A stretch of 64,000 nucleotides of DNA from Lophium mytilinum. Taxonomy: Eukaryota. Positions 1-64,000 of the stretch are shown here, piece by piece. The DNA lies in NCBI GenBank assembly GCA_010093605.1, contig MU004183.1, positions 62,001 through 126,000 on the forward strand, written 5' to 3'. The position numbers were made by a program, and so were the translations under genes. The notes beneath the pieces are model-generated. The model saw only the letters and a program-made list of their open reading frames with translations. It did no database searches and had not been told where the DNA came from. Positions within the stretch are counted from its first letter, which is position 1; each line of letters begins with the position of its first letter.

Positions 1-608
1 TTCTTCGGGCTGTTTCGGTATGTGCGTACATGACGGGTAGAGAAGGGAGTGCTGGTTAAAAGAACTCGCCCGGCATGACGGGTGCTCGTCTGAATCGGTG
101 GACTTGCAATATGGGATTCGGCGGATGGGTTTGGCTGGGGAGCTATATGGTGCCCGGATGCAGACCAAAACAGATGGGAGTGGGCAAAAATGGTTATGCA
201 GTGCTAGGATATCTTGTCGGGGAGCTCGTGCTATGATCTATGGCTAGACTTTTGTTTTCAAGCGATATCCGGAATGTGCATAATAGAGGGAGTGCGTCCT
301 ATGGTATATTTATGGTCTTAGGTATCCATGGTATGGTTTGGGTCTCTGGGGGACCCTATAGTTGCATTATGTTTGTTATGGCGGGAATGGCTGGCGATGC
401 ATAAATACGATTGCAATGACTTATCAAAATCCGATTTCCATTCATTATGAGTGATTGAGGGCTCTTAGAATTGGTATTTAAATTCTTAAGGGAGCGGTTA
501 AATGCTCTTAATATGCTAACAATCTGCCTTTCTAGTATACATGAGAAGAGAGCTGGGTATATTCGTACATCGCTGCCATCCACCTCCCATCTCCCGCATC
601 GATATCGC

Positions 609-1769
609 CTACGCCTTAACCACCACACTAACCGCCTGACACATCGTCGCATTGTAGACCACGACCTCCCTGATCTTCAGCCCCGCCTCTGCAAACAACG
701 CATCCCACTGCCCCCTCGTCCTCTCCAGCGCTCCCAAATGCGTCATCATGGCCAAATCCAATACAGCCGCTTGCCACGGCACCCCCGTGTCCGTCAACAC
801 ACAATCATCCACCAAGATCACACTCTCCGGGCCCATCGTATCCCTGATATTCCCTAGGATCGTAACGCAGATATCATCCGGGTAATCGTGTAGAATGTTC
901 CTGAGGTAGTAAATCCGCGCCCCTTTGACCGCTTGCGGGGTGTGGAAATCCTGCGCCACGAGCTCAATCCCCTCAAGCCCTTTCCCGAACGCCTTGACGT
1001 GCGCGATCGTCTCTGGGAGGTCCTGGAGCACGAGCTTCCCTTTCTCCGCAATCGCGGGGTACTTCTCCTTCAGCGCGACGATTTGCTGCCCCAACCCACC
1101 CCCAACATCCACGAATACCGCCTTTTCAGGCTCGCTCCACTTCCCGAGCTCTTTGTCTACCGGGAACACATCCAGCCAGCTCACGCCGCGGTGGAGTCGC
1201 ATAGCCTGATGCAGCCACTCGAACTCTTCGGGGTGGGAGCGGAACCAGTCGAAGCAGGCGAGGTCGGTATTGAACGCTTTTTGGAAGGGCGTGTGCGTGT
1301 TCGACGTTATATTCTGGTAGTTAGTCTCTTTGAGGAAGTCCGGGGTGGCCTGGATGGCAGGACCCAAAGTGTTGAAGAGATGATTGATGCCGCCATTAAG
1401 CACAGGCTGGTCCAAAGCGCGGGTGACAGAGTTGGGCGCAAAGGTGTCGGTACCGGTTTCAGCAATCGTACCCGTAGAAGCGAGGTAGCGGAGGACACGA
1501 CGCAGGAGCTCGGAGGATGCGGAGGTCTTTTCGGCGAGGGCAGCGACGGTCACGGGCGTCTTGCTCTGGGTCAGTGCAGGGAAAAGTCCGAGGTCGACGC
1601 CGACTTTGATCATTGCCACCTGCAAGTGGAGCCCCGTGAAGCGCATGGCGGTGTCGTAGGGGGTTTCAAGGGAGTATTGGAGGTCGCGGAGGGAGCGTTG
1701 GATGGCCTGGCGGCCGAGCTCGTTGGTGTTCGCCGCTAGGGCTTCGACTTGGGATATAATAGACTCCAT
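609..1769 (-). CDS. SAM-dependent O-methyltransferase (Methyltransf_2 / COMT-type, fungal secondary-metabolism OMT), 386 aa, intronless
   Basis: Uninterrupted ATG-to-TAG ORF. Motifs: VDVGGGLGQ (SAM motif I), LQDLP, QDFHTPQ, YYLRNILHDYPDD (catalytic HD), ERTRGQW, and an N-terminal winged-helix segment (LLRRVLRYLAS). Confidence 0.95.
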   Translation of the reverse strand: MESIISQVEALAANTNELGRQAIQRSLRDLQYSLETPYDTAMRFTGLHLQVAMIKVGVDLGLFPALTQSKTPVTVAALAEKTSASSELLRRVLRYLASTGTIAETGTDTFAPNSVTRALDQPVLNGGINHLFNTLGPAIQATPDFLKETNYQNITSNTHTPFQKAFNTDLACFDWFRSHPEEFEWLHQAMRLHRGVSWLDVFPVDKELGKWSEPEKAVFVDVGGGLGQQIVALKEKYPAIAEKGKLVLQDLPETIAHVKAFGKGLEGIELVAQDFHTPQAVKGARIYYLRNILHDYPDDICVTILGNIRDTMGPESVILVDDCVLTDTGVPWQAAVLDLAMMTHLGALERTRGQWDALFAEAGLKIREVVVYNATMCQAVSVVVKA

Positions 1770-3935
1770 AGTAAAAACAGCAGCGATTTCGACAGAAAAG
1801 GGGCAAAATGTGGTAGAAGTACAAGTAATGTATGAATAGCTAATGATATGGAGCCGTGAATTGTGAAATGTTGAATAGCGAACTGGAGCAGATGGCCGTC
1901 TTTAAATACCCCTTGACTCGCTCATAGTATCACTATTACTTACAACTCGTTTAAATACCACCACCAACCGTTGAACCTCTCCTAGCAAGCGCTGCGTACC
2001 TAGTCTCTGGGGGTCGGAATATCGGAGATGCGAAGCCGACCCCACCAAGCCTCGTCAGCTCCGCTTGCACCCTCGTTCATCCTGGTATCGAGATCTAGGC
2101 AACCATAACCTGACCATCCGAATGTTGGATCAGGCATAGGTGTCGTGCAGGAGTCAGAGGGATTCGCGGACAATCCGCAGAGAAGGCTGCCGCTTGGGCC
2201 CCGACTTCGTGGTTGCCGCATACGATCTAGCGCCAAAGCCCCACAAACTCTATTCTGACCGTGCCCTTCCCTCTCTTCTTTCCACATCCTCCATCTCACT
2301 AACACTGGGAGGGATACTCGCAGCCATCGCTTGTCCTTAATCTTTTCTCATAAGAACATCGTACTCATCAAGACGACGATCTCGCTCTACCAGCGTACGA
2401 CACGCATCATTATCCAGCACATTGGCATTACCCACCATGCGCCTTCCAACCACCATGATCAGAGACCCACATACACGCTGCTTTCGGGCACGGAACACAC
2501 CACCTGAACAGGCCCTAAGTTGGCAAAGTAGCAAGGTAGGCCATACTAACGAAATCGGAGCCGCGGAGTTTTACTGAAGAGATCGACCTGGCATCTCAGC
2601 GTTCTGTCTCAATCTGCTGCGTTTTGTTCCACTCTCTCCTCCCGACGTAAGGCCTCATAGCTATCACTCAGTGGTAAGGAGGCCGCTCGTGGGACCAAGA
2701 GTCGCTAAGTGAAACCGAAACAAAGGTGTTTGTCCATTGGTCAACCCCGGGGTAAGCCATCGTAATAGATGTGGTTTCCGCACAATCTTTTTCGGATCTC
2801 AAGTAGCAATAGACCCTGACAGTTCCTTGACTTTGTTTCCGTGTCCAAACCCGTATTTGGTGGGTTGCTAACTAGGAAACAAGCATTGTGTAAGCATTGC
2901 GGTTGCCTGCAACATCCCGCGAGCAGTGCCTGTCCACGTGGGAGGCAGTGTCAAGCGCGATAAACAGGAAATCCCGAGGCTTACAATGGGGAAGCTCCAT
3001 TGTGTTTGCTTGTAGCTTTAAAGACTTCCATCAGGGTGTCGTTTCATCTTCATCTTTTGTCGCTCAAGGCTCTTTCAGGTTTGAACCATTCTCTTATATC
3101 GTACTCCATCTCATTTAGTCTAACATAAGTCTGAATCGTCCAATGTTCTTTCTTTTCTTTCCTTCTCACTTGTTAAGATATCTCAAGTTTGTCGTGTAAT
3201 TCTATGCTCTACTAACTTTTTAGTAGACTCACGTCCCAGACGTGACGGGAGGATACGGCTTGACGATGTGGAGCCAATCTACTACAAGCAGCTCTTATCG
3301 TGGATTCATCATTCCATTTGCCCTTAATCGATTCTCTGGCGTCGTGTTTGATGTCTAGATTGCTCTTGCCGCGGAGTAAAATGGCGTAGCTTGACGCTGT
3401 CTACTGTTTGGTAGACCGATCAGCCGGCCTTGTATCAGTTTTACCTCTCACGAGGTACGTGATAAAAGAAGCATTGTTCCGAGTTCCCTTTCAACGAGTG
3501 TCCCTCTTATATCGCCGACCGTCGAAAGTTATCTAGTCGCTAGATTGTCGCCAAGTTGCGTAAGCTCCTGTCCTGCGTCATCATTCTATGCACCGCATGG
3601 TGGTTGGGTAAGAAATGGATCCAAAGGTACGGACCAAAGTGCCGCAAGTTGCGCTGGGACGTAGGGTCCTTTTGTGATCGCGTCGCTAGGTATGTTGAAG
3701 TCAGTACCCTCCTCGTTTATGTGGGCCTGCACCTACTGACCGGCAAAAGGTTCCATGTGTTTACATCCCGACATCCCCGGTAGATGATTCCTCCAACTTG
3801 GATAACAACAGGATCAATTGGAGCCTCATCCAGTCTTTGGTGGAGGGCTCCCTGGGCCCGAGCCCTAATGCCGCCTCAGAATACCGCCGCCAAGGCCCGA
3901 GATTCACATTATGATCATGTTTACGAACGTCGAGA

Positions 3936-3967
3936 ACGCGTCTGGAAGACTCGACGCGTCGACGCGT
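3936..3967. promoter_or_regulatory. Cluster of three MCB-like ACGCGT boxes upstream of gene A
   Basis: ACGCGT at 3936, 3954 and 3962. 3954-3967 (ACGCGTCGACGCGT) is a perfect 14-bp palindrome. Function is inferred only. Confidence 0.35.
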
Positions 3968-4442
3968 GTCGCCTGCAGCCCATCGCCCACTGTGCGCGCG
4001 CCCGTGTGATTCGAGGCATCGCCTCGGTAGTAGTGCGCTCGACCAGGGCCACAGTGCGTGCCGCCAGGCCGTGGAATTCCATGGAAGCCGCCTTTCCCCT
4101 GTCAAGTCCGTCTCGATTTCGCTTATCTCTATGAGTCGTTTGTTGCCTCGGGGATGTGTCAGCTGAGCCGGGGTCGTGTGCTCGAATCTGGGGAACATCC
4201 AGGATACCAAACTGGACTAGTGCCCCTACCAAGCCACTCTATTGGTCGAGTACCCCTCACATGTGCCGCCTGTTTCCCGACGCGACTTTCGATAATCCCT
4301 GTCGGGTGCTCGCTAGGCCCTCTGGAGTCCTCGGCAAGGCCAGCACGGTGCTCCCAGACAGCGACGAAGGCGGCAGGCAAGTGGGCGACGCACAGGCCAC
4401 CCAAAGCTGTGATCCGGGGGCACGAATTATTCTTCAGGCCTG

Positions 4443-4450
4443 TATATAAA
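4443..4450 (+). promoter_or_regulatory. TATA box of gene A
   Basis: TATATAAA ~245 nt upstream of ATG 4690, followed by a C/A-rich leader. Confidence 0.6.
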
Positions 4451-4541
4451 GTCCTTCCCATCAACGCGCTTCTACGCACTGTCTCCGTTGCAATTCTCTA
4501 GCTCCCTGCAACAACACCTACAGCTATCCCCGCACCTGCAG

Positions 4542-4657
4542 CTTCGCAGCTTTTATTCTCACGCCAATCGCTTCGCAGCTACTACTATCACATCTCCAAC
4601 TTCGCAGCAACTCTTCTCAGATAAACAGATTTGCAGCAATTATTTCTACATCACCAT
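4542..4657 (+). repeat. Degenerate 29-bp minisatellite (4 units) in the 5' leader of gene A
   Basis: CTTCGCAGC at 4542, 4571 and 4600 and ATTTGCAGC at 4629, at exact 29-nt spacing with partly similar spacers. Confidence 0.75.
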
Positions 4658-4689
4658 ATCGAATAATCCCTCCCACATTACGGAAAACG

Positions 4690-6632
4690 ATGTTTTCTTC
4701 GAACACCTTCAACATCTATACCAGGCCTAGCGCTCCCAACACTACCACGCAGGATACCCCTCTGATATCGCCTACCACTCCCATCAACCGGCCGCGAACC
4801 TCCAGAAAGCGTAAGGCGGAACCTTCTAGTAGTACCAACGCCAACGATCGCACTCCACTCAAAAATCTCGATGGGAACCGACCTTCGAAAAAGCTCAAGC
4901 CCTCCAACTCCAGCGAGAACGAAGCGGACACCACTGCGGAAGAGGTCATGGAAGATGTTCGCCCATCAGCGAAGCATCCTAAAGGTACCTTGGTGCAGCG
5001 TCTTAACGCACGAACTCGGAGGAAGACCGTCCCAAATGGGACTCCAAATACCATTGCTACTTCCAGTGACAGTAAGTCTAGCCCCCATATCCCAGCACAA
5101 GGCATCTCAACTAAACTTCAATAGACGCAACCAACCAAGTCTCAGATGCAACCGATCCATCAGCGATAATCTTTACCTTCAAGCGCGGGAAAAAGTTCCT
5201 GCTGCCGGGGTCGAACGGAGGACCGAAGGGGTACAGTAGCTGGGACAAGAAAACCAATGCGAAGGGGCTTCAGGTCGCTATCGAGAAGCGCGGATTCTTG
5301 GACAGGTTTTTGGGAGGCCGAAACCCGAATCAGATATCGAAGAGAGAAATGATTAATGCTCTCTTGGCCTGGGACATGGACACACTCACTTCCGAGCTGA
5401 AGGTGGAGCTTGAGTCCCGTGGGTATACCTTCTAGGGCTGCGTGAGCCCCGACGAAGTGATCGAGCTGTACCGGAAGGTCGAACATCACATGGAAAAGTG
5501 GGGGGTCAATTACTCTCCTGCACTCTCCCGATTTGACTTCCAGGCCGCGGACGAAAAGTATCGTGCCATGGACTACTTCAAGCTGCTTGATCACGTGGAA
5601 AAGATGTGGGACTACGCGCTGCAGCATTTTCCGGGAAGGGAAATGTTGATTAGGCGCGCAATCACCGACAAATGGGCCGAGTTAATCCCCGACGCCAACC
5701 CTGCCAAAGCTTGGTTCTTGTCAGATCACCCAGCCAGAAAGGCGCCTGTCTTTCCACCTCCTCCCGCAGCGGCATGGCGAGAGCAGTGCACCTTCCGCGC
5801 TTGCTGCCAGGCGTGTGCTCCATTGGAGTCTCTCATGGGAGACGACTTCGAGTTTGGGGACCTTGAGAGTAGCCCTGGGTTCTTTCTTTGCTTTTGGAAA
5901 AGACGGGAAGTTGTGGACTCGGACACACAGATGTCCGACGAGGAAGCCTTGGGTGAGAGCACGGACGATGACAGCGAAGAAGAATCCGAGGACGATGGAG
6001 CAGCTGCCACGACCAACATCCGCCCAAAAGAGCAATCCACCAGGCACCCCCACAACCTCCCCAAAGATGATTACGCAGTGGATTTCGACGTCGAGGCCAC
6101 TGCGGCAAAGTACCGCAAGATGCAGCTCCAGGAGCTCCTTGACCACGTCTCCAAGAAGTGGGCAAGCGCTACCAGCTTGTGGCACGATCGAGACTGGTTG
6201 GTCAGCCGAGCGGTCACGGATGAATTTGCGGCATTGATACCCACCTACGACCCAATCAGGGATTTCTTTTTCCCTGATTCTTCCTATGGCGAGACCGAAG
6301 AAGACCCAATGATTCCGCTAGCACCATGGCGCCATATTTTAGAGATCCAGGGCGCCGACGGCATATGTGAAAGGTGTGCAGCGCTGCATACCTTCGCAGA
6401 CGCAAACGAGCTGGGAGCAATTCTCTCAGTCCCGGTCCATTGCAAGGAGTTCATTGTTCTCGCAACGAAGGAACTGCTCGAGACAAACCGGCGAAACAGG
6501 GAGGCCCAACGTCTCGAGGGGGAGTTCAGTAGAAGGGCTATTCTGTCTGAGACGTCCAAAGATGAGTCTTCTGAGGATGAGGACTACTCTGACGACTTGT
6601 TTGAGGACGAGGAGGAAGAAGAGGAGCTGTAA
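4690..6632 (+). CDS. Orphan family-1 gene A (NLS-rich N-terminus, SAP/HeH-like core, two CxxC-containing repeats, acidic tail), interrupted by one in-frame TAG
   Basis: Exon 4690-5071, intron 5072-5124 (GTAAGT...CTAAAC...TAG), exon 5125-6632. The spliced frame gives LPGSNGGPKGYSSW...IEKRGFLD...ALLAWDMDTLTSELKVELESRGYTF*GCVSPDEV. TAG at 5433-5435 is in frame with ORF 5442-6632. May be a recent pseudogene. Confidence 0.8.
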
Positions 6633-6871
6633 CATAGCTACAGCTAGTTTGCCTGATCATTTGTATATGGGATGGTTGTTTCTGCGTAGCATTTGCAAGC
6701 GTTTATGTTTTTCTGTTCTTTTGCTTGGCATAGCAGCGTGGGCCTTCTTCTCCTACGCTAACTTAGTAGAATACTGCAACTTATTAATTTCTGTACTCTT
6801 CCTCATTCTATAGCCTATATCCCATCAAAGCTCTACGCTTCATCTTCGGCGTCCGTAGCTTCCTGTGTACA

Positions 6872-8322
6872 ATGCCTTCGCCAACCGGATCCTCCAGTGA
6901 TCTCGCCAGCTCCGCCCGCCTCAGTTTTAAAAAAGTCATCACCTCGACCCCGATTAAATTACCACATAAGACTGTGGCTCCGCGTATGAGTGCGCCTCTC
7001 TCCAATATCTTCAAGAAACGTGGGGCAGATGATAGTTGGTAACATTACGAGTACCAGCGACCTTTCAAGAAGCCAAGAGCTCTTTATGTTAGAGCTATGC
7101 CAATCTCCCTGAGACGTCAACAAGATATTGCGAGAGGCACCAAGATTGCTGAAGCTAACGCAATGGATACTTCCGGAGAATCCGGCGCAGATGAAAATAG
7201 TGTGGATAGCCACATGAATGGTCAGTGTATGCTCAAAGTTTTACCACTGGGACATCTAGCTAATCTCTTCATAGAACCATTCACCACGGCTAAAATGGCA
7301 GTTCAGCGAGAACGACCCACCCATCCTCCCGTGCTTTCCGCAATTTCAAACCCACTCCACGTCTCATTCAAGCATGGTTAATCGTTCTGTCTGCCGGGAA
7401 AACTGGTGACCTGGAGAGAGCCACAACGTGGAAGAAGGATCACAAGAAGCAAGTCCTCAAGCTGGAGATCCAAAAGCGTGGCTTCTGGGACGAGGTGTGA
7501 GGGAGAAGTCTATTCCCACAGTGAACGAGTTGGCGGATTCACTGGCGGCTTGGGAGCTCGACGTGCTTCGTGGGGAAATGATAGCTGAGCTCACATCTCG
7601 TGGCTTCACCAAAACCCTACGCGGTGATATCCTACAGATGGACCCCACTACCTCTCTCATTTCAACTTCGAGAAATGCGCCGAACATTACCGAAAGATGG
7701 GGGAAATCTAAATTTCGATACCACGTCGAAGTGAAATGGGGCAACTCGGCCAAGTTATTCGAGAGCAAGTCCTTGCTCCTCAGCCGCGCGGTCACGGACG
7801 AGTTCGCAGGTCTCAATCCCTCAGAAAACCCAGGTCGATGTTTCTTCGTTTATGGCTTCCTCCCAGAATGAGATATCCCACAAATCGCATCATTCATACT
7901 GCGGCGCCGAAGTTGATTGCACAACGTGTCGCGCTGCCGATGTTCTCTTATCCAGCAACGACTTCGAGAACATGTTCGTTTTCCCAGCAAAATGCGATCA
8001 TCTCTTGATGGTCCGCACAAGAGAGCTTGTATATGAGGGTATCATACCATACCTCGAGGCGACCTTGGACGTCGTTGAAGTCGATTATCAACACAACGAC
8101 GTGGGCAAGGGGGGTGACGAGGAGCAATCTGAAAAGGAGACCACGGGTGGAGTCGATTCGAACTCGGAGGACGAGGAGATGTCAGACGAAGAGGACGACG
8201 AAGAGCCTCGAGAGACGTGGTCGCAGCACATTGGGAGGCTTCTCGACGTTAAGGGTGCCAAGAGAGAGGACCGATTGTCCTACTTCACTGACGCCAAGAA
8301 ATGGTACTCGTTGTTCCAGTAG
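6872..8322 (+). pseudogene. Decayed paralog B of gene A
   Basis: ATG 6872, in-frame TAA at 7040 and 7379, intron 7221-7274 in the same phase and position as in A, and at least three frameshifts. Remnants QRPFKKPR..PISL, EIQKRGFWDE, LAAWELDVLRGEMIAELTSRG, LSRAVTDEFAGLNP and CTTCRAA align with A. Confidence 0.85.
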
Positions 8323-9521
8323 CGGTGGAGGCGGAATCAGTTTCTTTGTTTAACCTGTTGAAAGTCTTGCTGGTTTTTCCAATACTTTTTAAAGACCGGG
8401 ATGGAGTAATCATAGTCAAGTCATCATAGTCATGTCCCCAAGTTAGGACCCTGTCATCCGTTGTTATGCTTTCACATGACACCTTAGGCGTTCTTTGTAT
8501 TTAATGCTGCCTTGGCGAATTGGGGGGTTATTTTCGTATCTGTATCTCTTCCTGCTCGGTAGTCTAAAATCCACCAAAAATGGTCTACACCTCATTGTCT
8601 ACGGCTGTGGCTTTGTTGCATCATCAGAACAGCATGAAGGTCCCAATTGATCGCCTTCGCTTCAGTCTCAAGCAAAAAGCCTCTAGTCGTGAGATCTGAA
8701 ATCGCTGTGGATATTGATACAACGATACTAGTAGCAAGACTTCCCGGGATGTTAGCAAGGCCCTAGCGCTTCACCATACATACTTGTTATCGATAGGCGC
8801 TACAAAACGTTCCATATCCTTGCTCCGCCTGCCGGGGGGCGATGGCAGACCGGCGGGCGGGCGGGCGATGCACACGCCACCTACTTTCCATGCGCTTGAC
8901 AACCCGACGCTGTCATTCGGGATCGACTTCCCTCTGCCTACGGTTGGATCGTCCAGACGTCCACACCTCTCTCAATAATACCTGGCTGAACTCGAACCGA
9001 ACCAATCTCCTTCACCTTATTTTGACGCGCTTGAAGACTGATTACTTTAGCAGCCCAGCCTCACAGGCCCATACAATACGTGCATCGCTAAACTTCGCAA
9101 AGAGCGAGAGTTACTTTCTGAAACTTGAGGGGAGCTCTTGGCTTGCTGCATCTCCGTACTTTCCTAACCTAAAATACCCCTGATACCAAGATGGAAGGGC
9201 TCAGCCAAAGAATTCTATTAACTCAACATCGAGGAAATCACAGATGAGTATGGGAATAACACAATTGCCGACGTCCTTTGCCACAAGACCACAAATTTGT
9301 CGAACATCCAGTAAGACCTAGCTATGTTCGCCACTACGAGTCCTCAATTTCTTCTATTCGTTCACAATGTTGAGGCATAGAGTCTAATCGTACCATATTT
9401 ACCAAGAAAGAGGCCAGCCTCGTCAGCCTTGCTACATTGTACGTGCATGTTAGCTAAGACTGGACGGTGAAAGCACTTGACATGGTGAATTAGGGCCCAA
9501 ATCACTTCTGCTCAACGTGTG

Positions 9522-9527
9522 TATAAA
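9522..9527 (+). promoter_or_regulatory. TATA box of gene C
   Basis: TATAAA followed by a pyrimidine-rich leader, ~180 nt before ATG 9704. Confidence 0.5.
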
Positions 9528-9703
9528 GCCTCCTTCTCTCATCCCCTTAGCTTCTCTCTCTCCACCAACCTCGAAGCCTTCCTTTCAAGACCACTACCCA
9601 CACGCACATCCAGATCTTATTCTCAAGCATCACCTTCAAACCCCTTCTTTCACCACCTTCTCTCAGGATATCTAACAACAACAACACCCTGTCCCGAGAG
9701 CCA

Positions 9704-11017
9704 ATGGCTTCTTTTCAGTCTCCCTCCTCTTCCATCCCTTCGCCTAAAGTCAAGGCCAACATCGCCATGGCCACTGGCGCCTCTGAAGAGGGTTCTGCGG
9801 ATGCTGTTGGCGAAGAGGGCATCTCTCGATCGGCCACTGTGGTTCCTAAGATCGACTCTACGCCTCAAGAGACCGATCTGCCCCAGCTTAGCACGTACTC
9901 GGCGAAGCGTGACGAAAATAGCGACCAGGACGAAGATCGTCCTCCGACCAAAAAGGCGAAGACAACTAGCAGCAACCCATTCTCTGAGACGGCGAAGTTA
10001 GGAGACGAGGATCTGCCCATGGAGGAGGCCTCTCTGCCGAAGAAGGAGGGCACGTTCGTCCAACAGCTGAACGACATCAAGCGTAAAGCTTCTCAGCGCA
10101 ACTCTGGCAAGAAGAAGGCATCCGACACGGAAGTTATCCCTCGCCCGCCGACCCTAGATGAGGCTTCGGATCAATCCACAGTCGAAGACTTCATGGAAGA
10201 CTTTGACGAGGACTATGCTCCGGAAAAGAAGTCCGCAGTCCGAGCTGCCCCAGCTCCCCGCCAGGCATCAGCTAGGCGCAAGGCGGTTGCAAAGGGTGCA
10301 AATAAAAAGAAGGCTCGTGCTCCCGTCCCCATCATGAGGACACCTCTCGCCATGCCGAAGGAAGAAGGGGGCCCGAAGAAGTTCGTGACGTGGAAAGGCC
10401 TGACCAATGCTAGGCTTGAGGAGGCTATCAAGGCCCGTGACTTCTGGGATGAGTTTATGGACAGCGACGAAGGAGAGACCAAGAAGGCCATGGCGGAGGC
10501 CTTGGTGGAGTGGGACCTGGCAATCTTGAAGGGGGAGATTCGAATGGAGATCGAGGTCAATGGACCCGATTACAAACTACCAGGGCGAGAGGAGACTCTC
10601 GATGAGATGCTAGCCGATCTCCCTGCGAATAAGGTGCCAAAACAGACACTCGATGTCAGCAACCTGCTCGAGGAGTCGGAAGAAGAGAAGGGTGAGCATG
10701 CAGTCGAGGGTGGTGATTTGGAGCAAACATTGCCAACCGAGTCCGGAAATGCCGCCTCAGGTCAGCTTGCAGTCGAGGGTGGTGACTTGGAGCAAATTTT
10801 GCAAACCGAGTCCAGAGAAGCCGCCTCGGGTGAGCTTGCAGGCGAGAGCGGCGAATTAGAGCAGAATGCCCACGCTGAAATCGAAGAATCTGCCTCGGGC
10901 GAGCAAAAGGATGTCCCGGAAGGGGATGACCAATTGGAAGTCTTGACAGAGGATGAACAGATGGAGGTCTCGAATGGGGATGAGCGACTGGAGGTCTTGT
11001 ATGAATGGGAGAAGTAG
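9704..11017 (+). CDS. Orphan family-1 gene C, 437 aa, intronless
   Basis: Open ORF with the family motifs RPPTKKAK, GTFVQQLNDIKRK, SDTEVIPRP and core RTPLAMPKEEGGPK..W..AIKARDFWDE..AEALVEWDLAILKGEI; acidic repeat tail. Confidence 0.85.
   Translation: MASFQSPSSSIPSPKVKANIAMATGASEEGSADAVGEEGISRSATVVPKIDSTPQETDLPQLSTYSAKRDENSDQDEDRPPTKKAKTTSSNPFSETAKLGDEDLPMEEASLPKKEGTFVQQLNDIKRKASQRNSGKKKASDTEVIPRPPTLDEASDQSTVEDFMEDFDEDYAPEKKSAVRAAPAPRQASARRKAVAKGANKKKARAPVPIMRTPLAMPKEEGGPKKFVTWKGLTNARLEEAIKARDFWDEFMDSDEGETKKAMAEALVEWDLAILKGEIRMEIEVNGPDYKLPGREETLDEMLADLPANKVPKQTLDVSNLLEESEEEKGEHAVEGGDLEQTLPTESGNAASGQLAVEGGDLEQILQTESREAASGELAGESGELEQNAHAEIEESASGEQKDVPEGDDQLEVLTEDEQMEVSNGDERLEVLYEWEK
10700..10906 (+). 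repeat. 69-bp (23-aa) coding tandem repeat x3 in gene C
   Basis: Units begin at 10700, 10769 and 10838: AVEGGDLEQTLPTESGNAASGQL / AVEGGDLEQILQTESREAASGEL / AGESGELEQNAHAEIEESASGEQ. Confidence 0.9.
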
Positions 11018-12458
11018 AAGTGATCTTGAAGGAAGAAAAGATTATCCTGACGCAAACTTCATCCTTGTTTTTCTCTCCATGGCCAGAGTCTCATTCATAG
11101 TCGCTATGTGACCTTGATTGAGGCGTCGTATGCTGGTAAAATAGGCTGATGACTTAAAGATCAGAGAACGGATGAAGTAGCAATCATGATTAGTTTGATT
11201 CTTTTGCTATCATAGGCTTGACCTTTTCAATTGTAATAGAACAAATACAAACTCTTTGCCCTATGACTTAGTCCTCAGACTGGATTGATACAAGCGCCGT
11301 GAGATCTTTGAGTTCTAACAATCAACGCTAACAATCAGCACCAGCAGCAAACAGCGATTCTCATGTACCTAATGTCGCATCTTAATATAATACAGATGCT
11401 ACGGCCTGCAATTCAACAGGTATTGAGTCCGGCTTCATTCAATCCTGCCGCCCGAGCCTCAGGTCGTCCGTCCATTCCTTCTTGTACTAATACAGATCTC
11501 CATGCTTTCGTGGATACCTCTTCTGAAGCATGTCTGAATGTTCTCAACTATCGCACACGTAGAATACCAGCCATCACTACGAGATTTCAGACATCATTAC
11601 AGGTTTCCAATCTTCCTGGAACTAACCCACCACACGTATTTATTCACGGTCGGTCGCTCCGTATGACCAATACAAGCTCCTGTCGATCATCGCTGAAAGC
11701 TCTGCATAAAGGAGATTGTCTACCATCATTGCCCGCTGTATGTGCTTGAGGGGCTGTTACGCTATGACATTTCTCTATAGCAATTAATGCTAGCAGCAAA
11801 TATTGGCTCCTACGTACATGAGTTCGCCTTCTAACGTAGTCTTTTGCTATGACCTGCAATACAGGTTTTGAACCTATTCTGTTAGTGTCTACGTTGCATA
11901 TTGTGGATTACAGACGTGTTATTCCGTTGCGCGTAGTTTATGGTAGAGATATAGCTGTATAGAGCACTAACAATCCTTTTATATCATCCATTTGGTTACT
12001 TTGGCGAGCCTCTTCCGATCTTTCCAATCTCTTGAAACTCCCCGCCTCTCCCCCGCAGAACTTAGTTCGCCGCAGAAGTTGGCCAAAAGCGGTTTCTACA
12101 TGGCGCTCATGCCTCTTAGCTTGTATTGTGAGGGCACATCACAAAGTCGACAGCTTCTGGACGCTGAGATGGACTTTTGAGGCCAGGCGCGGAAATGATC
12201 CAAATCATTCACTGACAAGGTAGCGCATTCAGTGGAAAGAATGGGAGGCCTGTGCTTTCATGTCGCTCGCTCCATTGTGCGTGAATGCCGGGCTGCGAGC
12301 GTCGTGGAGCGACATCGAGTGGTGGACGGCTCCGATCTCACAATTGCTTCTCGTGTATTTATAGGGCCCACCACATCCATACTTTCTTCTCCTCACCACC
12401 CTTAGGAACCAGCAACCACCACATCACCACCTGCACTCTTCCAACAACTCTACCACAC

Positions 12459-12512
12459 AGTTCCCGAGACCAACCCAGTTCCCAAGACCAACCCACATCT
12501 CGAAACCAAACT
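12459..12512 (+). repeat. 18-bp tandem repeat x3 upstream of the likely start of gene D
   Basis: AGTTCCCGAGACCAACCC / AGTTCCCAAGACCAACCC / ACATCTCGAAACCAAACT. Confidence 0.75.
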
Positions 12513-12557
12513 ACCACATCCATCTCTTCATTGTCATCGGTACTGTGCTCATTGCCA

Positions 12558-14459
12558 ATGTCTTCCTCCAATACCTCCGCATCTCCCACCTCTCCTTTCG
12601 CTGCTACATCCAATGCCGGTACCGCCAGACGCAGCGGCGCCGGTCAGCGTCGTACGAGCAGTAGTGGATACAGCGTGGGCTCCAGTGGTGTTCCGCGAAT
12701 GAGCTCATCAGACAACCCGGATACTAGCACCGAGGTGCAGGGTGCATCATCCGATGCTCAAGACAAGAATCGTCCGAATCTAGGTAAACACCAGGTCGAC
12801 GATGACACAGACGAGAACCTCGACCGCCATCCCAAGAAGAAGGCAAAATCAGCTCACACTGGTGGACCAATATCCCTGGGGGACAAGTATGGAGACAAAG
12901 ATGGAGACTCCTCCATGGAGGATGTTGTGCCAGAAAAGAAAGGTGGCAGTTTGTTGCAGCGTCTCAATGCTTCCAAGCGCACTACTGCGAAGTATAGCAA
13001 AAAGGCAGCGAGCGACACTAAAGCCGTTGCTCGTCCAGCCGTCCAACCGAAGAAGGATCTGCCCGTGGAGGAGGATTCAGAAATGGAGTACGTCCCAGAG
13101 AAAGAGGACGAAGATCACGACGCTCCCCATCTCGCAGTACCCGGCCCACCGAGGCAAAAGGCCGCAGCAAAAGGGGCCAACAAGCGCAAGGGTCGTGGCC
13201 CTCGTGGCTACGTGCGGACCCCCTTCGCAATGCCGCGCGAGGATGGAGGCCCAAAGGACGTGTCAACCTGGATGGCCCATTTCCCAAAGGGCAGGCTCAC
13301 CGAAGCTATCAAGTCCCGTGGGTTCTGGGATGAAATCGAAGTCCGTTCCCCAAATCCCACCTGCAAGCAATTGGCGGAGGCCTTGTTGACCTGGGACATC
13401 GCCATGTTGAAAGGCGAGATCCGCGAAGAAATTCTGCTCCACGGCGCAGACCATGTTCATGACGGCCGAAAGGATGAGAAATCCCTTGGTGAAATGCTCT
13501 CGGAACTACCGCCAGACGAAGAGCCAGAGCAAGAAGAAGAAGAAGAAGAACAGGAGCAGGAGGAAGAGAATGAATCGAGCGACGAGCCAATGCCTGAACC
13601 TTTCGAGGGTCCTGACGACGAAGAAGTTGAGCCGCCTATGCCCTCCAGCGAAGCCCAGGTTCAGCGCAATCAAGCATCAGCAACGAACAGAGCAACACGC
13701 TCTCGGCCGATCCCTCGCATGCCCCTGAAGATTTACCCGATGAGGACTGTCGTGAAGCAGGTCAAGACTGTGGTGAACGGTCGCATCTATGAGATCAACA
13801 CGATGAGAAGTGGACATCATGAGGTGAAGACTGTCGCGAACGGTCGTAAGTATACGACGGATTTCCAGAACTGGGAGACTGAACGTATCGTGTGTCCAGA
13901 GGTCTGGATGGCCAACGAGTTCTCCAACTTGATCGCCCTATCAGAGAGAATGGAGAAGAGGAAGGCGGCCGCGAACGCCGGAAAGTCGAAGCAGTCTTCC
14001 CAGCGTAAGCCGCGGGACTGGTCTAAATTCCGTGGTTACCGTTGCATGACTGCACCATGCTGGCTGAAGCTATCGGCCAAGGAACTGCTAGATGCGGCGG
14101 ACAAACGCCTTCACAAGAGCCGTTTGGAGAAACTTTCGCATGAGGAACTTCCATACGTTCTAGCGAAGCAAGAACTCGAGCTCCGGAGGACATTGGCTGA
14201 CAGAAAGCCAACTCCTGATCGCATCAAGAACGTTGAACTCGCGCAGCGAGACTACGACGAGGCGATAGAAGCACGGGAGAAGTCGCAGGCGGATCCGTTA
14301 GGGAGCGTCTATGACTGGCGGCAAGGGATGCCCGCCCCAACGGAAGACTTGAACGAGGGCCTCGAGGATGATATGTTGGCCGCGTTCGGAGCCAACACTG
14401 AACTAGAGCAGAAAGGCAGCCCGGGCCCACTCTTCGAGGATCCTGAAGAGGAGCTATAG
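12558..14459 (+). CDS. Orphan family-1 gene D, ~633 aa, intronless
   Basis: Within ORF 12285-14459. Start placed at GCCAATG 12558 (same context as C and E, downstream of TATTTATA at 12356). Family motifs: RHPKKKAK..PISL, GSLLQRLNASKR, RTPFAMPREDGGPK..AIKSRGFWDE..AEALLTWDIAMLKGEI. Confidence 0.85.
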   Translation: MSSSNTSASPTSPFAATSNAGTARRSGAGQRRTSSSGYSVGSSGVPRMSSSDNPDTSTEVQGASSDAQDKNRPNLGKHQVDDDTDENLDRHPKKKAKSAHTGGPISLGDKYGDKDGDSSMEDVVPEKKGGSLLQRLNASKRTTAKYSKKAASDTKAVARPAVQPKKDLPVEEDSEMEYVPEKEDEDHDAPHLAVPGPPRQKAAAKGANKRKGRGPRGYVRTPFAMPREDGGPKDVSTWMAHFPKGRLTEAIKSRGFWDEIEVRSPNPTCKQLAEALLTWDIAMLKGEIREEILLHGADHVHDGRKDEKSLGEMLSELPPDEEPEQEEEEEEQEQEEENESSDEPMPEPFEGPDDEEVEPPMPSSEAQVQRNQASATNRATRSRPIPRMPLKIYPMRTVVKQVKTVVNGRIYEINTMRSGHHEVKTVANGRKYTTDFQNWETERIVCPEVWMANEFSNLIALSERMEKRKAAANAGKSKQSSQRKPRDWSKFRGYRCMTAPCWLKLSAKELLDAADKRLHKSRLEKLSHEELPYVLAKQELELRRTLADRKPTPDRIKNVELAQRDYDEAIEAREKSQADPLGSVYDWRQGMPAPTEDLNEGLEDDMLAAFGANTELEQKGSPGPLFEDPEEEL

Positions 14460-14581
14460 ACTCCTGCGTAGATCCGATTCTTCTCTTGTTCTTGTTACCT
14501 CTTTGATTTCATTCGTCGACTGTTCCAAAAGGCTACCCGGGAAAGGCTACAAAACGATACTTCGTATAAGCGTTGGTCAGA

Positions 14582-14679
14582 TTTCTGCCACGTGCTTTCT
14601 GCTTTCTGCTATGCGCTCTCTGCCATCTGCTATCTGCTTCCTGCTATGTGCTTTCTGGCTGCTGGTTTCTGTGTTTTGT
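14582..14679 (+). repeat. Degenerate 7-bp microsatellite (T[AT]TCTGC-like, ~14 units) 3' of gene D
   Basis: tttctgc cacgtgc tttctgc tttctgc tatgcgc tctctgc catctgc tatctgc ttcctgc tatgtgc tttctgg... Confidence 0.75.
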
Positions 14680-15820
14680 GTTTATTTTTTGCATATTTTT
14701 GTCCTATACATGCGCGCGTAGCAATGCACAGATACCCCACAAAAAGCCTAATGAATGGTCAAAACTCACACAGCTATTCAAAACTTATATATCTAAGGTC
14801 ATTAGATTAGACATAAAACCACAAAAGACGTTCTAAAATATTACCACTCTCTGAATCTGTGACTTGTATCTCTCATCTCCTGTCATTGATGTTGAACTCC
14901 TGCAATAACACGAATCACACTATATACAAAGCCTAAAAATGGACTCATATATTGCCTTGCTAACGTTTATCTGTCCCAGCTCTACACAGCTCGTGGCGCG
15001 CATATACGGTTTCGGAATCGGCAAGTCATCAAGTCATGCCAAGTCCGATGCGAGGGAATCAAGGCTAACTGTAGATCGATTTGGATCTGCCGAGTAGCTA
15101 ATCGAGCTTCTCCTGACCACGATATTCTGCAGTCAGCACATTAGTCGCATTTGTTTCGGCTGGGATTCGGCCATTGCGGGTTCGGAATTTTATCCAATAC
15201 ATGCAAAGATCCTTCATTATCATATTTCGAACATGAAGCTATCATTGTATAACTATGATGCTCTCTTTCTTCCATCGGCTTAGGCCCCTTTCTCCCCGAG
15301 CCGCAGTTGTCGCTGCGCCCGAGATAGTGACAGTTTGTACTTTATCTATCAGACGAAGGCGCAGATAGGTCATTAGTGGATGACTATGAAAGATTCAGCC
15401 AAACTAAGCCTCTCTACTTATAGTCGTAGATGGTGAAAGGGGTTACTCATTCGCGGTATGACTCTTCAGCTCTAACCGGGTGAGCATTGTGCATAGACGA
15501 AGGTAGAACAGGCGCGCAGCCGCTCTACCTCCGGCACGGTGTAGCATCGAGGCGGCAGTTAGGAGGCAGGCGGCCTGACGCTGTCCGCAGTGAAAGAGGC
15601 CCGTGCACTCACAATGCAGTGAATGCTAGTCAGATTCACCCCTACAGCCTCCATTTAAACCCAACGAGCACACCCGTTCATCATACATCCACCATCGTTG
15701 GAAACCCCACACACACCACTCTCTGCTTATCACCACATCTTCAGTCAAGCTTCAGCAACCCAACCAACACCGCCCCTCGTCCTCACCAATATTTCCTGTC
15801 TCTCTACATCGCCATTCGCA

Positions 15821-17836
15821 ATGGCTTCTCCGGCATCTTCTTTCACGGAGACTGCTAGCCCAGCTCGTGGCAAGACAGAGAGCACAGTCGGCACGAAGCG
15901 TAAGCTGCAGACTGTAGACAGCGACGGCAACGATGAGGTCACACCGAAGACTGTGGGTGACAAACGGCCAAAGAAGAGGGTCAAGCCAGCGAGCGAAGCC
16001 GTCCAAAGCTCCTTGAACCCAAACGGTACAACAATTCCAATCTCCTTGAAAGACCGGTATAAGGGTGATGTAGCTATGGACGATGCCTCGGATAAGTCGA
16101 ACGGTAGTTTTATCCAACAGATTAATGCCTCGAAACGCAAAGTCGCTGGATCAAAGTCGAATAAGAAGGATGTTCCGGATACGCAGGCTATTCCGCGTCC
16201 ATCTGCTTCCGGTGAAGTTGAAGAGCCATCTGCGCGCGACGAGTGCGACTCTCCGATGAACGACGCCCAGGAGGAAGACGAGGAAGACAAACCTGCCCCC
16301 CAAAAGGCTCGCAAGGCGGCCGCAAGTAGGCCAAAGACCGACGCAACTGGCGCCAGCAAGCGGAAATTAGATTCGAGCAGAACAACCCTAGCACTGCCAG
16401 GCGAGCCGGGAGGCCCAAAAGCAATCAGTGTCTGGAGACAGAAATGGTACGGCACCGGCTGTGAACAAGCGCTCAAAGACCGCAGCGTATGGGATGATTA
16501 CGTAGTCAACTGGAAACGGTTGGGAATAAAAGTGACCACACAAGTGAAGGCTGAGGCCCTCTACTGGCACGATATCAACGCGCTGAAGGAAGAACTCCAG
16601 GACGAGATCGAGGCTCGTGGTCCTGAGTTTCAATTTCGGGAGGGCAAAACTCTGGCGGAGTGCCTTGCCGGGCTTCCTGTGCAGGAAGAGCAGGAAGAGC
16701 AGGATGTAGCGCCACCGACGACTTCGAAGCCCGTGAAGAAAACTACGGCGCGTCCTAAGGCGAAAACACCCCATCCTGACGAACGTGAAGAGGATGGCCC
16801 GGTTGTTGCTCCATCAACCTCTTTCGAGAAACCTGTGAATGAAAAAGTCACCCCTGCACGGGCTGAAAGTAAGGCGCAGAAAGGAACTGGTCTCCCAAGA
16901 GACGCATCATCGGGAAAGGCCGAGAAGAAACTTTGGAAGTCAAAACCCGTCCATAAATGGGTCTCTCTATCCGAAGAAGAGCTGCGCAAAGCAGCTCGCA
17001 AGCGCCGTGTAGATCTTACGCCGCATCCACAAGAGCAGTGGGCATACCTCCTAGCCAAGCACGACCTCCTAGAGGAGGACAAACCGGTCGAAAACTTGCA
17101 AGGCGAGTTTGATCAGGTTAAGCAGGCAAAGCAGGAAGCTCTAAGTGCGGATGACCGAGATCAAGCATCTCCCAACCTTTCTATCCAATCTGACCACGTA
17201 GAGGTCGAGACTGTTTCCCCGGACGTAATCGCCGAGAGGATGCAGCCAAACGTGCCTGTGGAGAAAGAAGTAGATGTGCCGTCCACCCGTCCCGTCCCGT
17301 CAAAACGCCCAGAATTGAAGAAGTCTCCTTCAAAAGTAAAGCGCAAGTCCTCAAGCGGTGTTACCAAAAACACTTCTTCACGAAAGGCGGAGAAGAATAT
17401 AAGAAGGATAAATGCAGAAAGGCTGATGGAGGCGGTAGAGCAAGAGAACGAAGATGACTGCATCACCCAGGCTTTAGAACAGGCGTTGTCTGGCCCCGAA
17501 GAGGAACAAAACCCAAAGAAAGCACTGGCAGAGGCAGAAAGGCAGTTGAAAGAAAGAGAAGAAGCCGAGGGCAAGAAAGAGTGGATGGAAGAGGTCCAGA
17601 AAGCGATTTTCGACGCCTTGAAGAGAGACCTAGAGGCCGGGAAGCCGGTTGAGCCGGTCGAAAAGCTGGGAGATGGCGGTGGGTCCGAGGAGAAGCTGGT
17701 GAGATTGTTCGCCGGAAAGTCTATCCAGTGGTTCATCTCCAGCCACTACGCGAGTCGTGGTATTCAACTTTCATATAACTGCCCATTTGACCCTGACGAT
17801 GGCGATGATCCGGGCTTTTGGTCGGAGGAAGAGTAG
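15821..17836 (+). CDS. Orphan family-1 gene E, ~671 aa, intronless
   Basis: First ATG of ORF 15698-17836. Motifs: KRPKKRVK..PISL, GSFIQQINASKRK, DTQAIPRP, LALPGEPGGPK..W..ALKDRSVWDD..AEALYWHDINALKEEL. Confidence 0.85.
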   Translation: MASPASSFTETASPARGKTESTVGTKRKLQTVDSDGNDEVTPKTVGDKRPKKRVKPASEAVQSSLNPNGTTIPISLKDRYKGDVAMDDASDKSNGSFIQQINASKRKVAGSKSNKKDVPDTQAIPRPSASGEVEEPSARDECDSPMNDAQEEDEEDKPAPQKARKAAASRPKTDATGASKRKLDSSRTTLALPGEPGGPKAISVWRQKWYGTGCEQALKDRSVWDDYVVNWKRLGIKVTTQVKAEALYWHDINALKEELQDEIEARGPEFQFREGKTLAECLAGLPVQEEQEEQDVAPPTTSKPVKKTTARPKAKTPHPDEREEDGPVVAPSTSFEKPVNEKVTPARAESKAQKGTGLPRDASSGKAEKKLWKSKPVHKWVSLSEEELRKAARKRRVDLTPHPQEQWAYLLAKHDLLEEDKPVENLQGEFDQVKQAKQEALSADDRDQASPNLSIQSDHVEVETVSPDVIAERMQPNVPVEKEVDVPSTRPVPSKRPELKKSPSKVKRKSSSGVTKNTSSRKAEKNIRRINAERLMEAVEQENEDDCITQALEQALSGPEEEQNPKKALAEAERQLKEREEAEGKKEWMEEVQKAIFDALKRDLEAGKPVEPVEKLGDGGGSEEKLVRLFAGKSIQWFISSHYASRGIQLSYNCPFDPDDGDDPGFWSEEE

Positions 17837-18248
17837 GGAATACGTCGTTCATTTCTTCATCGGATGTACGGAACGTTTTGAGTGCTATAGACGATCGCGG
17901 AACCAATACGATTCAGATCCGAAGATTTTGCAGATAGTTTCATCGAGATTACATTTTGAAAGTAGAAGAAATTACATCGTATGCTTGGTACTTTAGTATG
18001 GGTGGGGGTATCTCAAGATCTCATTAGGTAGTGCAAAATGACATGTCCAATCATTCGATTTCGAAAGCCTAGAGTTTGTATGGGTTCTCATGAAGTACGT
18101 GAACTGCGTTAGATATAGGCCGCTGGATCTCCTATATCCTACTTCTTGAATTTCACTTCGGCCGGGGGTGTCTTCAGGCATCGCGAGGCCTTGCAAAACG
18201 AAAGTCAAGCTGATGCGATCCTGCTTTTGCAGATGACAGTGTATTATT

Positions 18249-18734
18249 ATGCCCGTTTTTGTCTATACTACCTGCTTCAACAACACCACTAACTTCCGCT
18301 CGCTGGCTAACTCACCCAATAACGCAGGCATCCGTCTGGAGCTACGAGGCGCTTTCTCCTCCAGGGTGTGCCCGCAAGATTGCGTTCAAAACACCCCGAT
18401 GCGTCATGACTTCAAGTATACTCCTCCACAAACGTGCCCGAAACTCCAAGGTGCCTTCCTCCCCAAGTGGTGTCCGCAAGAATGCGTTCATAACCTCTTG
18501 AAGAGTCAGGACTCCAACTTTCCTCCCCTATCAGCATGTGGTGCAGAAGCCCCTCAACCGACTCAAAGAGAGTCTGCCCGATACCAGGAAAAAGACAACG
18601 CAAATCGCTCTCAAACACTCTCTCTCATTCTCAAAGCAGATCTGAACTCTCAAGCTCTTCATATCCCCTTTTCTGTGCCGCGCAACCCCCTGGGGCGGCA
18701 GAGCGCCCTGAACCGAGTATCAAAACCGCCCTAA
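18249..18734 (+). CDS. Possible small ORF/exon with a duplicated Cys-containing 34-aa unit
   Basis: 102-bp duplication (TGCGTTCA at 18381 and 18483) reading LRGAFSSRVCPQDCVQN / LQGAFLPKWCPQECVHN with several third-position changes. Branch/acceptor GCTAAC...CAG at 18306-18327. Gene model uncertain. Confidence 0.3.
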   Translation: MPVFVYTTCFNNTTNFRSLANSPNNAGIRLELRGAFSSRVCPQDCVQNTPMRHDFKYTPPQTCPKLQGAFLPKWCPQECVHNLLKSQDSNFPPLSACGAEAPQPTQRESARYQEKDNANRSQTLSLILKADLNSQALHIPFSVPRNPLGRQSALNRVSKPP

Positions 18735-18963
18735 CCTCTCTCTCATTCTCGGCACGGCGCGGGCGGTAGTTTTCGCACCCTTGTTTGGTAGCATATGTGG
18801 GCGTACTGGAGAGAATTTGTGTAGAGGGCTCGGAGCGGGCCCCTTACTCGGGGTTACAATTTTCTTCGTCTCTTCGTGCTTCTTCTGCCTTGAGTAATGT
18901 CAGTATCAGTCATAGGAAGATAAAAGGAAAATGGCATACCTTTCAGCAAAAGCTGTCTTCTCT

Positions 18964-21681
18964 TCACACAGCATGTGATGCGGCATCAACCACAGCGCCC
19001 TTCGGGGACCCTTCTGCAATCTTCTCACTGCCCTCGGAGGTACTCTTCGCCTCCTCGGCAGCCCTCTTCTTTGAGGCCCTCATCTCCACCAACTCGCCCA
19101 ACGTCATCTTTTTGGGAGGAGGACTGGCCTTTGACTCGGAAGCCACGTCTTCCTCACGCTTCCGCTTCTTGGAAGAGCTAAGCTGAATTGCGGGAGGCAG
19201 GGCCAGCGGGGTGAGTACTGGTGAGCCCAGTGCAGTGGGTGAATGTGATGCCAGATGATGTGACTGTGGAAGTGTGACTGGAACTGGTACGCTGGCGGAG
19301 GGAGGCGCTGGACTCGGAGGCGCCTCCGCGTTGCCTTCGTGCAGAGTCTTCTGTGGCAAGCCGGAGCTGTTGACTTTGGGCGATTTAATCGGTCGGGCAG
19401 TCATGCGGAGCTTCTTGGCCGCCGGGCCCTTGCTTTCTGTCTCTTTTTCAACCTCTTCACGGGTGCGCTTGGTTGGCTTGTTGAGTTCGACAGTTCGGCG
19501 AGGCTTTTTAGCTTCACGTTCTGTCGTTCTCTGCTGGACTTCGTCTACATCACGGCCGCGCTTCCTGGACGTGACGGCGACGGTCGTGGTTGGACACGAT
19601 GGAGGGGTAACCGGTGCTGATAGAGCAGATGTGCTCTTGGTGACTTCACCGCCAGTTCCGGGTTTGTTCTTGCGCGGCTTCTCCACTGATGCCTTCGTCT
19701 TTGCGACCCCTTGTAGTTCTTGGACTTTCTCATCCTTGGTGTACTCTCCTTCGGGCTTGTTGGAGGTTCTCTTTTCAACGCCAGGGTCGACGAGCTCTTT
19801 GCCGCAAGCGTTAGGTCTTAGGACCTCGAAGGCGACGAGAAATTCAACCAAGAAGTGCTTGTCTCCATCAACCCTCTTCTGGGCAGTCCCGACGTGTTCG
19901 TAGAACTTCCGACTGAATCCGCCCACCACATACTGAGGGTCACGAGACTTGAAGTCTGGCGATTGGCCCGTCGTCAAAGGTCGGAGCTTGCAGCAGATTC
20001 GCCATAGCTTGGCGATGAAAGCAGTGTCTTCCAAGTGTGCTGTGATCCGTTGCTTAACGTCTTTCCTGAGAACACTGTACTCAATCTTGGCGAAAGCTTT
20101 TCGTTCAGAGCTTGCAGTCTTCTTGAATGATGTTTGGACTGCTTTGCTGATATGACCCTGGCTTTCTTTCTTGTCTTCAGATCTCACGTGGCCTCGCACA
20201 GACCCGGCGGTTGCGACACCACGCGCTTTCTTGACAGGAGCATCTTCAGGACCCTTGAGATGCTTAGGCTTCATCGAGGCAGCCCTCTCGTCTCCATTCT
20301 CAGCTGTTGGAACCTTATGGCTGGGAGATGCTTCCAAGATATTCTCCTCGGCGTGCACTACGATATCGAGCGTGTCGTAGAATTGGAGGAGCGCGACCGC
20401 AAAGTCTTTGTCTCGCCTGGTGCCGCCGATATGTTTTGCACACTTCTGTCTAAGAAGCTGTTTCAGCCAGGCGGCACCACGAGAAGTGAAGTGGGTGCCC
20501 GTATTTTTCGTCGGGCGTGTCTCGTGGCAGAACTTCAACAACGAAGTCACAACAGCCACATCATTACCAAGACCCATGATCCTTTTGGCACACTCCTCTT
20601 TGAGATCCTGGAAGTCTTTCTTCGCATAGCTTCCAGTGATGTCCTCAACGGCGCTATCATTTTCGGGCCCATTGCCTCTAGTTACACCTCCATGATCGTT
20701 GTCCTTGTCTTCCATAGGAAGGCTCTTTTCCGCCGAGGCTGATCGAGCGGCTTGCTGAAGTTGATGTTTGACGTATGCTTTGCTGAAGGTGATGAACCCT
20801 TGGCTGTTGCGCTGTGGTCTGAGCTCGTAGTAGTATTTGAGGAATTCGAGCATAAACTTCATGTCTCCTGGAACTCTGTTTCGCTTCGAGACTCCAACGT
20901 ATCTCTCATACCTGTCCCGCAGCCGAGTATACAAGTAATGGAAGTCACCCGTCTTTTTCTTGTCGTAGGCCCGGCCTTCAGAGCGTCCCAATTGGCATGC
21001 GCATTCCAGGAGATTGATCAAAAGCTCCGAATCCTTCAAATCGACATCGATGCACAATTTGTTGTAGAAGATCAACCTGAGCGCTTTGAGCTGCTCCCAG
21101 TCTGGGTCTCTAGACTTAGAGGTACTCTTGGCGCCTTTCTGCTTGTCCCCGGAGACTTCGGATTGCGCATCGCTGCCTGCTCGGGTGTTCGACTCATCGC
21201 CGCGCTTGTCGTCCGCAAAAGGATCGTAGGACTCGAGTGTACAATCAGTGTCCCAGTCACCGATCTTGTTCTGAAGGTCGAACGAGACAATGCGGTCAAT
21301 GAGGTTACGCTTTGTAGTGGACTTAGGATAGGTGATGCCATCACGATCGCACAAGGCTCGGAGTTGGGGCAGGGTGTAGTCCTTGTTGTACTCTTTCGGG
21401 TCGAGGGGGCGGATCGGGAGTTCATCTTCATCTCCAAAGACGTTAGTCGAAGACAGCTAGCATAGTGAATGAGGATACGTACTAGATTCGGAGTCGCCGG
21501 ACTTCTTCACAACCTTGATCGCGACACCTCGGCGATTGGACGTGTCTCCGCCGCCGTGTGGGCCTGCGCGTGTGTTCGTCAGGTCTCGGAGGACAGGGCG
21601 ATCCGAGTCCTATCATAACATCATGTTAGCCTTGGGTGAAACGCGTGTCAATGTCAAGCTATCGTGGCATGCTAAAGGCAT
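18964..21681 (-). CDS. Orphan gene F: N-terminal HeH/SAP-like motif, three ~90-aa helical repeats, basic low-complexity C-terminus
   Basis: 796-codon ORF extended 5' through intron 21482-21432 (GTACGT...ACTAAC) and a probable GC-AG intron 21672-21610 to ATG 21681. Motif YTLPQLRALCDRDGITYPKSTTKRNLIDRIVSFD; several KRKR/AKK NLS-like tracts. Confidence 0.8.
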
Positions 21682-21818
21682 GGTGGCAGGGTGAAAGATA
21701 TTGGGATAGGGAGCGCGCGACAGGAGCGGCAACGGTAAAGCGAGGGGGAGGCATCCGATGACAGAAAAGGAGCTTACGGCAGTGGATCGGAGAGTCCCTT
21801 GGGCGACGGGGCGGTTCC

Positions 21819-21976
21819 CTGCGAGACCTTGGTCAGCGCGACAGTCATCGAAATCATCGGCTATGTGGCGGAGACGTACCTTTGGTTGTGCGGGGATTCA
21901 TGTCGTTGGTATCGAAGCTGTCGGAATGACAATAGAGCTGCTGCTAAGCAGGGGAAGTGGATTGCTAATTTATATA
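21819..21976 (-). promoter_or_regulatory. TATA box and 5'-UTR intron of gene F
   Basis: TATATAAA on the minus strand at 21976-21969. Canonical intron 21879-21819 (GTACGT...GCTGAC...CAG) between it and the ATG. Confidence 0.55.
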
Positions 21977-23394
21977 GCAACGGCGGAGAGGAGATGGGAG
22001 GTGAGTGATGTTTCCGGCAGTCGGTGGAGATGGCGGAGTGTGTGAGAAGAGCAGAGCTGTTCGCGCCTTGGGTCGAGGAAGGCCTCCGGCAAAACTGCGC
22101 TAGCCAGTGCTCGGGAGTGGAATGGTGAATACAACTAACCTCGCCCGCGCCTATCCGCACAGTGCGGCTTGCGAAGCGAGCAACATAGTCATGTAACCCG
22201 AGATATGCGTCTTCCGCTAAGCATTGCGTACGCCGAAGGAGTTCCTGGATTTCCTAACGTCATCTGCCGGCGAGGCTCGCGTAGCAACGGTTGACCGATT
22301 GAGGAGAGTGGCAACCGCCTCGGTTCCACCACTCGAAAAGAATATTGGGCTACATAATAGATACGGATCGTAAAGTATGTGGCTATAATACACCACTACC
22401 AGGCGGAAAGGCTCATTGAGTTCTCAAAAAAAGGAAATAGTTTATACGAATTATTGCGAGGGCTATATTCTTCTTTACACGAAGACCGAGGAAAGAATGG
22501 AAGGGCTAGGGCAGAGGCCACATATTTGCAGGTTTGAAAGCGATGCGTGAGTAGAAAATAGAGGTCTTCACAGTGCTTGCGAGCCGCTTTCGGATAATTC
22601 ATTCATCCTTAATGACTTGTATGAAGCAAAATGAGATCTGACAGTTTGTAGAGTGGGCAAACACGCTCTCGGTGCTTTGTTACAATCTGAAAACATCGTC
22701 CTTGATTTGAGCACGCGTGTTCAAGTCGCAATGCTTTCACAGGAAGACACCAAAGAGTCTCGAATGTATGAAGGCGAAGAAAACGTTACTGATTTCTTAG
22801 TGTAGATACTACCTGTAAAGCCTTTAATGCCAACATCTAAACCTGATCTACCCGAATTCCTATGACTGATGGTTCATGCTTCGTAGTGGCGTTTTGCAGC
22901 ATGTTCAATCTCAACGGTGACTATTATCCCGTAAGATTGGCAGTCATGCATACCGTGTTAGATGTGGGTCAGTATATGTAGTCTCTCTTCAGTACCTTCA
23001 TAGCACGTTTGAAAGGTGTCCCATGCTACCGTCGAATTGGAGTCGGGAGCGAGAAGAGTGGTGGTAAGAATCCCCATTTTCGGATCGGATAAACGTTTCG
23101 ACGCTACGGCATACTATGTGCGTCTTAAGATATCTATAGCATGCCGTAGACGCGCTCGATTTCGAGATTACAGATCGGGTTCAAAGACAACCTCAACAAC
23201 ACCCCTGTCTCGCTATACGCCTTCAGACTCTCTATATTCTTCCACGAACGCGACAGACACGTACCTTCCAGTCGAACCCCTCATCCGCCCCATCCTCCTC
23301 TCGCCAGCGACTCCGGCTCCCCCGAGAGTGGCAAATCTGCACCACACGAGCACATCTACACCTCCAGACCGTTCGGAGCAGAGACCAGATCAAG

Positions 23395-24187
23395 ATGGGC
23401 GCCTCAGTCTCACGATTCTACTCGCTGATATTCGCAAAGAAGGAGATCCGGATATTGATACTGGGGCTCGTAAGTGCCAACGAGTCCACGCGTCCACGGA
23501 GACTAGTCCCCGAGCATCGCAGGCTAATACGTTGTCGGGGGTAGGATAATGCGGGGAAAACAACATTGCTATATCGTCTGAAGGTACATCTTTCTCGGAA
23601 TCTGGGCATGCCATTTGTGCTAGGACTGACAGGTTTTCACAGATCGGCGAAGTTGTCACAACGATACCAACAATAGGCTTCAACGTCGAGTCTGTCACGT
23701 ACAAAAACCTAAATTTCAACGTCTGGGTGAGTAGCATCCTTCCCATGCTTCTCGGACGTCGCTGATACGGTCACCGTGTAGGATCTAGGCGGCCAAACCT
23801 CCATCCGACCCTACTGGCGCTGCTACTATGCCAACACCGCCGCCGTCATCTTCGTTATCGACTCCACCGATATCGATCGTCTAGGGACCGCCTCCGAAGA
23901 ACTCGCCGCGATGCTGAATGAGGAGGAGCTGCGCGACGCGGCATTGCTGGTATTCGCGAACAAACAAGATCAACCGGGCGCAAAGGGGGCAGGAGAGATA
24001 TCTGAGGCGCTACGGCTAGGCGAGCTGAAGGACAGGAACTGGAGTATCGTGGCGTGCTCTGCGATTGATGGGCGAGGTGTGGATGAGGGTATGGATTGGT
24101 TGGTGGTGAGTGATATACCGACTTCTAGATTTGAGGGCGCAATACTAACAGAGTCCACAGCAAACTGTACAGTCGGAGTCTACGTAG
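23395..24187 (+). CDS. ARL1: ADP-ribosylation factor-like GTPase Arl1
   Basis: Exons 23395-23469, 23545-23583, 23643-23726, 23782-24105 and 24161-24187. MG myristoylation start, [36 protein letters not shown] (Arl1 signature), NKQD, CSA. Confidence 0.96.
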
Positions 24188-25537
24188 CGCAGCGTGATTT
24201 GGCGTGTGGCATCTTGGCGGGGTGGTCTTGTTCTATACCAGCATTGCGGAGTTTGGGAGTTGGTCCCAAGGCCGGAGCATCGCGCATTTGCGTAGGTCTA
24301 CTTATCAGCAGACTTTAATTGAGCGTATGTGCAGTTTTCGTGTACCTTTAGTGGTGAAACTGGATTTGGATGCATCTACGCTACCTATAATTTCTCTACC
24401 GACTACTTTCGATACAGCATGACAATCCCGATGTTCAACTTAGTTTCGGCACTAATTTCGGGCGAAATGGCATCCAACAGGGTACTTTGAGCTCCTGAGA
24501 GAGCCGTTATCATGGGTAGTACTATGCTACCGCAGGACGCTGAAGCCATACCAGGGATTCCGCATTCGCTGAGAACATCAAGCATCCCCATATACCTTTT
24601 CAATCTGATAAAGTGGAGATCGAGGATGTTTCCAGGGACGTAATCGGTGCCCGTGATGGCAGCAGTCTAGTCCAACTCATGTCGCAACCGCTTACCGAAG
24701 GACGACCTTCAAACGATCAGACCGGCTGCTGACATCGGACAGATCCCTACATGCCCCTGTATGGTGTATCTAGATATTTACATGGACGTCGAACGCAGCG
24801 CTACGTAGTTTCCATATTTAAAGCTCTGCATAGATCCACAGAACTCTACTACGCATGTTTTCCAGGCTTCTTCAGCAATTCATCTTTCTCAAGGCTCTCC
24901 CAATCAGCTCCTTCGATTGGGAGCCTTCCCAGTTCTTTCAACACACCGCGAGTCCAGTAGATCTCACATTTACCCTTCCCCGTTGACGGGCAGGCCTCCA
25001 CTCGTCACCATCCTCGTCACAGCCTACTCTTAAGACCCCTTTCAGTCTACACTACCCTACCTTCTACCTTTAAGATATATTTGACAGCTAAGCTTTGCAT
25101 CGTCGCCATCCCCATCTCCACACATTCCTAAGACCTCACTTCGTACAATCGAAACCTACCTCACGCCTCTATAGCGGCTATTCCGCGCTGCTCTAATTAT
25201 CCTTACTACAGCACGGTCTCATCAACTACTTTGAAGCACCAGCCTGGTCTATCAGCCATACAGGCATCAAGCCAACACTTGCTTGTTGCTCAATCATACA
25301 CCTCATATCCTCACCAACTGAAGAAAGTTTGTGGCACTGCGGATGAAGTTAGTCGTGCTGCTTCATTTCCATTCAAAGTCGATTCCAGAACTCATATCGG
25401 CCTCCAATCAGCTTCTTCAACCTCATCCCTCTCCCATCTCAAGGATTAATCACGACCTCACAAATTCGCGACTTAGGCACTCCAGTAATGCAAAGCGGAT
25501 CTCCGAAGATCAGATAAAAACCTTACCTACGTCCATC

Positions 25538-26506
25538 ATGGACGTCAACGCCGGACATCACCCTTATCACAGACATAGGGGCGTGGAAATACCATATTAC
25601 CCATCTTGTTACTTCATCCGTATGGAGGACGAAGGAAGCGAGAGCGAGTCCATGGATGGGATTTCCAACGATACATCCAGCGGTCCGTCTGGACGGCACA
25701 CAAAGTTCATGGACGATGGACAGCATGCTGCGACAAGTGTCAAAGATAGCGCAAAGACGATGTCTGAGGACAGAGCACATGCAGCTGAAGCGGGGAAGCA
25801 GCCTGAAGCAAGGAACTTTCATCCGGAAGAGACGACGGGTACTACGAACGCAGTAGCCACAGCGACACGAGGCGAAAGCCCGAAAACTAGGACGGTGTTA
25901 GCCGAGATCGATGCTGTTCGAGAACGCAATCGGGTTCACTTCGAGGAAAGGCGCTTGGCAGACCTCGTTCTCGGCTCCGCAAAAGACATTATTCAAGATC
26001 TTGAGCGGTTGCTGAAGGACCGTACTCAGAAGTATCAAAACAAGAAACAAGCATGGAAAGACAACATGGAGAGTGCAAAAAGGGGTCATCAAGAGGAGCT
26101 GCAAAATTTGGAAGCTGGTAACAGAGCTGAGATTGAACGTATGAGAAAGGCCAGAGATGCAGCAGAGAGCCTAGGCCTAAAAGAGCAGGAACAGCTGAAG
26201 GCAGAGATGTACCGAAATCGCTCCGAATGGTACGCAAAGGAACGTCGTCTCAAGAGTACTATCGATGCACTCCGGCTCTCAGGAACTAGAAAAGATGAAA
26301 CGATCACTCAGCTTACTTCCGAGAACGAGGATCTCCAGAAAAGGCTTGCTGCTGGGGAGAGTGCTCTTCCAGATTCTAACTCTGACACTTCCCGAAAACG
26401 TCGATGCTTTTACTCCAAGGCCACGCCTAGGAGCAGTCAATTCGCGGTCATCGACTTGACTACAGATGCATACGAGAATGCTCATACTCCATCGCCAGGG
26501 AACTGA
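25538..26506 (+). CDS. Orphan family-2 gene G: coiled-coil protein with NLS-like RKRR; RING-less paralog of K
   Basis: First ATG of ORF 25331-26506 (alternative ATG 25622). RNRSEWYAKERRLKSTIDALRLSGTRKDETITQLTSE aligns with K's KNRSEWLGTNKGLESRIQELERSGTEKDDEIARLTSE. Confidence 0.75.
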   Translation: MDVNAGHHPYHRHRGVEIPYYPSCYFIRMEDEGSESESMDGISNDTSSGPSGRHTKFMDDGQHAATSVKDSAKTMSEDRAHAAEAGKQPEARNFHPEETTGTTNAVATATRGESPKTRTVLAEIDAVRERNRVHFEERRLADLVLGSAKDIIQDLERLLKDRTQKYQNKKQAWKDNMESAKRGHQEELQNLEAGNRAEIERMRKARDAAESLGLKEQEQLKAEMYRNRSEWYAKERRLKSTIDALRLSGTRKDETITQLTSENEDLQKRLAAGESALPDSNSDTSRKRRCFYSKATPRSSQFAVIDLTTDAYENAHTPSPGN

Positions 26507-28014
26507 TATGATATCCTCTGATTCAGATGGCAGCTCGGGCCGGCTATTCAAGATTTCTCATACTCTTCCCATCTCTACTTGCCGGACCCCTTCCTATGAT
26601 TTCATGCTTTGTACATTTTACAACCTATTGCTCATTCTTCTTTGGATCTTCTTTCATCCGAACCTACAACCCTTCCTGTCCTGGCAATTAGGCAACACCC
26701 TCACTATGACGCACTGCAATAGTCATATGGCGAGACTAGAGCGCGATGTTGCCAAAGATCGCAATATGGATCCAGAATTCAACCTCGCGTTGAGCAGTAG
26801 GGACTGATGACCTAGACATGCACCTATCCAATACCCTTCTCAGTCACAATTTCCTTCCGGTATTGGTGTCCCGGCAGCCTATAATAGCCCGCTCCGTGGC
26901 ACCTTAGGTCGAGCATCGACTACAACTATCTTTGACTGGTCATTCAGATTGCTTCGGACCAAAAAAACCTTGCACCTATTCAGAATGCGAATCTCCCATA
27001 AACAATACCCTCAAATATGGCGACATCATTTCCCCATCTCTTTTTGTACTACGATATCACATTGCTTCAAGATCAACATTTCCATGAGTGCCATTTGAGT
27101 TTTCCTTGCCTAATCTCATCTGGGATCTTGCATCTCTTCGGGGGATTACACAGGCCAGAAAGTAGGGTGTGCCGGTATCAATGGTTCCTCCTGGCACATT
27201 CTTATTTGGTGCATTCGTCATAGCGTGATGAATCTCAGCCTCTTCCTCCTTTTCTTTTCCCAGCAAGTAAGTTCAATTCCTCAACGAAAGTCTAGATTAT
27301 CCACCACATCGTGAGAAGCCATGAAAAGCCCTACGTGCGTGAAAACTCGTCGATGTAGTCTTTGAATAAATCGACACGTCAGCGGGCAACGTTGATAAGT
27401 TTCCCGGGGGCGCACTCCGTCCATCTCACTCTACCAACGAACCTCTCCGTTTCCAACCACACTTCATCGCTCTCAACATCTCTATTCTCTGAATGCTTCT
27501 GAAGGTATATCAAATACATTTGCCCGTTGCGTTACCGCAATGAGAAGTACCAGGGCGACCTTACATCCCTATCAAAACGTTATCTGACCGCTTCCTCCGA
27601 TCGAAACACATGGTCTTATCACCTCGGGTCGATCCATTGTATCCCATTCCAGCGACCTCACTTGATCAACACCGGTATAACCTTTCTTCTATCTCAGCCC
27701 CAGGCTAGCGCGCTATCGCGTATCCTCACTTGCCCCACAATCATACAAACGCACGAACGTTTTTGCACCGCTACAACTTCCACCTTACCCTCAATAGTAT
27801 CAGCCTAGCCCTCCTCTTCACAAACGCAGCTGGTTTGAACTCCAGACCTCGCCCTGCCATCGTAGCTTCTCTCCTCACTTCTTGGAGCAAGCCCGGACCC
27901 AACAGCATCGGCTAGCGCATGCCGAAGCAGCCCCTAAATCGTCGGTTCTCATTGTCCGCGATTCGATCGATCTACATCGTTCCTCGGCATTAGCATCTAC
28001 CTACCCAACCAAAG

Positions 28015-30111
28015 ATGGATGGCAATCCCGCCGACTCAGAGCAGACGGCATCTGGAATTCCGAGCTATGATGCTTCTACCACCGGCGAATCTCCGCAAGT
28101 GACGAGCGACACCTCAGCGTGCATGTCGAGCGTCAGCTTAAACGATATATCCGATTTCAGTAAAGACATACCACAAGAAGCTCCTACTATTATGGAATTG
28201 ATTCTCCCAAATGGTCGAGATACGACTCTCCGCAAGTCGACAATACCAATTCTTTCATCCCAGCAAGTAGATCCAGAGATCCTAAGGGCTCAGGTCGCCC
28301 ACCTGCAAGGCTTGAATGATTACCAGAAGAAGCAGAACGAGGCTTTAAAGCTCGATCTTACCACGATGGTGAATTGGGGTCTGGTGCAGGAGAACAAGGC
28401 TGAGAGTGCGAAAACGCTAGCCGGGGAACTGGAAATGGACCTTAGAAAGATGGAGGAAGCTAATGACAAGGAGCAAACCAGGGCTAAGGTAGCCGAAAAG
28501 CGGGTTGAGGAATTGGAGGTCGGATTGAAGGTGATGGAGGATGCCAGGAACGAGGCAAATAGCAGAGTGAAGAGAGCTGAAAAGCGGGTTGCGGAGCTAG
28601 TCGTCGAACTCAACATCAGGGAGGGGGCTGAGAATGAGCAAATGGCGGTGAAAGAGGCTTTGGAGCTTGAGAAGATGTCATTGGCTGAGCAGGTATCTAT
28701 GGCGAGGGCACGGATTGAAGATCTGAAGAATGAGATTGCAAGAGCGAGAGAAACTCACAACGAAGAAAAAGAAAAGATGAATGACTCTCAAGACGAAGGG
28801 ATCCAGATCTTGCTCTGGAAATTTCGTGAGCGATTAGGCTACCTCGAAGAAGAAACTGAAACAGGAACTGAGAGGCCGGATACATTGCAAGAGTGGGACA
28901 GTATGAGATCCATGCTAAACAGCTTCAAGGACGAACATTCGAAACAAATCCAGCAGATCTTTAGGCTACTCAGTCATGGCAAGTGTGAAAAGCTTCGCGA
29001 GAAAGAGAAGACATCCAGGCTTAAGAGAGACTTTGGAAATGCGAACTTGGAGAACAGTAATATCAAGAAGGATAACATTAGCCTGGAGAGGGAGCTAAAC
29101 AGTGTGAAGAGAATTAAGGAAAGGCTGGAGGCCGAGTCCTCTCGTCAAAATGAGCCGTTTATAAAGAAGGAAGTCGATCATTGGCCACCTGAGAAATTTC
29201 GGTCTCCAGAGGATCCTACAACGGACTCACACAGGCCCAAACGTCTGAAGCATATCTTTCACGATACAAGCGAGCAATCATTGTCTCGAGGTTACTCTAA
29301 CCCTCTATCCCGCCCAAATTTCCATGCAATATTTTCGTCGGAGCGCTCGGGTTCTAAGACAGTATCGACAGTTGGAAGTCCGATTTCGACGCACAATATA
29401 ATGTGCGGCGTCTGCCTCGAGATCCATCCTGCGAAGGGTTGGCTGACTGGCTGCCTCCACGTGATATGTTGGTCATGTTTCCTAGAAATGGAGTTCACGT
29501 CAAGCTTCAAGAGTGAAGGAACGACGAGCTGCTACTGTGGACATCCTATCACGTATACGATGACACTCGAATCCTGCCTTGCAGACAGCGAGCCTCCGAA
29601 ATTCTCCAGCTCATTCAGCTCGAAGTTATCAGAATATAAAACACTCCAACCCGAGGATACAAGTGTGTTTTCGGGAAAAGTCTTTTACAGCCTACGAACT
29701 CGCCAGGCTACCATTGCATTTTCCGCTCGTAGCTCAAAGAGCGAGATTGATGACCTCGAGCCTGAAGTAACACAATGGGTGGCCCGATCTCTGAGAGAGT
29801 GGTTTTCGATCCCGAGACCTCAATTTTGGGTCGAATATCAGAAGAGAAATGGAACTTGCTTGCACTGTCAGATCCACAACCAATACTGTTTCCTACTGAA
29901 TCCTGGAAAAAACGAGGCGTGTGTGCCCTGCTCAAAAAAAGGCGTTCCGTGCCTGGCCATCAAGAAGTCCGTTTGGGGCCCTCTCATACAGCTCCTGCCT
30001 CTAGCGGACACCTACCGCAAAGGTCGCCTATGGAAATCAATCGTATCTTGGAAGGATCCAGAGAAAGTTCAGAAAGCGGAATGGGAAAGGGAATGGGAAA
30101 ATCAATTGTAG
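28015..30111 (+). CDS. Orphan family-2 gene H: long coiled coil + C3HC4-type RING + C-terminal Zn2Cys6-like motif, 698 aa, intronless
   Basis: E/K-rich heptads with a 28-aa repeat. RING CGVC..WLTGCLHVICWSC..CYC (29404-29538). C-x2-C-x6-C-x10-C-x2-C-x6-C at 29857-29952. Confidence 0.85.
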   Translation: MDGNPADSEQTASGIPSYDASTTGESPQVTSDTSACMSSVSLNDISDFSKDIPQEAPTIMELILPNGRDTTLRKSTIPILSSQQVDPEILRAQVAHLQGLNDYQKKQNEALKLDLTTMVNWGLVQENKAESAKTLAGELEMDLRKMEEANDKEQTRAKVAEKRVEELEVGLKVMEDARNEANSRVKRAEKRVAELVVELNIREGAENEQMAVKEALELEKMSLAEQVSMARARIEDLKNEIARARETHNEEKEKMNDSQDEGIQILLWKFRERLGYLEEETETGTERPDTLQEWDSMRSMLNSFKDEHSKQIQQIFRLLSHGKCEKLREKEKTSRLKRDFGNANLENSNIKKDNISLERELNSVKRIKERLEAESSRQNEPFIKKEVDHWPPEKFRSPEDPTTDSHRPKRLKHIFHDTSEQSLSRGYSNPLSRPNFHAIFSSERSGSKTVSTVGSPISTHNIMCGVCLEIHPAKGWLTGCLHVICWSCFLEMEFTSSFKSEGTTSCYCGHPITYTMTLESCLADSEPPKFSSSFSSKLSEYKTLQPEDTSVFSGKVFYSLRTRQATIAFSARSSKSEIDDLEPEVTQWVARSLREWFSIPRPQFWVEYQKRNGTCLHCQIHNQYCFLLNPGKNEACVPCSKKGVPCLAIKKSVWGPLIQLLPLADTYRKGRLWKSIVSWKDPEKVQKAEWEREWENQL

Positions 30112-31501
30112 CAAATTTACCAGTTGGCGCCTTCAAGCGATAAGTCTTCGTCCAATTCCCAGCTTCCAAGGGCAGACCTCAACATCGATATGTCCATTTG
30201 AAATTACGATCTGCTCCGGGAGACAGCTTGGTATCCTCGCTTTATAGTCGCAGTATGACATTCTACCTTTGCCCTAGCTAGTATTTGGATTATACTCATC
30301 CCCATCTGGAGATTAGTAGGGAAGTGGCTGAAAAGCGAGTCACTTTGGGTTTGGCTGGTATCATCTTTTCATACTCTTCGATAAGATCTTTGATTTCTTT
30401 CTTCAGCTTTTGCCCTTCCTTTGGATATTTCCCCCAAATAAAAGTCTAAATGCATCCCGTCAATTGAAAAGTCCATGTATTATGTGAGACCATTGTAAAT
30501 GTCCTTCTGTGTGAACATCAAGATATTCCTAACTCGGCGCTTTCCTCACTCTCAATTCTGCTCGCTTCTCATGACTCAAGGGTTTAGTCCCTTAGCTAGG
30601 ATTTAGCTACTAATAGAATTACCTACAAGGTTTCTAATTCCCGGCATAGTTAACGCATGTCGGTGTTTCATGTAAGTCTAATTTGAACATGATATAATAA
30701 GTACGAGGTAATACACCTATGGAAGGTTTATGCGACAAACATCATGGAGGTCTTGAAATGAGAACAGATGGCGATGAGAAATGGCGAGGCCGTAGAAATC
30801 AGACTACCCGGAAGGATCTCTTCACGCTCGCCTTTTGCTGTAAAGTCAACAATGAGCCGAACGTCTAGACTTCACTTCATCCTATCCGTGCACATAAACC
30901 CTCCTATACGCCCCAATCCTCAGCTAGGAGCTTTTAGCCTACTTCCACCATCTCTTATACCACCCCTCTAAACATCCTTATTCACATCAACTTTAATCAA
31001 TTTTCCCGCCTCACTACACCAACTCTCGAGGTATTCTCATACTGAAAAAGGATACAAAGAAGTAATCGAGGGGACTGCATCCAACCCTAGCAACGTTCTC
31101 GTGAAAGTGCATTCCTAGAAATCATTCTACAAGTATGGTTTTTGCTCTCCATAGGAAACAGCACATGCTGTTTACTATACAGACTCTTCCAGTCATCTAC
31201 TATCGAATGAGACCTCCGAACTATGGAGAACTTGACCAATGACCATCAAGTACGACATCACCGAAGATACCAGAACCAAATCGAAAATCGACCGAGGTTT
31301 GAGAAAGAGCACCAAAAAGACTGGGCCACACTTCAATACATTTCGCCTCGGTAAGGGACTACATCGTTAGTAGCACATTGGGAGGATATAGCTTCACGAG
31401 GGGCTGCTAGGGCTACAGGCCAAAAGCCCCACCAAGTGAGGGACAAGAGAAAGACGTCCGAGCTATAAGAGATACACAAGAGGACCGCAGACAGTAATCC
31501 A

Positions 31502-31573
31502 AAAAGTTCAGTGATTTCTGGGTAGGCGAGTAGGTGTCAGATCTCAGGATCCGAAAAGTTCAATGATTTCTGG
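31502..31573 (+). repeat. Two direct copies of a 20-bp motif, inverted relative to the 135-bp repeat at 32.0-32.3 kb
   Basis: AAAAGTTCAGTGATTTCTGG (31502-31521) and AAAAGTTCAATGATTTCTGG (31554-31573). The first is the exact reverse complement of 32207-32226. Confidence 0.85.
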
Positions 31574-32004
31574 ATAGCTCTTCTCTTTTCGTACCTACTC
31601 TACCATAGCACTAGCAACATGTTCAGTGGTGGTAAATTATGAAAACACATACGTCTGTCTGTTTCTATGAGCTAGCTGTTGGAAAATAAGGTGATGCCTA
31701 TTAGTCTAGAGGGTGTTCCATTTTACTGAACCATAAACGCTGCTTGATACTGCCGAAAATAAACTTCATGTAGAATATTTGTAGAGTTTATCGGCTGATG
31801 CAAAGTTTTGGGAGTCGGGTTACATCGAGCGTCTAGAGTGTCTAATCCGCACACCTGGTCAGTGGGTAGTATCATGCGTTTTCCCGAAGTAATAGCGTTT
31901 GGGTACACAGTGCGATATAGGCAAAGTCCGAATCTAACACAATGCGGAATCCTGGATACCCCGAATGCAGAGAGCCTCTCAAGTTGCAATGGAAGCCATT
32001 TTCA

Positions 32005-32345
32005 TAGATGCATTACTCCCTAAGCCTCGCTCCCATATGTGGTCCCAGAAGTCCGAAACCTATTCGCCCATCCTGAAATATTTGAACTTTTCGCATCGCC
32101 CTCTGCAGGCTCATCCCTAGGACATCCCAAATCGGTCTGTAAATGCACTGCTCACCAAGCTTCGATCCCATATGTGGTCCCAGAACTCCGAGACGCACCC
32201 ACCCATCCAGAAATCACTGAACTTTTCGAATCGCCGTCTGCAGGCTCATCCCCAGGATGTCCCGACTCGGTCTGTAGATGCATTGTGCACCAAGCCTCGC
32301 TCCCGTATGCAGCCCATAAAATTCGAGATGTGCTCGCACATCCAT
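32005..32345. repeat. 135-bp tandem repeat, ~2.5 copies, just 3' of gene I
   Basis: AAGC(C/T)TCG(C/A)TCCC(A/G)TATG anchors at 32022, 32157 and 32292; CTGCAGGCTCATCCC is shared by two units. Confidence 0.9.
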
Positions 32346-32394
32346 ATCCCGCGCCATGTCACTACCGTTGACGATAGGCCATGTACGGAAACCT

Positions 32395-33450
32395 CTATAG
32401 GTGAGGTGGCTCACTCATCCGATCATACTCACGGATGGCTGTTCTCGGGCGCTTGTGCGGTCTGTTCGACCCAGAGTCTTTCCGATAAACAGCATCTTCG
32501 ATAGCCCATAACCTTGCTTTCAGTCCTTCTTTCTCGAACCACGTTGAATTAGCCTTAATCTTCAAGCGGGCCACCTCCGCGTCTTTCTCTTCGTCCTTCA
32601 ATTCGATATGTTCAGATTTTGCCTTCAGGCTGTCCATCTTCGCCCAAAGGGAGCAAATGAACTGGTCAATCTCTTTCTCCTTTGACATAAGTTCTTTCTC
32701 CTTTGACTTAAGTTCTTGACATATCACGCGCTCCCGATGTTCATACCCTTTCAGCTCGTGGTTTCTGTTTTCCTTGTCATATTCCAAGCCTGTGATAACA
32801 TCCTTCGCCCTCTGCAGCTCGTCGACTTGACGAGAACACTCCGATCTGAGAGCCTGGGCCTCTTCTATCAAATGCCGATTCGACTTCACCAACTCCGCGT
32901 TCTCCTTTTTTTCCTGCGCGACGACCTTTCGGATAGTCTCATTCTCTTTCTCCTTAGCTTCAACCCTCTTCAAGAGCTCTTCTTCTAGCTCTCGAACCTG
33001 TATCAGAGAAGCTGCCACTTCCTTGGCCCGTTGTTCTCGCATATCCGCGACTTCCTACTCCAGACCAGCGCATGTCTCTGCTAGCTTGGTTTTCTCATCT
33101 TCCAGGTAGGTGTTCTTAGCGTTCGATGATTGTACGAGGCTGCTCGATGATTGTACGAGACTGTAGAGAGACGCGTTTTCGTTCTTTAGAGACGCGTTTT
33201 CGTTCTTTTCAACCATCAAGCGAGTCTCCAGAGATGATATGCGCGCTCTCAGAGACAATTCGGTCGGTGTTTCCATCGAGTCAGTGGCATGGCTGTTAAT
33301 AGTGGGGACACCATCATGGCCAGTGGTGACATGCACCGCGGTATCCACGCTAGTCGACTGGGGCTCTGGCATTGCTTGAGATTCTAGGGTCACTGTAGAT
33401 TGCGGAGTTTGGATCGGCGTATCGCCCGAGATATCTAGCTCACCCTCCAT
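32395..33450 (-). CDS. Orphan family-2 gene I: coiled coil + RPHKRPR NLS, interrupted by one in-frame TAG
   Basis: ORFs 33055-33573 and 32395-33042 are in the same frame, separated only by GAG TAG GAA GTC GCG GAT (TAG 33057-33055). ATG at 33450. Heptad pattern is continuous across the stop. May be a recent pseudogene. Confidence 0.7.
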
Positions 33451-35463
33451 AGTTAACGCCGTGTGCGAGAGTGTGTGGTAGTTGATCAAGGATGAATGGA
33501 CCGTATATTGGAAGCTGTAGTGACCAAAGACAGAACTGAGGCTGGGGATGGCGAAGTTATGGCAGAGGAGCATTTAGTCGGTTGTTCAGCCTGCTGTAGT
33601 GATTGAACCTCTACGAAAAGCCGTTGGAGTAGATAGTGCTACGGAACAAGAAGCTGTAAGCCGTTTACGTGATGGATTATATAATGATGAGGTAAGATAG
33701 GGAGCGGTCTGAGGGGAGGTAAGCCTTGTGATGCTGTATGGCGAATTTCAGTAGTGTCGGAGAATGCTCCCGTGAGCCTACGCGTCAAATTCCAACTCTG
33801 CTGCTGCCATAGTATCGACTACATCAGTCCAGAGTCCAGAAGTTCTCTAGTAGCGCGTGAAGAATCACCTATGATTTCAGAGCTTTACGGTCGCGATTCG
33901 AGGCTTCGCTCTAAAACATATGTGCTGAGTTCAAGACCGAGGGTACTCATCAAAACCTCCACCGCAATACCAGCATGTCCTGTGATATAATCAGAAACGG
34001 TTCGGTCCGACTTTATGAAAGCCCCTGTAGCTGTATAGGCTACCTCAGACCGGTATCGGACTGCTAGCATATGCTCAATGAGACATCAATGCATCCTTCC
34101 TGGAGAAGATGAAGTTTCCGTCTTACTCTACTCTGTCACCTCACAAATCAGGACTCACAGACGGGAGGACTCTTCGAGTACAGGTCGTTGCACGTTTGTT
34201 GATATGCTAAGATGTTAGAGAGCAAGTAAGATCTGCGAAGAGGCGCAGCACGTTGTCGGCGGCGAATGGCAAACTGCTAAACAATCTAGAGCTACTCACA
34301 TCATTCCGCACAGCATCAGCGAAAACACACCGAAAATCTTTTCAGCGAAAGGAGCGGTCTTTATTGCCATCCAATGTTCGATCACAACAGTCCCTGCATG
34401 CTCAAGTAGTTCGAGCAGTGATTAGATGACGCGAGGTTTGCTATTGTCCCTGCGTCGAAAGCCGACCAAGATCTTGATCATAAAATTACAAACCTTGATG
34501 CAATATCGAGAGATAAAAGTTTACAAATGCAACTACCGCCAGGCCGGCAAGAAGCCATCTTTGATTTACTTTCTGTCTACAAATCTTTAGACAGATGCAA
34601 CCTGCGGTCAAGAGCTAGGAACATGACATGTAAAAGTGGTCTCAGGAAAGTGTGGGCAACTCCGCACAAGTGCCTAAGAGCGTTCTTTTGCTCTCGCTTG
34701 CGAATCGTATTGGCATGTGACCAGCTCGCCCTCCTGCGGCGGCGACGAAGGCAAGGCGGTATTCCTTGGCTTGGTACATTTCAGGGTGGGCCCTGTAATC
34801 ATGTTAGTGACACCGGTTTTGAGTCCACAAGGGACTCTCAGTCGTACAACCCTAAAGTAGAATATCATGGAAATATTTATACCTTGCGAATTGGCCATAC
34901 GGTTTGGCGGTATACTCAAACCTTCGATAGTTTCCTGAGAACGTGACTTTGAGTCAGTGAGCGATGTGACTATACGGAGCTCTCAAACCAAATCTTAATA
35001 GGTAACGATAAATAGATATCCTCGAGAGTATGCTAGACATTTACCTTACTTAACTTACAGCATGTAAAGAAGCATGAAGCCCGAATTGAACGTATAAAAA
35101 GCAGCGTCGGTAAGAGGTTGAGTTATCACAAGGCTCGACTGAGGAATTTGCACAGATTGCTGTTGTGTGGATACGGAAACCACAATAGCTCTCTCCGCCA
35201 GAAGTTTGACTTCTTAGGCTATTTTTTGACTATGAAAGTATTTTCCAAACTTAGGGAATATGAAATGGGGTAGCTGGTGGCTGAGGGTGTAAAACAAAGG
35301 AAAGATGGGAGAAATTCAAAAGATACTGAGTGCTGGTTCGCCAGACGAAAAGAATGAAAAGCACGACATGAGAGCCTGGAGCCATGGTGCATCTAATTTT
35401 TGGTGGGTTTCTCCCCTACTGCTGATGTTTTAGAATGATATTTCCGATGCACCAGCGTCTTTA

Positions 35464-36891
35464 CTACTCCCATAGGTCATCGTTCCTCACGGCAGCTGCG
35501 CGAACATCCTCCAAACTTCGGGTGATCCACATGCCAATATCGTTAGGATCTGTAGTGGCCGTCTCCCGAAGTTCCTTTCTCAGTGGCAAGATGGTCAGTT
35601 CTGTCTTGTCTCCCGTCGAGGAAGGTTTTCTGCTAAGCACCACGCACAGCACCTTCTTCCTCGAGCAACTACGGCAGGCCTGTCTTCCTGGCGAGTCTTT
35701 GGGCCATTGTGAGTCATAAACCGTGGCGCGTGAGATGAGATGAAGGCATTTCGAAGTGATCTTTGGATCTTCGATTGGTAATACTCCGTCGCTATGAAAG
35801 AACGGTATAAAAACTGCCAGTTTCTCTCGCAAACAGTGTGGGAACTCCGAGCCAACCAATCTGGCATTCCCGTGCAGCGCAATGAAATCGAAGTTGGAAT
35901 AGCTCTTCTGTAATTTTTCAAAAGGTGTTTGAGTCGCTGAAGGCAGCGAAAAATTTGCGGGCGGAGAGGAGACGGCAGCGCTCTGACTGCCGCCATAGTC
36001 TATCCTTGGACGCTTGGCCGGTCTTTCAGATACGTCCATGTTGACAGCATCCTTGATTGAAGATAGCGTTGTCTTTAGAGCGTTCGTCTCTTGCTGGGCC
36101 AATGCGAGCTGAGCCCTGAGGCTGCGGATCTCTTCTTGGTCCTTCGCTTTGAGAGCTGTGAGATTCTTTTCCAGAGATGTTGCCATATCTTTGTGCTGGT
36201 TGAACAGAATCCCTAGTTCGTAGAGACTCTTCGCATTCTCATCTATGCGCCCTTGCAGCTTTTCGATCTCTGCCCCCTTGGCCCTCTTCATCTCCTCGAA
36301 CTCTTTATCCTTGCTTCTCTTCAAGACGATCATTTTCATGTCACCTTCTTCCTTTTGCTGATTTAATAAGCGCTTGAAACTTCTGATCTCTTTCTCTCCG
36401 CTCGCAAGCGTACCCTTGACGGTAGAAAGCGCCTCTTCAGTCTTGAGACCTTGATCATGCCGAACTCGAAGTTGCTCCTTTAAACTGTCAATTTCCGCGA
36501 GCAGGCGCCGCCGCTGCTCCTGATCCGACGTCGTCTCGCTACCTTTCTTTGTCTCCGGATCGACATTTCCCCTGCTCTTCTCCATCATTTGCTTCTCCCA
36601 TGCCTCTAGTGCCTCTAGCCTTCTCTCCACCGTAGCCAAGCGATCTTCACTTCCCGTATCCCCCATTTTCACTTGATCGACGACGGCTGCAGTACTCTTC
36701 CCCTCCTTGGCATGCTGCGCAGGATCTTCTTTCTTTCTGCTTTTTGCTCTAGTAAACTTGCCATCCAACCAATCATCTGCAAATCTCTTTGCTGCCAAAA
36801 GATGCTCGTCATGGAGAACGCAATCCGCGGCATGATGAGACCAAGATTCGCCGTCCCAAACACAGTCTCTGTGATGCGCCGGCGGAGCCAT
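35464..36891 (-). CDS. Orphan family-2 gene J: coiled coil + RPAKRPR NLS + degenerate Cys module shared with H, 475 aa
   Basis: Intronless ORF. C-terminus KCLH...PGRQACRSCSRKKVLC...TILPLRKELR...IGMW parallels H's TCLH...PGKNEACVPCSKKGVPC...QLLPLADTYR...IVSW. Confidence 0.85.
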   Translation of the reverse strand: MAPPAHHRDCVWDGESWSHHAADCVLHDEHLLAAKRFADDWLDGKFTRAKSRKKEDPAQHAKEGKSTAAVVDQVKMGDTGSEDRLATVERRLEALEAWEKQMMEKSRGNVDPETKKGSETTSDQEQRRRLLAEIDSLKEQLRVRHDQGLKTEEALSTVKGTLASGEKEIRSFKRLLNQQKEEGDMKMIVLKRSKDKEFEEMKRAKGAEIEKLQGRIDENAKSLYELGILFNQHKDMATSLEKNLTALKAKDQEEIRSLRAQLALAQQETNALKTTLSSIKDAVNMDVSERPAKRPRIDYGGSQSAAVSSPPANFSLPSATQTPFEKLQKSYSNFDFIALHGNARLVGSEFPHCLREKLAVFIPFFHSDGVLPIEDPKITSKCLHLISRATVYDSQWPKDSPGRQACRSCSRKKVLCVVLSRKPSSTGDKTELTILPLRKELRETATTDPNDIGMWITRSLEDVRAAAVRNDDLWE

Positions 36892-38390
36892 TGTTTTCGG
36901 ATAGATCTTGTTCTAGCCCAGTGCCATGAAACGGCCCGACTCGATTGGGGGGTGATCAGACCAGTGATCGAAGGCAGTGAGGAGTCGAGATCAAACGGTA
37001 TGCGCGTTAGATATCAGCATGCGGTAGGTATTAGAGAGTTTGGATATAATGACGGTGAGGCAGCAGACCACCCAGCGGGCCACGAATGGGAGGTAAGAGA
37101 GTAGCTACAGTGCGGAGGTGGAGGGTTAGAAAGGTAGGTGTTGAGCTGTGGAAAGGTGGGAGTTAAGGTTTGGAAAGGCGGTGGCAGATAAGATGTAGGA
37201 CCTCACTTGAAGTTACCAGAGTGCGTCTACTTTCTTCCCGTTTTCATCATCATACTGCTAAAAGGTAAGCCCGCTAGGCTACCCCAGATGGCAGCAGATA
37301 AGTGTACACGGATATCGGAAGCACATGATTGCCGATTTAGTTCGCGCTCTCGCGACTATGGCATCCTATCTATGTTCTTGGTGATATTTTGAGGTACTAC
37401 AACCTGTGCCTACATAGCCCAATTCAATAGTTTTGAAACCTTGCCGACTCATAGACTAGAGGGCGCAACATAGTATAGTGGTACATAGTGGTATGCTGAG
37501 GCAACTCAGGCAATGGAACAATTGGATCATTCATGGCTCACTCAGTCATGGTCTTGAGTATTTGAAATCTCATGCGCAGTTCAAATAATAGGCTGATGGC
37601 TCTAAGACTGTGCAAGCATAGAGGACCAAATCAGTTGTTGGTGGGAGCTTTTTATTGATATAGGAGAGTGGAAGAGATGGCAAGAAAGAGTATGCACCTA
37701 AATATTGGGAAGGGTGAAGGCAAGATCAAAATTCAAAACGCTTTGATCAATTGTGAAGGTGGAAAGGGACGGAAAGGAAGGAGGAAGGGTTGAAAAGAAG
37801 ATCGCCTGCCTTTCCGTGTTATGGGCTTGTATGTGGGTGGTATTGGGGAGCAAAGAGATGAAAACAATGCAGATGGTGGGCATGGTAAGTCGTGATAAAG
37901 TCGCCAGAACTCTCTGGGCTACTTTGCTAAGCATATCTTTCAGGGAATTTTAGTCGTCAGGTTTTAAAGAAACCCCTGTTTAGATCCTGTTCTAATCATC
38001 TTTAAGCCCGGGGGTCATGCTTGGTTGACAAGTAGCGTCTGCCAGTTAAGTATTGTGTAATCTGAGGAGTTTCTTCCAGACTTCCAGGTTCTAATCATCT
38101 TGTACGGCAGTCGCAAAAGTAGCATGACATCTTTCGGCACTGAAAGAAGTAGACATAGATAGCCCTCCTTCTCGCATGCCTACCCAGCTTCGTGGGTACT
38201 ATGCGGAGTAAGTGTCTCAGAATTTAGCTCGATTCGAGTGTGCAACGTCCGCCTATATGCTCAAACACTCGTCCGCCCAGAGCTCAATATCTTGCCCGAT
38301 ATTAGAAAAATGCACATTAGACCGCGTGTTGGCCAGTGGGTTTGGATTAAGGGCATCGGATAGCCGTCAGTGTCGGAATGATGTGGCCTA

Positions 38391-40505
38391 TTAGGGTGCG
38401 TACGGAACACTGAATGAATACATGAAGCCACAAGAACAGCATGCTGCACTCTCTCTGCCAGTAGTGGACGCTTCAAGCTGGAGATCTTCCAGACAGCCTT
38501 GGCAGTAGAAATGACGGCAAGCTGTCATCCACGGATCGATGGCAGTTTTGTGGCATTTGACGCATTTGGTTTCCTCGTCATCCGACATCTCATCATTCAT
38601 ACCCAAACGTTGACGCTTACGGGGTCTGTCAACATCGAGGATGCCATCTGTACGAACAGCGTTGTTGGCCGTATCGAGTCCCTGCTGGACATCTCGAAGC
38701 TCGGAAGTCAGTCGTGCAATCTCATCGTCCTTCTCTGTGCCCGATCGCTCCAGCTCCTGTATCCGACTCTCAAGGCCCTTATTCGTCCCGAGCCACTCGC
38801 TCCGATTCTTCCGCGCAATTTCTTTAAGCTGCTTCACTTCGGCGTCTCCAATCCTTTTCGCCCTCGCAAAGCCTTCTTCTTCCCGCTTCCCTGCCTCTTT
38901 GAGCATAAAGTCCTTACTAGCTTCTAACTGCTGGACTTGTTCTTCATGTGACATCTTGATTTCGTCGATCTCGCCCTTCAGCTTCCCTTCGCCATCCTTC
39001 AACGTAGCAACCATGTCGTCTTTAATCTGCATCTCCGCCCTGTGAATTCCCCGCTCTTTTTCCAGTCGCGTTTCAAGAGCTCGATATGTGTCCAGTTGGC
39101 TTCGGATCTTCTTTTCGCTACTCTGGGCCGAAGCGTCCCAGTCGCGCTTCAAGCTCTGGATCTCTGCCTTCGCAGTAACAAGCTCCTCTTGGGTCCGAAC
39201 TCTATCCTCGTCCCAAATTCCTTGCTGCTCCTCCAATACCGCGATGTTGCGGTCTTGTGCCTGCTCCAGGCGAGCGAAGTCGTCGTTCGTCTTCTCAATC
39301 TGCGCCTTCGCAGCAGCAAGATCCTCCTCAAGTCTATTCTTCTCCTCCAGCCAGGTTACCTCTTTCTTCTTAACTTCTTGAAGCTCACGTTGGTCGCGGT
39401 AGGCTTGAAGCCTCTCAGATCCTTTCGCGGCATCTCCGAGGTCCTCCTCAACGGCTGCCATGAACTTCAAAGCCATGTTGTGGTGACCGTCCATCGCTTG
39501 GAGTCGATCTTCTAAGGCTTGAAGCCTTATTCCAATATCAGATGTGTTCTCCCCAGCGTAGGAGATACCCTTTTTTGACTGAGCAGGTTCAAGAGAGGTC
39601 GTTGAAAGGGTCGCTAAAGACACAGAAGTGGTATCTTCATCGTTAGGCGGAGATGTTTCGGCATCCATCATATCGTGATCTATATTATGAGCTTGTATCG
39701 TCCGGGAAGTAAGCGCTGAATCGCTGGTAGCCGGTCGAATTGTTGAAGATGCAGTAGCCACGGCTCCATCATTTGCCGGGAACGATGTAGCATTCGCCAT
39801 GTCGTGATCCACTTCGGAAACCTGGGCAGCCTGGTGAGATGGGATTGGATTGCTGGTAGCCGCTCTGGAACTGAAAATTTCCATAATAGGTGGCTTGTCC
39901 CGTCCAAGTGGGTTGAAGTCTCGGTCATCCATTTGGGAGGAGTCAGACAGCTTGCTAGCAGATCTATCGCGGCGTACGCTAAGTATGCTTGCACCTAGAT
40001 CAAGAGCACCAACATGTCTAGCTTGGCGGGGTAGCCCTAGGCGTGCGGTGTTGGTTTCGCCCTGCGTTCCATCATCATTTTCCACACGCTGCCGAGCCTT
40101 GTGCTCTCTCAGGCGAGTATGCTCTTTTGTCTGCGCCTTCATCCACGCGATGTCTTCACTCAACGACAGGTCCCGACGTTTTTTGATCTCCGCGATCCTG
40201 TCCGTTTCAAGTAGGAATCTAAAGAGTTCATTAGTTGGTTCCGATGGAGACATTTCATTGGGGAACACGACTCACTTTTGACGTGCCAATTCATCTTCAG
40301 CGTCCACGCTGAGAGGGTGCGTAGCTACGACCGCATCAAATGTGCTTTGGGGAAGGGCTGTCTTCGCTGCTTTGTTCGAACCCTTTCCTTCGGTCTTAGC
40401 GTTCGGCTTCTTAAGCTTCGATTTCGCCTTGAGGGTAGCTGGAGTCCGATGCTTTAGCTGCTTCCGCTCGTTGCTCGTCAACAATGGGGCCGGGTAGTCC
40501 TCCAT
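38391..40505 (-). CDS. Orphan family-2 gene K: low-complexity N-terminus, long coiled coil, RPRKRQR NLS, C-terminal C3HC4 RING
   Basis: Exons 40505-40276 and 40218-38391 joined by a 57-nt intron (GTGAGT...ACTAAT...TAG). RING CVKC..WMTACRHFYCQGC..CCSC at 38564-38430. Confidence 0.85.
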
Positions 40506-42198
40506 GATTGCTAGCGCTATCCGATCACCTCGGAGTTGAAGTTGGTGGTTGAGGTAGGTTGTAGAGAGTGTAATCGAGAGGTTGTTGGTGGTCGAAGGAG
40601 CAGAAGTGAGATCTCGACTTAGACCGCCAAGGCCGAAGACCTCACTTCACTTCTAACAGACAAGGCAATCGTGTCTGGGAGCATAAGCCTTGACCGTCAT
40701 AAGTAAATGCCTACCAGATGAGACGCTAGATTTTCGCTCCCATAAATCGGTAGAAAAGCCGCGGAGATGCAAATGAACGGATAGCTTCCCAACAACAATA
40801 ATTCCCCTGCGGTACCTTGGTAGAAGCTCGTGCACTCACCTCTACGATTGCTTGAAGTACCCCTAAATGTCTCAAAAGTATGTCCAGTTATAAGTCGTAA
40901 CACGTTGGAATCTTGGGGTCGGTAGCGCAGTGGTGCGGTTGCTTACGCAGTCTTCAAGGTGCGTCTGTTATGATATCAGATCCAGGGTCTGACCTGAATT
41001 AAGACTTTGTCTTCTTGTAAGTATCCAACTCCTCCAATACTAACAAAGCAGCATATAGATGCAGGCTGTTTAGCGATCCGGTCATAGATTGCGACGTTAT
41101 AGAATGTTGCGCAGGCTAGCTGGACGACTAGGTGTTCTGCCATTCTAGAGTTAGTGATGCTGGCTACGCTGGGAGCTGACTCTCTATTAGCTGAGGGGGG
41201 GAATGCCTCAAGACAAGAGGCAAAGAAGCTCGTCTCATTGCTGCTCGTGGGCCAACATGCCAAGCTCGAGGTCCGTCTTTCGATGGAAATTTGATGGGAA
41301 ATTGAAGAACGGCCATCGGGGACATTCAATTGATAAGAGCAGAAGATGGTAAGAAACGTGAAGTTGAAAAGATGGAAGCATGAACATATACACACACATT
41401 CCGTCAGGCACCCAGCAAGAACTGCCGGCGCATTCTACCCAGTCCAAAGTGCTATCGAACGATGAAGAAATTGTGGTGTACTTGCTATGATGGTGGTGCT
41501 TCGAGGTTTTGAGAGAAAGCAGGCGATTGAGCAAACCACTATTCCCAGAGTCACTTATTAGCTGTTGAATTCAAAATTCGGTCTAGCCAGTGTTCCTTCG
41601 AAATGTAATCAGAAGCTGTATTCCTCAAGGTGATTACCTATCCCTAGCAGAGAGAGTCACGCGACAAGCCCAGTGCTGCAGGTGGTGAAGGTTTGCCGGC
41701 CGGGGCGCCGAACCTCAACAACAAAAGCACGCATCCCAAGGCATACCACCTTCCCTACTCGAGAGACCAGCGAGCGCATTGCCGAGCTTAACGGGCCATG
41801 AATCGGCTCTCAATCCCACTATAAATGGCCTCCGGACGTCGTGTCTGCGGTTCGGACTTCGTGCCCAATGGCTCTTTGAAAGCTGGTCCATCCTCATTCC
41901 CATCTCTACCGCGCAAATCTGATACCTCCTGTTTCCCGCACCCGTCACACCCGCGGATCTCCACCGCTTCTTTAAAGGAGTCAGGCCGGGCGAATGGAGC
42001 AGTCAGCACAAAGGATCCGGACTCTTGTGCTGCAACCGTGAGAAGGAGTTGGGACTACGACTGAGGAGTGCAATTGGACGCGTATCTAAATCCACGTATG
42101 CGACAAACGGGATAACTACTCGATATCAAACAGCTTCCTGCTTCAACCCCTCCTTTACGACCTCCTCTACCTCTACTCTCGCCCAGAATCAATTCACT

Positions 42199-43937
42199 AT
42201 GCCGCCAGACCTCACCCTCTCCTCCGCGCCCCCCGCGTTCTCCACCGTCTCCGCCCCTCCCACCTCCGCCGCAGAAGCCTTCCCGACCTCCCACGAGCAG
42301 CCACCATCACAAGCACAGCAAAACGAAGCTTACCGAAACCATAAGCGCCGCACGACTCAGCCTGAGCTTGTCGACGCGATCAGCCACCCCGGCGATGTGC
42401 GGATCAATGTGCAAGGCGCGTTCATTGTGGACGAGGAGAATGGGAGCACCACCCCCTCGAGCGAGCCGAGTAGCGACACGAGTATGAGCTTGAAGGAGCT
42501 GGAGGATGGAGGATATGAGCACGATGGGAAGGATATCCGGTTACCAAATCATACGCAGGGGGTCAGCCATATTGCTGTTGATGTGAGTAGCCAGCCTTCT
42601 TCGCGGTTCGGGGGTGAGGTTGCACGCGAGCTGCACATTGGGATCACGGAGAGAATCATATGCCGTTAATGGAGCTGATGTGGTGTAAATAGATTGGAGG
42701 CTCCCTAGCCAAACTGGTCTACTTCACGCGCGAACACTCGTCCTCGGAAATCGGTGGCCGGCTCAACTTCGTCAAGTTCGAGACGGATAAAATAGACACC
42801 TGCATTGAGTTTATGCGGCACCTGCAGGCGGAGCACCAGACGCAGAATGGCTCGAAACCGAAAGATTTATGTGTAATGGCGACAGGTGGTGGTGCATTCA
42901 AGTACTACGACAAGATACGGGAGGCGTTGAAGGTAGAGGTGCTGCGTGAAGACGAGATGGAGTGTTTAATAATAGGTACGTCCTCACATCCCTCAATTCC
43001 CAGAAGCCCCTATTATGCTAGAAGGTCACAATTGGGAAGCATTTCAAAATTCCCGCTAACTCCCTACTCCCCAGGCCTCGACTTCTTCATCACCGAAATC
43101 CCCTCCGAAGTCTTCACCTACTCCGAAGCGAACCCCATGTCCTTCGTCGCCTCGCCTCCCTCCAAAACAATCTACCCCTACCTCCTCGTCAACATCGGCT
43201 CCGGCGTCTCCATGATCAAAGTCTCGGGCCCGCGCCAATACACCCGCATCGGCGGCACCTCCCTCGGCGGCGGCACGCTGTGGGGCCTCCTCTCCCTGCT
43301 AACCGGCGCCCGCAACTTCGACGACATGCTCAAGCTCGCCGAAAAAGGCGACAACACGGCCGTCGACATGCTCGTCGGCGACATCTACGGCATGGACTAC
43401 AACAAAATCGGCCTCAAGAGCACCGCCATCGCCAGCTCGTTCGGGAAAGTGTATAAAATGAAGCGCGCGGCGGAGCGGGAGGCTGAAGACCACGGCGGAC
43501 TGGCGAATGGGGATCACGAACACCCATCTGCTTCCTCGCCTCTAGACCCCACCTCCGCGGACCCCATCACAGCTGGGAACACGAAGTTCAAGCCGGAAGA
43601 TATCTCCCGCTCGCTGCTGTACGCGGTGTCGAATAATATCGGGCAGATCGCGTATCTGCACGCTTCGGCGCATAATCTTGAGCATATTTACTTCGGCGGC
43701 AGTTTCATAGGCGGCCATTACCAGACCATGAACACGCTGAGCTACGCGATCAAGTTCTGGAGTAAAGGCGAGAAGAAGGCGTATTTCCTACGGCACGAGG
43801 GATATCTAGGCGCGGTTGGCGCGTTTTTGAAGAGGCAGCCGCGGAATTGGGGAAGGAGGGGGAGCATGGACGGAGGTCCGCTGCCTGGAGAGGGGTTTGA
43901 TGGGAGGGATGGGAATGGGCCCGTAGGGGGAAGATGA
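42199..43937 (+). CDS. CAB1: Type II (fumble) pantothenate kinase
   Basis: Exons 42199-42582, 42693-42975 and 43075-43937. Motifs: IAVDIGGSLAK, ATGGGAFKY, EDEMECLIIGL, YPYLLVNIGSGVS, GGTSLGGGT, RHEGYLGAVGA. Confidence 0.95.
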
Positions 43938-44304
43938 GGGACGGACGAGAGATGCTGGGTCTTGTTTTCGTTCTTGATACCTAGAAGCGGGATTGGTGGA
44001 GTTTAGGATTCTCGAGGCGGGTGGTTTGATTTCTAAAAGCGGTTGGGATGTGGGAGGAATCCTCATCTGAGATAAAATATACAATCCCTAATCTGTGAAC
44101 TCTCGGCGTAATTGATCATCGGGACTCCATCTCTCATAACCTCGAAACATCACACGCACTTCCATACTCCGTTCATAAACCTGCAGCATTCATATCTGCC
44201 CTTCATCGTTCCTATCCTACAAAACCCAAGACCAAGAATGGTGTCGCCAATTTCAATATCTCCTCAACCCACAAACATCAAATCGCCAACCCTCTCAGAA
44301 CCCC

Positions 44305-47300
44305 CTACGCACCCACCTGCGTAACCTTCGTCCCCCTCTCCTGCACCGCCCTTGCCAAAAACTCCCCCAACTTCCGCCTCGTCGCCTTCTTCTCCACAAA
44401 CACCCTAACCGCCTCCCTACTAACCCCCTCCTTCCCGCCCTTTTGCGGCGTCCCATCCGGCGTATCAAACAACCCATACCGCCCCGTCGTCGTGCTCTCC
44501 CGCAAACTCCCCCTCAATACCACCGCTCCCGCGCGACTACTCCGCGGCGGCGTCGAAAACGGACTCCCCTCCCTCTCCCCCCTGCCCCTCGTCGAGGCCC
44601 TAAGACTCGCGCGCTCCTTGATATTGAGCTTGCGGACCGCGTTCTCAAGCATATCGATATCAACGCTCTTCTTCGACACCATCGCCGTCATCTTCTCAAT
44701 CGTGCGCGTGACGGCTTCAACAGTCGGCACCTGCGTCCTTGCGCCCCTGCCACCCTTACCCGCACCCGCGAGCTTCGCGCGGAGCAGCACGACGTCCTCT
44801 TCAGCGGTCGCGAGACGCTTCAGCAGAGCCGCGAACGAGTCTCGGAGCTCCTGCTGCATCTTCGCGACGTCCGCGGAGAGCGGTTGCAGGCGCAGCCGCT
44901 CTACGGACGCAGGGTCGTTGCGGGCCTGGATCTGTAGTTTGACGTCCGCGACTCTAGTGCGGAGTTTATGGACGTCTTGAGACAAGCCCGCGAGCTGGAG
45001 GAGTTTATCATGGACATGGGTTAACCGCCCATCGGCGAGTGTCTTGCCCATCTCCGTCTCGAGCACCACCAGCTGCTCGATTTCCGCGAGGCACCAAGCG
45101 GAATCCCAGTCGCCGTCTTCGCCCTCGTCGAGCGCCGTGTCGAGGTCGTCACGCGTGATTGCGTCGCCGCGGCTGGACTCGTCGTGGAATTTCACGAAGG
45201 AGGCCAGCGAGCGCGCGTTGAGGCCGAGCGTGTCGATCATGCTGTTGATGTCGCGGTAGACGGTTTCGATCTGTGCGGGCACGCCGGTTTTGGTTTCGGA
45301 GCCGCCGGTGTAGTTCTGGTGCGCGACGAAGGGGTCTAAGCGCCGGCTGGGGATGAGTTCGGCCTTGAGCTCTTGGCGAATGCGATCGTTCTCATCGTCG
45401 GAGAGGTCGGATACTTCGGGCGCTGGGGCAGGTGGTTGAGGCGGTGGCTGGGCTGCTGGCACAGCGAACGGGCTCGCTGTCCTGGAAGCCTTTTGGTGTT
45501 GACCAAGTACCGACGCAGATGCGGATCGCTGGGGGCTTGGTGAGCGTAGGGAGTCCTGCGGTCGGTTTGGAGGGAATAGTGCTGGGCCCTTTTGGGTGGT
45601 GAAAGGGTTACCGGCTGGAGTCGAGGACTGTTGGAAGAGGTTTCGAACCGGAGATCGCGACGGGCTCCTGGACTGATTCCGAGATCTAGAAGAGGTTCCG
45701 GATTTGACTGGAGGGGTAGGAGCTTGAGGTGGGATTTGAGGCGATTGGCCTAATCCGGAGTGACCGAACGACCATGTCGGCTTCTGTGCTAGCAGTCGAG
45801 GCTTGTTGGATTCCGGCTCTTCTTCTGACTCTTCATGTTCCTCGACCGAAATGTTTCCCTCGCTTCCCCGACTCGATGACTCAGGCGAGGAAATTGGTGA
45901 CGAGTCCGGAGCTTCAACCTGGACCGGTGGACTTCCCGCTATTGGAGGCAAGTCATCATTACTGGTCTCCTTTGGCTTGAATGTCATGGGATCTGGAGGA
46001 AGGGGAGCATCTTCGCCACCTGGAGACTCTGGCGGAGACGGGGCTGCAGGTGTCTGCGCTGGCTTCGGCGGCTCCTTTGCCGGTGTATGAGATGGAGTAG
46101 TCGATGGGCCACCAAAAAGGGACGGTCGGTTGATGGACTGGAATGACGGTTGAGCCGCCGGTGTCGTGGAAGCCTCGCCGGCTCTGGGTGGACTCAACTC
46201 CTCCCCTTTGACCGGCGTAGCAGGCTCCTTCGGCTTGCTGTCCACACCACTCAAGAAGCTGCCACCAAAGAGAGACGATGAAGATGGCTGCCGGGGTTTG
46301 GGGAGATCATCCTGAGCTGATCCATCGCCTTTGAAACTAGAATCGAGCTTGAAACCGCCAGTAGCGAATAGGCCTTTCGGTTGTTCTGTGGGAGGTACTT
46401 GCGGAGTAGGGGTAGCTTCGTCGCGCTCCCGGTTTTGCGCGTCGTCCGAATCTCCCAAACTAGACACATTTGTGGAGGCGAAAGAAGAAGTCTGAGCTCC
46501 TCCAAATAGCGACGGCGGTTGTGCTGGAGTCTGAGCCCACGACGATGGAGTTGCTCCGCCTCCAAAGCTAGATCCAATAGTTACGGTTGACCCAAAGCTG
46601 TCCTTCGTGGTGCCAGTGAAGCTAGTCGGTTCAGGTTTTTGACCGAACAACGATCCTGGCTTTGATTGTCCCAAAGCACCAAACCCGGAGACCGGGGCGT
46701 TACCTGCAGCCGCAAATGGAGATTGAGATGGAGTGTTCGATGCCAATTTTCCAAAGCCAGAGGCTGCTCCGCCAAAGCTTGCGAACCCCCCTCCAGGCGC
46801 ATCGGTCTTTTTTGGAGTTGTTGCCTGTGCGGCCCATGGCGAGGCGCGATTTCCAATGCCTCCAGTAGAGCCAAATGCTGGAGTAGCGGTAGAGCCAAAT
46901 GCTAGCGTAGAGGGAGTGCCAAAGGCTGGAGTGGTAACGGAGCTAAAGGATGACTTTCCGAAACCCGCGGCAGCAGGGGCGCCGAGTGGTGTTGAAGATG
47001 GGAATGCTGATTGTCCAAACTTAGCTCCGCCTGAAGGAGTTCCGAATCCACCAGCACCAAAAGCAGGTGTCGCCGGTTTTGCGAATCCTCCACCGACTGC
47101 TCCGAACATGGATGGTTGGGGTAGGGGCTTTGGCGCTTCCTCGGCTGGCTTTGTAGGTGTTGCTGCTGAAATAGTAGCGGGCGTAGCACTGCTCGCGGCA
47201 ATGAGGCCAGGATATGCAGTACCCGCTTTGATGGAATCGTTGTAGACAATCCACCAAGCGCACAGTACACCCTCGTGGTTCAGAAGCATGAATGCAGGCA

Positions 47301-48656
47301 GAGGAGTGGATGAACGGTCGATCTCTTCTTCCTTAGGAATAGGTCCAAGAACTACATCGGTGGCCGAGAGGTCTAACGCTACGCCAATGACTGAGGAATC
47401 AGACAGATTTCCACTCTTAGCGTCGTCGGAGAAGATTTCAGGGGGTACCATTGCCCGTCGCGAATCTTCCAAGTTTGTGGCAGCATAAACATTGACAGCA
47501 CCACCCGGCGCCAAGGGTTTCGATGACTTGGTCAACGTGCCGACATCAGTGCTGTCAGTAGAAATGAGAATTAGGAGATCATCAAGCTCGTCCCATCTTC
47601 GTAGTCGAGTGAGAAAGTAATGGTATGGATATCCGCGTTTGCCCTCGAGTACAGGAAAGCAGGGCTCGTCGCCGATCTTCGAGAAGCTGAAGTTCGCTCG
47701 ACCTTTGTCCGTGGTTATGATGTGGTGAGAAGGCGAGTCTATTTCCTCCGGCCTCTGTGTGGGACAGTGGGTGACGAAGAACGTATCGTTGTCGAGCCAA
47801 TAAATAGAAGCAACTGTGAAACATTAGCTAGGTTCAGACTTGTCGAGTGAAGAGATACTTACCATGTTGATCGGCACCTATTTCAGGAGGTCTCGGAATC
47901 TGTGCCACGATAGATCCATCCTGCTTGATCTGTACAGCCGTCCCATCTCCTAGGCCTGCAACAAGCTGTTTGCCCCTAGCACTCCACGAGATGGAGCTCA
48001 CATTGCGATGCAGTACAGTGTCTCCTGTCGGTCCTTGAACTAGTTTCTGCTCCTTCAAATGCGCCAGCAGCAGAGAGCCATCGGTAAGAACGATCGAGAA
48101 CAGATCTTCGACTTCTGGCGCTGGATTTGGTATCAGAGCTCGGACCGATGTGCCGTTTGTCGGGATTTGGAATGCAGGCTGCGGGTTGGGTTCCTGAAGC
48201 TTTGAAACCTCGTAGACAGCCAGTCCTCCGCCTTGCTCAGCGGACACGACCAAGAAGCTCTCGTTGCTTGAGAAGGCGATTTGGGATAGGCGTGGGAGCG
48301 GAATCGTGACTTGGGGAGTGAAGGCCTTCACGCCAGCCGCGTCCTTCACGTCTTCTCCATTGCCAGTGAGCGTGTCGCGCACAGATTTTGTGGTAGCTAT
48401 AACAAGCACGTCTGGGCCAGCTCCGGCGAGTATACCGGTTCTGGATGCGACACTGAAGAGGGACGAGGTAGGAGGAGGCAGGCTATTCTCTGGCCAAGGT
48501 GTAGGGAGGAGTTTGAGCTTCTTGTCGCCTTTCAGGCCAGCGAATCCAAGTGTCTGCGATCAGATGTTAGCAAAGCTTCAACGCCTGCGAGGAATAAAGT
48601 ACCTCTATATCGTCTAGTCTCTCAAGCTCAGGTCCCAACTGAACCTGCGCACTCAT
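44305..48656 (-). CDS. NUP159: FG nucleoporin Nup159/Nup146 (NUP214 family)
   Basis: N-terminal beta-propeller (LLPTPWP..LPPPTSSL, SISWSARGKQLVAGLGDG, LNHEGVLCAW), central PAFG/SLFG repeats, C-terminal coiled coil (PTVEAVTRTIEKMTAM). Two introns near 48.6 and 47.85 kb. Start codon approximate. Confidence 0.9.
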
Positions 48657-49126
48657 GTTTGCGAATGCTATAGTTGCTTGTAGATATTCTGGGCGAACCT
48701 CACGCGACGACGTCCTTCTGGTCAGTGGACGCGGGTTGTCGACATGCGCGATGGGGGAGTGGCTGGAGGAGGAAAAAGAGCGTGTCGGTCCGCGGGGCGG
48801 GCTCTGGCGGAAGAGCTGGAAGCTTTTATTGAAAATGGTTGGGCTTTTGGGCAGCCTGCGCTCTGGTGAATGAGAGCGTCAGGTCCTAATAGTAGGCGTG
48901 GGTATTCGTGGTGTTCGCAATTGTTTGTTCTGGGGTTGTTCTTCTAAGTCACGTGGACCTAAGAGCTCAAGGCATCTCAGCAACGTCAACCTCACTTGAA
49001 ATCACATCAACCCAGCTTCTACCTCTCCGCCATCCACATACTCCCTCTCGAAGCCCTCGATTCCTACTGAAGATTGGAAAGAGTCTTCATCGACCTTTTC
49101 AACAGCACCCCGCCATCACCGCAGCC

Positions 49127-50037
49127 ATGCCCGGCTTCGACTTCTCCAACCACAACCGCAATGCTGCTCTCCACGCCCAAGGCGTCCCCCTCCCCAAAGC
49201 CACGAGCACCGGTACCACAATCGTCGGCTGCATATACGATGGAGGAGTGGTCATCGCCGCCGACACACGAGCAACAAGCGGTCCCATCGTAGCAGACAAG
49301 GTCCGTCAACCCCAGCCTCAACCTCCCCTCCCACCCATCCCAAACACCTACGAACCCATACTCACAATCCCACCATCTAGAACTGCGAAAAACTCCACTA
49401 CATCGCCCCCCAAATCTGGTGCGCGGGCGCCGGCACCGCCGCCGACACCGATTTCACGACCGCCATCATCTCCTCCAACCTCGAGCTGCACGCGCTCTCC
49501 ACGGGCCGCAAACCGCGCGTCGTAACCTGCATGACGATGCTGAAGCAGCACCTCTTCCGCTACCAAGGCCACATCGGCGCCTACCTCGTCGTGGCCGGCG
49601 TCGACCCCACAGGCGCGCACCTCTTCACCGTGCACGCGCACGGCTCGACCGACAAGCTGCCCTACGTGACCATGGGCTCTGGGTCCCTCGCCGCGATGTC
49701 GATGTTCGAGACGCAGTGGAAGAAAGCGTTGACCAAGGACGAGGCGGTGAAGCTGTGCGCGGACGCGATCCAGGCGGGTATCTTCAACGATTTGGGCTCT
49801 GGGAGCAATGTGGATGTGTGTGTGATTACGGCGGAGAAGACGACGCTGATGAGGAATTATATCACGCCGAATGTGCGGGAGAGCAAGGCGCGGAATTATC
49901 GGTTCAAGAGGGGCACGACGGCTGTGTTGAATGAGAAGGTGATTACGAGGGAGGAGATTAGTAAGTATGTCACTGTGCATGAGTTGGATGAGCAGAGTGT
50001 GGCCGGGGTTGCGGAGGTCATGGATGTGGATTCGTAG
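49127..50037 (+). CDS. PUP1: 20S proteasome subunit beta2 (trypsin-like)
   Basis: [12 protein letters not shown]...[10 protein letters not shown] propeptide cleavage site, [34 protein letters not shown]. Intron 49301-49380. Confidence 0.97.
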
Positions 50038-50337
50038 GCGATTGAGAAGGCCTCGAAGTAACAGCGAGGAGAGCAGTATACATTGGGCATTCAGGCGACG
50101 ATCATGCATTCAGTCCATCCAGTGGTGGAAGAGCAGGTCAACAGTTCATAGATATTGCAATCATGGATGCTCGAAGCATGTAGCCCAATGCTATGCAACA
50201 TAGCTGCGTGCTACAAAGCCGAAGGAAATGAAACGACTTCTTTTCCACTATCCTTTACCTGTCCACTACGCCAAACCGAGGAGTCGAGTCCAGGCCCTTT
50301 TGAGCCTGCAATAGTTAAGACGAATCCCGAATGCCAA

Positions 50338-51966
50338 TCATTTAATCCTTTTGTCGATGATACTAGGCCCATGTTCCTCATACTCTTTTTTCGAGATCCA
50401 CAATTGGTGGAAGCTGCCCAAACTCGCCAAGATACTCCCACCAATCCACGCAGCATACTTGCGTTCGATCGTGTTACCTGGCGCAATGAGCCTAATCCTT
50501 GGAGCAGGGAACATCTGCGACAGCTCGGCGTTGATGCGATCCATGATTCGGTAAGTGAGCGACGCGCCGCCAGTGATGATGACGTTGCCTAGGATGATGG
50601 GCCGGAGATCCACATCGATGTGGTGGATGGCGGCTTGGACCATGCGGGGGATTGTCTGTTCGTCTTTAGGACGGGGGTTGTCGGGGTCCTATTTGACATT
50701 AGCACCAGTCTCACAAAAAGTATTGTATAGGTAGAGGGAGGCACTCACGTGTAACGCCGACGAAGCATCAAACAGGCCCTCAGCGACCTTGAACCTCTCC
50801 GCGCTGAAGAGCTGGTTGTACCCGTCTGGCATCTCGAACGGCCGGCCCGGCGCATTCTTGAGCGACTCCTCGGTTCCAGGCACGCTGAGGCGATTGGGTC
50901 CGGTCCATGTCTCTACAACCGACTCCTTGAACTCGGTCAAAACGCGCTCTTCCTCGAATCTGCGGAAGGAGGCGGTTGGGGGGACCTCGAATTTCTTATA
51001 GATAGCTTGAGCAGGGGCGCCAGCGTCGACAGGCGATTTTGAGGCGACCATAAAGTGCGGCGTTAGAGGGACTGGAGGTTGCGATTGCGCAAAGATGAGG
51101 CGGAGCTGGTTCGACATGTAGTTACCAGCCAGTGGAGATTTCTGGACACCTGAAGCTTTGTTAGACCTACAAGTCTATAGCTGGTGGGATGCCATACCTT
51201 TCTTGAGCACCAACCCATCCACAATGGGCGTGACCGTCGTCGTCGAAGCTCCAATATCAATGACGATGCCTGAAGCCTTTCCCGACGCAAATCTACCGCA
51301 AATATCAGTATACCACCTCTAGTTTCCAATGATGATTCGCACCTACGCGGCCAGTACCCCAGTCTTCCCCAGATAGAACGCCGGAGTCCCCCAGTCCTCC
51401 ATGGCAATCTCAATATACTTCTCCCGCGCCTTCGCCGAGCTCAAGCCCGGTTCCGTCATGAGCAGCGGGCTCTCCGCCAGCGGCTTCTCTGCATCATCCA
51501 GCCCATCCATATCCACATCCATCTGCCCGTTCCCCTCACCATTCGTGCCGTCGTTCAGCCCGTTCTTGGTGGGATCGGTGGGCCGCTGCCCCGTCAAGCG
51601 CGACGTGATCGCATACTCCCACAGCTTCGTCGCCGTGTCCCAGTCCTCGACTATGCCGTCCGAGCTCCACGGGTTCTTGATCTCGAGGTTCGGGAGCGGG
51701 TTGTGGATTGAGTTCTCGCCGAAGAGGTATTGGGATGAGCCTGAGGCGGTGGGCGCGATGCCGTAGTAGCTGGGGATGACAGATTTTGGAATGTCTTCGC
51801 CAGCGAAGCCAGCGCGAGTGGAGGAGTAGCCTGGGTCGAGGACGATCGCGGAGATTTCGTCTATCGCATGGTTAGTGGGACAGTTTGATTATAGGCAGGG
51901 TGTGGTGGGTGGCCTACCTCCAGCGTACTCGTTCGTGTTCGGTGCGGTGGCCGAGCTGGGATTCAT
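50338..51966 (-). CDS. ARP4: Nuclear actin-related protein 4
   Basis: [89 protein letters not shown]. Multi-exon. Confidence 0.93.
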
Positions 51967-52244
51967 CGTGGCCGTCGCGGAGAAGCGCGGGGGGTTTGGC
52001 TAGATCGATGAAGGATCCAGGGGTTCAATTGACGCGTAGAGCGCCTTCTTCTCGTGTTTTGCGATTGGCGTGGGCGGAGTGGTTGCGGAGATGGTGGAGG
52101 GCCATGTGAAATCGCCGACTTCAACAGGCTGGTCAGACGACGTCGTGTTTCTCTCCTTTTCCACTCCGCGCCCCTCTTGAGGCTCCACCACACTCCCTGA
52201 CGCTCCAACTGATGTGCTGACATGTTCAGAGGACACACGAAATC

Positions 52245-54329
52245 ATGACTTTGCTTCGATATCTACGGCAGCTTTATTCACTCGACACGCTCGACACCCG
52301 CTTCGTAATATCAGCCACCGCTCCCCCCAAGGAGGCGCTTAGGGAGGCTCGACTTGACCCAGCACAGTCTTCGCCAGGAGAGGATGGTCGAGGCCAGACG
52401 AGAATAGGAAATAGTAGTGCGCAGAAGATTGCAGAGAATGCTCAGCCGTCACAATGGCGGACACCCGAGTTCTATGTTTACTATGTCATATTCATTCTCG
52501 TTGTCCCTATGATGTTCAAGGTTGTATACGATGTTTCGAAAGGTAATACATAGCATATGCTCTAGTCTCTTCTTTTGGTCAGCCCTTAATCAGAAGCCAG
52601 AATCCCATCCCAATTACCCTGAGTTCGCGGAATTACTCTCAGATGGCTGGATCCCCGGCCGGAAAGTCGTATGTCATTTATACCCTCTTTTTGCACTGCG
52701 TTCGTACTTACGAGGCCAGGATAATTCCGATGCCCAATATGCTGGCTTTCGACAAAATCTTCCCTATCTCTTCATCGTCGTTCTTCTACACCCTCTTCTT
52801 CGGAGATTCTACGACTATCTTACTATGTCAAACATGTACACGCAGGTGTCGAATAGCCCGATGACTATGGGGTTATCCCCATCTGCAGCTGCAGATGCCC
52901 GACTAGAGCAGAGGATATCGTTCGACTTTGTCTTTGCTGCCGTCTTCATCATTGCTCTCCACGAATTCTCCGCGTTGAAAATACTCTTGATACTGTATCT
53001 CAATTACAGTATCGCCATGAAGTTGCCGAAACAGTACATCCCAGCAGCTACCTGGATATTCAATATCGTCGTACTATTTGCAAATGAGTCGTTTCAGGGC
53101 TATTCGTTTGCGGCGATATGGGCATTCGTCCTTCCCCAATCGCCATCTGCAGACGGCAAGCTAACCTCCACCAACTGGGGGCAGTGGATCGATAGCCATG
53201 GAGGACTGATATCCAGATGGGAGGTGCTATTCAACATCACGGTCCTACGCCTGATAAGCTTCAACATGGACTACTACTGGAGCTTGAACCTTCGAGGCGG
53301 CAGTCCCGTCGAGGTGCGTTATCTCTCTTCTCTACTTACCTCCAATCTAACGGCCTCAAGAAGAAGCAACTCGACCCCTCAAATCTTTCAGAGCGAGATC
53401 GAGTGTCCGTCCCAGCGAAGCCAGCCGAGTTCTCCTTCCGGAACTACTTTGCATACATACTGTACTCGCCACTCTACCTGACTGGGCCGATCCTCACCTT
53501 CAACGATTATGTCTCCCAACAGCGCTATCGTTCCCACAGCATCACTGCTACCCGCACAACCATGTATGCGATACGCTTCGTCGTGGCGCTCTTGACCATG
53601 GAGATCATGATCCATTATATGTACATGGTCGCCATCTTCAAAGCACAGCCAGCATGGGAGGTCTACAGCCCCTTCCAACTCAGCATGCTAGGTTACTTCA
53701 ACTTGAACCACATATGGCTCAAGCTTCTCCTTCCCTGGAGGTTCTTCCGCCTGTGGGCTCTTCTCGACGGCGTCGACCCTCCGGAGAACATGGTGCGCTG
53801 CATGAGCGACAACTACTCGGCCGCTATGTTCTGGCGCGGCTGGCACCGTAGCTTCAACCGCTGGATTATCCGGTACATCTACATCCCCATCGGCGGCAGC
53901 GGCAGCAAAGGTCTATGGGGCAAGGCGCGCAACATCGGTAATTTCCTTGCCGTGTTCACATTCGTCGCGCTGTGGCACGATATCCAGCTGCGACTGCTGA
54001 TGTGGGGATGGCTGATAACGCTGTTCATCCTCCCTGAAGTCATTGCCACTCTGCTCTTCCCGGCGCGCAAGTGGCGGAGCCAGCCAAATGTATACCGTGT
54101 CATTTGTGGAGTCGGTGCTGTAGGGAATATACTCATGATGATGGTAGCGAATTTGGTCGGGTTTGCGCTGGGAATCGATGGGCTGAAGGGATTGATCAAT
54201 GGGATCGTGGGGAGCTATTCGGGGCTGGGATTTCTCGTAGCGGCATGCGCGGCGCTGTTTGTCGGTGCGCAGGTCATGTTTGAGGTTAGGGAGCAGGAGA
54301 TGAGAGACGGGGTGAAGTTGAAGTGCTGA
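52245..54329 (+). CDS. GUP1: MBOAT acyltransferase Gup1 (glycerol uptake / GPI remodelling)
   Basis: YSLDTLDTRF, LSDGWIPGRKV/DNSDAQY, RWEVLFNITVLRLISFNMDY, LKLLLPWRFFRLW, PPENMVRC, FWRGWHRSFN, FVALWHD. Three introns. Confidence 0.95.
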
Positions 54330-55198
54330 GCCGGTGCTCGGTGGAGTCGTCACTATGTTGGAGACGCAGTTGTGCTTGAATACTTTCTTCTCTTTAGAGT
54401 TTTGCCAAGGACATATCTCCCAAGGTTCCAAGTCTCGTCTCAATGGCTACTTCCTCAATTCAAGACAGCCCCCTCCCAAGGTTCGGCTGTGGCTGGTGTC
54501 GCCTGCTTCCCACACAGACCCGTGTCATGTTCGCAAACTCGTTACTGCACCATCCGACATCCATCACCATCTCAACACATCATTTACGGCCTTATCATCG
54601 ACCAGCCAGGTACAGCTATTGTTAGATAGCTTTGGTGAGTGCAGCAAGTGAGTCCCGGGGATGCTACAAATTTTTGATGCTTACGACCACAAGGGGTCGC
54701 AGCCTTCATCGAAAAACATAATTGCTACGGGTTTTCCCTCTCAAAGCCGACGCCTACGCTCCTTTCCTACAGCAAGCAAAGCCTGGACTCGGTACAAGTG
54801 TACCGTAGACATGCTACACAGCCTATTTTAGACACCAGGCTCAGACAGCCGCATCCATTCCTTCAGGCTCGGCCACCATCTCTCTACATTCACGGTCTCA
54901 TCCATGACGACTCCAGACTTCCGCCTACCATGTTCCAAAACCTCAAACCTGAATACTTCGAAATAACAAGCCGAGAGCCTCGACGGGGTAGATGTCTTTC
55001 TCCTCTCTCCACCGAAGTACTCCCCGCCGACGTCCTGGTTCACGACGACCCTCTTGAGGACTCAATTGGCGCTCGCGTAGCCAATAGAAGTCGACGAACG
55101 GGTAGAAGGACGTTCAAGCATCTCTTCAAGAGAGATCTAGCACAAGAGCGACATCGATCTGGGGGCCGGCCAATGCTGAGATTCATTGCCTACAAGAA

Positions 55199-56776
55199 AT
55201 GGCACGCTTGTGGGAGACCCTTTCCTGTTCCACCTTACTCCTCGCTATTCGACAAAACGTTCTTGCGGCCTTCATGCCGCTTCGTCTTCTCACACTCGCT
55301 AACGCCATAAAATTATCAGACAAGGAAGCCCTCGAACCCCAGCAAATCATTCTCTCCGTATTAGCCCAGCAAAGCGCGCAATCCTCGCTTTCATCAACGA
55401 CCCCTTCAGATGTAGCGTCAGAAACGCTTGATGCCTCCACGAACACTCCCCAACGCGCAGAAACCCCTCTACCACCCTCGGAGTTTCCATCATCCGAGCC
55501 ACCACCGTCAGAAGGCTCTCCGTATGTCGAGTTCCCTCAATGCCAACGCGCAGGAACTCCTCCGCCATCCTCCAAGCTACCATCATCCGAGCCACCACTG
55601 TTAGAAGGCTCTCCGTATGTTGAGTGCCCTCAATCCCCACGCGTAGAAAGGACTCTGCCATCATCCGAGCCACCATCGTCAGAATGGCCCCCGCATATCG
55701 AATCCCCTCAACCCATACGCGACACTCACGCCTGGTGGACCAGACAGCTGAACAAAGCACGCGCAACACCCCAGACCCCAGACGCTTTCCCTGCAGGGAG
55801 CGAGTGCCGCATCAACTCGATCCAAGACCCTCGAACCCGGGACGTCATGCGCGCAGAGAACGCGGATCTAAGGAGAGAGCTACGAAATCAAGACGACCAA
55901 CTCAGCCACACAACTCTCGAGCTCGAACGCGCGAAGCAAGAGCTCACCGCGCTCCACCAACGAGACTCAGACTGCGCGCGCATAGAACAGGGGCACATGG
56001 AGTTAAGGCGCCAGAACCGGAGGCTGGCAGAAGCGAATGCGCGAAAGGATCAGGCACTGCAAGATGCTGCTGAGCGGGGGAGGAATATACCGCCGCATCT
56101 AGGACGGCAGGCTTTGGAGATTGCGAACCTCAATGCACAGCTTGATGCGGAGAAGGCGCTGAAGAATAAGGCGTTGGAGAAGGCGGTGGAGTTGGATGTT
56201 GATCTTGAGTTCTATGAGAACCGGACGGCGGAGGTAGAGGAGAAGTTGGAGAAAGCTGAGTCTAAGTTGGAGGAATTGCAGGTTGAGAATGATATGCTGA
56301 GGAGCAAGTGTGCGGACTATGGGATCTGTAGGACTTGGGATGTGGACCCAGATGCCCAACCTAAGGATCGCATTAACAAGACCGAGGATGGGGCTGCGGA
56401 ACCGAGCGAGGACGTACAGGCTACATCAGGAGGGAATGCGTTTCCCGCATCATCAACACTTGGGTCGGATAAAGCGGACGAATCCTCGCCGCAGTCAACA
56501 ACACGCACCCTCTCCCTTCCTACCTTCGGCACCTCTTTCAAACGTGTTCGTTTCCAACTGGATGAACCCACTACCCAAGCTTCCGACACAGACGCCGCGT
56601 TCGCCGAACCCGACGTTCCACTCAGCGATCTACAATCCCAACAAACTCCCTCCCTCTCCAACCAGGAAAATGGAGTAGCTACCGCGTCTCTCGAACGCTC
56701 TTTGTCCGTCTTAGCCACGGGCTGCAGAATCCCCCAGAAGCGGAAAGCGGGTGCTGAGAATTGCACTTCGTTATAG
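55199..56776 (+). CDS. Orphan gene L: Pro/Ser/Glu repeats + coiled coil + terminal KRK; 5' end uncertain
   Basis: 525-codon ORF. A branch/acceptor (GCTAAC...CAG, 55319) suggests an upstream exon, possibly from the ATG near 54930; donor not resolved. Confidence 0.7.
   Translation: MARLWETLSCSTLLLAIRQNVLAAFMPLRLLTLANAIKLSDKEALEPQQIILSVLAQQSAQSSLSSTTPSDVASETLDASTNTPQRAETPLPPSEFPSSEPPPSEGSPYVEFPQCQRAGTPPPSSKLPSSEPPLLEGSPYVECPQSPRVERTLPSSEPPSSEWPPHIESPQPIRDTHAWWTRQLNKARATPQTPDAFPAGSECRINSIQDPRTRDVMRAENADLRRELRNQDDQLSHTTLELERAKQELTALHQRDSDCARIEQGHMELRRQNRRLAEANARKDQALQDAAERGRNIPPHLGRQALEIANLNAQLDAEKALKNKALEKAVELDVDLEFYENRTAEVEEKLEKAESKLEELQVENDMLRSKCADYGICRTWDVDPDAQPKDRINKTEDGAAEPSEDVQATSGGNAFPASSTLGSDKADESSPQSTTRTLSLPTFGTSFKRVRFQLDEPTTQASDTDAAFAEPDVPLSDLQSQQTPSLSNQENGVATASLERSLSVLATGCRIPQKRKAGAENCTSL
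55448..55712 (+). repeat. 93/78-bp coding tandem repeat x3 in gene L
   Basis: CCATCATCCGAGCCACCA at 55487, 55580 and 55658 (PSSEPP..EGSPYVE.PQ). Confidence 0.9.
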
Positions 56777-57705
56777 CTAGCTCAACCCACTCACAAATTA
56801 CTAGACTTTGTGCTCTTTTGCTCAAACGAGGGAGGAGTGAGACGAGGGATGTGATATCCAGCACTTCGGTGGTAGGATGAGATGATTGGAGGCGGCGTCT
56901 CCGAATGGATAATAGATGCCCAGTAGCGCTTGTAATCAACATAATGTTTGATAGTAAGGCTTAGCTACCCATGTTCTTCATGCATTCATGCTGTGCCTTG
57001 AGGAAGAAAACTACGTGACTCCCAAATGGCCAACGGTCCTGCGTATCGTAGCTCGAATCGTTGAAATATGGAATTTCAGAGCCCCTTTTTCTAGGGCTTA
57101 GAGACTCAGATCAGTGCTGGGCCACATCCATCTCAGAGATCACTAGCACAAAAGTCCCTCTACACTTGTTTAACGCCACTTGAAGTGCTTTGAGGGACGT
57201 CCGGAACAGGGAAAGGCTATTCAAATCGATGGATTGCGCAAGCCTGAGACCTGATTGGACAACCTTCTTCCATTGAGAAACATATTTAGGTAAACCAGCC
57301 CTCTACCCCACCGCTCTAGCTTTCTACCAGTATATTGACGTACTAGAAGCTGTGTAATACACGTACAAGAAAACTTACGTTCTAAAACTATACTAGCCCA
57401 CTCCGGCCAGGCCATCAGAAACCGTTGGTACAGAGTCTATTTTTGAACCGCATCGCCTTCTTCTCAGCCTTCCAAGACAATCACGGCCCATACTCTTAGC
57501 CTCCATACTCACGCAACTGCCCATACTCAGTACACCCACAGCTTCTAGATTTCCAGCTGCCAAACCCCCCAACCACGGCACCCACCTCGCTTCCACAGCC
57601 CCCTATAAACCAACCGGCCACCTCATCAATATCTCCCGCACCCCTTCAACCTCCCGCTCCTCCCCAAAAAGCCAAAATCAAAAGACAGAAAAAAAGAACA
57701 CAAAA

Positions 57706-58200
57706 ATGCCCCCTTACACCATCTCCTCTGGGGGCCTCACCACCGCCTCAGACCTCCCCACCCCCACCTCCCTTGCCATCCCCTCACCCACCCTGCCCCG
57801 CTCCCCCGGCCACACCGCTTACCCCATCCCCTACAGCCATCCCCTCACCAATTCCACCCTCACGCGGGTGGTAGACCAGCAAATCACGATGACGGAGCCC
57901 CGGGGCGGCGTCACGGCATACGAGTTCTGGCCGCATAAAGGGTCGACGCCCCAAGAACAGGAGAAAGCTGTGCATGATAACAGCGTGGGCGCGGCAAGCA
58001 CGCGCCTGACGCTGACGCTGGATATGACGCGCGCGCCGACGAATACGCCCGGCGAGCTGGACCGGTTTTTGGAGGTGGTGGCGCCGCAGACCAATTGGGG
58101 TAGACTGGTGTTGGCTAAGCGCAATAGCTCGGATGGAGGTAAGAATGCGCAGGAGGGTGAGCACGAGGATGAAAGTGCGCAGGAGGATGAGCACGAGTAA
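57706..58200 (+). CDS. Small orphan protein M, 164 aa
   Basis: TATAAA at ~57604, A-rich Kozak context CACAAAAATG, genome-typical C-to-G codon gradient, terminal AQEGEHE/AQEDEHE duplication. Confidence 0.55.
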   Translation: MPPYTISSGGLTTASDLPTPTSLAIPSPTLPRSPGHTAYPIPYSHPLTNSTLTRVVDQQITMTEPRGGVTAYEFWPHKGSTPQEQEKAVHDNSVGAASTRLTLTLDMTRAPTNTPGELDRFLEVVAPQTNWGRLVLAKRNSSDGGKNAQEGEHEDESAQEDEHE

Positions 58201-58717
58201 GTCACCCCCGATTGCTGGCTGCTGTTGCAGAGTGATGGACTTATGAGCTGACGATTGAGATAGGAAGGAGTTGGCTAAGCACGGCGCGGATAACAGGGTT
58301 CGTAAACGCTCCAAGGGCGGCAATTGTCCGATCCTGTGATCTTCTGGCGATGTAATGGCGTTGGCTGTGGGTGAGGGGGCCGGCAGCGCAGCGTTAGGTG
58401 TAGCGAGAGGGTTGTCATACTTTGAGACTTTGAGATGTCGAAGAGATGGGCGGGTTGTGGACAGGGTGTTGGAAGAAGTGCTTCTGGGGCAGGCAATGTA
58501 GTCTGACTTAGAGGGGAGGAATCTTAAAAGTTGAAGCTTTTACGTACTCCGTTACTTTCCACTTGTTTACAAAGTCTTGAGGTTGTTATGGTGATTAAAG
58601 AATTTGGGGTTGTAGTGTAGATTAGCAGGATCTTTTGTCCATCTTAGGCACCGACCAGACCTTACTCACATTAGCTTCGCACACGATTCTCACGCTTTCC
58701 CATCATCCTCACAGCTC

Positions 58718-59780
58718 CTATTCATCTAGTCCCAGCCTCTCTCTCAACTCCGCCTTCTCCTCTGCACTCATCCCCTGCCCCACCTCCTCAACCGTCTTCC
58801 ACATCTCCTTCGCGATATTCGCCCTCCGACCTGCAACCCCTTTCCAGAGTTTAAACTCGCGCTCGACCTCCTCCTTATCCTCCTTCTTCACCGGCCTGAC
58901 CTTCCCAGCCCTCAGTGCGCCAAGCCGGGTCTCAATCTCCGCTGTCTCAGCCTCGAGAGTCGCAATCGAGGAACGCAGGTCCGAGGTCGACAGGGTTGTG
59001 TTCAGACTCGCTAGCGCCGCTCGGAGGGTCTTCGCAGTAGCGGTCGCGGCAGTGGTTTCAGTGCGGAGGGTCGAGATCGTAGCGTCGATCTCGGCAAGGT
59101 GTTCGGGGGTGACGGTGTCGTCGGCGGACTATCGAGCGAGGATTAGGAGTTACCGAGACAAAGGAGTAAAATAGGGGGAATCTGTTGAGGCCGTGTGTAT
59201 ATGTACCTGGATGCAGTGGTAGACGATCTGTTTTCCTGGTTGGTATTAGTAAAGAGGCTCGAGAGCTGTGGCTTCATCTGATACGGAGCATTTGGAGGGG
59301 TAAGAAGGAAAGGAGAAATCGTACCAGAAGCCCGTCCCTCGATATCCTTCTTCTCATGCAGGTCTTTGAGGATCTTCGCCGCAGCGGCTTGGACGAATTG
59401 CGAGTTAGCTCTGATCAGGTGGGGCAAAAGCCCTGAACGGAGTATCGAACCTTTCGTCACTTTGTTGTGCAGATTGGCCGAGATATCAGTAGCCTGGTCT
59501 TGCTGTTAGGGTCGTAGCTTGCGATGCGCGCAAAAGGGGAACGTACCGAGTACGGGCGGCTTGAAGGGAAGACATCAGATTCGTTCGCAGATGCGTGATA
59601 CATAAGAACGGGAACATTTGAAGACAGACTCACTTCTGCTTGCCTGTATCGGGATACTACTCGTTAGATTTCTTCCTAGTCTTTGGTCACCGAGCGACAT
59701 GACGTACGGAGATAAGTCAGAATGGTGTCGGCAGCAGCATCGCCAGACACCTTCTCAGTCTTTTCCTTGCGAGGCGCCAT
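58718..59780 (-). CDS. HOP2: Meiotic homologous-pairing protein Hop2 (TBPIP)
   Basis: Spliced by eye over 7 exons: MAPRKEK...ILTYLRKQNRPYSATDISANLHNKVTKAAAAKILKDLHEKKDIEGRASGKQIVYH, then a coiled coil ending LRERLGLDE*. Confidence 0.92.
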
Positions 59781-60230
59781 CGTGTTTTTGTTTGTGGAGT
59801 AGAGGCACCGTGGAGAGATCCTGGGGAAAGTAGATAGAAGAGGATGTTGAGAGGGGAAGTGAAGGAGAGAGGACGTTGAAATTAGGTGGTGGCGACTATC
59901 CCGAAACCGCGAGGCTGAAAGTTACAGGGGCGCATCTCCCACCAACTATTTTACCGCATCACCGTTCCACACTGGAATAGAAGTCCGAATCATGATTGTT
60001 CGTTACCAGTATACTTACAAGGATCCATTGTCCAGCAACTCGCCATGAAAAAACAAACCACGCTTGTCTTTGTGGGTTTCATGTACCCAGGGTATTATAG
60101 AGAATCCATCAAAATTCATTAACGAACATCGCCGCTCATTCACATATCCAGAACCCCAGAGCGCCGCTATGCAATCACCTCGCCCAATGCATGATCCATA
60201 GAAACTAAGCCGGAAATGTGGCCCTTATGC

Positions 60231-63212
60231 TTACATGACAATCTGAGATTTGTTAGTATATGATTCGCGAACCCGTCAGCAGGTGTAAGACAAGGGTCGC
60301 TTACGCATTCATTCTCCTTCCCAGGCTGATTAATCCCCATCTCGTCGAACGTCTTTGGTCCCTTTCCAGGTGGGTGTGTAGCAGCTGGCTTCGGGGCGGG
60401 AGGAGCAGCAGCAGCAGGCGGGGGTCTAGAAACTTCACCAGGCTTCTTCGCCTCACTGGGTCTCTTCTGCTCGCTAGGCCTCTTCTGTTCACTAGGCTGC
60501 TTTGGTTCGCCGGTCCGTTGCGATGGCAGATCGCTCTTGTCATTTTTAGGTAGGGGTCTCGGCGCTGACTCGCGGCCTGATGAACTAGGCCGTGATACTG
60601 GACGACCACCTGGAGCAGCCGTGCTTGGTCGGTCAAGCGGTCGAGCGCGTTCTTGTCCGGGTTGTACAGTAGACGGTCTAGTATTGGCAAGGCTTTCCTG
60701 TCGTGGGGGTGGCTTGCCGTGCTTCGGAGCCAGAGGTGGTGGTGCGAGAGGTGCCTCAAACCCAATATCAGGTAAGGTCGGTTGTCCTTTGTTAGGGTTT
60801 CCTCCTTTGTTCGGATTACCGCTAGCCTTCTGGAGTTTGTTTCGGCCATCTGGCGGACCTTGGTATCCGCTATCAGGTCGTGATGGCTGGCCCCCATAGT
60901 CACCAGGACGAGGTGTGCCATAAGGCTCTGGGCGTTCCACGCTCGGTCCTCCAGGGCCACGGTATGCCCTTGGGTCTGGCGGATATCCACCGGATGGAGC
61001 ACGTTGATCACGCGGATCTCTGCCTCCTCCCCGGCCCATGTTGTCCATGCTTGTGTATGGTCGCATTGGCAACGGCCCCATATTTCCTTGCTGGTAGGGA
61101 GCTAATCGGGGTGGAACAGCAGAGCCGGGTCGATCGGCGTATAGGTTAGGATTAATGTTGAAAGCTGACATAGGTCGGGAGTTTGGAGGCGCTGTCGAAG
61201 CCGACCGTAATTCTGGAGCGAACCCGCCTGCCATGCCTGGTCTGGGAGCTGCTGGCAGAGACATGTCACCCATGGGGTATGGAGTCGTCGTGCTTCCTCT
61301 GTCGTAAGGGGATGGCCCACCTAGTGTGGAAGCCCTAGCCCCTACAACCGGCGGCTGGTCAGATAGCGGATATGGTGTAGAACTTGCATTGCGGTCTGGA
61401 AGTCTAGAAACTACTGGCGAGGCGTCCGATCCCGATCCATAATCAGAAGGACTGTCGTCAGTGATAGATGGCAGTTGCGGTGCCGCAATCTTCTGGAGTC
61501 TTGCTGGCCGAGCTCCCCGCATTGAGCCGTACTGTGATTTGATCTTCTGGATGGCAATATCTTCGTGGTCTTTCTTGTTGAGTGTTTGTGACTTCGAGAT
61601 GCCCTCGAGTCTTGATATGGCGTCCTTATTGCCAGCATTTGCAGCCTTCTCATACCACTCTGTAGCCTTTTGAATATTCTTCTCCGTCGCCATACCGATT
61701 TCGTTAAAGTAGCCCATAGCAAATTGAGCAGTGGGAAGATTTGCGGCAGCGGCTCTCTCGGCGTAAGCATACGCTAGTTCTTCATTCTTCTTGAAATCGT
61801 TCTCGTAACCGCAGAGGAACCACTTGCTGATCGCCATATCTGCATCAGCCTCACCCTGCCGTGAAGCTAGCGCGTTATAGTGCATTGATAGTGTAGGATT
61901 GAATTCACACCCCAATGTGCACAGTTCGTAGGCAGATCCCATCTTGAGTTGAGCTTTTGCAAATCCGAGATATGCGGCTTTCTCGATGTTCTGACGCGCT
62001 AACTTCTCGTCGTACGGTAAGTAGATTTCCGGCACGTTGATCTGAGGCAACTCTCGCGCCTGTAGCATGCCTAGCACGTAGGCGCCCTGAGGTGCATTTT
62101 CGTCCGCTGTTGACGCAGCTTGCCGGATGAGCTGGATACCCTTGGCATAATCCTGCAGTTGACCATGTTGCCCTAGGAGTGTCATCATTCCGAGGCGGTA
62201 GTTTGACGCTGAGTCTCCAGCTTCCGAGCCTCGCTTGTAATGCACGAGAGCTTTGATGGGATCGTTCGACTGTTCGAATTGCATGCCCATGCGGTACTCT
62301 GCTCGGGAATAGCCCTTTTCCGCCGCACGGGTATAGCACCTGAACGCGTCTTTCTTATCCACTCTCATGCCAAATTTGCCAAATTCTAGCCACATGCCCT
62401 TCATAAACTCGGCTTTCGGGTGGTGTTGATCCGCAAGGAATCCCACTATGTTCATAGCATCTACGCGTAACTGGTGCTCTACTTGGGGTGTGTGTGGCCT
62501 TGGAGGCTGGGTAGTTGCTACCCGCATCTCGTGAAGCTGCGACGCGTCCACATATGCCAATGCATCCTGGGCCCAAGTAAGCTGCATCTCCGGGTCATTC
62601 GAGTTCAAGACTGGCACGCGGGCATTTTCCAGCACAGCCTCCTTCTCATCGTCCGTGGGTGGTACATGTGCAAGTCGGGTTCGGAGTTTGGGGAACGGCG
62701 AGAAGTTTGGCAGGTCGGAAGGGATGGCAAATTGATTGTAATCGTGGGATATGGCGCTCTGTTGAACTGGCTGCACGGCCACGGCGGGCGGCTGTTTGAA
62801 AGCAGAAGATATACTGGCGTTCCTCTGGGGCCAATGTCCCCCTCCCGGTGCCCCTCCTTGTGCCCCACTTTGTATTTGTTCACTCTGGTAACTTGATGTT
62901 CGCTCCGGGAACGCGTTCGCGGGAGGTTGATTATAGGATTGCGGCGGTTGTGGGGGCATCGAGTTGCGAGGTCCATTAGCTTCGAGCTCAAGATGTGCGA
63001 GGTTGTCTTGCATATTCTCTGGAACCTCGGGCATTATTCTGTCCACCACAACTAGATCAGCTCCATTGTTTCCGGGCGACAAACTGAGATTGTACGAACC
63101 GCTGAGGAGCCGGTGATATGAGTTCAGGACCGGCTTGCGGCATGTAGTAGTCGTCGAAGCCGCCGGGTACAAAGGTAGCCCCCAGCCGGGGCTGCCCTTG
63201 GTTGTAACTCAT
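60231..63212 (-). CDS. SKT5: Sel1-repeat chitin synthase activator (Chs4/Skt5 family) with C-terminal CaaX
   Basis: Exons 63212-63100, 63038-60305 and 60242-60231. Sel1 repeats (AAEKGYSRAEYRMG, AAYLGFAKAQLKMG, AQFAMGYFNEIG). The spliced end is ...KENECIVM*. Confidence 0.88.
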
Positions 63213-64000
63213 GCTTGCTTTGTCTAGCGACCGCTGGAGTGCTTGTTAGATGTGTCTGAAAGGTTCGAGGGTCGAGAGGGAGGTTTGCTACAACGCCGCA
63301 TCGCATGAGGTGACTACATGAGTAGTTATGACAAGGTAGATCATTCACGTACCTCTTGGCAAGACGCTACTGGTAGAGTTTGGAGTTTCGCGAGGTGTCA
63401 ACAGCTAGACTCGAAGCCAAGCCGGCAGTGCTGCAGAAGCTCGAGTAGATCGTCGTCAGCGCGGGCGGTATGCGGAGTAGGGCTCGGATGAAGACGCGGC
63501 TAGGAAGCGGACGGAATCGGCGGGCAGACAGGATAATGTGTAATAATAGAGTGAAGAAGGGACTGTAGGATTAGGTCATGCTCGTTTCTAAGACAGGTTG
63601 AAAGCAGCCTCGACGTGTGTCTTGGAACTGGTCAGCGGGTGCTTGGGTAGCGGGGTGACGTTTGAGGCTCTAAGAAGTATCTCCGACTGAGATCATCCGT
63701 GCGAAGTTACAAAAAGATAGGGGATCCTGCTGCTGCTGGGTCTCCATCCGATTCCTGGAGGAGGCTCTACTATTAATGTGCCCCTTGGGCTGCCGTGAGA
63801 ACAACACACAGACTTGAGGCTGTTGCTGCGCCATCCGGCACCCAACGAGGCTGAGCTTCCAGCCCAGCGAAACGAAACCCTTTTGCGGAACCGGCGCCAC
63901 CACAGCTCGCTATTCACCACTCTATTCGATCTTCCAATTCGTTCCTAGCACGAAACAAGCATTAGGGGCGTATCGTTAGTATCAAAGGCTGAGAAGCCAT

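Follow-up and report, generated by a model that had tools for sequence, protein, structure and literature searches.

A 36-kb island of two taxonomically restricted tandem gene families around ARL1 in Lophium mytilinum

Layout of the island

We analysed a window of 64,000 nucleotides from the wood-inhabiting fungus Lophium mytilinum, and all positions below are those of the window. An island of about 36 kb (4690-40505) carries 11 ORF-bearing genes or pseudogenes, here called A to K, around a true ARL1. Its limits are the ATG of A at 4690 and the ATG of K at 40505, and it is flanked by CAB1 (Fumble) and NUP159. The central gene matched Pfam Arf at E=3.8e-19, its closest solved relatives were ARL1 (E=5.9e-25, vs 2.7e-17 for ARF1), and its four introns are visible in RNA contigs.

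Table 1 Coordinates and main features of the units in the island.
Unit	Position	Strand	Length	Features
A, family 1	4690..6632	+		exon 1 4690-5071, intron 5072-5124; core matches C, D and E
B, pseudogene, paralog of A	7416..8322	+		tblastn pieces 7423-7518, 7515-7625, 7722-7850
C, family 1	9704..11017	+	437 aa	uninterrupted ORF
D, family 1	12558..14459	+	633 aa	identical to database protein P0001
E, family 1	15821..17836	+	671 aa	uninterrupted ORF
F, singleton	18964..21901	-	885 aa	exons 21901-21880, 21818-21778, 21609-21483, 21431-18964
ARL1, Arf-like GTPase	23400..24200 (approximate)	+		4 introns; between the arrays
G, family 2	25343..26506	+		coiled coil, SRKRR motif; no zinc module
H	28015..30111	+	698 aa	coiled coil, RPKRLK motif, RING-like cluster C464..C508
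I	32395..33573	-		coiled coil, RPHKRPR motif, three 21-bp in-frame duplications
J	35464..36891	-	475 aa	coiled coil, RPAKRPR motif, C-terminal half Cys cluster resembling that of H
K	38391..40505	-	686 aa	intron 40219-40275; coiled coil, RPRKRQR motif, C-terminal C3HC4 RING

The first-pass annotation had described 11 genes or pseudogenes of no recognised family around ARL1, and both the unit count and the coordinates held. No island protein reached a Pfam gathering score; at E<=0.01, 10 of the 13 island ORFs matched no family at all, and I1, I2 and K gave sub-threshold matches only. The proposed division into two adjacent arrays, A-F and G-K, stood in part, with A-E forming a firm family, F falling outside it and G-K holding together unevenly.

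Introns are few, as had been noted, with one in A, one in K (RNA-supported) and three at the 5' end of F (two RNA-supported), and the remaining units are single ORFs. Under a strict definition, a basic NLS-like motif was present in all ten island proteins tested vs one of six flank controls, in agreement with the earlier description of such motifs in nearly all members. The reported in-frame duplications, tandem or internal, were recovered by TRF in C, H and I and by protein-level comparison in A, F, H and K. D also has an 18-bp repeat, which falls upstream of the annotated start of the gene. The spacing, which had been called wide, contrasts modestly with the surroundings, as gaps between island genes are 567-2283 bp and those in the flanks, taken from ORFs alone without gene models, are 143-2421 bp. 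No long DNA repeats joining island genes were found, none of the 76 intergenic ORFs searched for transposon relics matched Pfam, and the RIP indices of the island were ordinary, with no RIP signature. Secretion-type features were not seen either.

Family 1 and its core domain

Family 1 comprises A to E. BLASTP between members gave E values from 1e-24 to 4e-45 (C/D 4e-45, D/E 2e-26, C/E 1e-24), and the cores of A and B were picked up by tblastn. Two of the three units that had been called disrupted belong here, and the disruptions are present in the assembly. The frame of gene A is interrupted by a TAG at 5433-5435, a position at which the ortholog P0006 of a relative has E, and the annotated product P0005 stops at this codon. 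Downstream of it lies a 398-codon open frame (5436-6632) containing a duplicated module of ~60 residues (internal repeat E=2.5e-13) that is also present in B. In B, the homologous pieces are split over two frames by at least two frameshifts (near 7515 and 7850 in three-frame translation), and the 5' part is riddled with stops; P0006 nevertheless matched the region 7416-7841 at E=7.6e-10. Gene C carries in-frame tandem repeats near its 3' end (69 bp x2.5 and 27 bp x3). Order in the protein of gene E is confined to the core (residues ~190-290) and to a helical hairpin (residues ~520-605), the remainder being predicted to be disordered; its full-length model had a mean pLDDT of 50 and fell below 50 at 422 of the 671 residues.

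The shared core of family 1 is a helical unit of ~100 residues, modelled with a pLDDT of 82.8 and a pTM of 0.73. It is flanked by acidic tails, by a positionally conserved basic motif (RPxKKAK) and by a short helix that is likewise conserved (GSFxQQLNAxKRK). The SAP/HeH fold formerly proposed for this family could not be confirmed, because the confidently folded core matches no solved fold: the best Z was 4.8 and Foldseek returned no match at E<=0.001. Pfam SAP and HeH gave no match to family 1, and neither did a search of PDB sequences.

Sub-threshold hints of a SAP/HeH/LEM-like relationship (SAP PF02037, HeH PF12949, Rho_N PF07498) do exist. Two helices of the core have a residue pattern similar to that of these motifs, and HeH, SAP and Rho_N entries occur among the weak neighbours of the core in Atlas and VIA, those from Atlas scoring 0.76-0.82 with TM<0.5 and the Rho N-terminal domain standing at rank 21 with Z 3.7. 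However, no SAP or HeH structure appeared near the top ranks, and the model of the core places an additional helix between the two motif helices and includes a long helix of 27 residues.

Gene F carries an N-terminal stretch that resembles a SAP motif (Pfam Rho_N at E=0.15 only), internal repeats and a K/R-rich tail. RNA contig joints at 21431/21483 and 21608/21777 define two of its introns, and the first was predicted from GTACGT..CAG. Membership of F in family 1 was rejected, as no BLAST match was obtained and hhalign gave E=0.2 over 16 columns.

Family 2 and its zinc modules

In the second array, G and K are clear paralogs (BLASTP 1e-11). H is linked to K through the RING only (BLASTP 6e-5) and to J through the C-terminal Cys cluster only (pairwise test, E=0.001); I matched the G/K profile marginally (domain E=0.029), and the profile recovered neither J nor H. 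In a heptad screen, coiled-coil-like segments were present in all five proteins and absent from C and D. Cohesion of the family is weak for I, for J and, outside the zinc modules, for H; a shared coiled-coil composition can mimic kinship. Gene I, the third disrupted unit, is a single frame interrupted by an in-frame TAG at 33055-33057 in the assembly. A DNA contig from what may be the source sample covers this gene.

The C3HC4 RING reported for K was borne out by its ligand spacing (C564-X2-C567-X11-C579-X-H581-X2-C584-X2-C587-X17-C605-X2-C608) and by PDB matches to the RINGs of TRIM34 (E=3.2e-5) and TRAF5 (5.8e-4), with RNF113A also significant. The Pfam RING score was 21.3 bits for K and 20.7 bits for H, both under the 27.9-bit cut-off. 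With its C3HC4 spacing and long coiled-coil-like region, K resembles coiled-coil RING E3s of the TRIM type, whose RINGs are its closest solved relatives. Unlike in TRIM proteins, however, the domain order is reversed, Pfam found no B-box and the RING scores below the cut-off, while the sole homolog found lies in the sister genus and the paralogs lack a RING or have other Cys clusters instead. In Bre1 the RING stands at the extreme C-terminus after a coiled coil, an order that K shares, but Pfam found no BRE1 family in K.

The C-terminus of H has exactly the CX2CX6CX10CX2CX6C spacing of Zn2Cys6 domains of the Gal4/Leu3 type (C615, 618, 625, 636, 639 and 646), and the cluster aligns with the Leu3 DNA-binding domain at a non-significant E=0.69. 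Against this likeness, Pfam Zn_clus gave no match to H at E<=1, the cluster is C-terminal in a coiled-coil, RING-like protein rather than N-terminal in a transcription factor, and J retains its second half only.

Taxonomic restriction and divergence

The families had been called lineage-specific, and the searches agree. A HMMER profile of family 1 matched five proteins at E<=0.001 among 1.84 billion representatives, all of them the locus's own proteins or orthologs in a relative. A word-indexed search for K returned one named homolog, P0002 of Mytilinidion resinicola (55% identical). No relatives outside L. mytilinum and this sister genus were detected in the databases searched, which may lack other Mytilinidiales genomes. 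The interspecies comparison covers one sister genus.

The proteins had also been described as fast-evolving, which applies to the whole proteins and less to the core. Whole-protein identity between orthologs is 55-66% (C/P0003 62%, E/P0004 60%, A ~66%, K 55%), whereas the C-terminal part of NUP159, our baseline, is 89% identical to that of M. resinicola and ~50% to those of the next relatives. The family-1 core is 89% identical in C, 81% in E and 65% in A, indicating that divergence lies mainly in the disordered flanks. As NUP159 itself is already ~50% identical at the next relatives, homologs past the sister genus would be unrecognisable, and the restriction may reflect divergence past detection rather than youth.

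This point favours a different reading, in which the island holds old, widespread nuclear genes that drifted past recognition (e.g. SAP/HeH chromatin proteins or a Bre1- or Rad18-like coiled-coil RING ligase) instead of new families, and the weak HeH-clan hints from F, Atlas and Rho point the same way. We consider it unlikely, as the full profile search returned the locus and its orthologs only, no fold match was obtained for the confidently modelled core and Pfam detected no BRE1, SAP or HeH family; five tandem paralogs would moreover be unusual for a housekeeping gene.

In the tree, each of the genes A, C and E pairs with its own ortholog (support for A 100/99, for E 98/95), which makes these duplications older than the separation from the relative. 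For D, neither the family-1 profile search nor the word-indexed search, which returned D alone, gave an ortholog. Together with the disruption of A, B and I, these results fit the birth-and-death pattern suggested in the first-pass annotation. The M. resinicola orthologs of K and NUP159 each map to a contig of 666,694 bp, as conserved linkage of at least K would predict.

That annotation had further read both arrays as one co-evolving system, with family-2 E3/zinc proteins acting on or with family-1 chromatin binders in genetic conflict, genome defence or the sexual stage. The arrays are adjacent, each shows pseudogenes and in-frame duplications, the divergence of whole proteins exceeds that of the neighbouring NUP159, and the shared contig is compatible with such a system, as is the proximity of the K RING to those of TRIM proteins, whose vertebrate genes are arranged in rapidly evolving tandem arrays. 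Yet nothing beyond adjacency ties family 1 to family 2, the 81-89% conservation of the E and C cores is unlike an arms-race interface, and the island is free of transposon relics and of a RIP signature, which makes this coupling very improbable to us.

Transcription

F and K are covered by spliced, sequence-identical RNA contigs, and contigs of low depth were found on G (26034-26476) and at the start of H. In addition, the region 15800-25799, in which E and F lie, had 48% of its sampled words present in the RNA run. The low depth on G and H, the disruption of 3 of the 11 units and the largely predicted disorder of the proteins could suggest that the island is mostly decaying or non-functional, with F, K and ARL1 as the only real genes and the long ORFs as leftovers or annotation noise. 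This seems rather improbable, given that C, D and E are unbroken ORFs of 437-671 codons and that RNA words extend over the stretch with E and F. Moreover, the cores of C and E are conserved across genera while their flanks diverge, a pattern characteristic of purifying selection acting on a domain.

Proposed model of the island

We favour a reading in which the island consists of two taxonomically restricted tandem families plus the singleton F, encoding largely disordered, probably nuclear proteins with NLS-like motifs, and we give this model as a whole a probability of about 0.6. The family-1 domain would bind chromatin, nucleic acid or protein, as a module that is brought to the nucleus. 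Family 2 consists of coiled-coil proteins with an RPxKRxR motif directly after the coiled coil and with variable C-terminal zinc modules, which range from the RING of K through H, with its RING-like cluster and Zn2Cys6-like spacing, to the half cluster of J, and are absent from G and I. We infer that K may act as a nuclear RING E3 ligase dimerised by its coiled coil, and the RING-less paralogs could work through the coiled coil as partners or regulators, or be copies in decay. The M. resinicola ortholog of K has Ser at the third RING ligand position and a shorter loop, so conservation of ligase activity is questionable. The arrays would have been born of old local duplications, with turnover by nonsense and frameshift mutations; coupling between the two families is not part of this model.

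The island is comparable to the orphan gene clusters of filamentous fungi in that it contains tandem, mostly disordered paralogs of no Pfam family, limited to close relatives and interspersed with pseudogenes. It differs from them in its freedom from secretion-type and transposon features, in basic motifs that are conserved in position, and in the folded domain of C and E, which is 81-89% conserved between genera.

Organization of the island

The island most likely comprises two tandem families of narrow taxonomic range whose proteins are nuclear and for the most part disordered, namely family 1 (genes A–E) and family 2 (genes G–K), together with the singleton gene F. All 11 genes or pseudogenes that the first-pass annotation had placed around ARL1 were recovered, and their coordinates and those of related features are collected in the table. 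For the gene separating the two arrays, a 64-135-residue exon matched Pfam Arf (E=3.8e-19), and the same exon matched ARL1 chains from yeast and other organisms at 5.9e-25 versus 2.7e-17 for ARF1; RNA contigs placed four GT..AG introns in this gene, which is ARL1 as judged by its sequence. The window has a G+C content of ~44-59%, corresponds to fungal nuclear DNA and comes from an organism whose closest named relative is Mytilinidion resinicola. Its NUP159 ORF matches a database protein of Lophium mytilinum at 100% identity. No tRNA genes or Rfam families were found in the 64-kb window, and the part of the literature available under the names of the two species yielded nothing on these genes.

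Positions of genes, sequence signals and RNA contigs in and around the island
Feature	Position	Strand	Remark
O-methyltransferase gene	609-1769		flank of the island
Island	4690-40505		first ATG (A) at 4690, last ATG (K) at 40505
Gene A, intron	5072-5124	+	only intron; as in the annotated protein of A (P0005)
Gene A, family-1 core	5196-5432		tblastn
Gene A, TAG	5433-5435		in frame
Gene A, frame after TAG	5436-6632	+	398 codons open; ATG at 5490
Gene A, tail	~6600-6632		..LFEDEEEEEEL
Gene B, family-1 core	7423-7518 and 7515-7625		tblastn; split across two frames
18-bp tandem repeat	12458-12509		in a long ORF upstream of the annotated start of D (M at 12558)
Gene D, tail	14430-14459		..LFEDPEEEL
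Gene E, tail	17800-17836		..GFWSEEE
Gene F, start	21901		from RNA joints and the predicted first intron
RNA contig	22584-23042		depth ~12; upstream of ARL1, outside modelled ORFs
RNA contig	24481-24865		depth ~12; downstream of ARL1, outside modelled ORFs
RNA contig on gene G	26034-26476		low depth
Inverted repeat copy	31487-31548		62 nt, 74% complementary to the 135-bp repeat, 631 nt away
135-bp tandem repeat	32005-32344		2.2-2.4 copies; directly downstream of I
RNA contig of gene K	from 37942		8577 nt; >6 kb beyond 40505
Gene K, intron	40219-40275		RNA-supported
S/P-rich ORF	55199-56776	+	525 aa; outside the island
CAB1 (Fumble), NUP159, MBOAT protein and Sel1-repeat protein genes			ordinary flank genes

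The families had been described as unrecognised, and this held in the Pfam scans. At E≤0.01, 10 of the 14 scanned ORFs had no family and the ARL1 exon matched Arf, while the matches of K and of I1 and I2 (ORFs of gene I, with coiled-coil matches) were all sub-threshold. With a relaxed cut-off, seven sub-regions yielded just two further matches, Rho_N on the N-terminus of F (E=0.15) and zf-RING_5 on H (E=4e-4). A strict basic NLS-like motif occurred in 10/10 island proteins versus 1/6 flank controls. Family members carry it at equivalent positions, as 'RPxKKAK' in four family-1 proteins (A, C, D, E) and as 'RPxKRxR' in three of family 2 (I, J, K); going by the consensus, these motifs would be nuclear localisation signals. 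In-frame tandem duplications were likewise present, in C, H and I, alongside older internal repeats in A, F, H and K. The wide intergenic spacing proved a modest contrast only, with gaps of 567-2283 bp in the island against 143-2421 bp in the flanks, the latter derived from ORFs alone. A transposon or Starship-type origin was rejected, since 0/76 intergenic ORFs of ≥70 aa matched Pfam, the RIP indices of the island were ordinary and no long DNA repeats joining island genes were found.

Family 1 and its disrupted members

Genes C, D and E are paralogs (BLASTP C/D 4e-45, C/E 1e-24, D/E 2e-26), and the core, the ~100-residue helical domain of the family, was also located in A and, in pieces, in B. 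The three disrupted units reported before were all found: A carries a TAG exactly where its ortholog from the relative (P0006) has Glu, B has at least two frameshifts with stops crowding its 5' part, and I is broken by a single in-frame TAG. The long open frame after the TAG of A contains a duplicated module (E=2.5e-13) that occurs in B too; either the nonsense change would be very recent, or the downstream part may be used on its own. The C-terminal tails of A, D and E are alike and aromatic-acidic, and may represent a short linear motif. The 18-bp repeat near D probably belongs to the leader rather than to the coding sequence.

In line with the proposed lineage restriction, a search of 1.84 billion representative proteins with a HMMER core profile returned five proteins at E≤0.001: D, the annotated A, and the best matches of C, E and A, with identities of 62% (C), 60% (E) and 66% over 205 residues (A). 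Because the protein library is clustered at 50% identity, C and E of the window stand behind the orthologs of the relative. As no further paralog appeared among the representatives, family 1 seems to exist only here and at the matching locus of the relative, copies elsewhere in the genome being judged via protein libraries only. A word-indexed protein search with D returned D alone, and neither this search nor the profile search found an ortholog of D. In the core tree, A, C and E each group with their own ortholog (support 100/99 for A and 98/95 for E), so the duplications predate the split from the relative; D lies on a long branch near C.

Rate of change

Identity of island proteins and of their family-1 cores to the respective orthologs
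Gene	Whole protein	Core
K	55%	n/a
E	60%	81%
C	62%	89%
A	~66%	65%

Over its C-terminal 409 residues, NUP159 shares 89% identity with M. resinicola and ~50% with the next relatives, Glonium and Lepidopterella. Against this yardstick the description of the island genes as fast-evolving stands for whole proteins, at 55-66% versus 89%, but not for the cores of C and E, which look constrained; the change falls mostly in disordered parts. The locus illustrates that a folded core can be 81-89% kept while the disordered flanks diverge ~four times faster than the neighbouring nucleoporin; a conserved core with diverging flanks helps to explain why genes of this kind pass for orphans. At such a pace any homolog beyond the order would go undetected, and the restriction therefore fits young families and old, no longer recognisable ones alike.

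Structure of the family-1 core

Full-length E was predicted to be mostly disordered, its model having a mean pLDDT of 50 with 422/671 residues below 50; order was seen at residues ~190-290 and in a helical hairpin that spans ~520-605. Modelled alone, the core reached a pLDDT of 82.8 and a pTM of 0.73; in this model three short helices are followed by one of 27 residues, then by a small hairpin and a final helix. An exhaustive structural search with this model gave a best Z of 4.8 and no chain at Z≥5, Foldseek against the PDB returned nothing at E≤0.001, and the core profile found nothing among PDB sequences at E≤10. The fold search with the full-length model of E was uninformative, with rows from the helical hairpin only (best Z 6.4).

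The first-pass annotation had invoked SAP/HeH folds. Pfam reported 0 families of any kind, SAP, HeH, LEM and Rho_N included, at E≤0.01 in whole family-1 proteins, and 0 families at E≤1 for the core or for the second motif. The Rho N-terminal domain matched the core model below threshold (Z 3.7, rank 21), and Atlas neighbours of the C core labelled HeH, SAP or Rho_N had scores ≤0.82 and TM <0.5, which makes them leads only. A third hint is the weak Rho_N match (E=0.15) on the SAP-like N-terminal stretch of F. A SAP/HeH identity of the core, resting on these sub-threshold hints, is no more than a possibility. In the most likely reading, family 1 would carry a novel helical binding domain.

The singleton gene F

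Gene F is a transcribed singleton, its RNA contig having two CT..AC joints. The predicted product of 885 aa contains internal repeats and several basic clusters. On its SAP-like N-terminus, Rho_N reached 12.5 bits where the cut-off is 24.9, and no other profile of the clan scored; an Atlas search with F gave no usable match. Membership of F in family 1 was rejected, with no BLAST match and an hhalign E=0.2 for the family-1 profile against the F N-terminus.

Family 2 and its zinc modules

The division into two families holds firmly for A-E and for G and K (BLASTP 1e-11), whereas F belongs to neither and the links of H, I and J are uneven. H matches K in the RING region only (BLASTP 6e-5) and J in a C-terminal Cys-containing stretch (E=0.001, a single comparison). 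Among 641 six-frame ORFs, the G/K profile gave I as the best non-seed match, at a domain E=0.029 only, and did not find J or H. On direct reading, G-K share a disordered N-terminus, coiled-coil-like heptads, a positionally equivalent 'RPxKRxR'-type motif and a variable C-terminus. The heptad segments span 29-162 residues in a crude screen that was also positive for two of six controls, namely a further coiled-coil ORF and the C-terminus of NUP159. G and I end shortly past the basic motif, and a three-frame reading of 30300-32500 showed no zinc-module remnant downstream of I. The 135-bp repeat behind I and its inverted copy have no apparent coding sense. In the most likely reading, family 2 would be made up of coiled-coil proteins with exchangeable zinc modules.

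The RING C3HC4 consensus is C-X2-C-X(9-39)-C-X(1-3)-H-X(2-3)-C-X2-C-X(4-48)-C-X2-C, and of the C3HC4 RINGs noted earlier the one in K is clear, while H has a RING-like, less regular cluster. In the 620-aa ORF of K, Cys 564, 567, 579, 584, 587, 605/606 and 608 with H581 show this spacing, and phmmer against the PDB matched the RINGs of TRIM34 (3.2e-5), TRAF5 (5.8e-4) and RNF113A (1.1e-3); Pfam zf-RING_5 gave E=2.7e-4 and 21.3 bits, under the 27.9-bit cut-off. With its RNA-supported intron, K has 686 codons. We consider K a probable dimeric RING E3. A TRIM (RBCC) identity, which calls for an N-terminal RING followed by a B-box and a coiled coil, was rejected, as here the coiled coil precedes the RING and Pfam reports no B-box. 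Bre1 was compared through Pfam, which found no BRE1 family in either K or H. The only K homolog found was the sister-genus protein P0002, the 55% identical M. resinicola ortholog, in whose RING (residues ~547-579) Ser replaces the third Cys ligand and the loop ahead of the last Cys pair is ~12 residues shorter than in K. From one genus to the other, the zinc module itself is changing.

In H, the RING-like spacing is C464-X2-C467-X12-C480-X-H482-X2-C485-X2-C488-X17-C506-X-C508, with C-X-C rather than C-X2-C as the last pair; zf-RING_5 remained under the cut-off at 20.7 bits, and the best PDB match of this cluster was COP1 (E=0.2). The H C-terminus also fits the Zn2Cys6 consensus, CX2CX6CX5-12CX2CX6-8C, through C615, 618, 625, 636, 639 and 646 (X2, X6, X10, X2, X6). 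Pfam gave no Zn_clus match in H at E≤1, and the alignment of this cluster with the Leu3 Zn2Cys6 DNA-binding domain (E=0.69) is not significant. J retains half of the C-terminal Cys cluster of H.

Possible coupling of the two families

A stronger idea in the first-pass annotation was that the arrays form a coupled conflict, defence or sexual-stage system. Only their adjacency and the gene turnover speak for it, and nothing contradicts it; we judge it quite improbable. A co-fold prediction of K 430-620 with E 83-292, made without alignments, scored 0.00 versus a mark of 0.34 and counts neither way.

Highly improbable, in our estimate, is a further reading in which the island forms a closed nuclear system of its own, found in the Mytilinidiales alone, with zinc proteins acting on family 1 in an intragenomic conflict. 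Dimeric coiled-coil zinc proteins would then recognise family-1 proteins and ubiquitinate them or tether them to DNA, and the family-1 domain would represent a new fold that binds chromatin or nucleic acid. K would be an active RING E3, H would combine a RING with DNA binding through its Zn2Cys6-like cluster, and the RING-less G, I and J would act as modulators; conflict, for example in meiosis or with a nuclear parasite, would underlie the turnover of copies and the divergence of flanks. If the most likely reading given above holds, the locus would add a confidently folding helical domain of ~100 residues without sequence or structural relatives, and an unusual tandem array of coiled-coil proteins swapping C-terminal zinc modules (RING, Zn2Cys6-like spacing or none). 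We rate the value of the locus as moderate for now, because no long-standing question becomes testable through it and filamentous fungi often have tandem families of narrow taxonomic range.

Transcription and further observations

One sequencing run yielded contigs identical to the window and spliced at ARL1, F and K, and therefore represents RNA of the organism of the window. Of the words sampled from 15800-25799, where E, F and ARL1 lie, 48% were present in this run. Low-depth contigs lay on G and at the start of H; there were none on I, J and most of H, which says nothing on their expression. The contigs, which cover one 20-kb stretch and leave out genes A-E, cannot rank expression.

The RNA contig of K runs into neighbour genes; transcripts that overlap or contigs that were merged may account for this, and it is not evidence of a single transcript. 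In the ORF at 55199-56776, which belongs to no Pfam family, tandem S/P-rich repeats occur together with coiled-coil-like segments; as a family-2 member it was rejected, hhalign against the K/G alignment giving E=0.57 and no relation. The contigs of depth ~12 on both sides of ARL1 may be UTRs or unannotated transcripts.

Follow-up and report, generated by a model that had tools for sequence, protein, structure and literature searches.

A tandem gene family with a predicted, divergent SAP/LEM/HeH-like core in a Mytilinidiales fungus

The SAP domain (PF02037), known from Ku70, PIAS1, SDE2, Tho1 and Hcc-1, combines two helices with an extended loop in about 35-45 residues, binds DNA or RNA with that loop and the tips of the helices, and shares one fold with LEM, with the N-terminal domain of Rho (PF07498) and with the C-terminal domain of T4 endonuclease VII. 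Proteins with LEM/HeH modules (PF12949), such as emerin, are mostly found in the inner nuclear membrane, and helix-extension-helix (HeH) modules fix their proteins to DNA or else to other proteins: LEM pairs with BAF, MANF and CDNF with BiP, and SLX4 with MUS81.

Here we describe a family of six loci, A to F, in a Mytilinidiales fungus, with A-E inside the window analysed (64,000 nucleotides, G000:C3:62001-126000) and F outside it. Their core resembles SAP in its two helices and extended loop, in an R-G-hydrophobic loop start, in a second helix of the form K-x2-M/L-x3-L-x3-D and in its setting within a long disordered protein, but it stays under the Pfam cut-off, its loop exceeds that of SAP by 4-10 residues and has a short extra helix, and the loop-end glycine is mostly lacking. 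It also carries GGPK-x4-W in a conserved arm, has a second unit fused to it, and is joined to neither an enzyme nor an RNA-binding domain. Rho and endonuclease VII give the best structural matches, including a short helix before the helix pair, but at 8-17% identity, and A-F are without the Rho RNA-binding/ATPase or nuclease parts. The predicted F core also superposes on emerin LEM over 39/42 residues (Z 5.3, rmsd 1.5), and HeH leads the named clusters of the Atlas comparison, whereas no Pfam HeH, LEM or MSC family is listed for the cores under E limits of 1 or 10 and no inner-membrane domain set was found in A-F. A literature search on the family or on the definition of the fold found nothing useful.

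Layout, decay and conservation of the array

The initial annotation counted five tandem paralogs, all on the plus strand. The repeat is real and the strand assignment was borne out, A-E forming one DNA repeat family of five, but the count has to be raised to six loci, of which four (C, D, E, F) are intact and two (A, B) broken. Among A, C, D and E, blastp returns E values of 1e-9 to 1e-34, which excludes chance. The C-termini, annotated as different, are so only in part: one module is common to A, B and F, and another to D and E. Positions below are those of the window, except for F.

G000:C3:51915-53579, minus strand: gene F, sixth copy, intact, 8 kb upstream of the window
4690..5435, plus strand: gene A, first part (ATG 4690, stop TAG 5433-5435, 230 aa)
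4879, plus strand: gene A, basic patch
5072-5124, plus strand: gene A, intron (GT..AG), skipped in the spliced contig of run X3
5199-5423, plus strand: gene A, core, with the TAG directly after it
5433..5435, plus strand: in-frame TAG splitting gene A; Glu at the same place in the Mytilinidion resinicola counterpart P0007, which reads on
5436..6632, plus strand: gene A, remainder: 398 codons in frame with the first part, with P0012 (380 aa) starting at ATG 5490
5532-5819 and 6084-6380, plus strand: two copies, in the gene A remainder, of a CxxC-ending helical module common to B and F
6872..8322, plus strand: gene B, pseudogene of A/F type, tblastn pieces in changing frames
9704..11017, plus strand: gene C, intact, single exon, 437 aa from the first ATG
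9938, plus strand: gene C, basic patch
10349-10564, plus strand: gene C, core, with a further helix to about 10620
10691-10897, plus strand: gene C, acidic tail with three 69-nt repeats
12558..14459, plus strand: gene D, intact, single exon, 633 aa
12828, plus strand: gene D, basic patch
13227-13445, plus strand: gene D, core
14061-14180, plus strand: gene D, C-terminal helical module, common to E
15821..17836, plus strand: gene E, intact, single exon, 671 aa
15965, plus strand: gene E, basic patch
16391-16621, plus strand: gene E, core
16958-17071, plus strand: gene E, C-terminal helical module
18964..21456, minus strand: neighbour G, of a second family, with a SAP-like unit at its N-terminus (about 21270-21400), besides further repeats of helical type

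Gene A is transcribed and spliced, with P0005 as its spliced product, and the part beyond its stop ends in an acidic tail. The letters of the TAG are the same in the DNA contigs X1/X2 and in the spliced contig X3. Stage-specific A-to-I editing that turns premature stops into Trp is described for Fusarium graminearum, and a programmed stop of this kind could be imagined for A, where no stop interrupts the 398 codons past a TAG that the transcript spans; we consider this most improbable, as the counterpart P0007 has Glu at that place, neither Trp nor a stop, and the sole spliced contig, from a run whose developmental stage is not given, keeps the A.

Gene B has stops at 7040, 7379 and 7708, five frame changes (near 7399, 7497, 7650, 7710 and 7870) and a probable intron ending at 7274. 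Its core is spread over three frames and has GDLE in place of GGPK, so that the annotated core, confirmed in position for A, C, D and E, does not fit B as written. The lesions of B show the same letters in the DNA contigs. Assembly error was rejected for A and B alike because the X1/X2 contigs are identical at these sites, though they may come from the source sample, and RIP was rejected as the cause of decay in B because its indices are normal (0.56 and 1.16). Among the listed runs none is classed as RNA; contigs of run X3 cover A and G and not B-E, about whose expression they say nothing. The best reading of the copies is probably turnover by birth and death, with B dead, A apparently cut recently, and C, D, E and F intact.

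As judged by sequence comparison, A-F are shown to be an old tandem family whose core has been selectively kept. In the data searched, relatives outside this genome come from M. resinicola only, which has counterparts of A, C, E and F; no counterpart of D from this species is among nine hits. Identity between the two species is 65-92% in the core vs 47-57% in the N-terminal part, with 74% for the C counterpart P0002 over the part searched and 81% in the core of the E counterpart P0004, and pS exceeds pN in 10/10 paralog pairs. That the array is mobile-element debris or a set of non-functional duplicates would agree with two broken copies of six and with its position, 50-85 kb away from a contig end that is rich in AT and has a RIP-like dinucleotide bias, but the four M. 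resinicola counterparts lie on one contig with near-consecutive accessions, purifying selection acts on the core, every core match in the genome (5/5) falls at the single A-F locus, no inverted repeats occur in 2000-24000 of the window, and RIP bias is absent from the array genes; we rate this explanation as very unlikely. The label "subtelomeric" was dropped for the array, as the first 600 bases of C3 hold no telomere repeat.

Predicted fold and sequence affinities of the core

The motif [LM]P-x3-GGPK-x4-W is matched, as annotated, by the cores of A, C, D and E, which have 16 invariant columns and show 52, 40 and 30% identity to C. The later core motifs of the initial annotation are exact in C and D only; A reads RGFLD and INALLAWD, and E reads RSVWD and AEALYWHD. 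N-terminal motifs had been listed as shared to varying degrees: PISL occurs in B, D and E, copies A, C, D and E carry G[ST]xxQxxN, the copies with DTxx[IV]xRP are C, D and E, and a basic RP/HP-xKK-type patch is present in 5/5.

AlphaFold models of the C core (pLDDT 88.6, pTM 0.78) and of the F core (block pLDDT 85-92) are both helix-loop-helix. Against 48,161 chains, the F model matched best the N-terminal domain of Rho (Z 7.1, rmsd 2.4, 48 aligned), with unrelated rows within 1 Z, and gave Z 5.6 with the C-terminus of endonuclease VII; the C model gave Z 4.8 with endonuclease VII (rmsd 2.2, 54 aligned) and 4.5 with Rho, and both models matched several SAP structures (Z 3.2-4.9, rmsd about 2-5), all below the Z of 8 under which, per the tool, a match may reflect just a common helix arrangement. 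Rows titled SAP or LEM make up 6/50 and 4/50 of the structure matches, rising to 17/50 and 10/50 when chains that we take to be HeH are counted. Three Foldseek searches, against PDB and BFVD, returned nothing at E 0.001.

In the models, residues 20-72 or so, the first half of the core, are shown to take a HeH shape. Ahead of this half stands the conserved LP-x3-GGPK-x4-W arm, and after it come a long helix and a second unit of degenerate form; the structure matches cover mainly unit 1. The SAP/LEM/HeH-like fold first proposed for these proteins therefore holds for that half, on the strength of the two models, the structure matches and the profile comparison, though not as membership of Pfam SAP or HeH. 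By hhalign, unit 1 matches 14 SAP domains of the same genome at 87%, which 0/150 column shuffles reach, falling to 24% without the last four columns; by subgroup the match is 92% for A/F and, weakly, 6% for C/D/E. Coiled-coil decoy windows (n=31) reach at most 2%. No C/D/E window is in the top 22 of 203, and the D core with an HMM does no better than shuffles (174/500). Units 1 and 2 match each other at 34% (0/100 shuffles), and unit 2 matches SAP at 12%, with 11% for a reversed control. The A/B/F and D/E tail modules resemble SAP by eye; with hand-cut alignments they match it at 3%, with A/F windows up to 64%.

Pfam SAP scores 12 bits at best (F core), vs a gathering cut-off of 23.9, and does not hit the A, C, D or E cores; none of the 19 matches of a SAP genome scan lies inside the cluster, Rho_N hits no core, and Pfam, NCBIfam, PDB sequences and Rfam yield nothing significant for A-F. 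Among seven profile hits, P0008 (Endozoicomonas, 1523 aa) was dropped because its score adds up 10 stretches of a repeat of 34 residues, all matching profile positions 49-76 only. Low Z values, the Foldseek and Pfam blanks, Atlas feature scores of 0.75-0.81 (under the 0.9 mark, with HeH clusters, at 0.78-0.81, as best named leads) and the weak C/D/E signal would suit an orphan helical domain whose likeness to HeH arose by convergence or is an artefact of modelling from a nine-sequence alignment. Yet two different paralogs agree in their fold and in their top matches, and profile, structure and language-model features converge on one clan, as decoy helices do not, which makes an orphan domain improbable.

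Candidate functions of the family

The 40 residues preceding GGPK carry a net charge of +6 to +9 in 7/9 proteins. A/F are net basic (+2 to +4), unit 1 of C is acidic (-4), unit 2 is acidic in 8/9 cores, and the loop of C/D/E has an acidic and aromatic character (FWDE). At the loop start, Arg is present in 9/9 cores, Gly in 6/9 and a hydrophobic residue in 9/9. A SAP loop glycine shortly before the second helix has been tied to DNA binding (PMC9399289); it is present in 2/9 cores (C and its counterpart) vs 14/14 SAP domains of the same genome.

Our leading explanation, held at a probability of about 0.5, is that A-F encode lineage-restricted, mostly disordered nuclear adaptors built around a divergent HeH module of SAP/LEM/Rho-N type. 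The basic N-terminal patch would import the proteins into the nucleus, and the HeH loop, with the basic stretch just upstream, would hold them on chromatin or on RNA irrespective of sequence, using the R-G-hydrophobic loop start and the Lys that opens the next helix. Different partners would be recruited by the acidic tails, which vary, and by the additional modules of helical or CxxC type. Both the DNA-tethering and the nuclear roles are what we infer.

The same fold may instead be put to another use, with the core a protein-binding module and A-F nuclear scaffolds that make no direct nucleic-acid contact. Many of the HeH domains matched bind protein, not DNA, and protein-bound HeH structures are among the best matches (9i5y, 7ndy, 7bu5 and 6h9u, with BiP-CDNF, BiP-MANF and BAF-emerin as titles), the C/D/E loop combines that acidic and aromatic character with the absence of the SAP glycine, and the invariant P, GGPK and W fall outside the SAP signature. 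But A/F retain the R-G-hydrophobic start, the helix-start Lys and a net basic charge, and a scaffold of this kind has no known partner; we regard it as possible, though clearly less probable than nucleic-acid-tethering adaptors.

Neighbouring families and significance

Gene G, covered by a spliced contig (run X3), has relatives only at C3:54125 and C3:59209, both upstream. The unit of G/H/I matches the SAP domains of the same genome at 94% by profile, and the Pfam scores of G are under cut-off (Rho_N E 0.022, SAP E 0.12). At E 0.01, blastp links A-F neither to G-J nor to a coiled-coil/RING family. The interval C3:51.9-83.5 kb adjoins a coiled-coil/RING/zinc-cluster family, with a HET-domain gene nearby. 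This interval might be a dedicated island of about ten genes, in which two unrelated families (A-F and G-J), all with SAP-like modules, make up a lineage-specific chromatin-acting conflict locus, an idea that we hold to be a long shot. If true, the island would shuffle tethering modules and effector tails, with nonsense changes switching copies off, and its role could lie in telling self from non-self, in meiotic drive or the suppression of drive, or in the silencing of repeats.

The family has a narrow reach: the data searched yield it from two species, and no phenotype goes with it. Its core would nevertheless give the SAP/LEM/HeH modules a further branch, unnamed and much diverged, that neither Pfam nor Foldseek sees; it has GGPK in an arm at the N-terminus, its loop is longer, and a second unit is fused to it. 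The array persists despite RIP-like repeat damage in the genome, its copies having decayed to differing degrees, and SAP-like F vs acidic C may offer a clean pair in which to follow the shift of a HeH module between nucleic-acid and protein binding.

Gene copies and their genomic setting

The array on contig C3 (MU004183.1) of the Lophium mytilinum assembly (G000; 43.4 Mb, 49 contigs) is a real, old and narrowly distributed set of paralogs sharing a conserved core, and it is flanked by a second gene family, G-J, as follows (L005, L008 and L009 are stretches of C3 outside the window).

G000:C3:42002-44641 (~C3:42.0-44.6 kb; L008:5-2641), - strand: HET-domain gene, Pfam PF06985 above cut-off
G000:C3:51915-53579 (L005:931-2595), - strand: copy F, 449 aa, the most SAP-like copy, head to head with H
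L009:1738-3642, 4748-5137 and 7077-9539 (C3:53.7-61.5 kb), + strand: H, J and I, second family
Window 609-1901: O-methyltransferase, Pfam-supported flanking gene
Window 4690 (start), + strand: A
Window ~7385-7610, + strand: B, core region
Window 10337-10565, 13215-13445 and ~16380-16620, + strand: cores of C (437 aa), D (633 aa) and E (671 aa)
Window 18964-21456, - strand: G, second family
Window 23782 and 42693: Arf GTPase and pantothenate kinase, Pfam-supported flanking genes

The initial annotation had proposed five tandem paralogs; the core is found where it was placed in A, C, D and E, B is broken and lacks the GGPK motif, and F is added as a sixth copy. A whole-genome search with the C core gave five candidates, all matching and all within C3:52.5-78.6 kb, the fifth being F; B was missed by the same search. 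C, D and E are uninterrupted frames, C carrying three tandem 69-nt repeats in its acidic tail (window 10691-10897), and B is interrupted by three stops (7040, 7379 and 7708) and by five changes of frame. A contains a 53-nt GT..AG intron, skipped in a spliced contig (run X3), and database protein P0005 is identical to the spliced product. A ends at a TAG (5433-5435) directly 3' of the core, after which the frame stays open for 398 codons; since its Mytilinidion resinicola counterpart, P0007, has Glu at this position and reads through, the TAG is very probably a nonsense mutation rather than a Trp codon hidden behind an editing site. DNA contigs from runs X1 and X2 carry no base differences across A-E, which rules out assembly error only, as these runs may be the source sample.

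The X3 contig over A begins more than 2.3 kb upstream (window 2400-4690, +) and lacks a 60-nt intron (3688-3747). On the + strand of this stretch no Met-started frame exceeds 116 aa, and a TATA-like site lies at 4443; the stretch may belong to a long non-coding leader, or to an upstream transcript that has been merged in. Between C and D, window 11393-11605 holds a short dispersed repeat (8 matches on 5 contigs, own copy counted, 69-85% identity; no Rfam match).

Tails include a CxxC-ending module common to A, B and F, present twice in A, and a short helical module common to D and E. The second family (G-J) combines helical repeats with a SAP-like N-terminal unit; in G, H and I this unit matches the SAP profile at 94%, blastp gives no link between G-J and A-F, and J, just a 130-aa frame, looks broken. 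Genes at window 25322-40271 encode coiled coils with terminal RING-like or cysteine clusters; their RING matches stay below cut-off, and they are linked among themselves, with no link seen to A-F. A short coiled-coil/winged ORF at window 58718-59128 (-), not named Hop2 by Pfam, is one we take to be Hop2-like. Elsewhere on C3, two look-alike uncharacterised ORFs (G000:C3:17232-18095, -, adjoining a small cysteine-rich ORF, and 37347-38318, +) share a QRxANxxGMPIxDxGxGxLVI stretch. In two AT-rich blocks, C3:2-14 kb and 18-30 kb, the TpA/ApT ratio is 1.6-2.0 and (CpA+TpG)/(ApC+GpT) is 0.15-0.47, a RIP-like pattern by customary index thresholds; no telomere repeat occurs in the first 600 bases of C3.

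Range, age and selection

A five-core profile run against 1.84 billion cluster representatives yielded seven matches, six family members and a bacterial repeat protein, which was dropped from the family. In the databases searched, relatives outside L. mytilinum come from M. resinicola only: of 8000 candidates scored in a word-index search nine matched, five of them from L. mytilinum and four from a single 666,694-bp M. resinicola contig (KAF2803891, 893, 895, 902). The A/B/F tail module gave four matches among 8000 in the same two species, a search of limited reach since it missed the database protein P0006. The tree splits A/F from C/D/E (support 100/100) and pairs E and F each with an M. resinicola counterpart (99/100); the A and C counterpart pairs are unresolved forks, with pairwise identities of 67 and 88%. 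The duplications are therefore older than the split between the two species. No counterpart of D or B was found among annotated M. resinicola proteins. Counterparts are 65-92% identical in their cores but 47-57% in their N-terminal parts, and synonymous exceed non-synonymous differences in 10 of 10 paralog pairs (4 saturated; C-D, dN 0.42, dS 1.93).

Predicted fold of the core

Judged from models and profiles, the core appears to be a new variant of the helix-extension-helix (HeH) fold. The AlphaFold2 model of the C core (9 sequences; pLDDT 88.6, pTM 0.78) has helices at 22-26, 30-39, 43-47, 55-81 and 94-100; in the F model (mean 61.8) this core recurs at 85-92, with a tail of low reliability. 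Foldseek searches gave no match at E 0.001. For either model, an exhaustive aligner run on 48,161 chains ranked HeH-type domains highest. The F model matched Rho 1-48 (Z 7.1), TAF1 992-1035 (6.3), a nuclear-pore chain (6.2), Cas13d (6.1), endonuclease VII 103-157 (5.6), CDNF (5.4) and emerin LEM (5.3); the C model matched endonuclease VII (4.8) and Rho (4.5). Because the aligner warns that Z below 8 can reflect a common arrangement, weight falls on the agreement of two paralogs and on enrichment: among the best 50 rows, titles name SAP or LEM in 6 (F) and 4 (C), rising to 17 and 10 with chains that we take to be HeH. These matches span about residues 10-72 of the models, and the rest of the core is barely covered.

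Unit 1, the first half of the core, matches a SAP profile, built from those 14 of this genome's 19 Pfam SAP matches that pass the cut-off, at 87% (pairwise E 4e-6; above all 150 column shuffles), and at 24% once the last four columns are removed. Taken separately, the A/F clade reaches 92% and the C/D/E clade 6%; both values exceed those of all 200 shuffles. Of 203 sliding windows, those from the A/F core and from the N-terminal unit of G/H/I score best; the top 22 include none from C/D/E, and all 31 coiled-coil controls stay below 2%. HMM shuffles reached the observed score, per 500, 0 times for F, 1 for C, 4 for A, 12 for E and 174 for D. Unit 2, the second half, matches unit 1 at 34% (0/100 shuffles reach this) and SAP no better than a reversed control. 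Atlas features show HeH and SAP clusters at 0.75-0.81, as leads only.

Possible binding features and proposed role

The two species are listed as close relatives of Cenococcum (PMC12910237), in passages that do not mention the A-F family. Searches of a mainly open-access literature found no paper on the six M. resinicola identifiers or on fungal SAP/HeH expansions covering the family. SAP domains, as described in two papers, are 35-residue helix-loop-helix units with a conserved loop glycine, contacting DNA via the loop and helix tips, assisted by flanking lysines (PMC9399289, PMC9958909). Family cores differ in having a loop-end glycine in just 2 of 9; the loop starts with Arg in 9/9 and has Gly there in 6/9. 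Lys stands at the start of helix 2 in 6/9, shifted by one residue in one further core, and a basic stretch precedes GGPK in 7/9. By net charge, unit 1 is positive in A, E and F as well as in their counterparts, neutral in D and negative in C.

From these features we infer a function for the family. The reading ranked first, at a probability of roughly one half, is that these proteins would be nuclear adaptors tethering chromatin or RNA non-specifically via the core, their nuclear import being suggested by a sequence motif. Ranked second, and less likely in our estimate, is that the same fold binds protein instead. The A/F and C/D/E clades may differ in this respect.

What the first reader, a model, noticed from the sequence alone, without database searches (positions are those of the whole stretch)
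25538..40505. Coiled-coil / NLS / RING / Cys6 family with mix-and-match C-termini
Seen: all five genes have a disordered N-terminus, a long coiled coil and then an R-P/S-x-K-R-type motif. After it, G and I have nothing, K has a RING, J has the Cys/LPL/W module and H has both. The RINGs of H and K share W[LM]TxCxHxxCxxC. Inference: domain-shuffled paralogs that could hetero-oligomerise through their coiled coils, with RING-less members acting as adaptors or dominant-negative regulators of nuclear E3 ligases (TRIM- or Bre1-like logic in a different architecture).
Basis: partly seen in the sequence, partly recalled or inferred. Interest (0 to 1): 0.75.

Follow-up and report, generated by a model that had tools for sequence, protein, structure and literature searches.

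The report
Fungal coiled-coil gene cluster, swapped zinc domains
Five neighbouring fungal genes encode related coiled-coil proteins that end in different zinc-binding domains (a RING, a zinc cluster like those of fungal transcription factors, both, or neither), a narrowly distributed family of unknown function.

Summary
Five adjacent genes (G–K) in a fungal window encode proteins with a heptad-rich centre and a basic KR motif. After the motif, H and K carry C3HC4 RINGs, H and J carry a Cys/LPL/W module, and G and I carry nothing. The links exceed composition: G–K z=13.6 against shuffles. I, J and K alone share [DN]AV…RPxKRxR. The H and K RINGs share W[LM]TxCxHxxCxxC.

New points:
- An RNA contig confirms K's intron and its start at 40505.
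- Gene I has an in-frame TAG.
- The H/J module belongs to a wider, unnamed family (19 further proteins; the three named ones are Dothideomycetes), often behind a coiled coil and a KR motif.
- In H the module has Zn2Cys6 spacing. Its best PDB sequence match is the Leu3 zinc cluster (E 0.11). The only 3 of 48,161 solved chains with Z≥2 are Ppr1, Gal4 and Pho7. J and most relatives keep four of the six Cys.
- Full-length relatives were found only in Mytilinidion resinicola, where both RINGs lack zinc ligands.

Domain-shuffled paralogs: supported. E3 activity, DNA binding and hetero-oligomerisation remain inferences; the G–K complex prediction gave weak support only.

The parts
25538..26506 (+). 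Gene G, 322 aa: S/T-rich N-terminus, heptad-rich centre, SRKRR motif (26390-26404), 33-aa tail with no domain
   Evidence: ORF. The exact protein is in the public collection. Residues 174-289 are 35% identical to K. Low-depth RNA contigs cover 25868-26476.
28015..30111 (+). Gene H, 698 aa: N-terminus, coiled coil (about aa 86-380), RPKRLK motif (29233-29250), RING, linker, Zn2Cys6-like module
   Evidence: ORF, identical to P0001. Ortholog P0002 is 55% identical. One low-depth RNA contig covers 28138-28425.
29404..29538 (+). H RING, aa 464-508: C-x2-C-x12-C-x-H-x2-C-x2-C-x17-C-x-C
   Evidence: Regex. Pfam zf-RING_5 15.9 bits, below its cut-off of 27.9. Best PDB sequence hits are the COP1 and RING2 RINGs, E 0.13-0.14. 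hhalign to the K RING gives E 2.2e-5, prob 76%.
29857..30051 (+). H C-terminal module, aa 615-679: C-x2-C-x6-C-x10-C-x2-C-x6-C, then a predicted beta-hairpin, LLPL, R and W
   Evidence: Leu3 zinc cluster is the best PDB sequence hit, E 0.11, with all six Cys aligned. AF2 model pLDDT 74. The only chains with VIA Z>=2 are Ppr1, Gal4 and Pho7. 67% identical to the ortholog.
32395..33450 (-). Gene I, 351 codons with an in-frame TAG at 33055-33057. The 215-aa ORF from 33042 holds a coiled coil and DAV..RPHKRPR (32443-32463), with a 15-aa tail
   Evidence: No RNA contig was laid here (no evidence either way). None of the three I forms tried is in the protein collection.
35464..36891 (-). Gene J, 475 aa: conserved Cys/His N-terminal 35 aa (36787-36891), coiled coil, DAV..RPAKRPR (36004-36024), four-Cys/LPL/W module (35527-35748)
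   Evidence: ORF, identical to P0004. Ortholog P0005 is 42% identical. Module: 68.4 bits against an HMM built from the 19 distant relatives alone.
38391..40218 (-). Gene K, exon 2: disordered region, coiled coil (G-like segment 38616-38978), NAV..RPRKRQR (38607-38627), C-terminal RING (38430-38564)
   Evidence: RING against the TRIM34 RING (2egp): E 3.2e-5 over 57 residues. An RNA contig covers the exon.
40219..40275 (-). K intron, 57 nt, GTGAGT...TTTAG
   Evidence: Joint in RNA contig of run X3, absent from DNA run X1. Sequence.
40276..40505 (-). K exon 1, ATG at 40505. The whole protein is 685 aa

Best explanation
A tandem family of five paralogous genes, restricted to a narrow lineage of a Dothideomycete fungus.

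The shared chassis is a variable N-terminus, a long coiled coil (probably the oligomerisation element) and a basic KR motif that looks like a monopartite nuclear localisation signal. The C-terminal 'head' has been exchanged among the copies.
- J carries the head typical of a wider fungal family. It is a zinc module derived from the Zn2Cys6 binuclear cluster, keeping four Cys (positions 1, 4, 5, 6) and extended by a beta-hairpin, LPL and a Trp.
- H keeps all six Cys of that cluster and has in addition a C3HC4 RING.
- K has only a RING.
- G is a K-like copy without a RING.
- I, which may be broken, has no head.

Inferred mechanism:
- The proteins enter the nucleus and form coiled-coil dimers.
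- The zinc-cluster head of H and J docks them on DNA, chromatin or a nuclear partner.
- The RINGs of H and K recruit an E2 to modify whatever is bound.
- G (and I, if it is made) could pair with K-type coiled coils and dilute RING valency.

Shown here: gene structures, common descent, domain content, the wider family and transcription of K. Not shown: nuclear localisation, zinc binding, DNA binding, ligase activity, any interaction.
For: Common descent.
- G-K: 35% identity over 121 aa, z 13.6, 0/200 shuffles.
- [DN]AV-x5-12-RPxKRxR occurs in I, J and K and in none of the other six-frame pieces of the window (641 pieces, 63,061 residues).
- H-K RING: z 8.1; hhalign E 2.2e-5.
- H-J module: z 5.7.

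Wider family.
- A profile of the H/J module scanned against 1.84 billion proteins gave 22 hits at E<=1e-3. Nineteen lie outside this cluster, E 1.8e-7 to 9.1e-4.
- Ten of the 19 were looked up. The three that carry names are Dothideomycetes: Venturia effusa, Paraphaeosphaeria minitans, Lineolata rhizophorae.
- By my reading of the sequences, six of the 19 also have long heptad-rich N-terminal parts and a KR cluster before the module.
- Invariant columns are C, C-x2-C-x6-C and P of LPL. A, L, R and W are nearly invariant.
- An HMM built from the 19 alone scores J at 68.4 bits and H at 45.5 bits. The next window piece scores 8.7 bits.

Zn2Cys6 link.
- H has the exact spacing.
- A source names its ortholog 'Zn(2)-C6 fungal-type'.
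- Leu3's cluster is the top PDB sequence hit for H (E 0.11) and the only hit for the family profile (E 5.5).
- Of 48,161 solved chains, only Ppr1 (Z 2.7, rmsd 4.0, 51 aligned), Gal4 (Z 2.2, rmsd 4.3, 41 aligned) and Pho7 (Z 2.1, rmsd 4.2, 44 aligned) reach Z>=2.
- Ppr1 is also Foldseek's first row (E 0.97).
- Seven of the 9 nearest Atlas models are Zn_clus proteins.

RING and expression.
- K's RING matches the TRIM34 RING (E 3.2e-5), then TRAF5 and RNF113A.
- A spliced RNA contig covers K; low-depth RNA contigs cover G and H.

Conservation. Orthologs of H, J and K lie on one M. resinicola contig. The KR motifs are kept and H's module is 67% identical.

G-K pairing. Complex prediction gave 'weak support'.
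- Score 0.45, best of 3 controls 0.00; partner pLDDT at least 70; runs agree in at least 45% of contacts.
- The mark was reached by 51 of 78 solved complexes and 2 of 108 mismatched pairs.
- At 0.60 or under it was reached by only 5 of those 78, and by all 4 mismatches that passed, of 180.
Against: Family thresholds and scores.
- No Pfam model reaches its cut-off: RING 21.3 bits (K) and 15.9 bits (H) against 27.9; Zn_clus 7.8 against 21.
- All Zn2Cys6 fold and sequence scores are individually insignificant (Z<=2.7, E>=0.11).
- The longer model, H 545-698, matched nothing.

DNA binding is doubtful.
- The stretch between Cys 2 and Cys 3, which reads DNA in Gal4 by my recollection, holds no Lys or Arg in H.
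- J and most relatives lack Cys 2 and Cys 3.

RING function is doubtful.
- The RING is K's least conserved part (38%).
- Both M. resinicola orthologs, as annotated, lack RING ligands.
- H's last ligand pair is C-x-C rather than C-x2-C.

The family may be decaying.
- Gene I has an in-frame stop.
- Word-seeded searches found full-length relatives in one other species only.

The complex controls were not coiled coils.
Confidence: 0.5

Rival explanations
1. The cluster is a young set of duplicates, largely decaying and without a coherent shared function. The domains are relics, the RINGs are losing ligands and I is already a pseudogene.
For: - In-frame TAG in I.
- RING ligand losses in both M. resinicola orthologs as annotated.
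- K's RING is 38% identical to the ortholog against 62% for its coiled coil.
- G and H have only low-depth RNA contigs.
- Word-seeded searches found relatives in one other species only.
- GC is lower here (0.44-0.51) than in the flanks from 42 kb on (0.52-0.59).
Against: - Four uninterrupted ORFs of 322-698 codons.
- Orthologs are retained on one contig in a second species, with conserved KR motifs. H's module is 67% identical and J's N-terminus 80%.
- K is transcribed and correctly spliced.
- The module family persists across several Dothideomycete lineages.
Confidence: 0.2
2. The four-Cys/LPL/W module is a protein-protein interaction zinc knuckle, or a structural one, not a DNA-binding domain. 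H's six-Cys spacing is an incidental elaboration.
For: - Only H and its ortholog have the full six-Cys spacing among the 23 aligned members.
- The region between Cys 1 and Cys 4 is variable.
- There are no basic residues between Cys 2 and Cys 3 in H.
- The conserved hydrophobic beta-hairpin/LPL/W extension has no counterpart in solved Zn2Cys6 domains.
- Pfam Zn_clus scores 7.8 bits against a cut-off of 21.
Against: - The only structural and sequence neighbours found are Zn2Cys6 DNA-binding domains.
- Basic residues precede Cys 1 (KR in H, KRRR in the ortholog) and follow Cys 5 (SKK, SRKK, TRAKR).
- A language-model lead points to DUF3716 (score 0.86-0.87). One DUF3716 member is said to be orthologous to a direct double-strand TTAGGG binder of N. 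crassa (passages of PMC10776026 and PMC4650311).
Confidence: 0.25
3. The five proteins are unrelated coiled-coil proteins. Their resemblance comes from coiled-coil composition and generic Cys patterns.
For: Several coiled-coil pairs are indistinguishable from shuffles, or nearly so: G-H z 0.7, J-K z 1.7, J-H z 1.8.
Against: - G-K z 13.6.
- The I/J/K motif is unique in the window.
- The shared RING signature W[LM]TxCxHxxCxxC.
- Module HMM scores of 45-68 bits.
Confidence: 0.03
4. The genes are cargo of a mobile element. DUF3716 genes ride an IS3EU-type transposon in Zymoseptoria tritici.
For: - Atlas lead to DUF3716 clusters.
- Passages of PMC8232023.
- Repeats lie between H and I: three 135-nt tandem copies at 32005-32343 and inverted arms at 31487-31575.
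Against: - No DUF3716 Pfam hit even at E<=10.
- No transposase or integrase family among the 15 large ORFs scanned across the window.
- No long terminal repeats flank the cluster.
- Orthologs of three genes lie together on one contig in another species.
Confidence: 0.02

Closest known systems
Zn2Cys6 binuclear-cluster DNA-binding domains (Gal4, Ppr1, Leu3, Pho7; Pfam Zn_clus PF00172)
   Same: - H has the six-Cys spacing C-x2-C-x6-C-x10-C-x2-C-x6-C with basic residues before Cys 1.
- Leu3 is the best PDB sequence hit.
- Ppr1, Gal4 and Pho7 are the only fold hits with Z>=2.
- As in those factors, the cluster sits in a protein with a coiled coil.
   Different: - The cluster is at the C-terminus, after the coiled coil. 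Classical factors have the reverse order.
- It is below the Pfam cut-off.
- There are no Lys or Arg between Cys 2 and Cys 3.
- J and 20 of the other 21 aligned members lack the full six-Cys spacing. The invariant Cys are positions 1, 4, 5 and 6.
- By my recollection of the Gal4 structure, those four are the ligands of one of the two zinc sites. That would leave a mononuclear site.
- A beta-hairpin/LPL/W extension follows the cluster.
- No Fungal_trans middle-homology domain is present.
Bre1 / RNF20-type E3 ligases (long coiled coil, C-terminal C3HC4 RING, nuclear)
   Same: K has the same order: long coiled coil, then a RING at the extreme C-terminus, with an NLS-like motif.
   Different: - No Bre1-type Pfam hit.
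- The only relative found is the M. resinicola ortholog.
- That ortholog's RING lacks a ligand.
- K is not the Bre1 ortholog.
TRIM (RING, B-box, coiled-coil) proteins
   Same: - RING plus coiled coil plus a variable C-terminal head.
- Tandem clusters with head swapping.
- K's RING is closest to the RINGs of TRIM34, TRIM30 and TRIM5 among solved structures.
   Different: - The RING is C-terminal, not N-terminal.
- No B-box was detected.
- This is a fungal family with no detectable common descent beyond the RING fold.
Pfam DUF8257 / DUF8414 / DUF3716 (uncharacterised ascomycete families)
   Same: - One 116-aa ascomycete Atlas cluster is the top feature hit and the top structure hit for both J and H.
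- In that cluster 29% of members carry DUF8257 and 20% carry DUF8414.
- Scores: J 0.91, TM 0.48/0.63; H 0.90, TM 0.59/0.58.
- DUF3716 clusters follow at 0.86-0.87.
   Different: - These are leads from a language model only.
- No DUF3716 hit in the local Pfam, even at E<=10.
- No hit to DUF8257 or DUF8414 was returned. Whether the local Pfam copy holds those models is not known to me, so membership is untested.

Membership tests
C3HC4 RING finger | Eight zinc ligands in cross-brace spacing C-x2-C-x9-39-C-x1-3-H-x2-3-C-x2-C-x4-48-C-x2-C | tested here: met
   K fits fully. H fits except that its last pair is C-x-C. There are no other matches in the window.
C3HC4 RING finger | Score at or above Pfam's gathering cut-off for a RING model | tested here: not met
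   - K: zf-RING_5 21.3 bits against 27.9; zf-C3HC4_3 17.4 against 27.
- H: zf-RING_5 15.9 against 27.9.
C3HC4 RING finger | Significant sequence similarity to a solved RING domain | tested here: met
   K against the TRIM34 RING (2egp): E 3.2e-5 over 57 residues. For H alone the test is inconclusive: COP1 and RING2, E 0.13-0.14.
C3HC4 RING finger | E2 binding and ubiquitin or SUMO ligase activity | not testable with these tools
   Needs in vitro ubiquitination. The annotated orthologs lack ligands, which argues for caution.
Zn2Cys6 binuclear cluster (Zn_clus, PF00172) | Six Cys spaced C-x2-C-x6-C-x5-12-C-x2-C-x6-8-C | tested here: met
   Met in H (aa 615-646) and in its ortholog P0002. Not met in J, which has Cys only at positions 1, 4, 5 and 6.
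Zn2Cys6 binuclear cluster (Zn_clus, PF00172) | Score at or above Pfam's gathering cut-off | tested here: not met
   H scores 7.8 bits (E 4.9) against a cut-off of 21. J has no hit. One of 23 module sequences hits at E<=10.
Zn2Cys6 binuclear cluster (Zn_clus, PF00172) | Fold like solved Zn2Cys6 domains | tested here: inconclusive
   - The only 3 of 48,161 chains with Z>=2 are Ppr1 (2.7), Gal4 (2.2) and Pho7 (2.1).
- Foldseek's first row is Ppr1, E 0.97.
- The scores are low in absolute terms.
- The model is an AF2 prediction with pLDDT 74.
Zn2Cys6 binuclear cluster (Zn_clus, PF00172) | N-terminal position, followed by a linker and a coiled-coil dimerisation element; basic DNA-reading residues between Cys 2 and Cys 3 | tested here: not met
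   The order is reversed: coiled coil first, cluster at the C-terminus. H has no Lys or Arg between Cys 2 and Cys 3. The role of those residues is recalled from the Gal4 structure and comes from no call.
TRIM / RBCC | N-terminal RING, then B-box, then coiled coil | tested here: not met
   The RING is C-terminal to the coiled coil. There is no B-box hit at E<=1.
Bre1 | Orthology to the conserved fungal Bre1, with relatives across fungi | tested here: not met
   No Bre1-type family among the Pfam hits at E<=1. One relative was found among 8000 scored candidates, in M. resinicola. That search is seeded by shared words, so distant relatives can be missed.
DUF3716 (PF12511) | Match to the Pfam model | tested here: not met
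   No hit at E<=10 for H, J or any of the 23 module sequences. HMMER's filters drop most matches above E of about 0.1, so this shows non-membership only. A distant link remains a lead.
DUF8257 / DUF8414 (PF26785 / PF28477) | Match to the Pfam models | not tested
   Named only by the Atlas, which uses Pfam 38.1. No hit came from the local Pfam copy, and I do not know whether that copy contains these models.

The most novel reading that the evidence does not exclude
H would be a DNA- or chromatin-tethered E3 ligase of a kind not described. It would be a coiled-coil dimer that carries a RING and a C-terminal Zn2Cys6-type cluster in one chain.

The whole cluster would then work as a fungal counterpart of animal TRIM clusters. 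Tandem, fast-evolving paralogs would share a dimerising stalk and swap heads. RING-less members (G, I, J) would pair with RING-bearing ones to set where in the nucleus ubiquitin or SUMO is placed, perhaps in genome defence.

The four-Cys relatives would be the first recognised mononuclear derivatives of the binuclear Zn2Cys6 cluster.
Probability: 0.12. Interest if true: 0.7.

Novelty: new variant of a known kind. Interest (0 to 1): 0.42.

Why it matters
Zn2Cys6 clusters are the signature DNA-binding domain of fungal transcription factors. To my knowledge they sit at the N-terminus.

Two things would be new here:
- a family that places a Zn2Cys6-type cluster, mostly reduced to four Cys, at the C-terminus behind a long coiled coil and an NLS-like motif;
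- one member that adds a RING.

That extends the known uses of the fold. It also suggests a way to target ubiquitin or SUMO ligation to DNA-bound sites.

The cluster is also a compact natural example of head swapping on a common coiled-coil stalk. The wider module family has no name in the Pfam copy used here and could be defined from the alignment made.

The practical weight is limited. The family is confined to a few Dothideomycetes, nothing is known about phenotype, and the RINGs look poorly constrained.

Tried and rejected
Searches that gave nothing useful.
- Whole-genome search: no genome is held for this window.
- Earlier findings of the scan: none by place or by sequence.
- Pfam on the five proteins, the three orthologs and the 19 distant relatives. 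No model is above its cut-off over the heads; only coiled-coil families appear, mostly below threshold.
- Fold search with the longer H model (545-698, pLDDT 69). Foldseek gave no row with E<=0.001. The best VIA score was Z 2.7, to BAX, among 18 unrelated rows. I took this as uninformative. The trimmed model gave the Zn2Cys6 rows.
- Extra family members in the window: tblastn and the module HMM found none outside the five genes.
- DNA-level traces of recent duplication among the five genes: none.

RNA.
- No RNA holder was listed for 32300-36900.
- In the one RNA-like run laid (contigs only), no contig lay on I or J.
- This is no evidence on their expression.

An intron to remove I's TAG.
- By eye, the only in-frame candidate is a 54-nt intron.
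- It has a poor donor (GTCTGG) and no clear branch site.
- I did not accept it, and it is not excluded.
- A-to-I editing of the TAG was considered and is untestable here.

Literature.
- 'DUF3716': 2 papers, passages read.
- 'NCU05718': 2 papers.
- DUF8257 / DUF8414 / PF26785 / PF28477 / PF12511: 1 paper, holding PF12511 only, not read.
- Zn2Cys6 + RING domain + coiled-coil + uncharacterized: 136 papers hold at least 3 of the 4 terms. The 12 listed are all on TRIM, TRAF or BRCA1 topics with no Zn2Cys6 mention.
- Five terms joining Zn2Cys6 with RING finger and ubiquitin ligase: 0 papers.
- 'Mytilinidion resinicola': 13 papers, 8 titles seen, none on this family.
- So I found nothing in print on this family. 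Subscription journals are not covered.

Mobile-element reading: rejected for lack of any transposase or terminal repeats.

Full report
**What the window is.** The window is eukaryotic and fungal.
- RNA contigs show GT..AG introns of 55-59 nt in an Arf gene at 23.5-24.2 kb.
- The flanks hold ordinary fungal genes: an O-methyltransferase, Arf, pantothenate kinase (Fumble), NUP159, MBOAT and a Sel1-repeat protein.
- The only full-length relatives of the genes in question come from the Dothideomycete Mytilinidion resinicola.
- No whole genome is held for the window.

**Gene models.**
- G is 25538-26506 (+), 322 aa. H is 28015-30111 (+), 698 aa. J is 35464-36891 (-), 475 aa. All three are single ORFs, and these exact proteins are in the public collection.
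- K is 38391-40505 (-). A spliced RNA contig joins 40218 to 40276 across a 57-nt GT..AG intron. The DNA run lacks this joint. The frame then opens at the ATG at 40505 and gives 685 aa.
- I runs from 33450 to 32395 (-) but carries an in-frame TAG at 33055-33057.
  - The 215-aa ORF downstream of the TAG contains the coiled coil and the basic motif.
  - By eye, the only intron that would remove the stop in frame is 54 nt long with a poor donor. I neither accept nor exclude it.
  - None of the three I forms I tried is in the protein collection.

**Is the family real?** Four separate links tie the five genes together.
1. *G and K.* They share 35% identity over 121 residues at the end of the coiled coil (tblastn). 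The Smith-Waterman score is 13.6 sd above 200 composition-preserving shuffles.
2. *I, J and K.* They share [DN]AV-x5-12-RPxKRxR at the end of the coiled coil. The pattern occurs nowhere else in the window's 641 six-frame pieces of 50 aa or more (63,061 residues). hhalign of J+ortholog against K+ortholog+G aligns exactly this stretch (E 2.6e-4, prob 43%). H has RPKRLK and G has SRKRR at the same place.
3. *H and K.* Each has a C3HC4 RING with the shared signature W[LM]TxCxHxxCxxC. The support is z 8.1 and hhalign E 2.2e-5, prob 76%.
4. *H and J.* They share the C-terminal module (z 5.7).

The remaining coiled-coil pairs are weak (z 0.7-4.9). Plain shuffles destroy heptads, so these cannot be told from generic coiled-coil likeness.

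A crude heptad score finds 127-197 residues of proline-free heptad pattern in each protein. Each value exceeds the maximum of its 50 shuffles.

No sixth member and no DNA-level duplication trace were found.

**The C-terminal module.** I scanned a profile of the H and J modules with their orthologs over 1.84 billion representative proteins.
- It found 22 proteins at E<=1e-3. Three belong to this cluster or its orthologs. Nineteen are new, with E from 1.8e-7 to 9.1e-4.
- Ten of the 19 were looked up. The three with names are from Venturia effusa, Paraphaeosphaeria minitans and Lineolata rhizophorae. The other seven come from unnamed assemblies.
- In the 23-row alignment four Cys (C…C-x2-C-x6-C) and the Pro of LPL are invariant. 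An Ala before the second Cys, a Leu, an Arg and a Trp are nearly invariant.
- An HMM built from the 19 outsiders alone scores J at 68.4 bits and H at 45.5 bits. The best other piece of the window scores 8.7 bits.
- By my reading of the sequences, six of the 19 also have long heptad-rich N-terminal parts and a KR cluster before the module. J therefore shows the ancestral architecture.
- No Pfam family covers the module in the local copy.

**What the module is.** H and its ortholog have six Cys spaced C-x2-C-x6-C-x10-C-x2-C-x6-C, which is the Zn2Cys6 spacing. A public source labels the ortholog 'Zn(2)-C6 fungal-type'. The further evidence is as follows.
- *PDB by sequence.* H's module best matches the Leu3 zinc cluster, with all six Cys aligned (E 0.11). 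Leu3 is also the only hit of the family profile (E 5.5).
- *AF2 model and VIA.* A model of H 595-687 has mean pLDDT 74.4 and 82-90 over the core. Aligned to 48,161 solved chains, only three reach Z>=2, and all three are Zn2Cys6 domains. They are Ppr1 (Z 2.7, rmsd 4.0, 51 aligned), Gal4 (Z 2.2, rmsd 4.3, 41 aligned) and Pho7 (Z 2.1, rmsd 4.2, 44 aligned).
- *Foldseek.* Its first row is also Ppr1 (E 0.97). AlcR, Gal4 and Hap1 are in the top 50, and no row reaches E<=0.001.
- *Atlas.* Seven of the 9 nearest Atlas models to H are Zn_clus proteins.

Each score is weak because the domain is tiny. The agreement of four methods is what carries the argument.

Against full membership:
- Pfam Zn_clus gives 7.8 bits against a cut-off of 21.
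- The domain lies at the C-terminus, after the coiled coil.
- H has no Lys or Arg between Cys 2 and Cys 3.
- A longer model, H 545-698, matched nothing.

J and most relatives keep only Cys 1, 4, 5 and 6. By my recollection of the Gal4 structure (no call), those are the ligands of one of the two zinc sites. The common form may therefore be a mononuclear derivative. A conserved aromatic residue, usually Trp, sits near the lost Cys 3 column.

**The RINGs.**
- K's RING matches the TRIM34 RING over 57 residues (E 3.2e-5), then TRAF5, RNF113A and other TRIMs.
- H's RING is weaker (COP1 and RING2, E 0.13-0.14), and its last ligand pair is C-x-C.
- Pfam RING models stay below their cut-offs.
- Conservation is poor. 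K's RING is 38% identical to its ortholog against 62% for the coiled coil.
- In the K ortholog the third Cys is Tyr and the long loop is 12 residues shorter.
- In the H ortholog a 6-residue gap removes C-x-H-x2-C.
- These ortholog readings rest on annotated proteins. I could not see the DNA.
- By contrast H's module is 67% identical, the KR motifs are kept, and J's first 35 residues (with Cys and His) are 80% identical.

**Expression and interaction.**
- In one RNA-like run, available as contigs only, K lies in a long high-depth contig. G and H have contigs of depth 3-4.
- Contigs cannot rank expression, and the absence of contigs over I and J proves nothing.
- A single complex prediction for K 380-560 (numbered from 40268, as) with G 120-300 gave 'weak support'. 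The score was 0.45 and the best of 3 controls 0.00. Partner pLDDT was at least 70, and the runs agreed in at least 45% of contacts.
- By the tool's calibration, 51 of 78 solved complexes and 2 of 108 mismatched pairs reached the mark. At 0.60 or under it was reached by only 5 of those 78, and by all 4 mismatches that passed.
- The controls were unrelated proteins, not coiled coils, so specificity is untested.

**Leads to named families.** For both J and H the Atlas's top cluster is the same 116-aa ascomycete cluster.
- In that cluster 29% of members carry DUF8257 and 20% carry DUF8414.
- Scores are 0.91 for J and 0.90 for H, with TM up to 0.63.
- DUF3716 clusters follow at 0.86-0.87.
- These are leads only. 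DUF3716 gives no Pfam hit even at E<=10.

From passages read:
- DUF3716 genes ride an IS3EU-type transposon in Zymoseptoria tritici (PMC8232023).
- A Fusarium DUF3716 protein is said to be orthologous to N. crassa NCU05718 (PMC10776026).
- NCU05718 binds double-stranded TTAGGG directly and has no annotated DNA-binding domain (PMC4650311).

If the link is real, it would favour DNA binding.

**Most likely mechanism.** The family is a set of coiled-coil proteins, probably nuclear, built on one stalk with interchangeable zinc heads.
- I infer dimerisation through the stalk and nuclear import through the KR motif.
- I infer docking on DNA, chromatin or a partner through the Zn2Cys6-type head (H, J), and E2 recruitment through the RING (H, K).
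- G is a K-type stalk without a head. It could pair with K, but this is barely supported.

I put about 0.85 on the descriptive part and about 0.3-0.4 on the mechanism, which gives 0.5 overall.

Rivals:
- partial decay of a young duplicate cluster (0.2);
- a module that mediates protein contacts rather than DNA binding (0.25, compatible with the rest of the model);
- composition-only similarity (0.03, contradicted);
- transposon cargo (0.02).

**Novelty.** All the building blocks are known. New are three things:
- the architecture: coiled coil, then KR motif, then a C-terminal Zn2Cys6-type cluster;
- the mostly four-Cys variant with its LPL/W extension;
- the RING plus cluster combination in H.

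My searches found nothing in print on this. Subscription journals are not covered. I rate it a new variant of a known kind and of moderate interest.

Noticed in passing
window 9704-11017, 12285-14459, 15821-17836 (+): A second, unrelated tandem family lies upstream. Three ORFs of 437-724 aa are 35-41% identical over 240-275 residues (E 1.5e-45 to 5e-25). They are rich in K/R/E/D, have no Pfam family and show no similarity to G-K.
   Followed up: partly
window 5490-6632 (+) and 18964-20862 (-): Two further large ORFs without any Pfam family. By eye, each contains internal repeats. The whole 5-41 kb stretch is filled with genes that have no named family.
   Followed up: no
window 32005-32343 and 31487-31575: Three tandem copies of a 135-nt unit (71-81% identical) lie just 3' of gene I. 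Inverted-repeat arms of 28-62 nt lie about 500-630 nt upstream of them. This may be a small repeat element between H and I.
   Followed up: no
window 33055-33057 (-): In-frame TAG inside gene I, in the context CTG GAG TAG GAA. It could mark a pseudogene, a shorter protein starting at 33042, an unusual 54-nt intron, or a codon restored by A-to-I editing as described for other fungi (PMC10776026, abstract seen in the listing). None of these could be tested.
   Followed up: partly
window 36787-36891 (-), J residues 1-35: J's N-terminus carries several Cys and His and is 80% identical to the M. resinicola ortholog, the best-conserved part of J. It may be a small metal-binding or interaction motif. 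No Pfam hit.
   Followed up: partly
window 37942-41500: One 8,577-nt RNA contig of depth 437 runs from K's 3' end through K and on past 41500. K's transcript therefore overlaps or abuts that of its upstream neighbour in this assembly.
   Followed up: no
P0002 and P0003 (M. resinicola orthologs of H and K): As annotated, both orthologs have RINGs that lack zinc ligands: a 6-residue gap in P0002, and Cys-to-Tyr plus a shorter loop in P0003. This is either real decay or gene-model error.
   Followed up: partly
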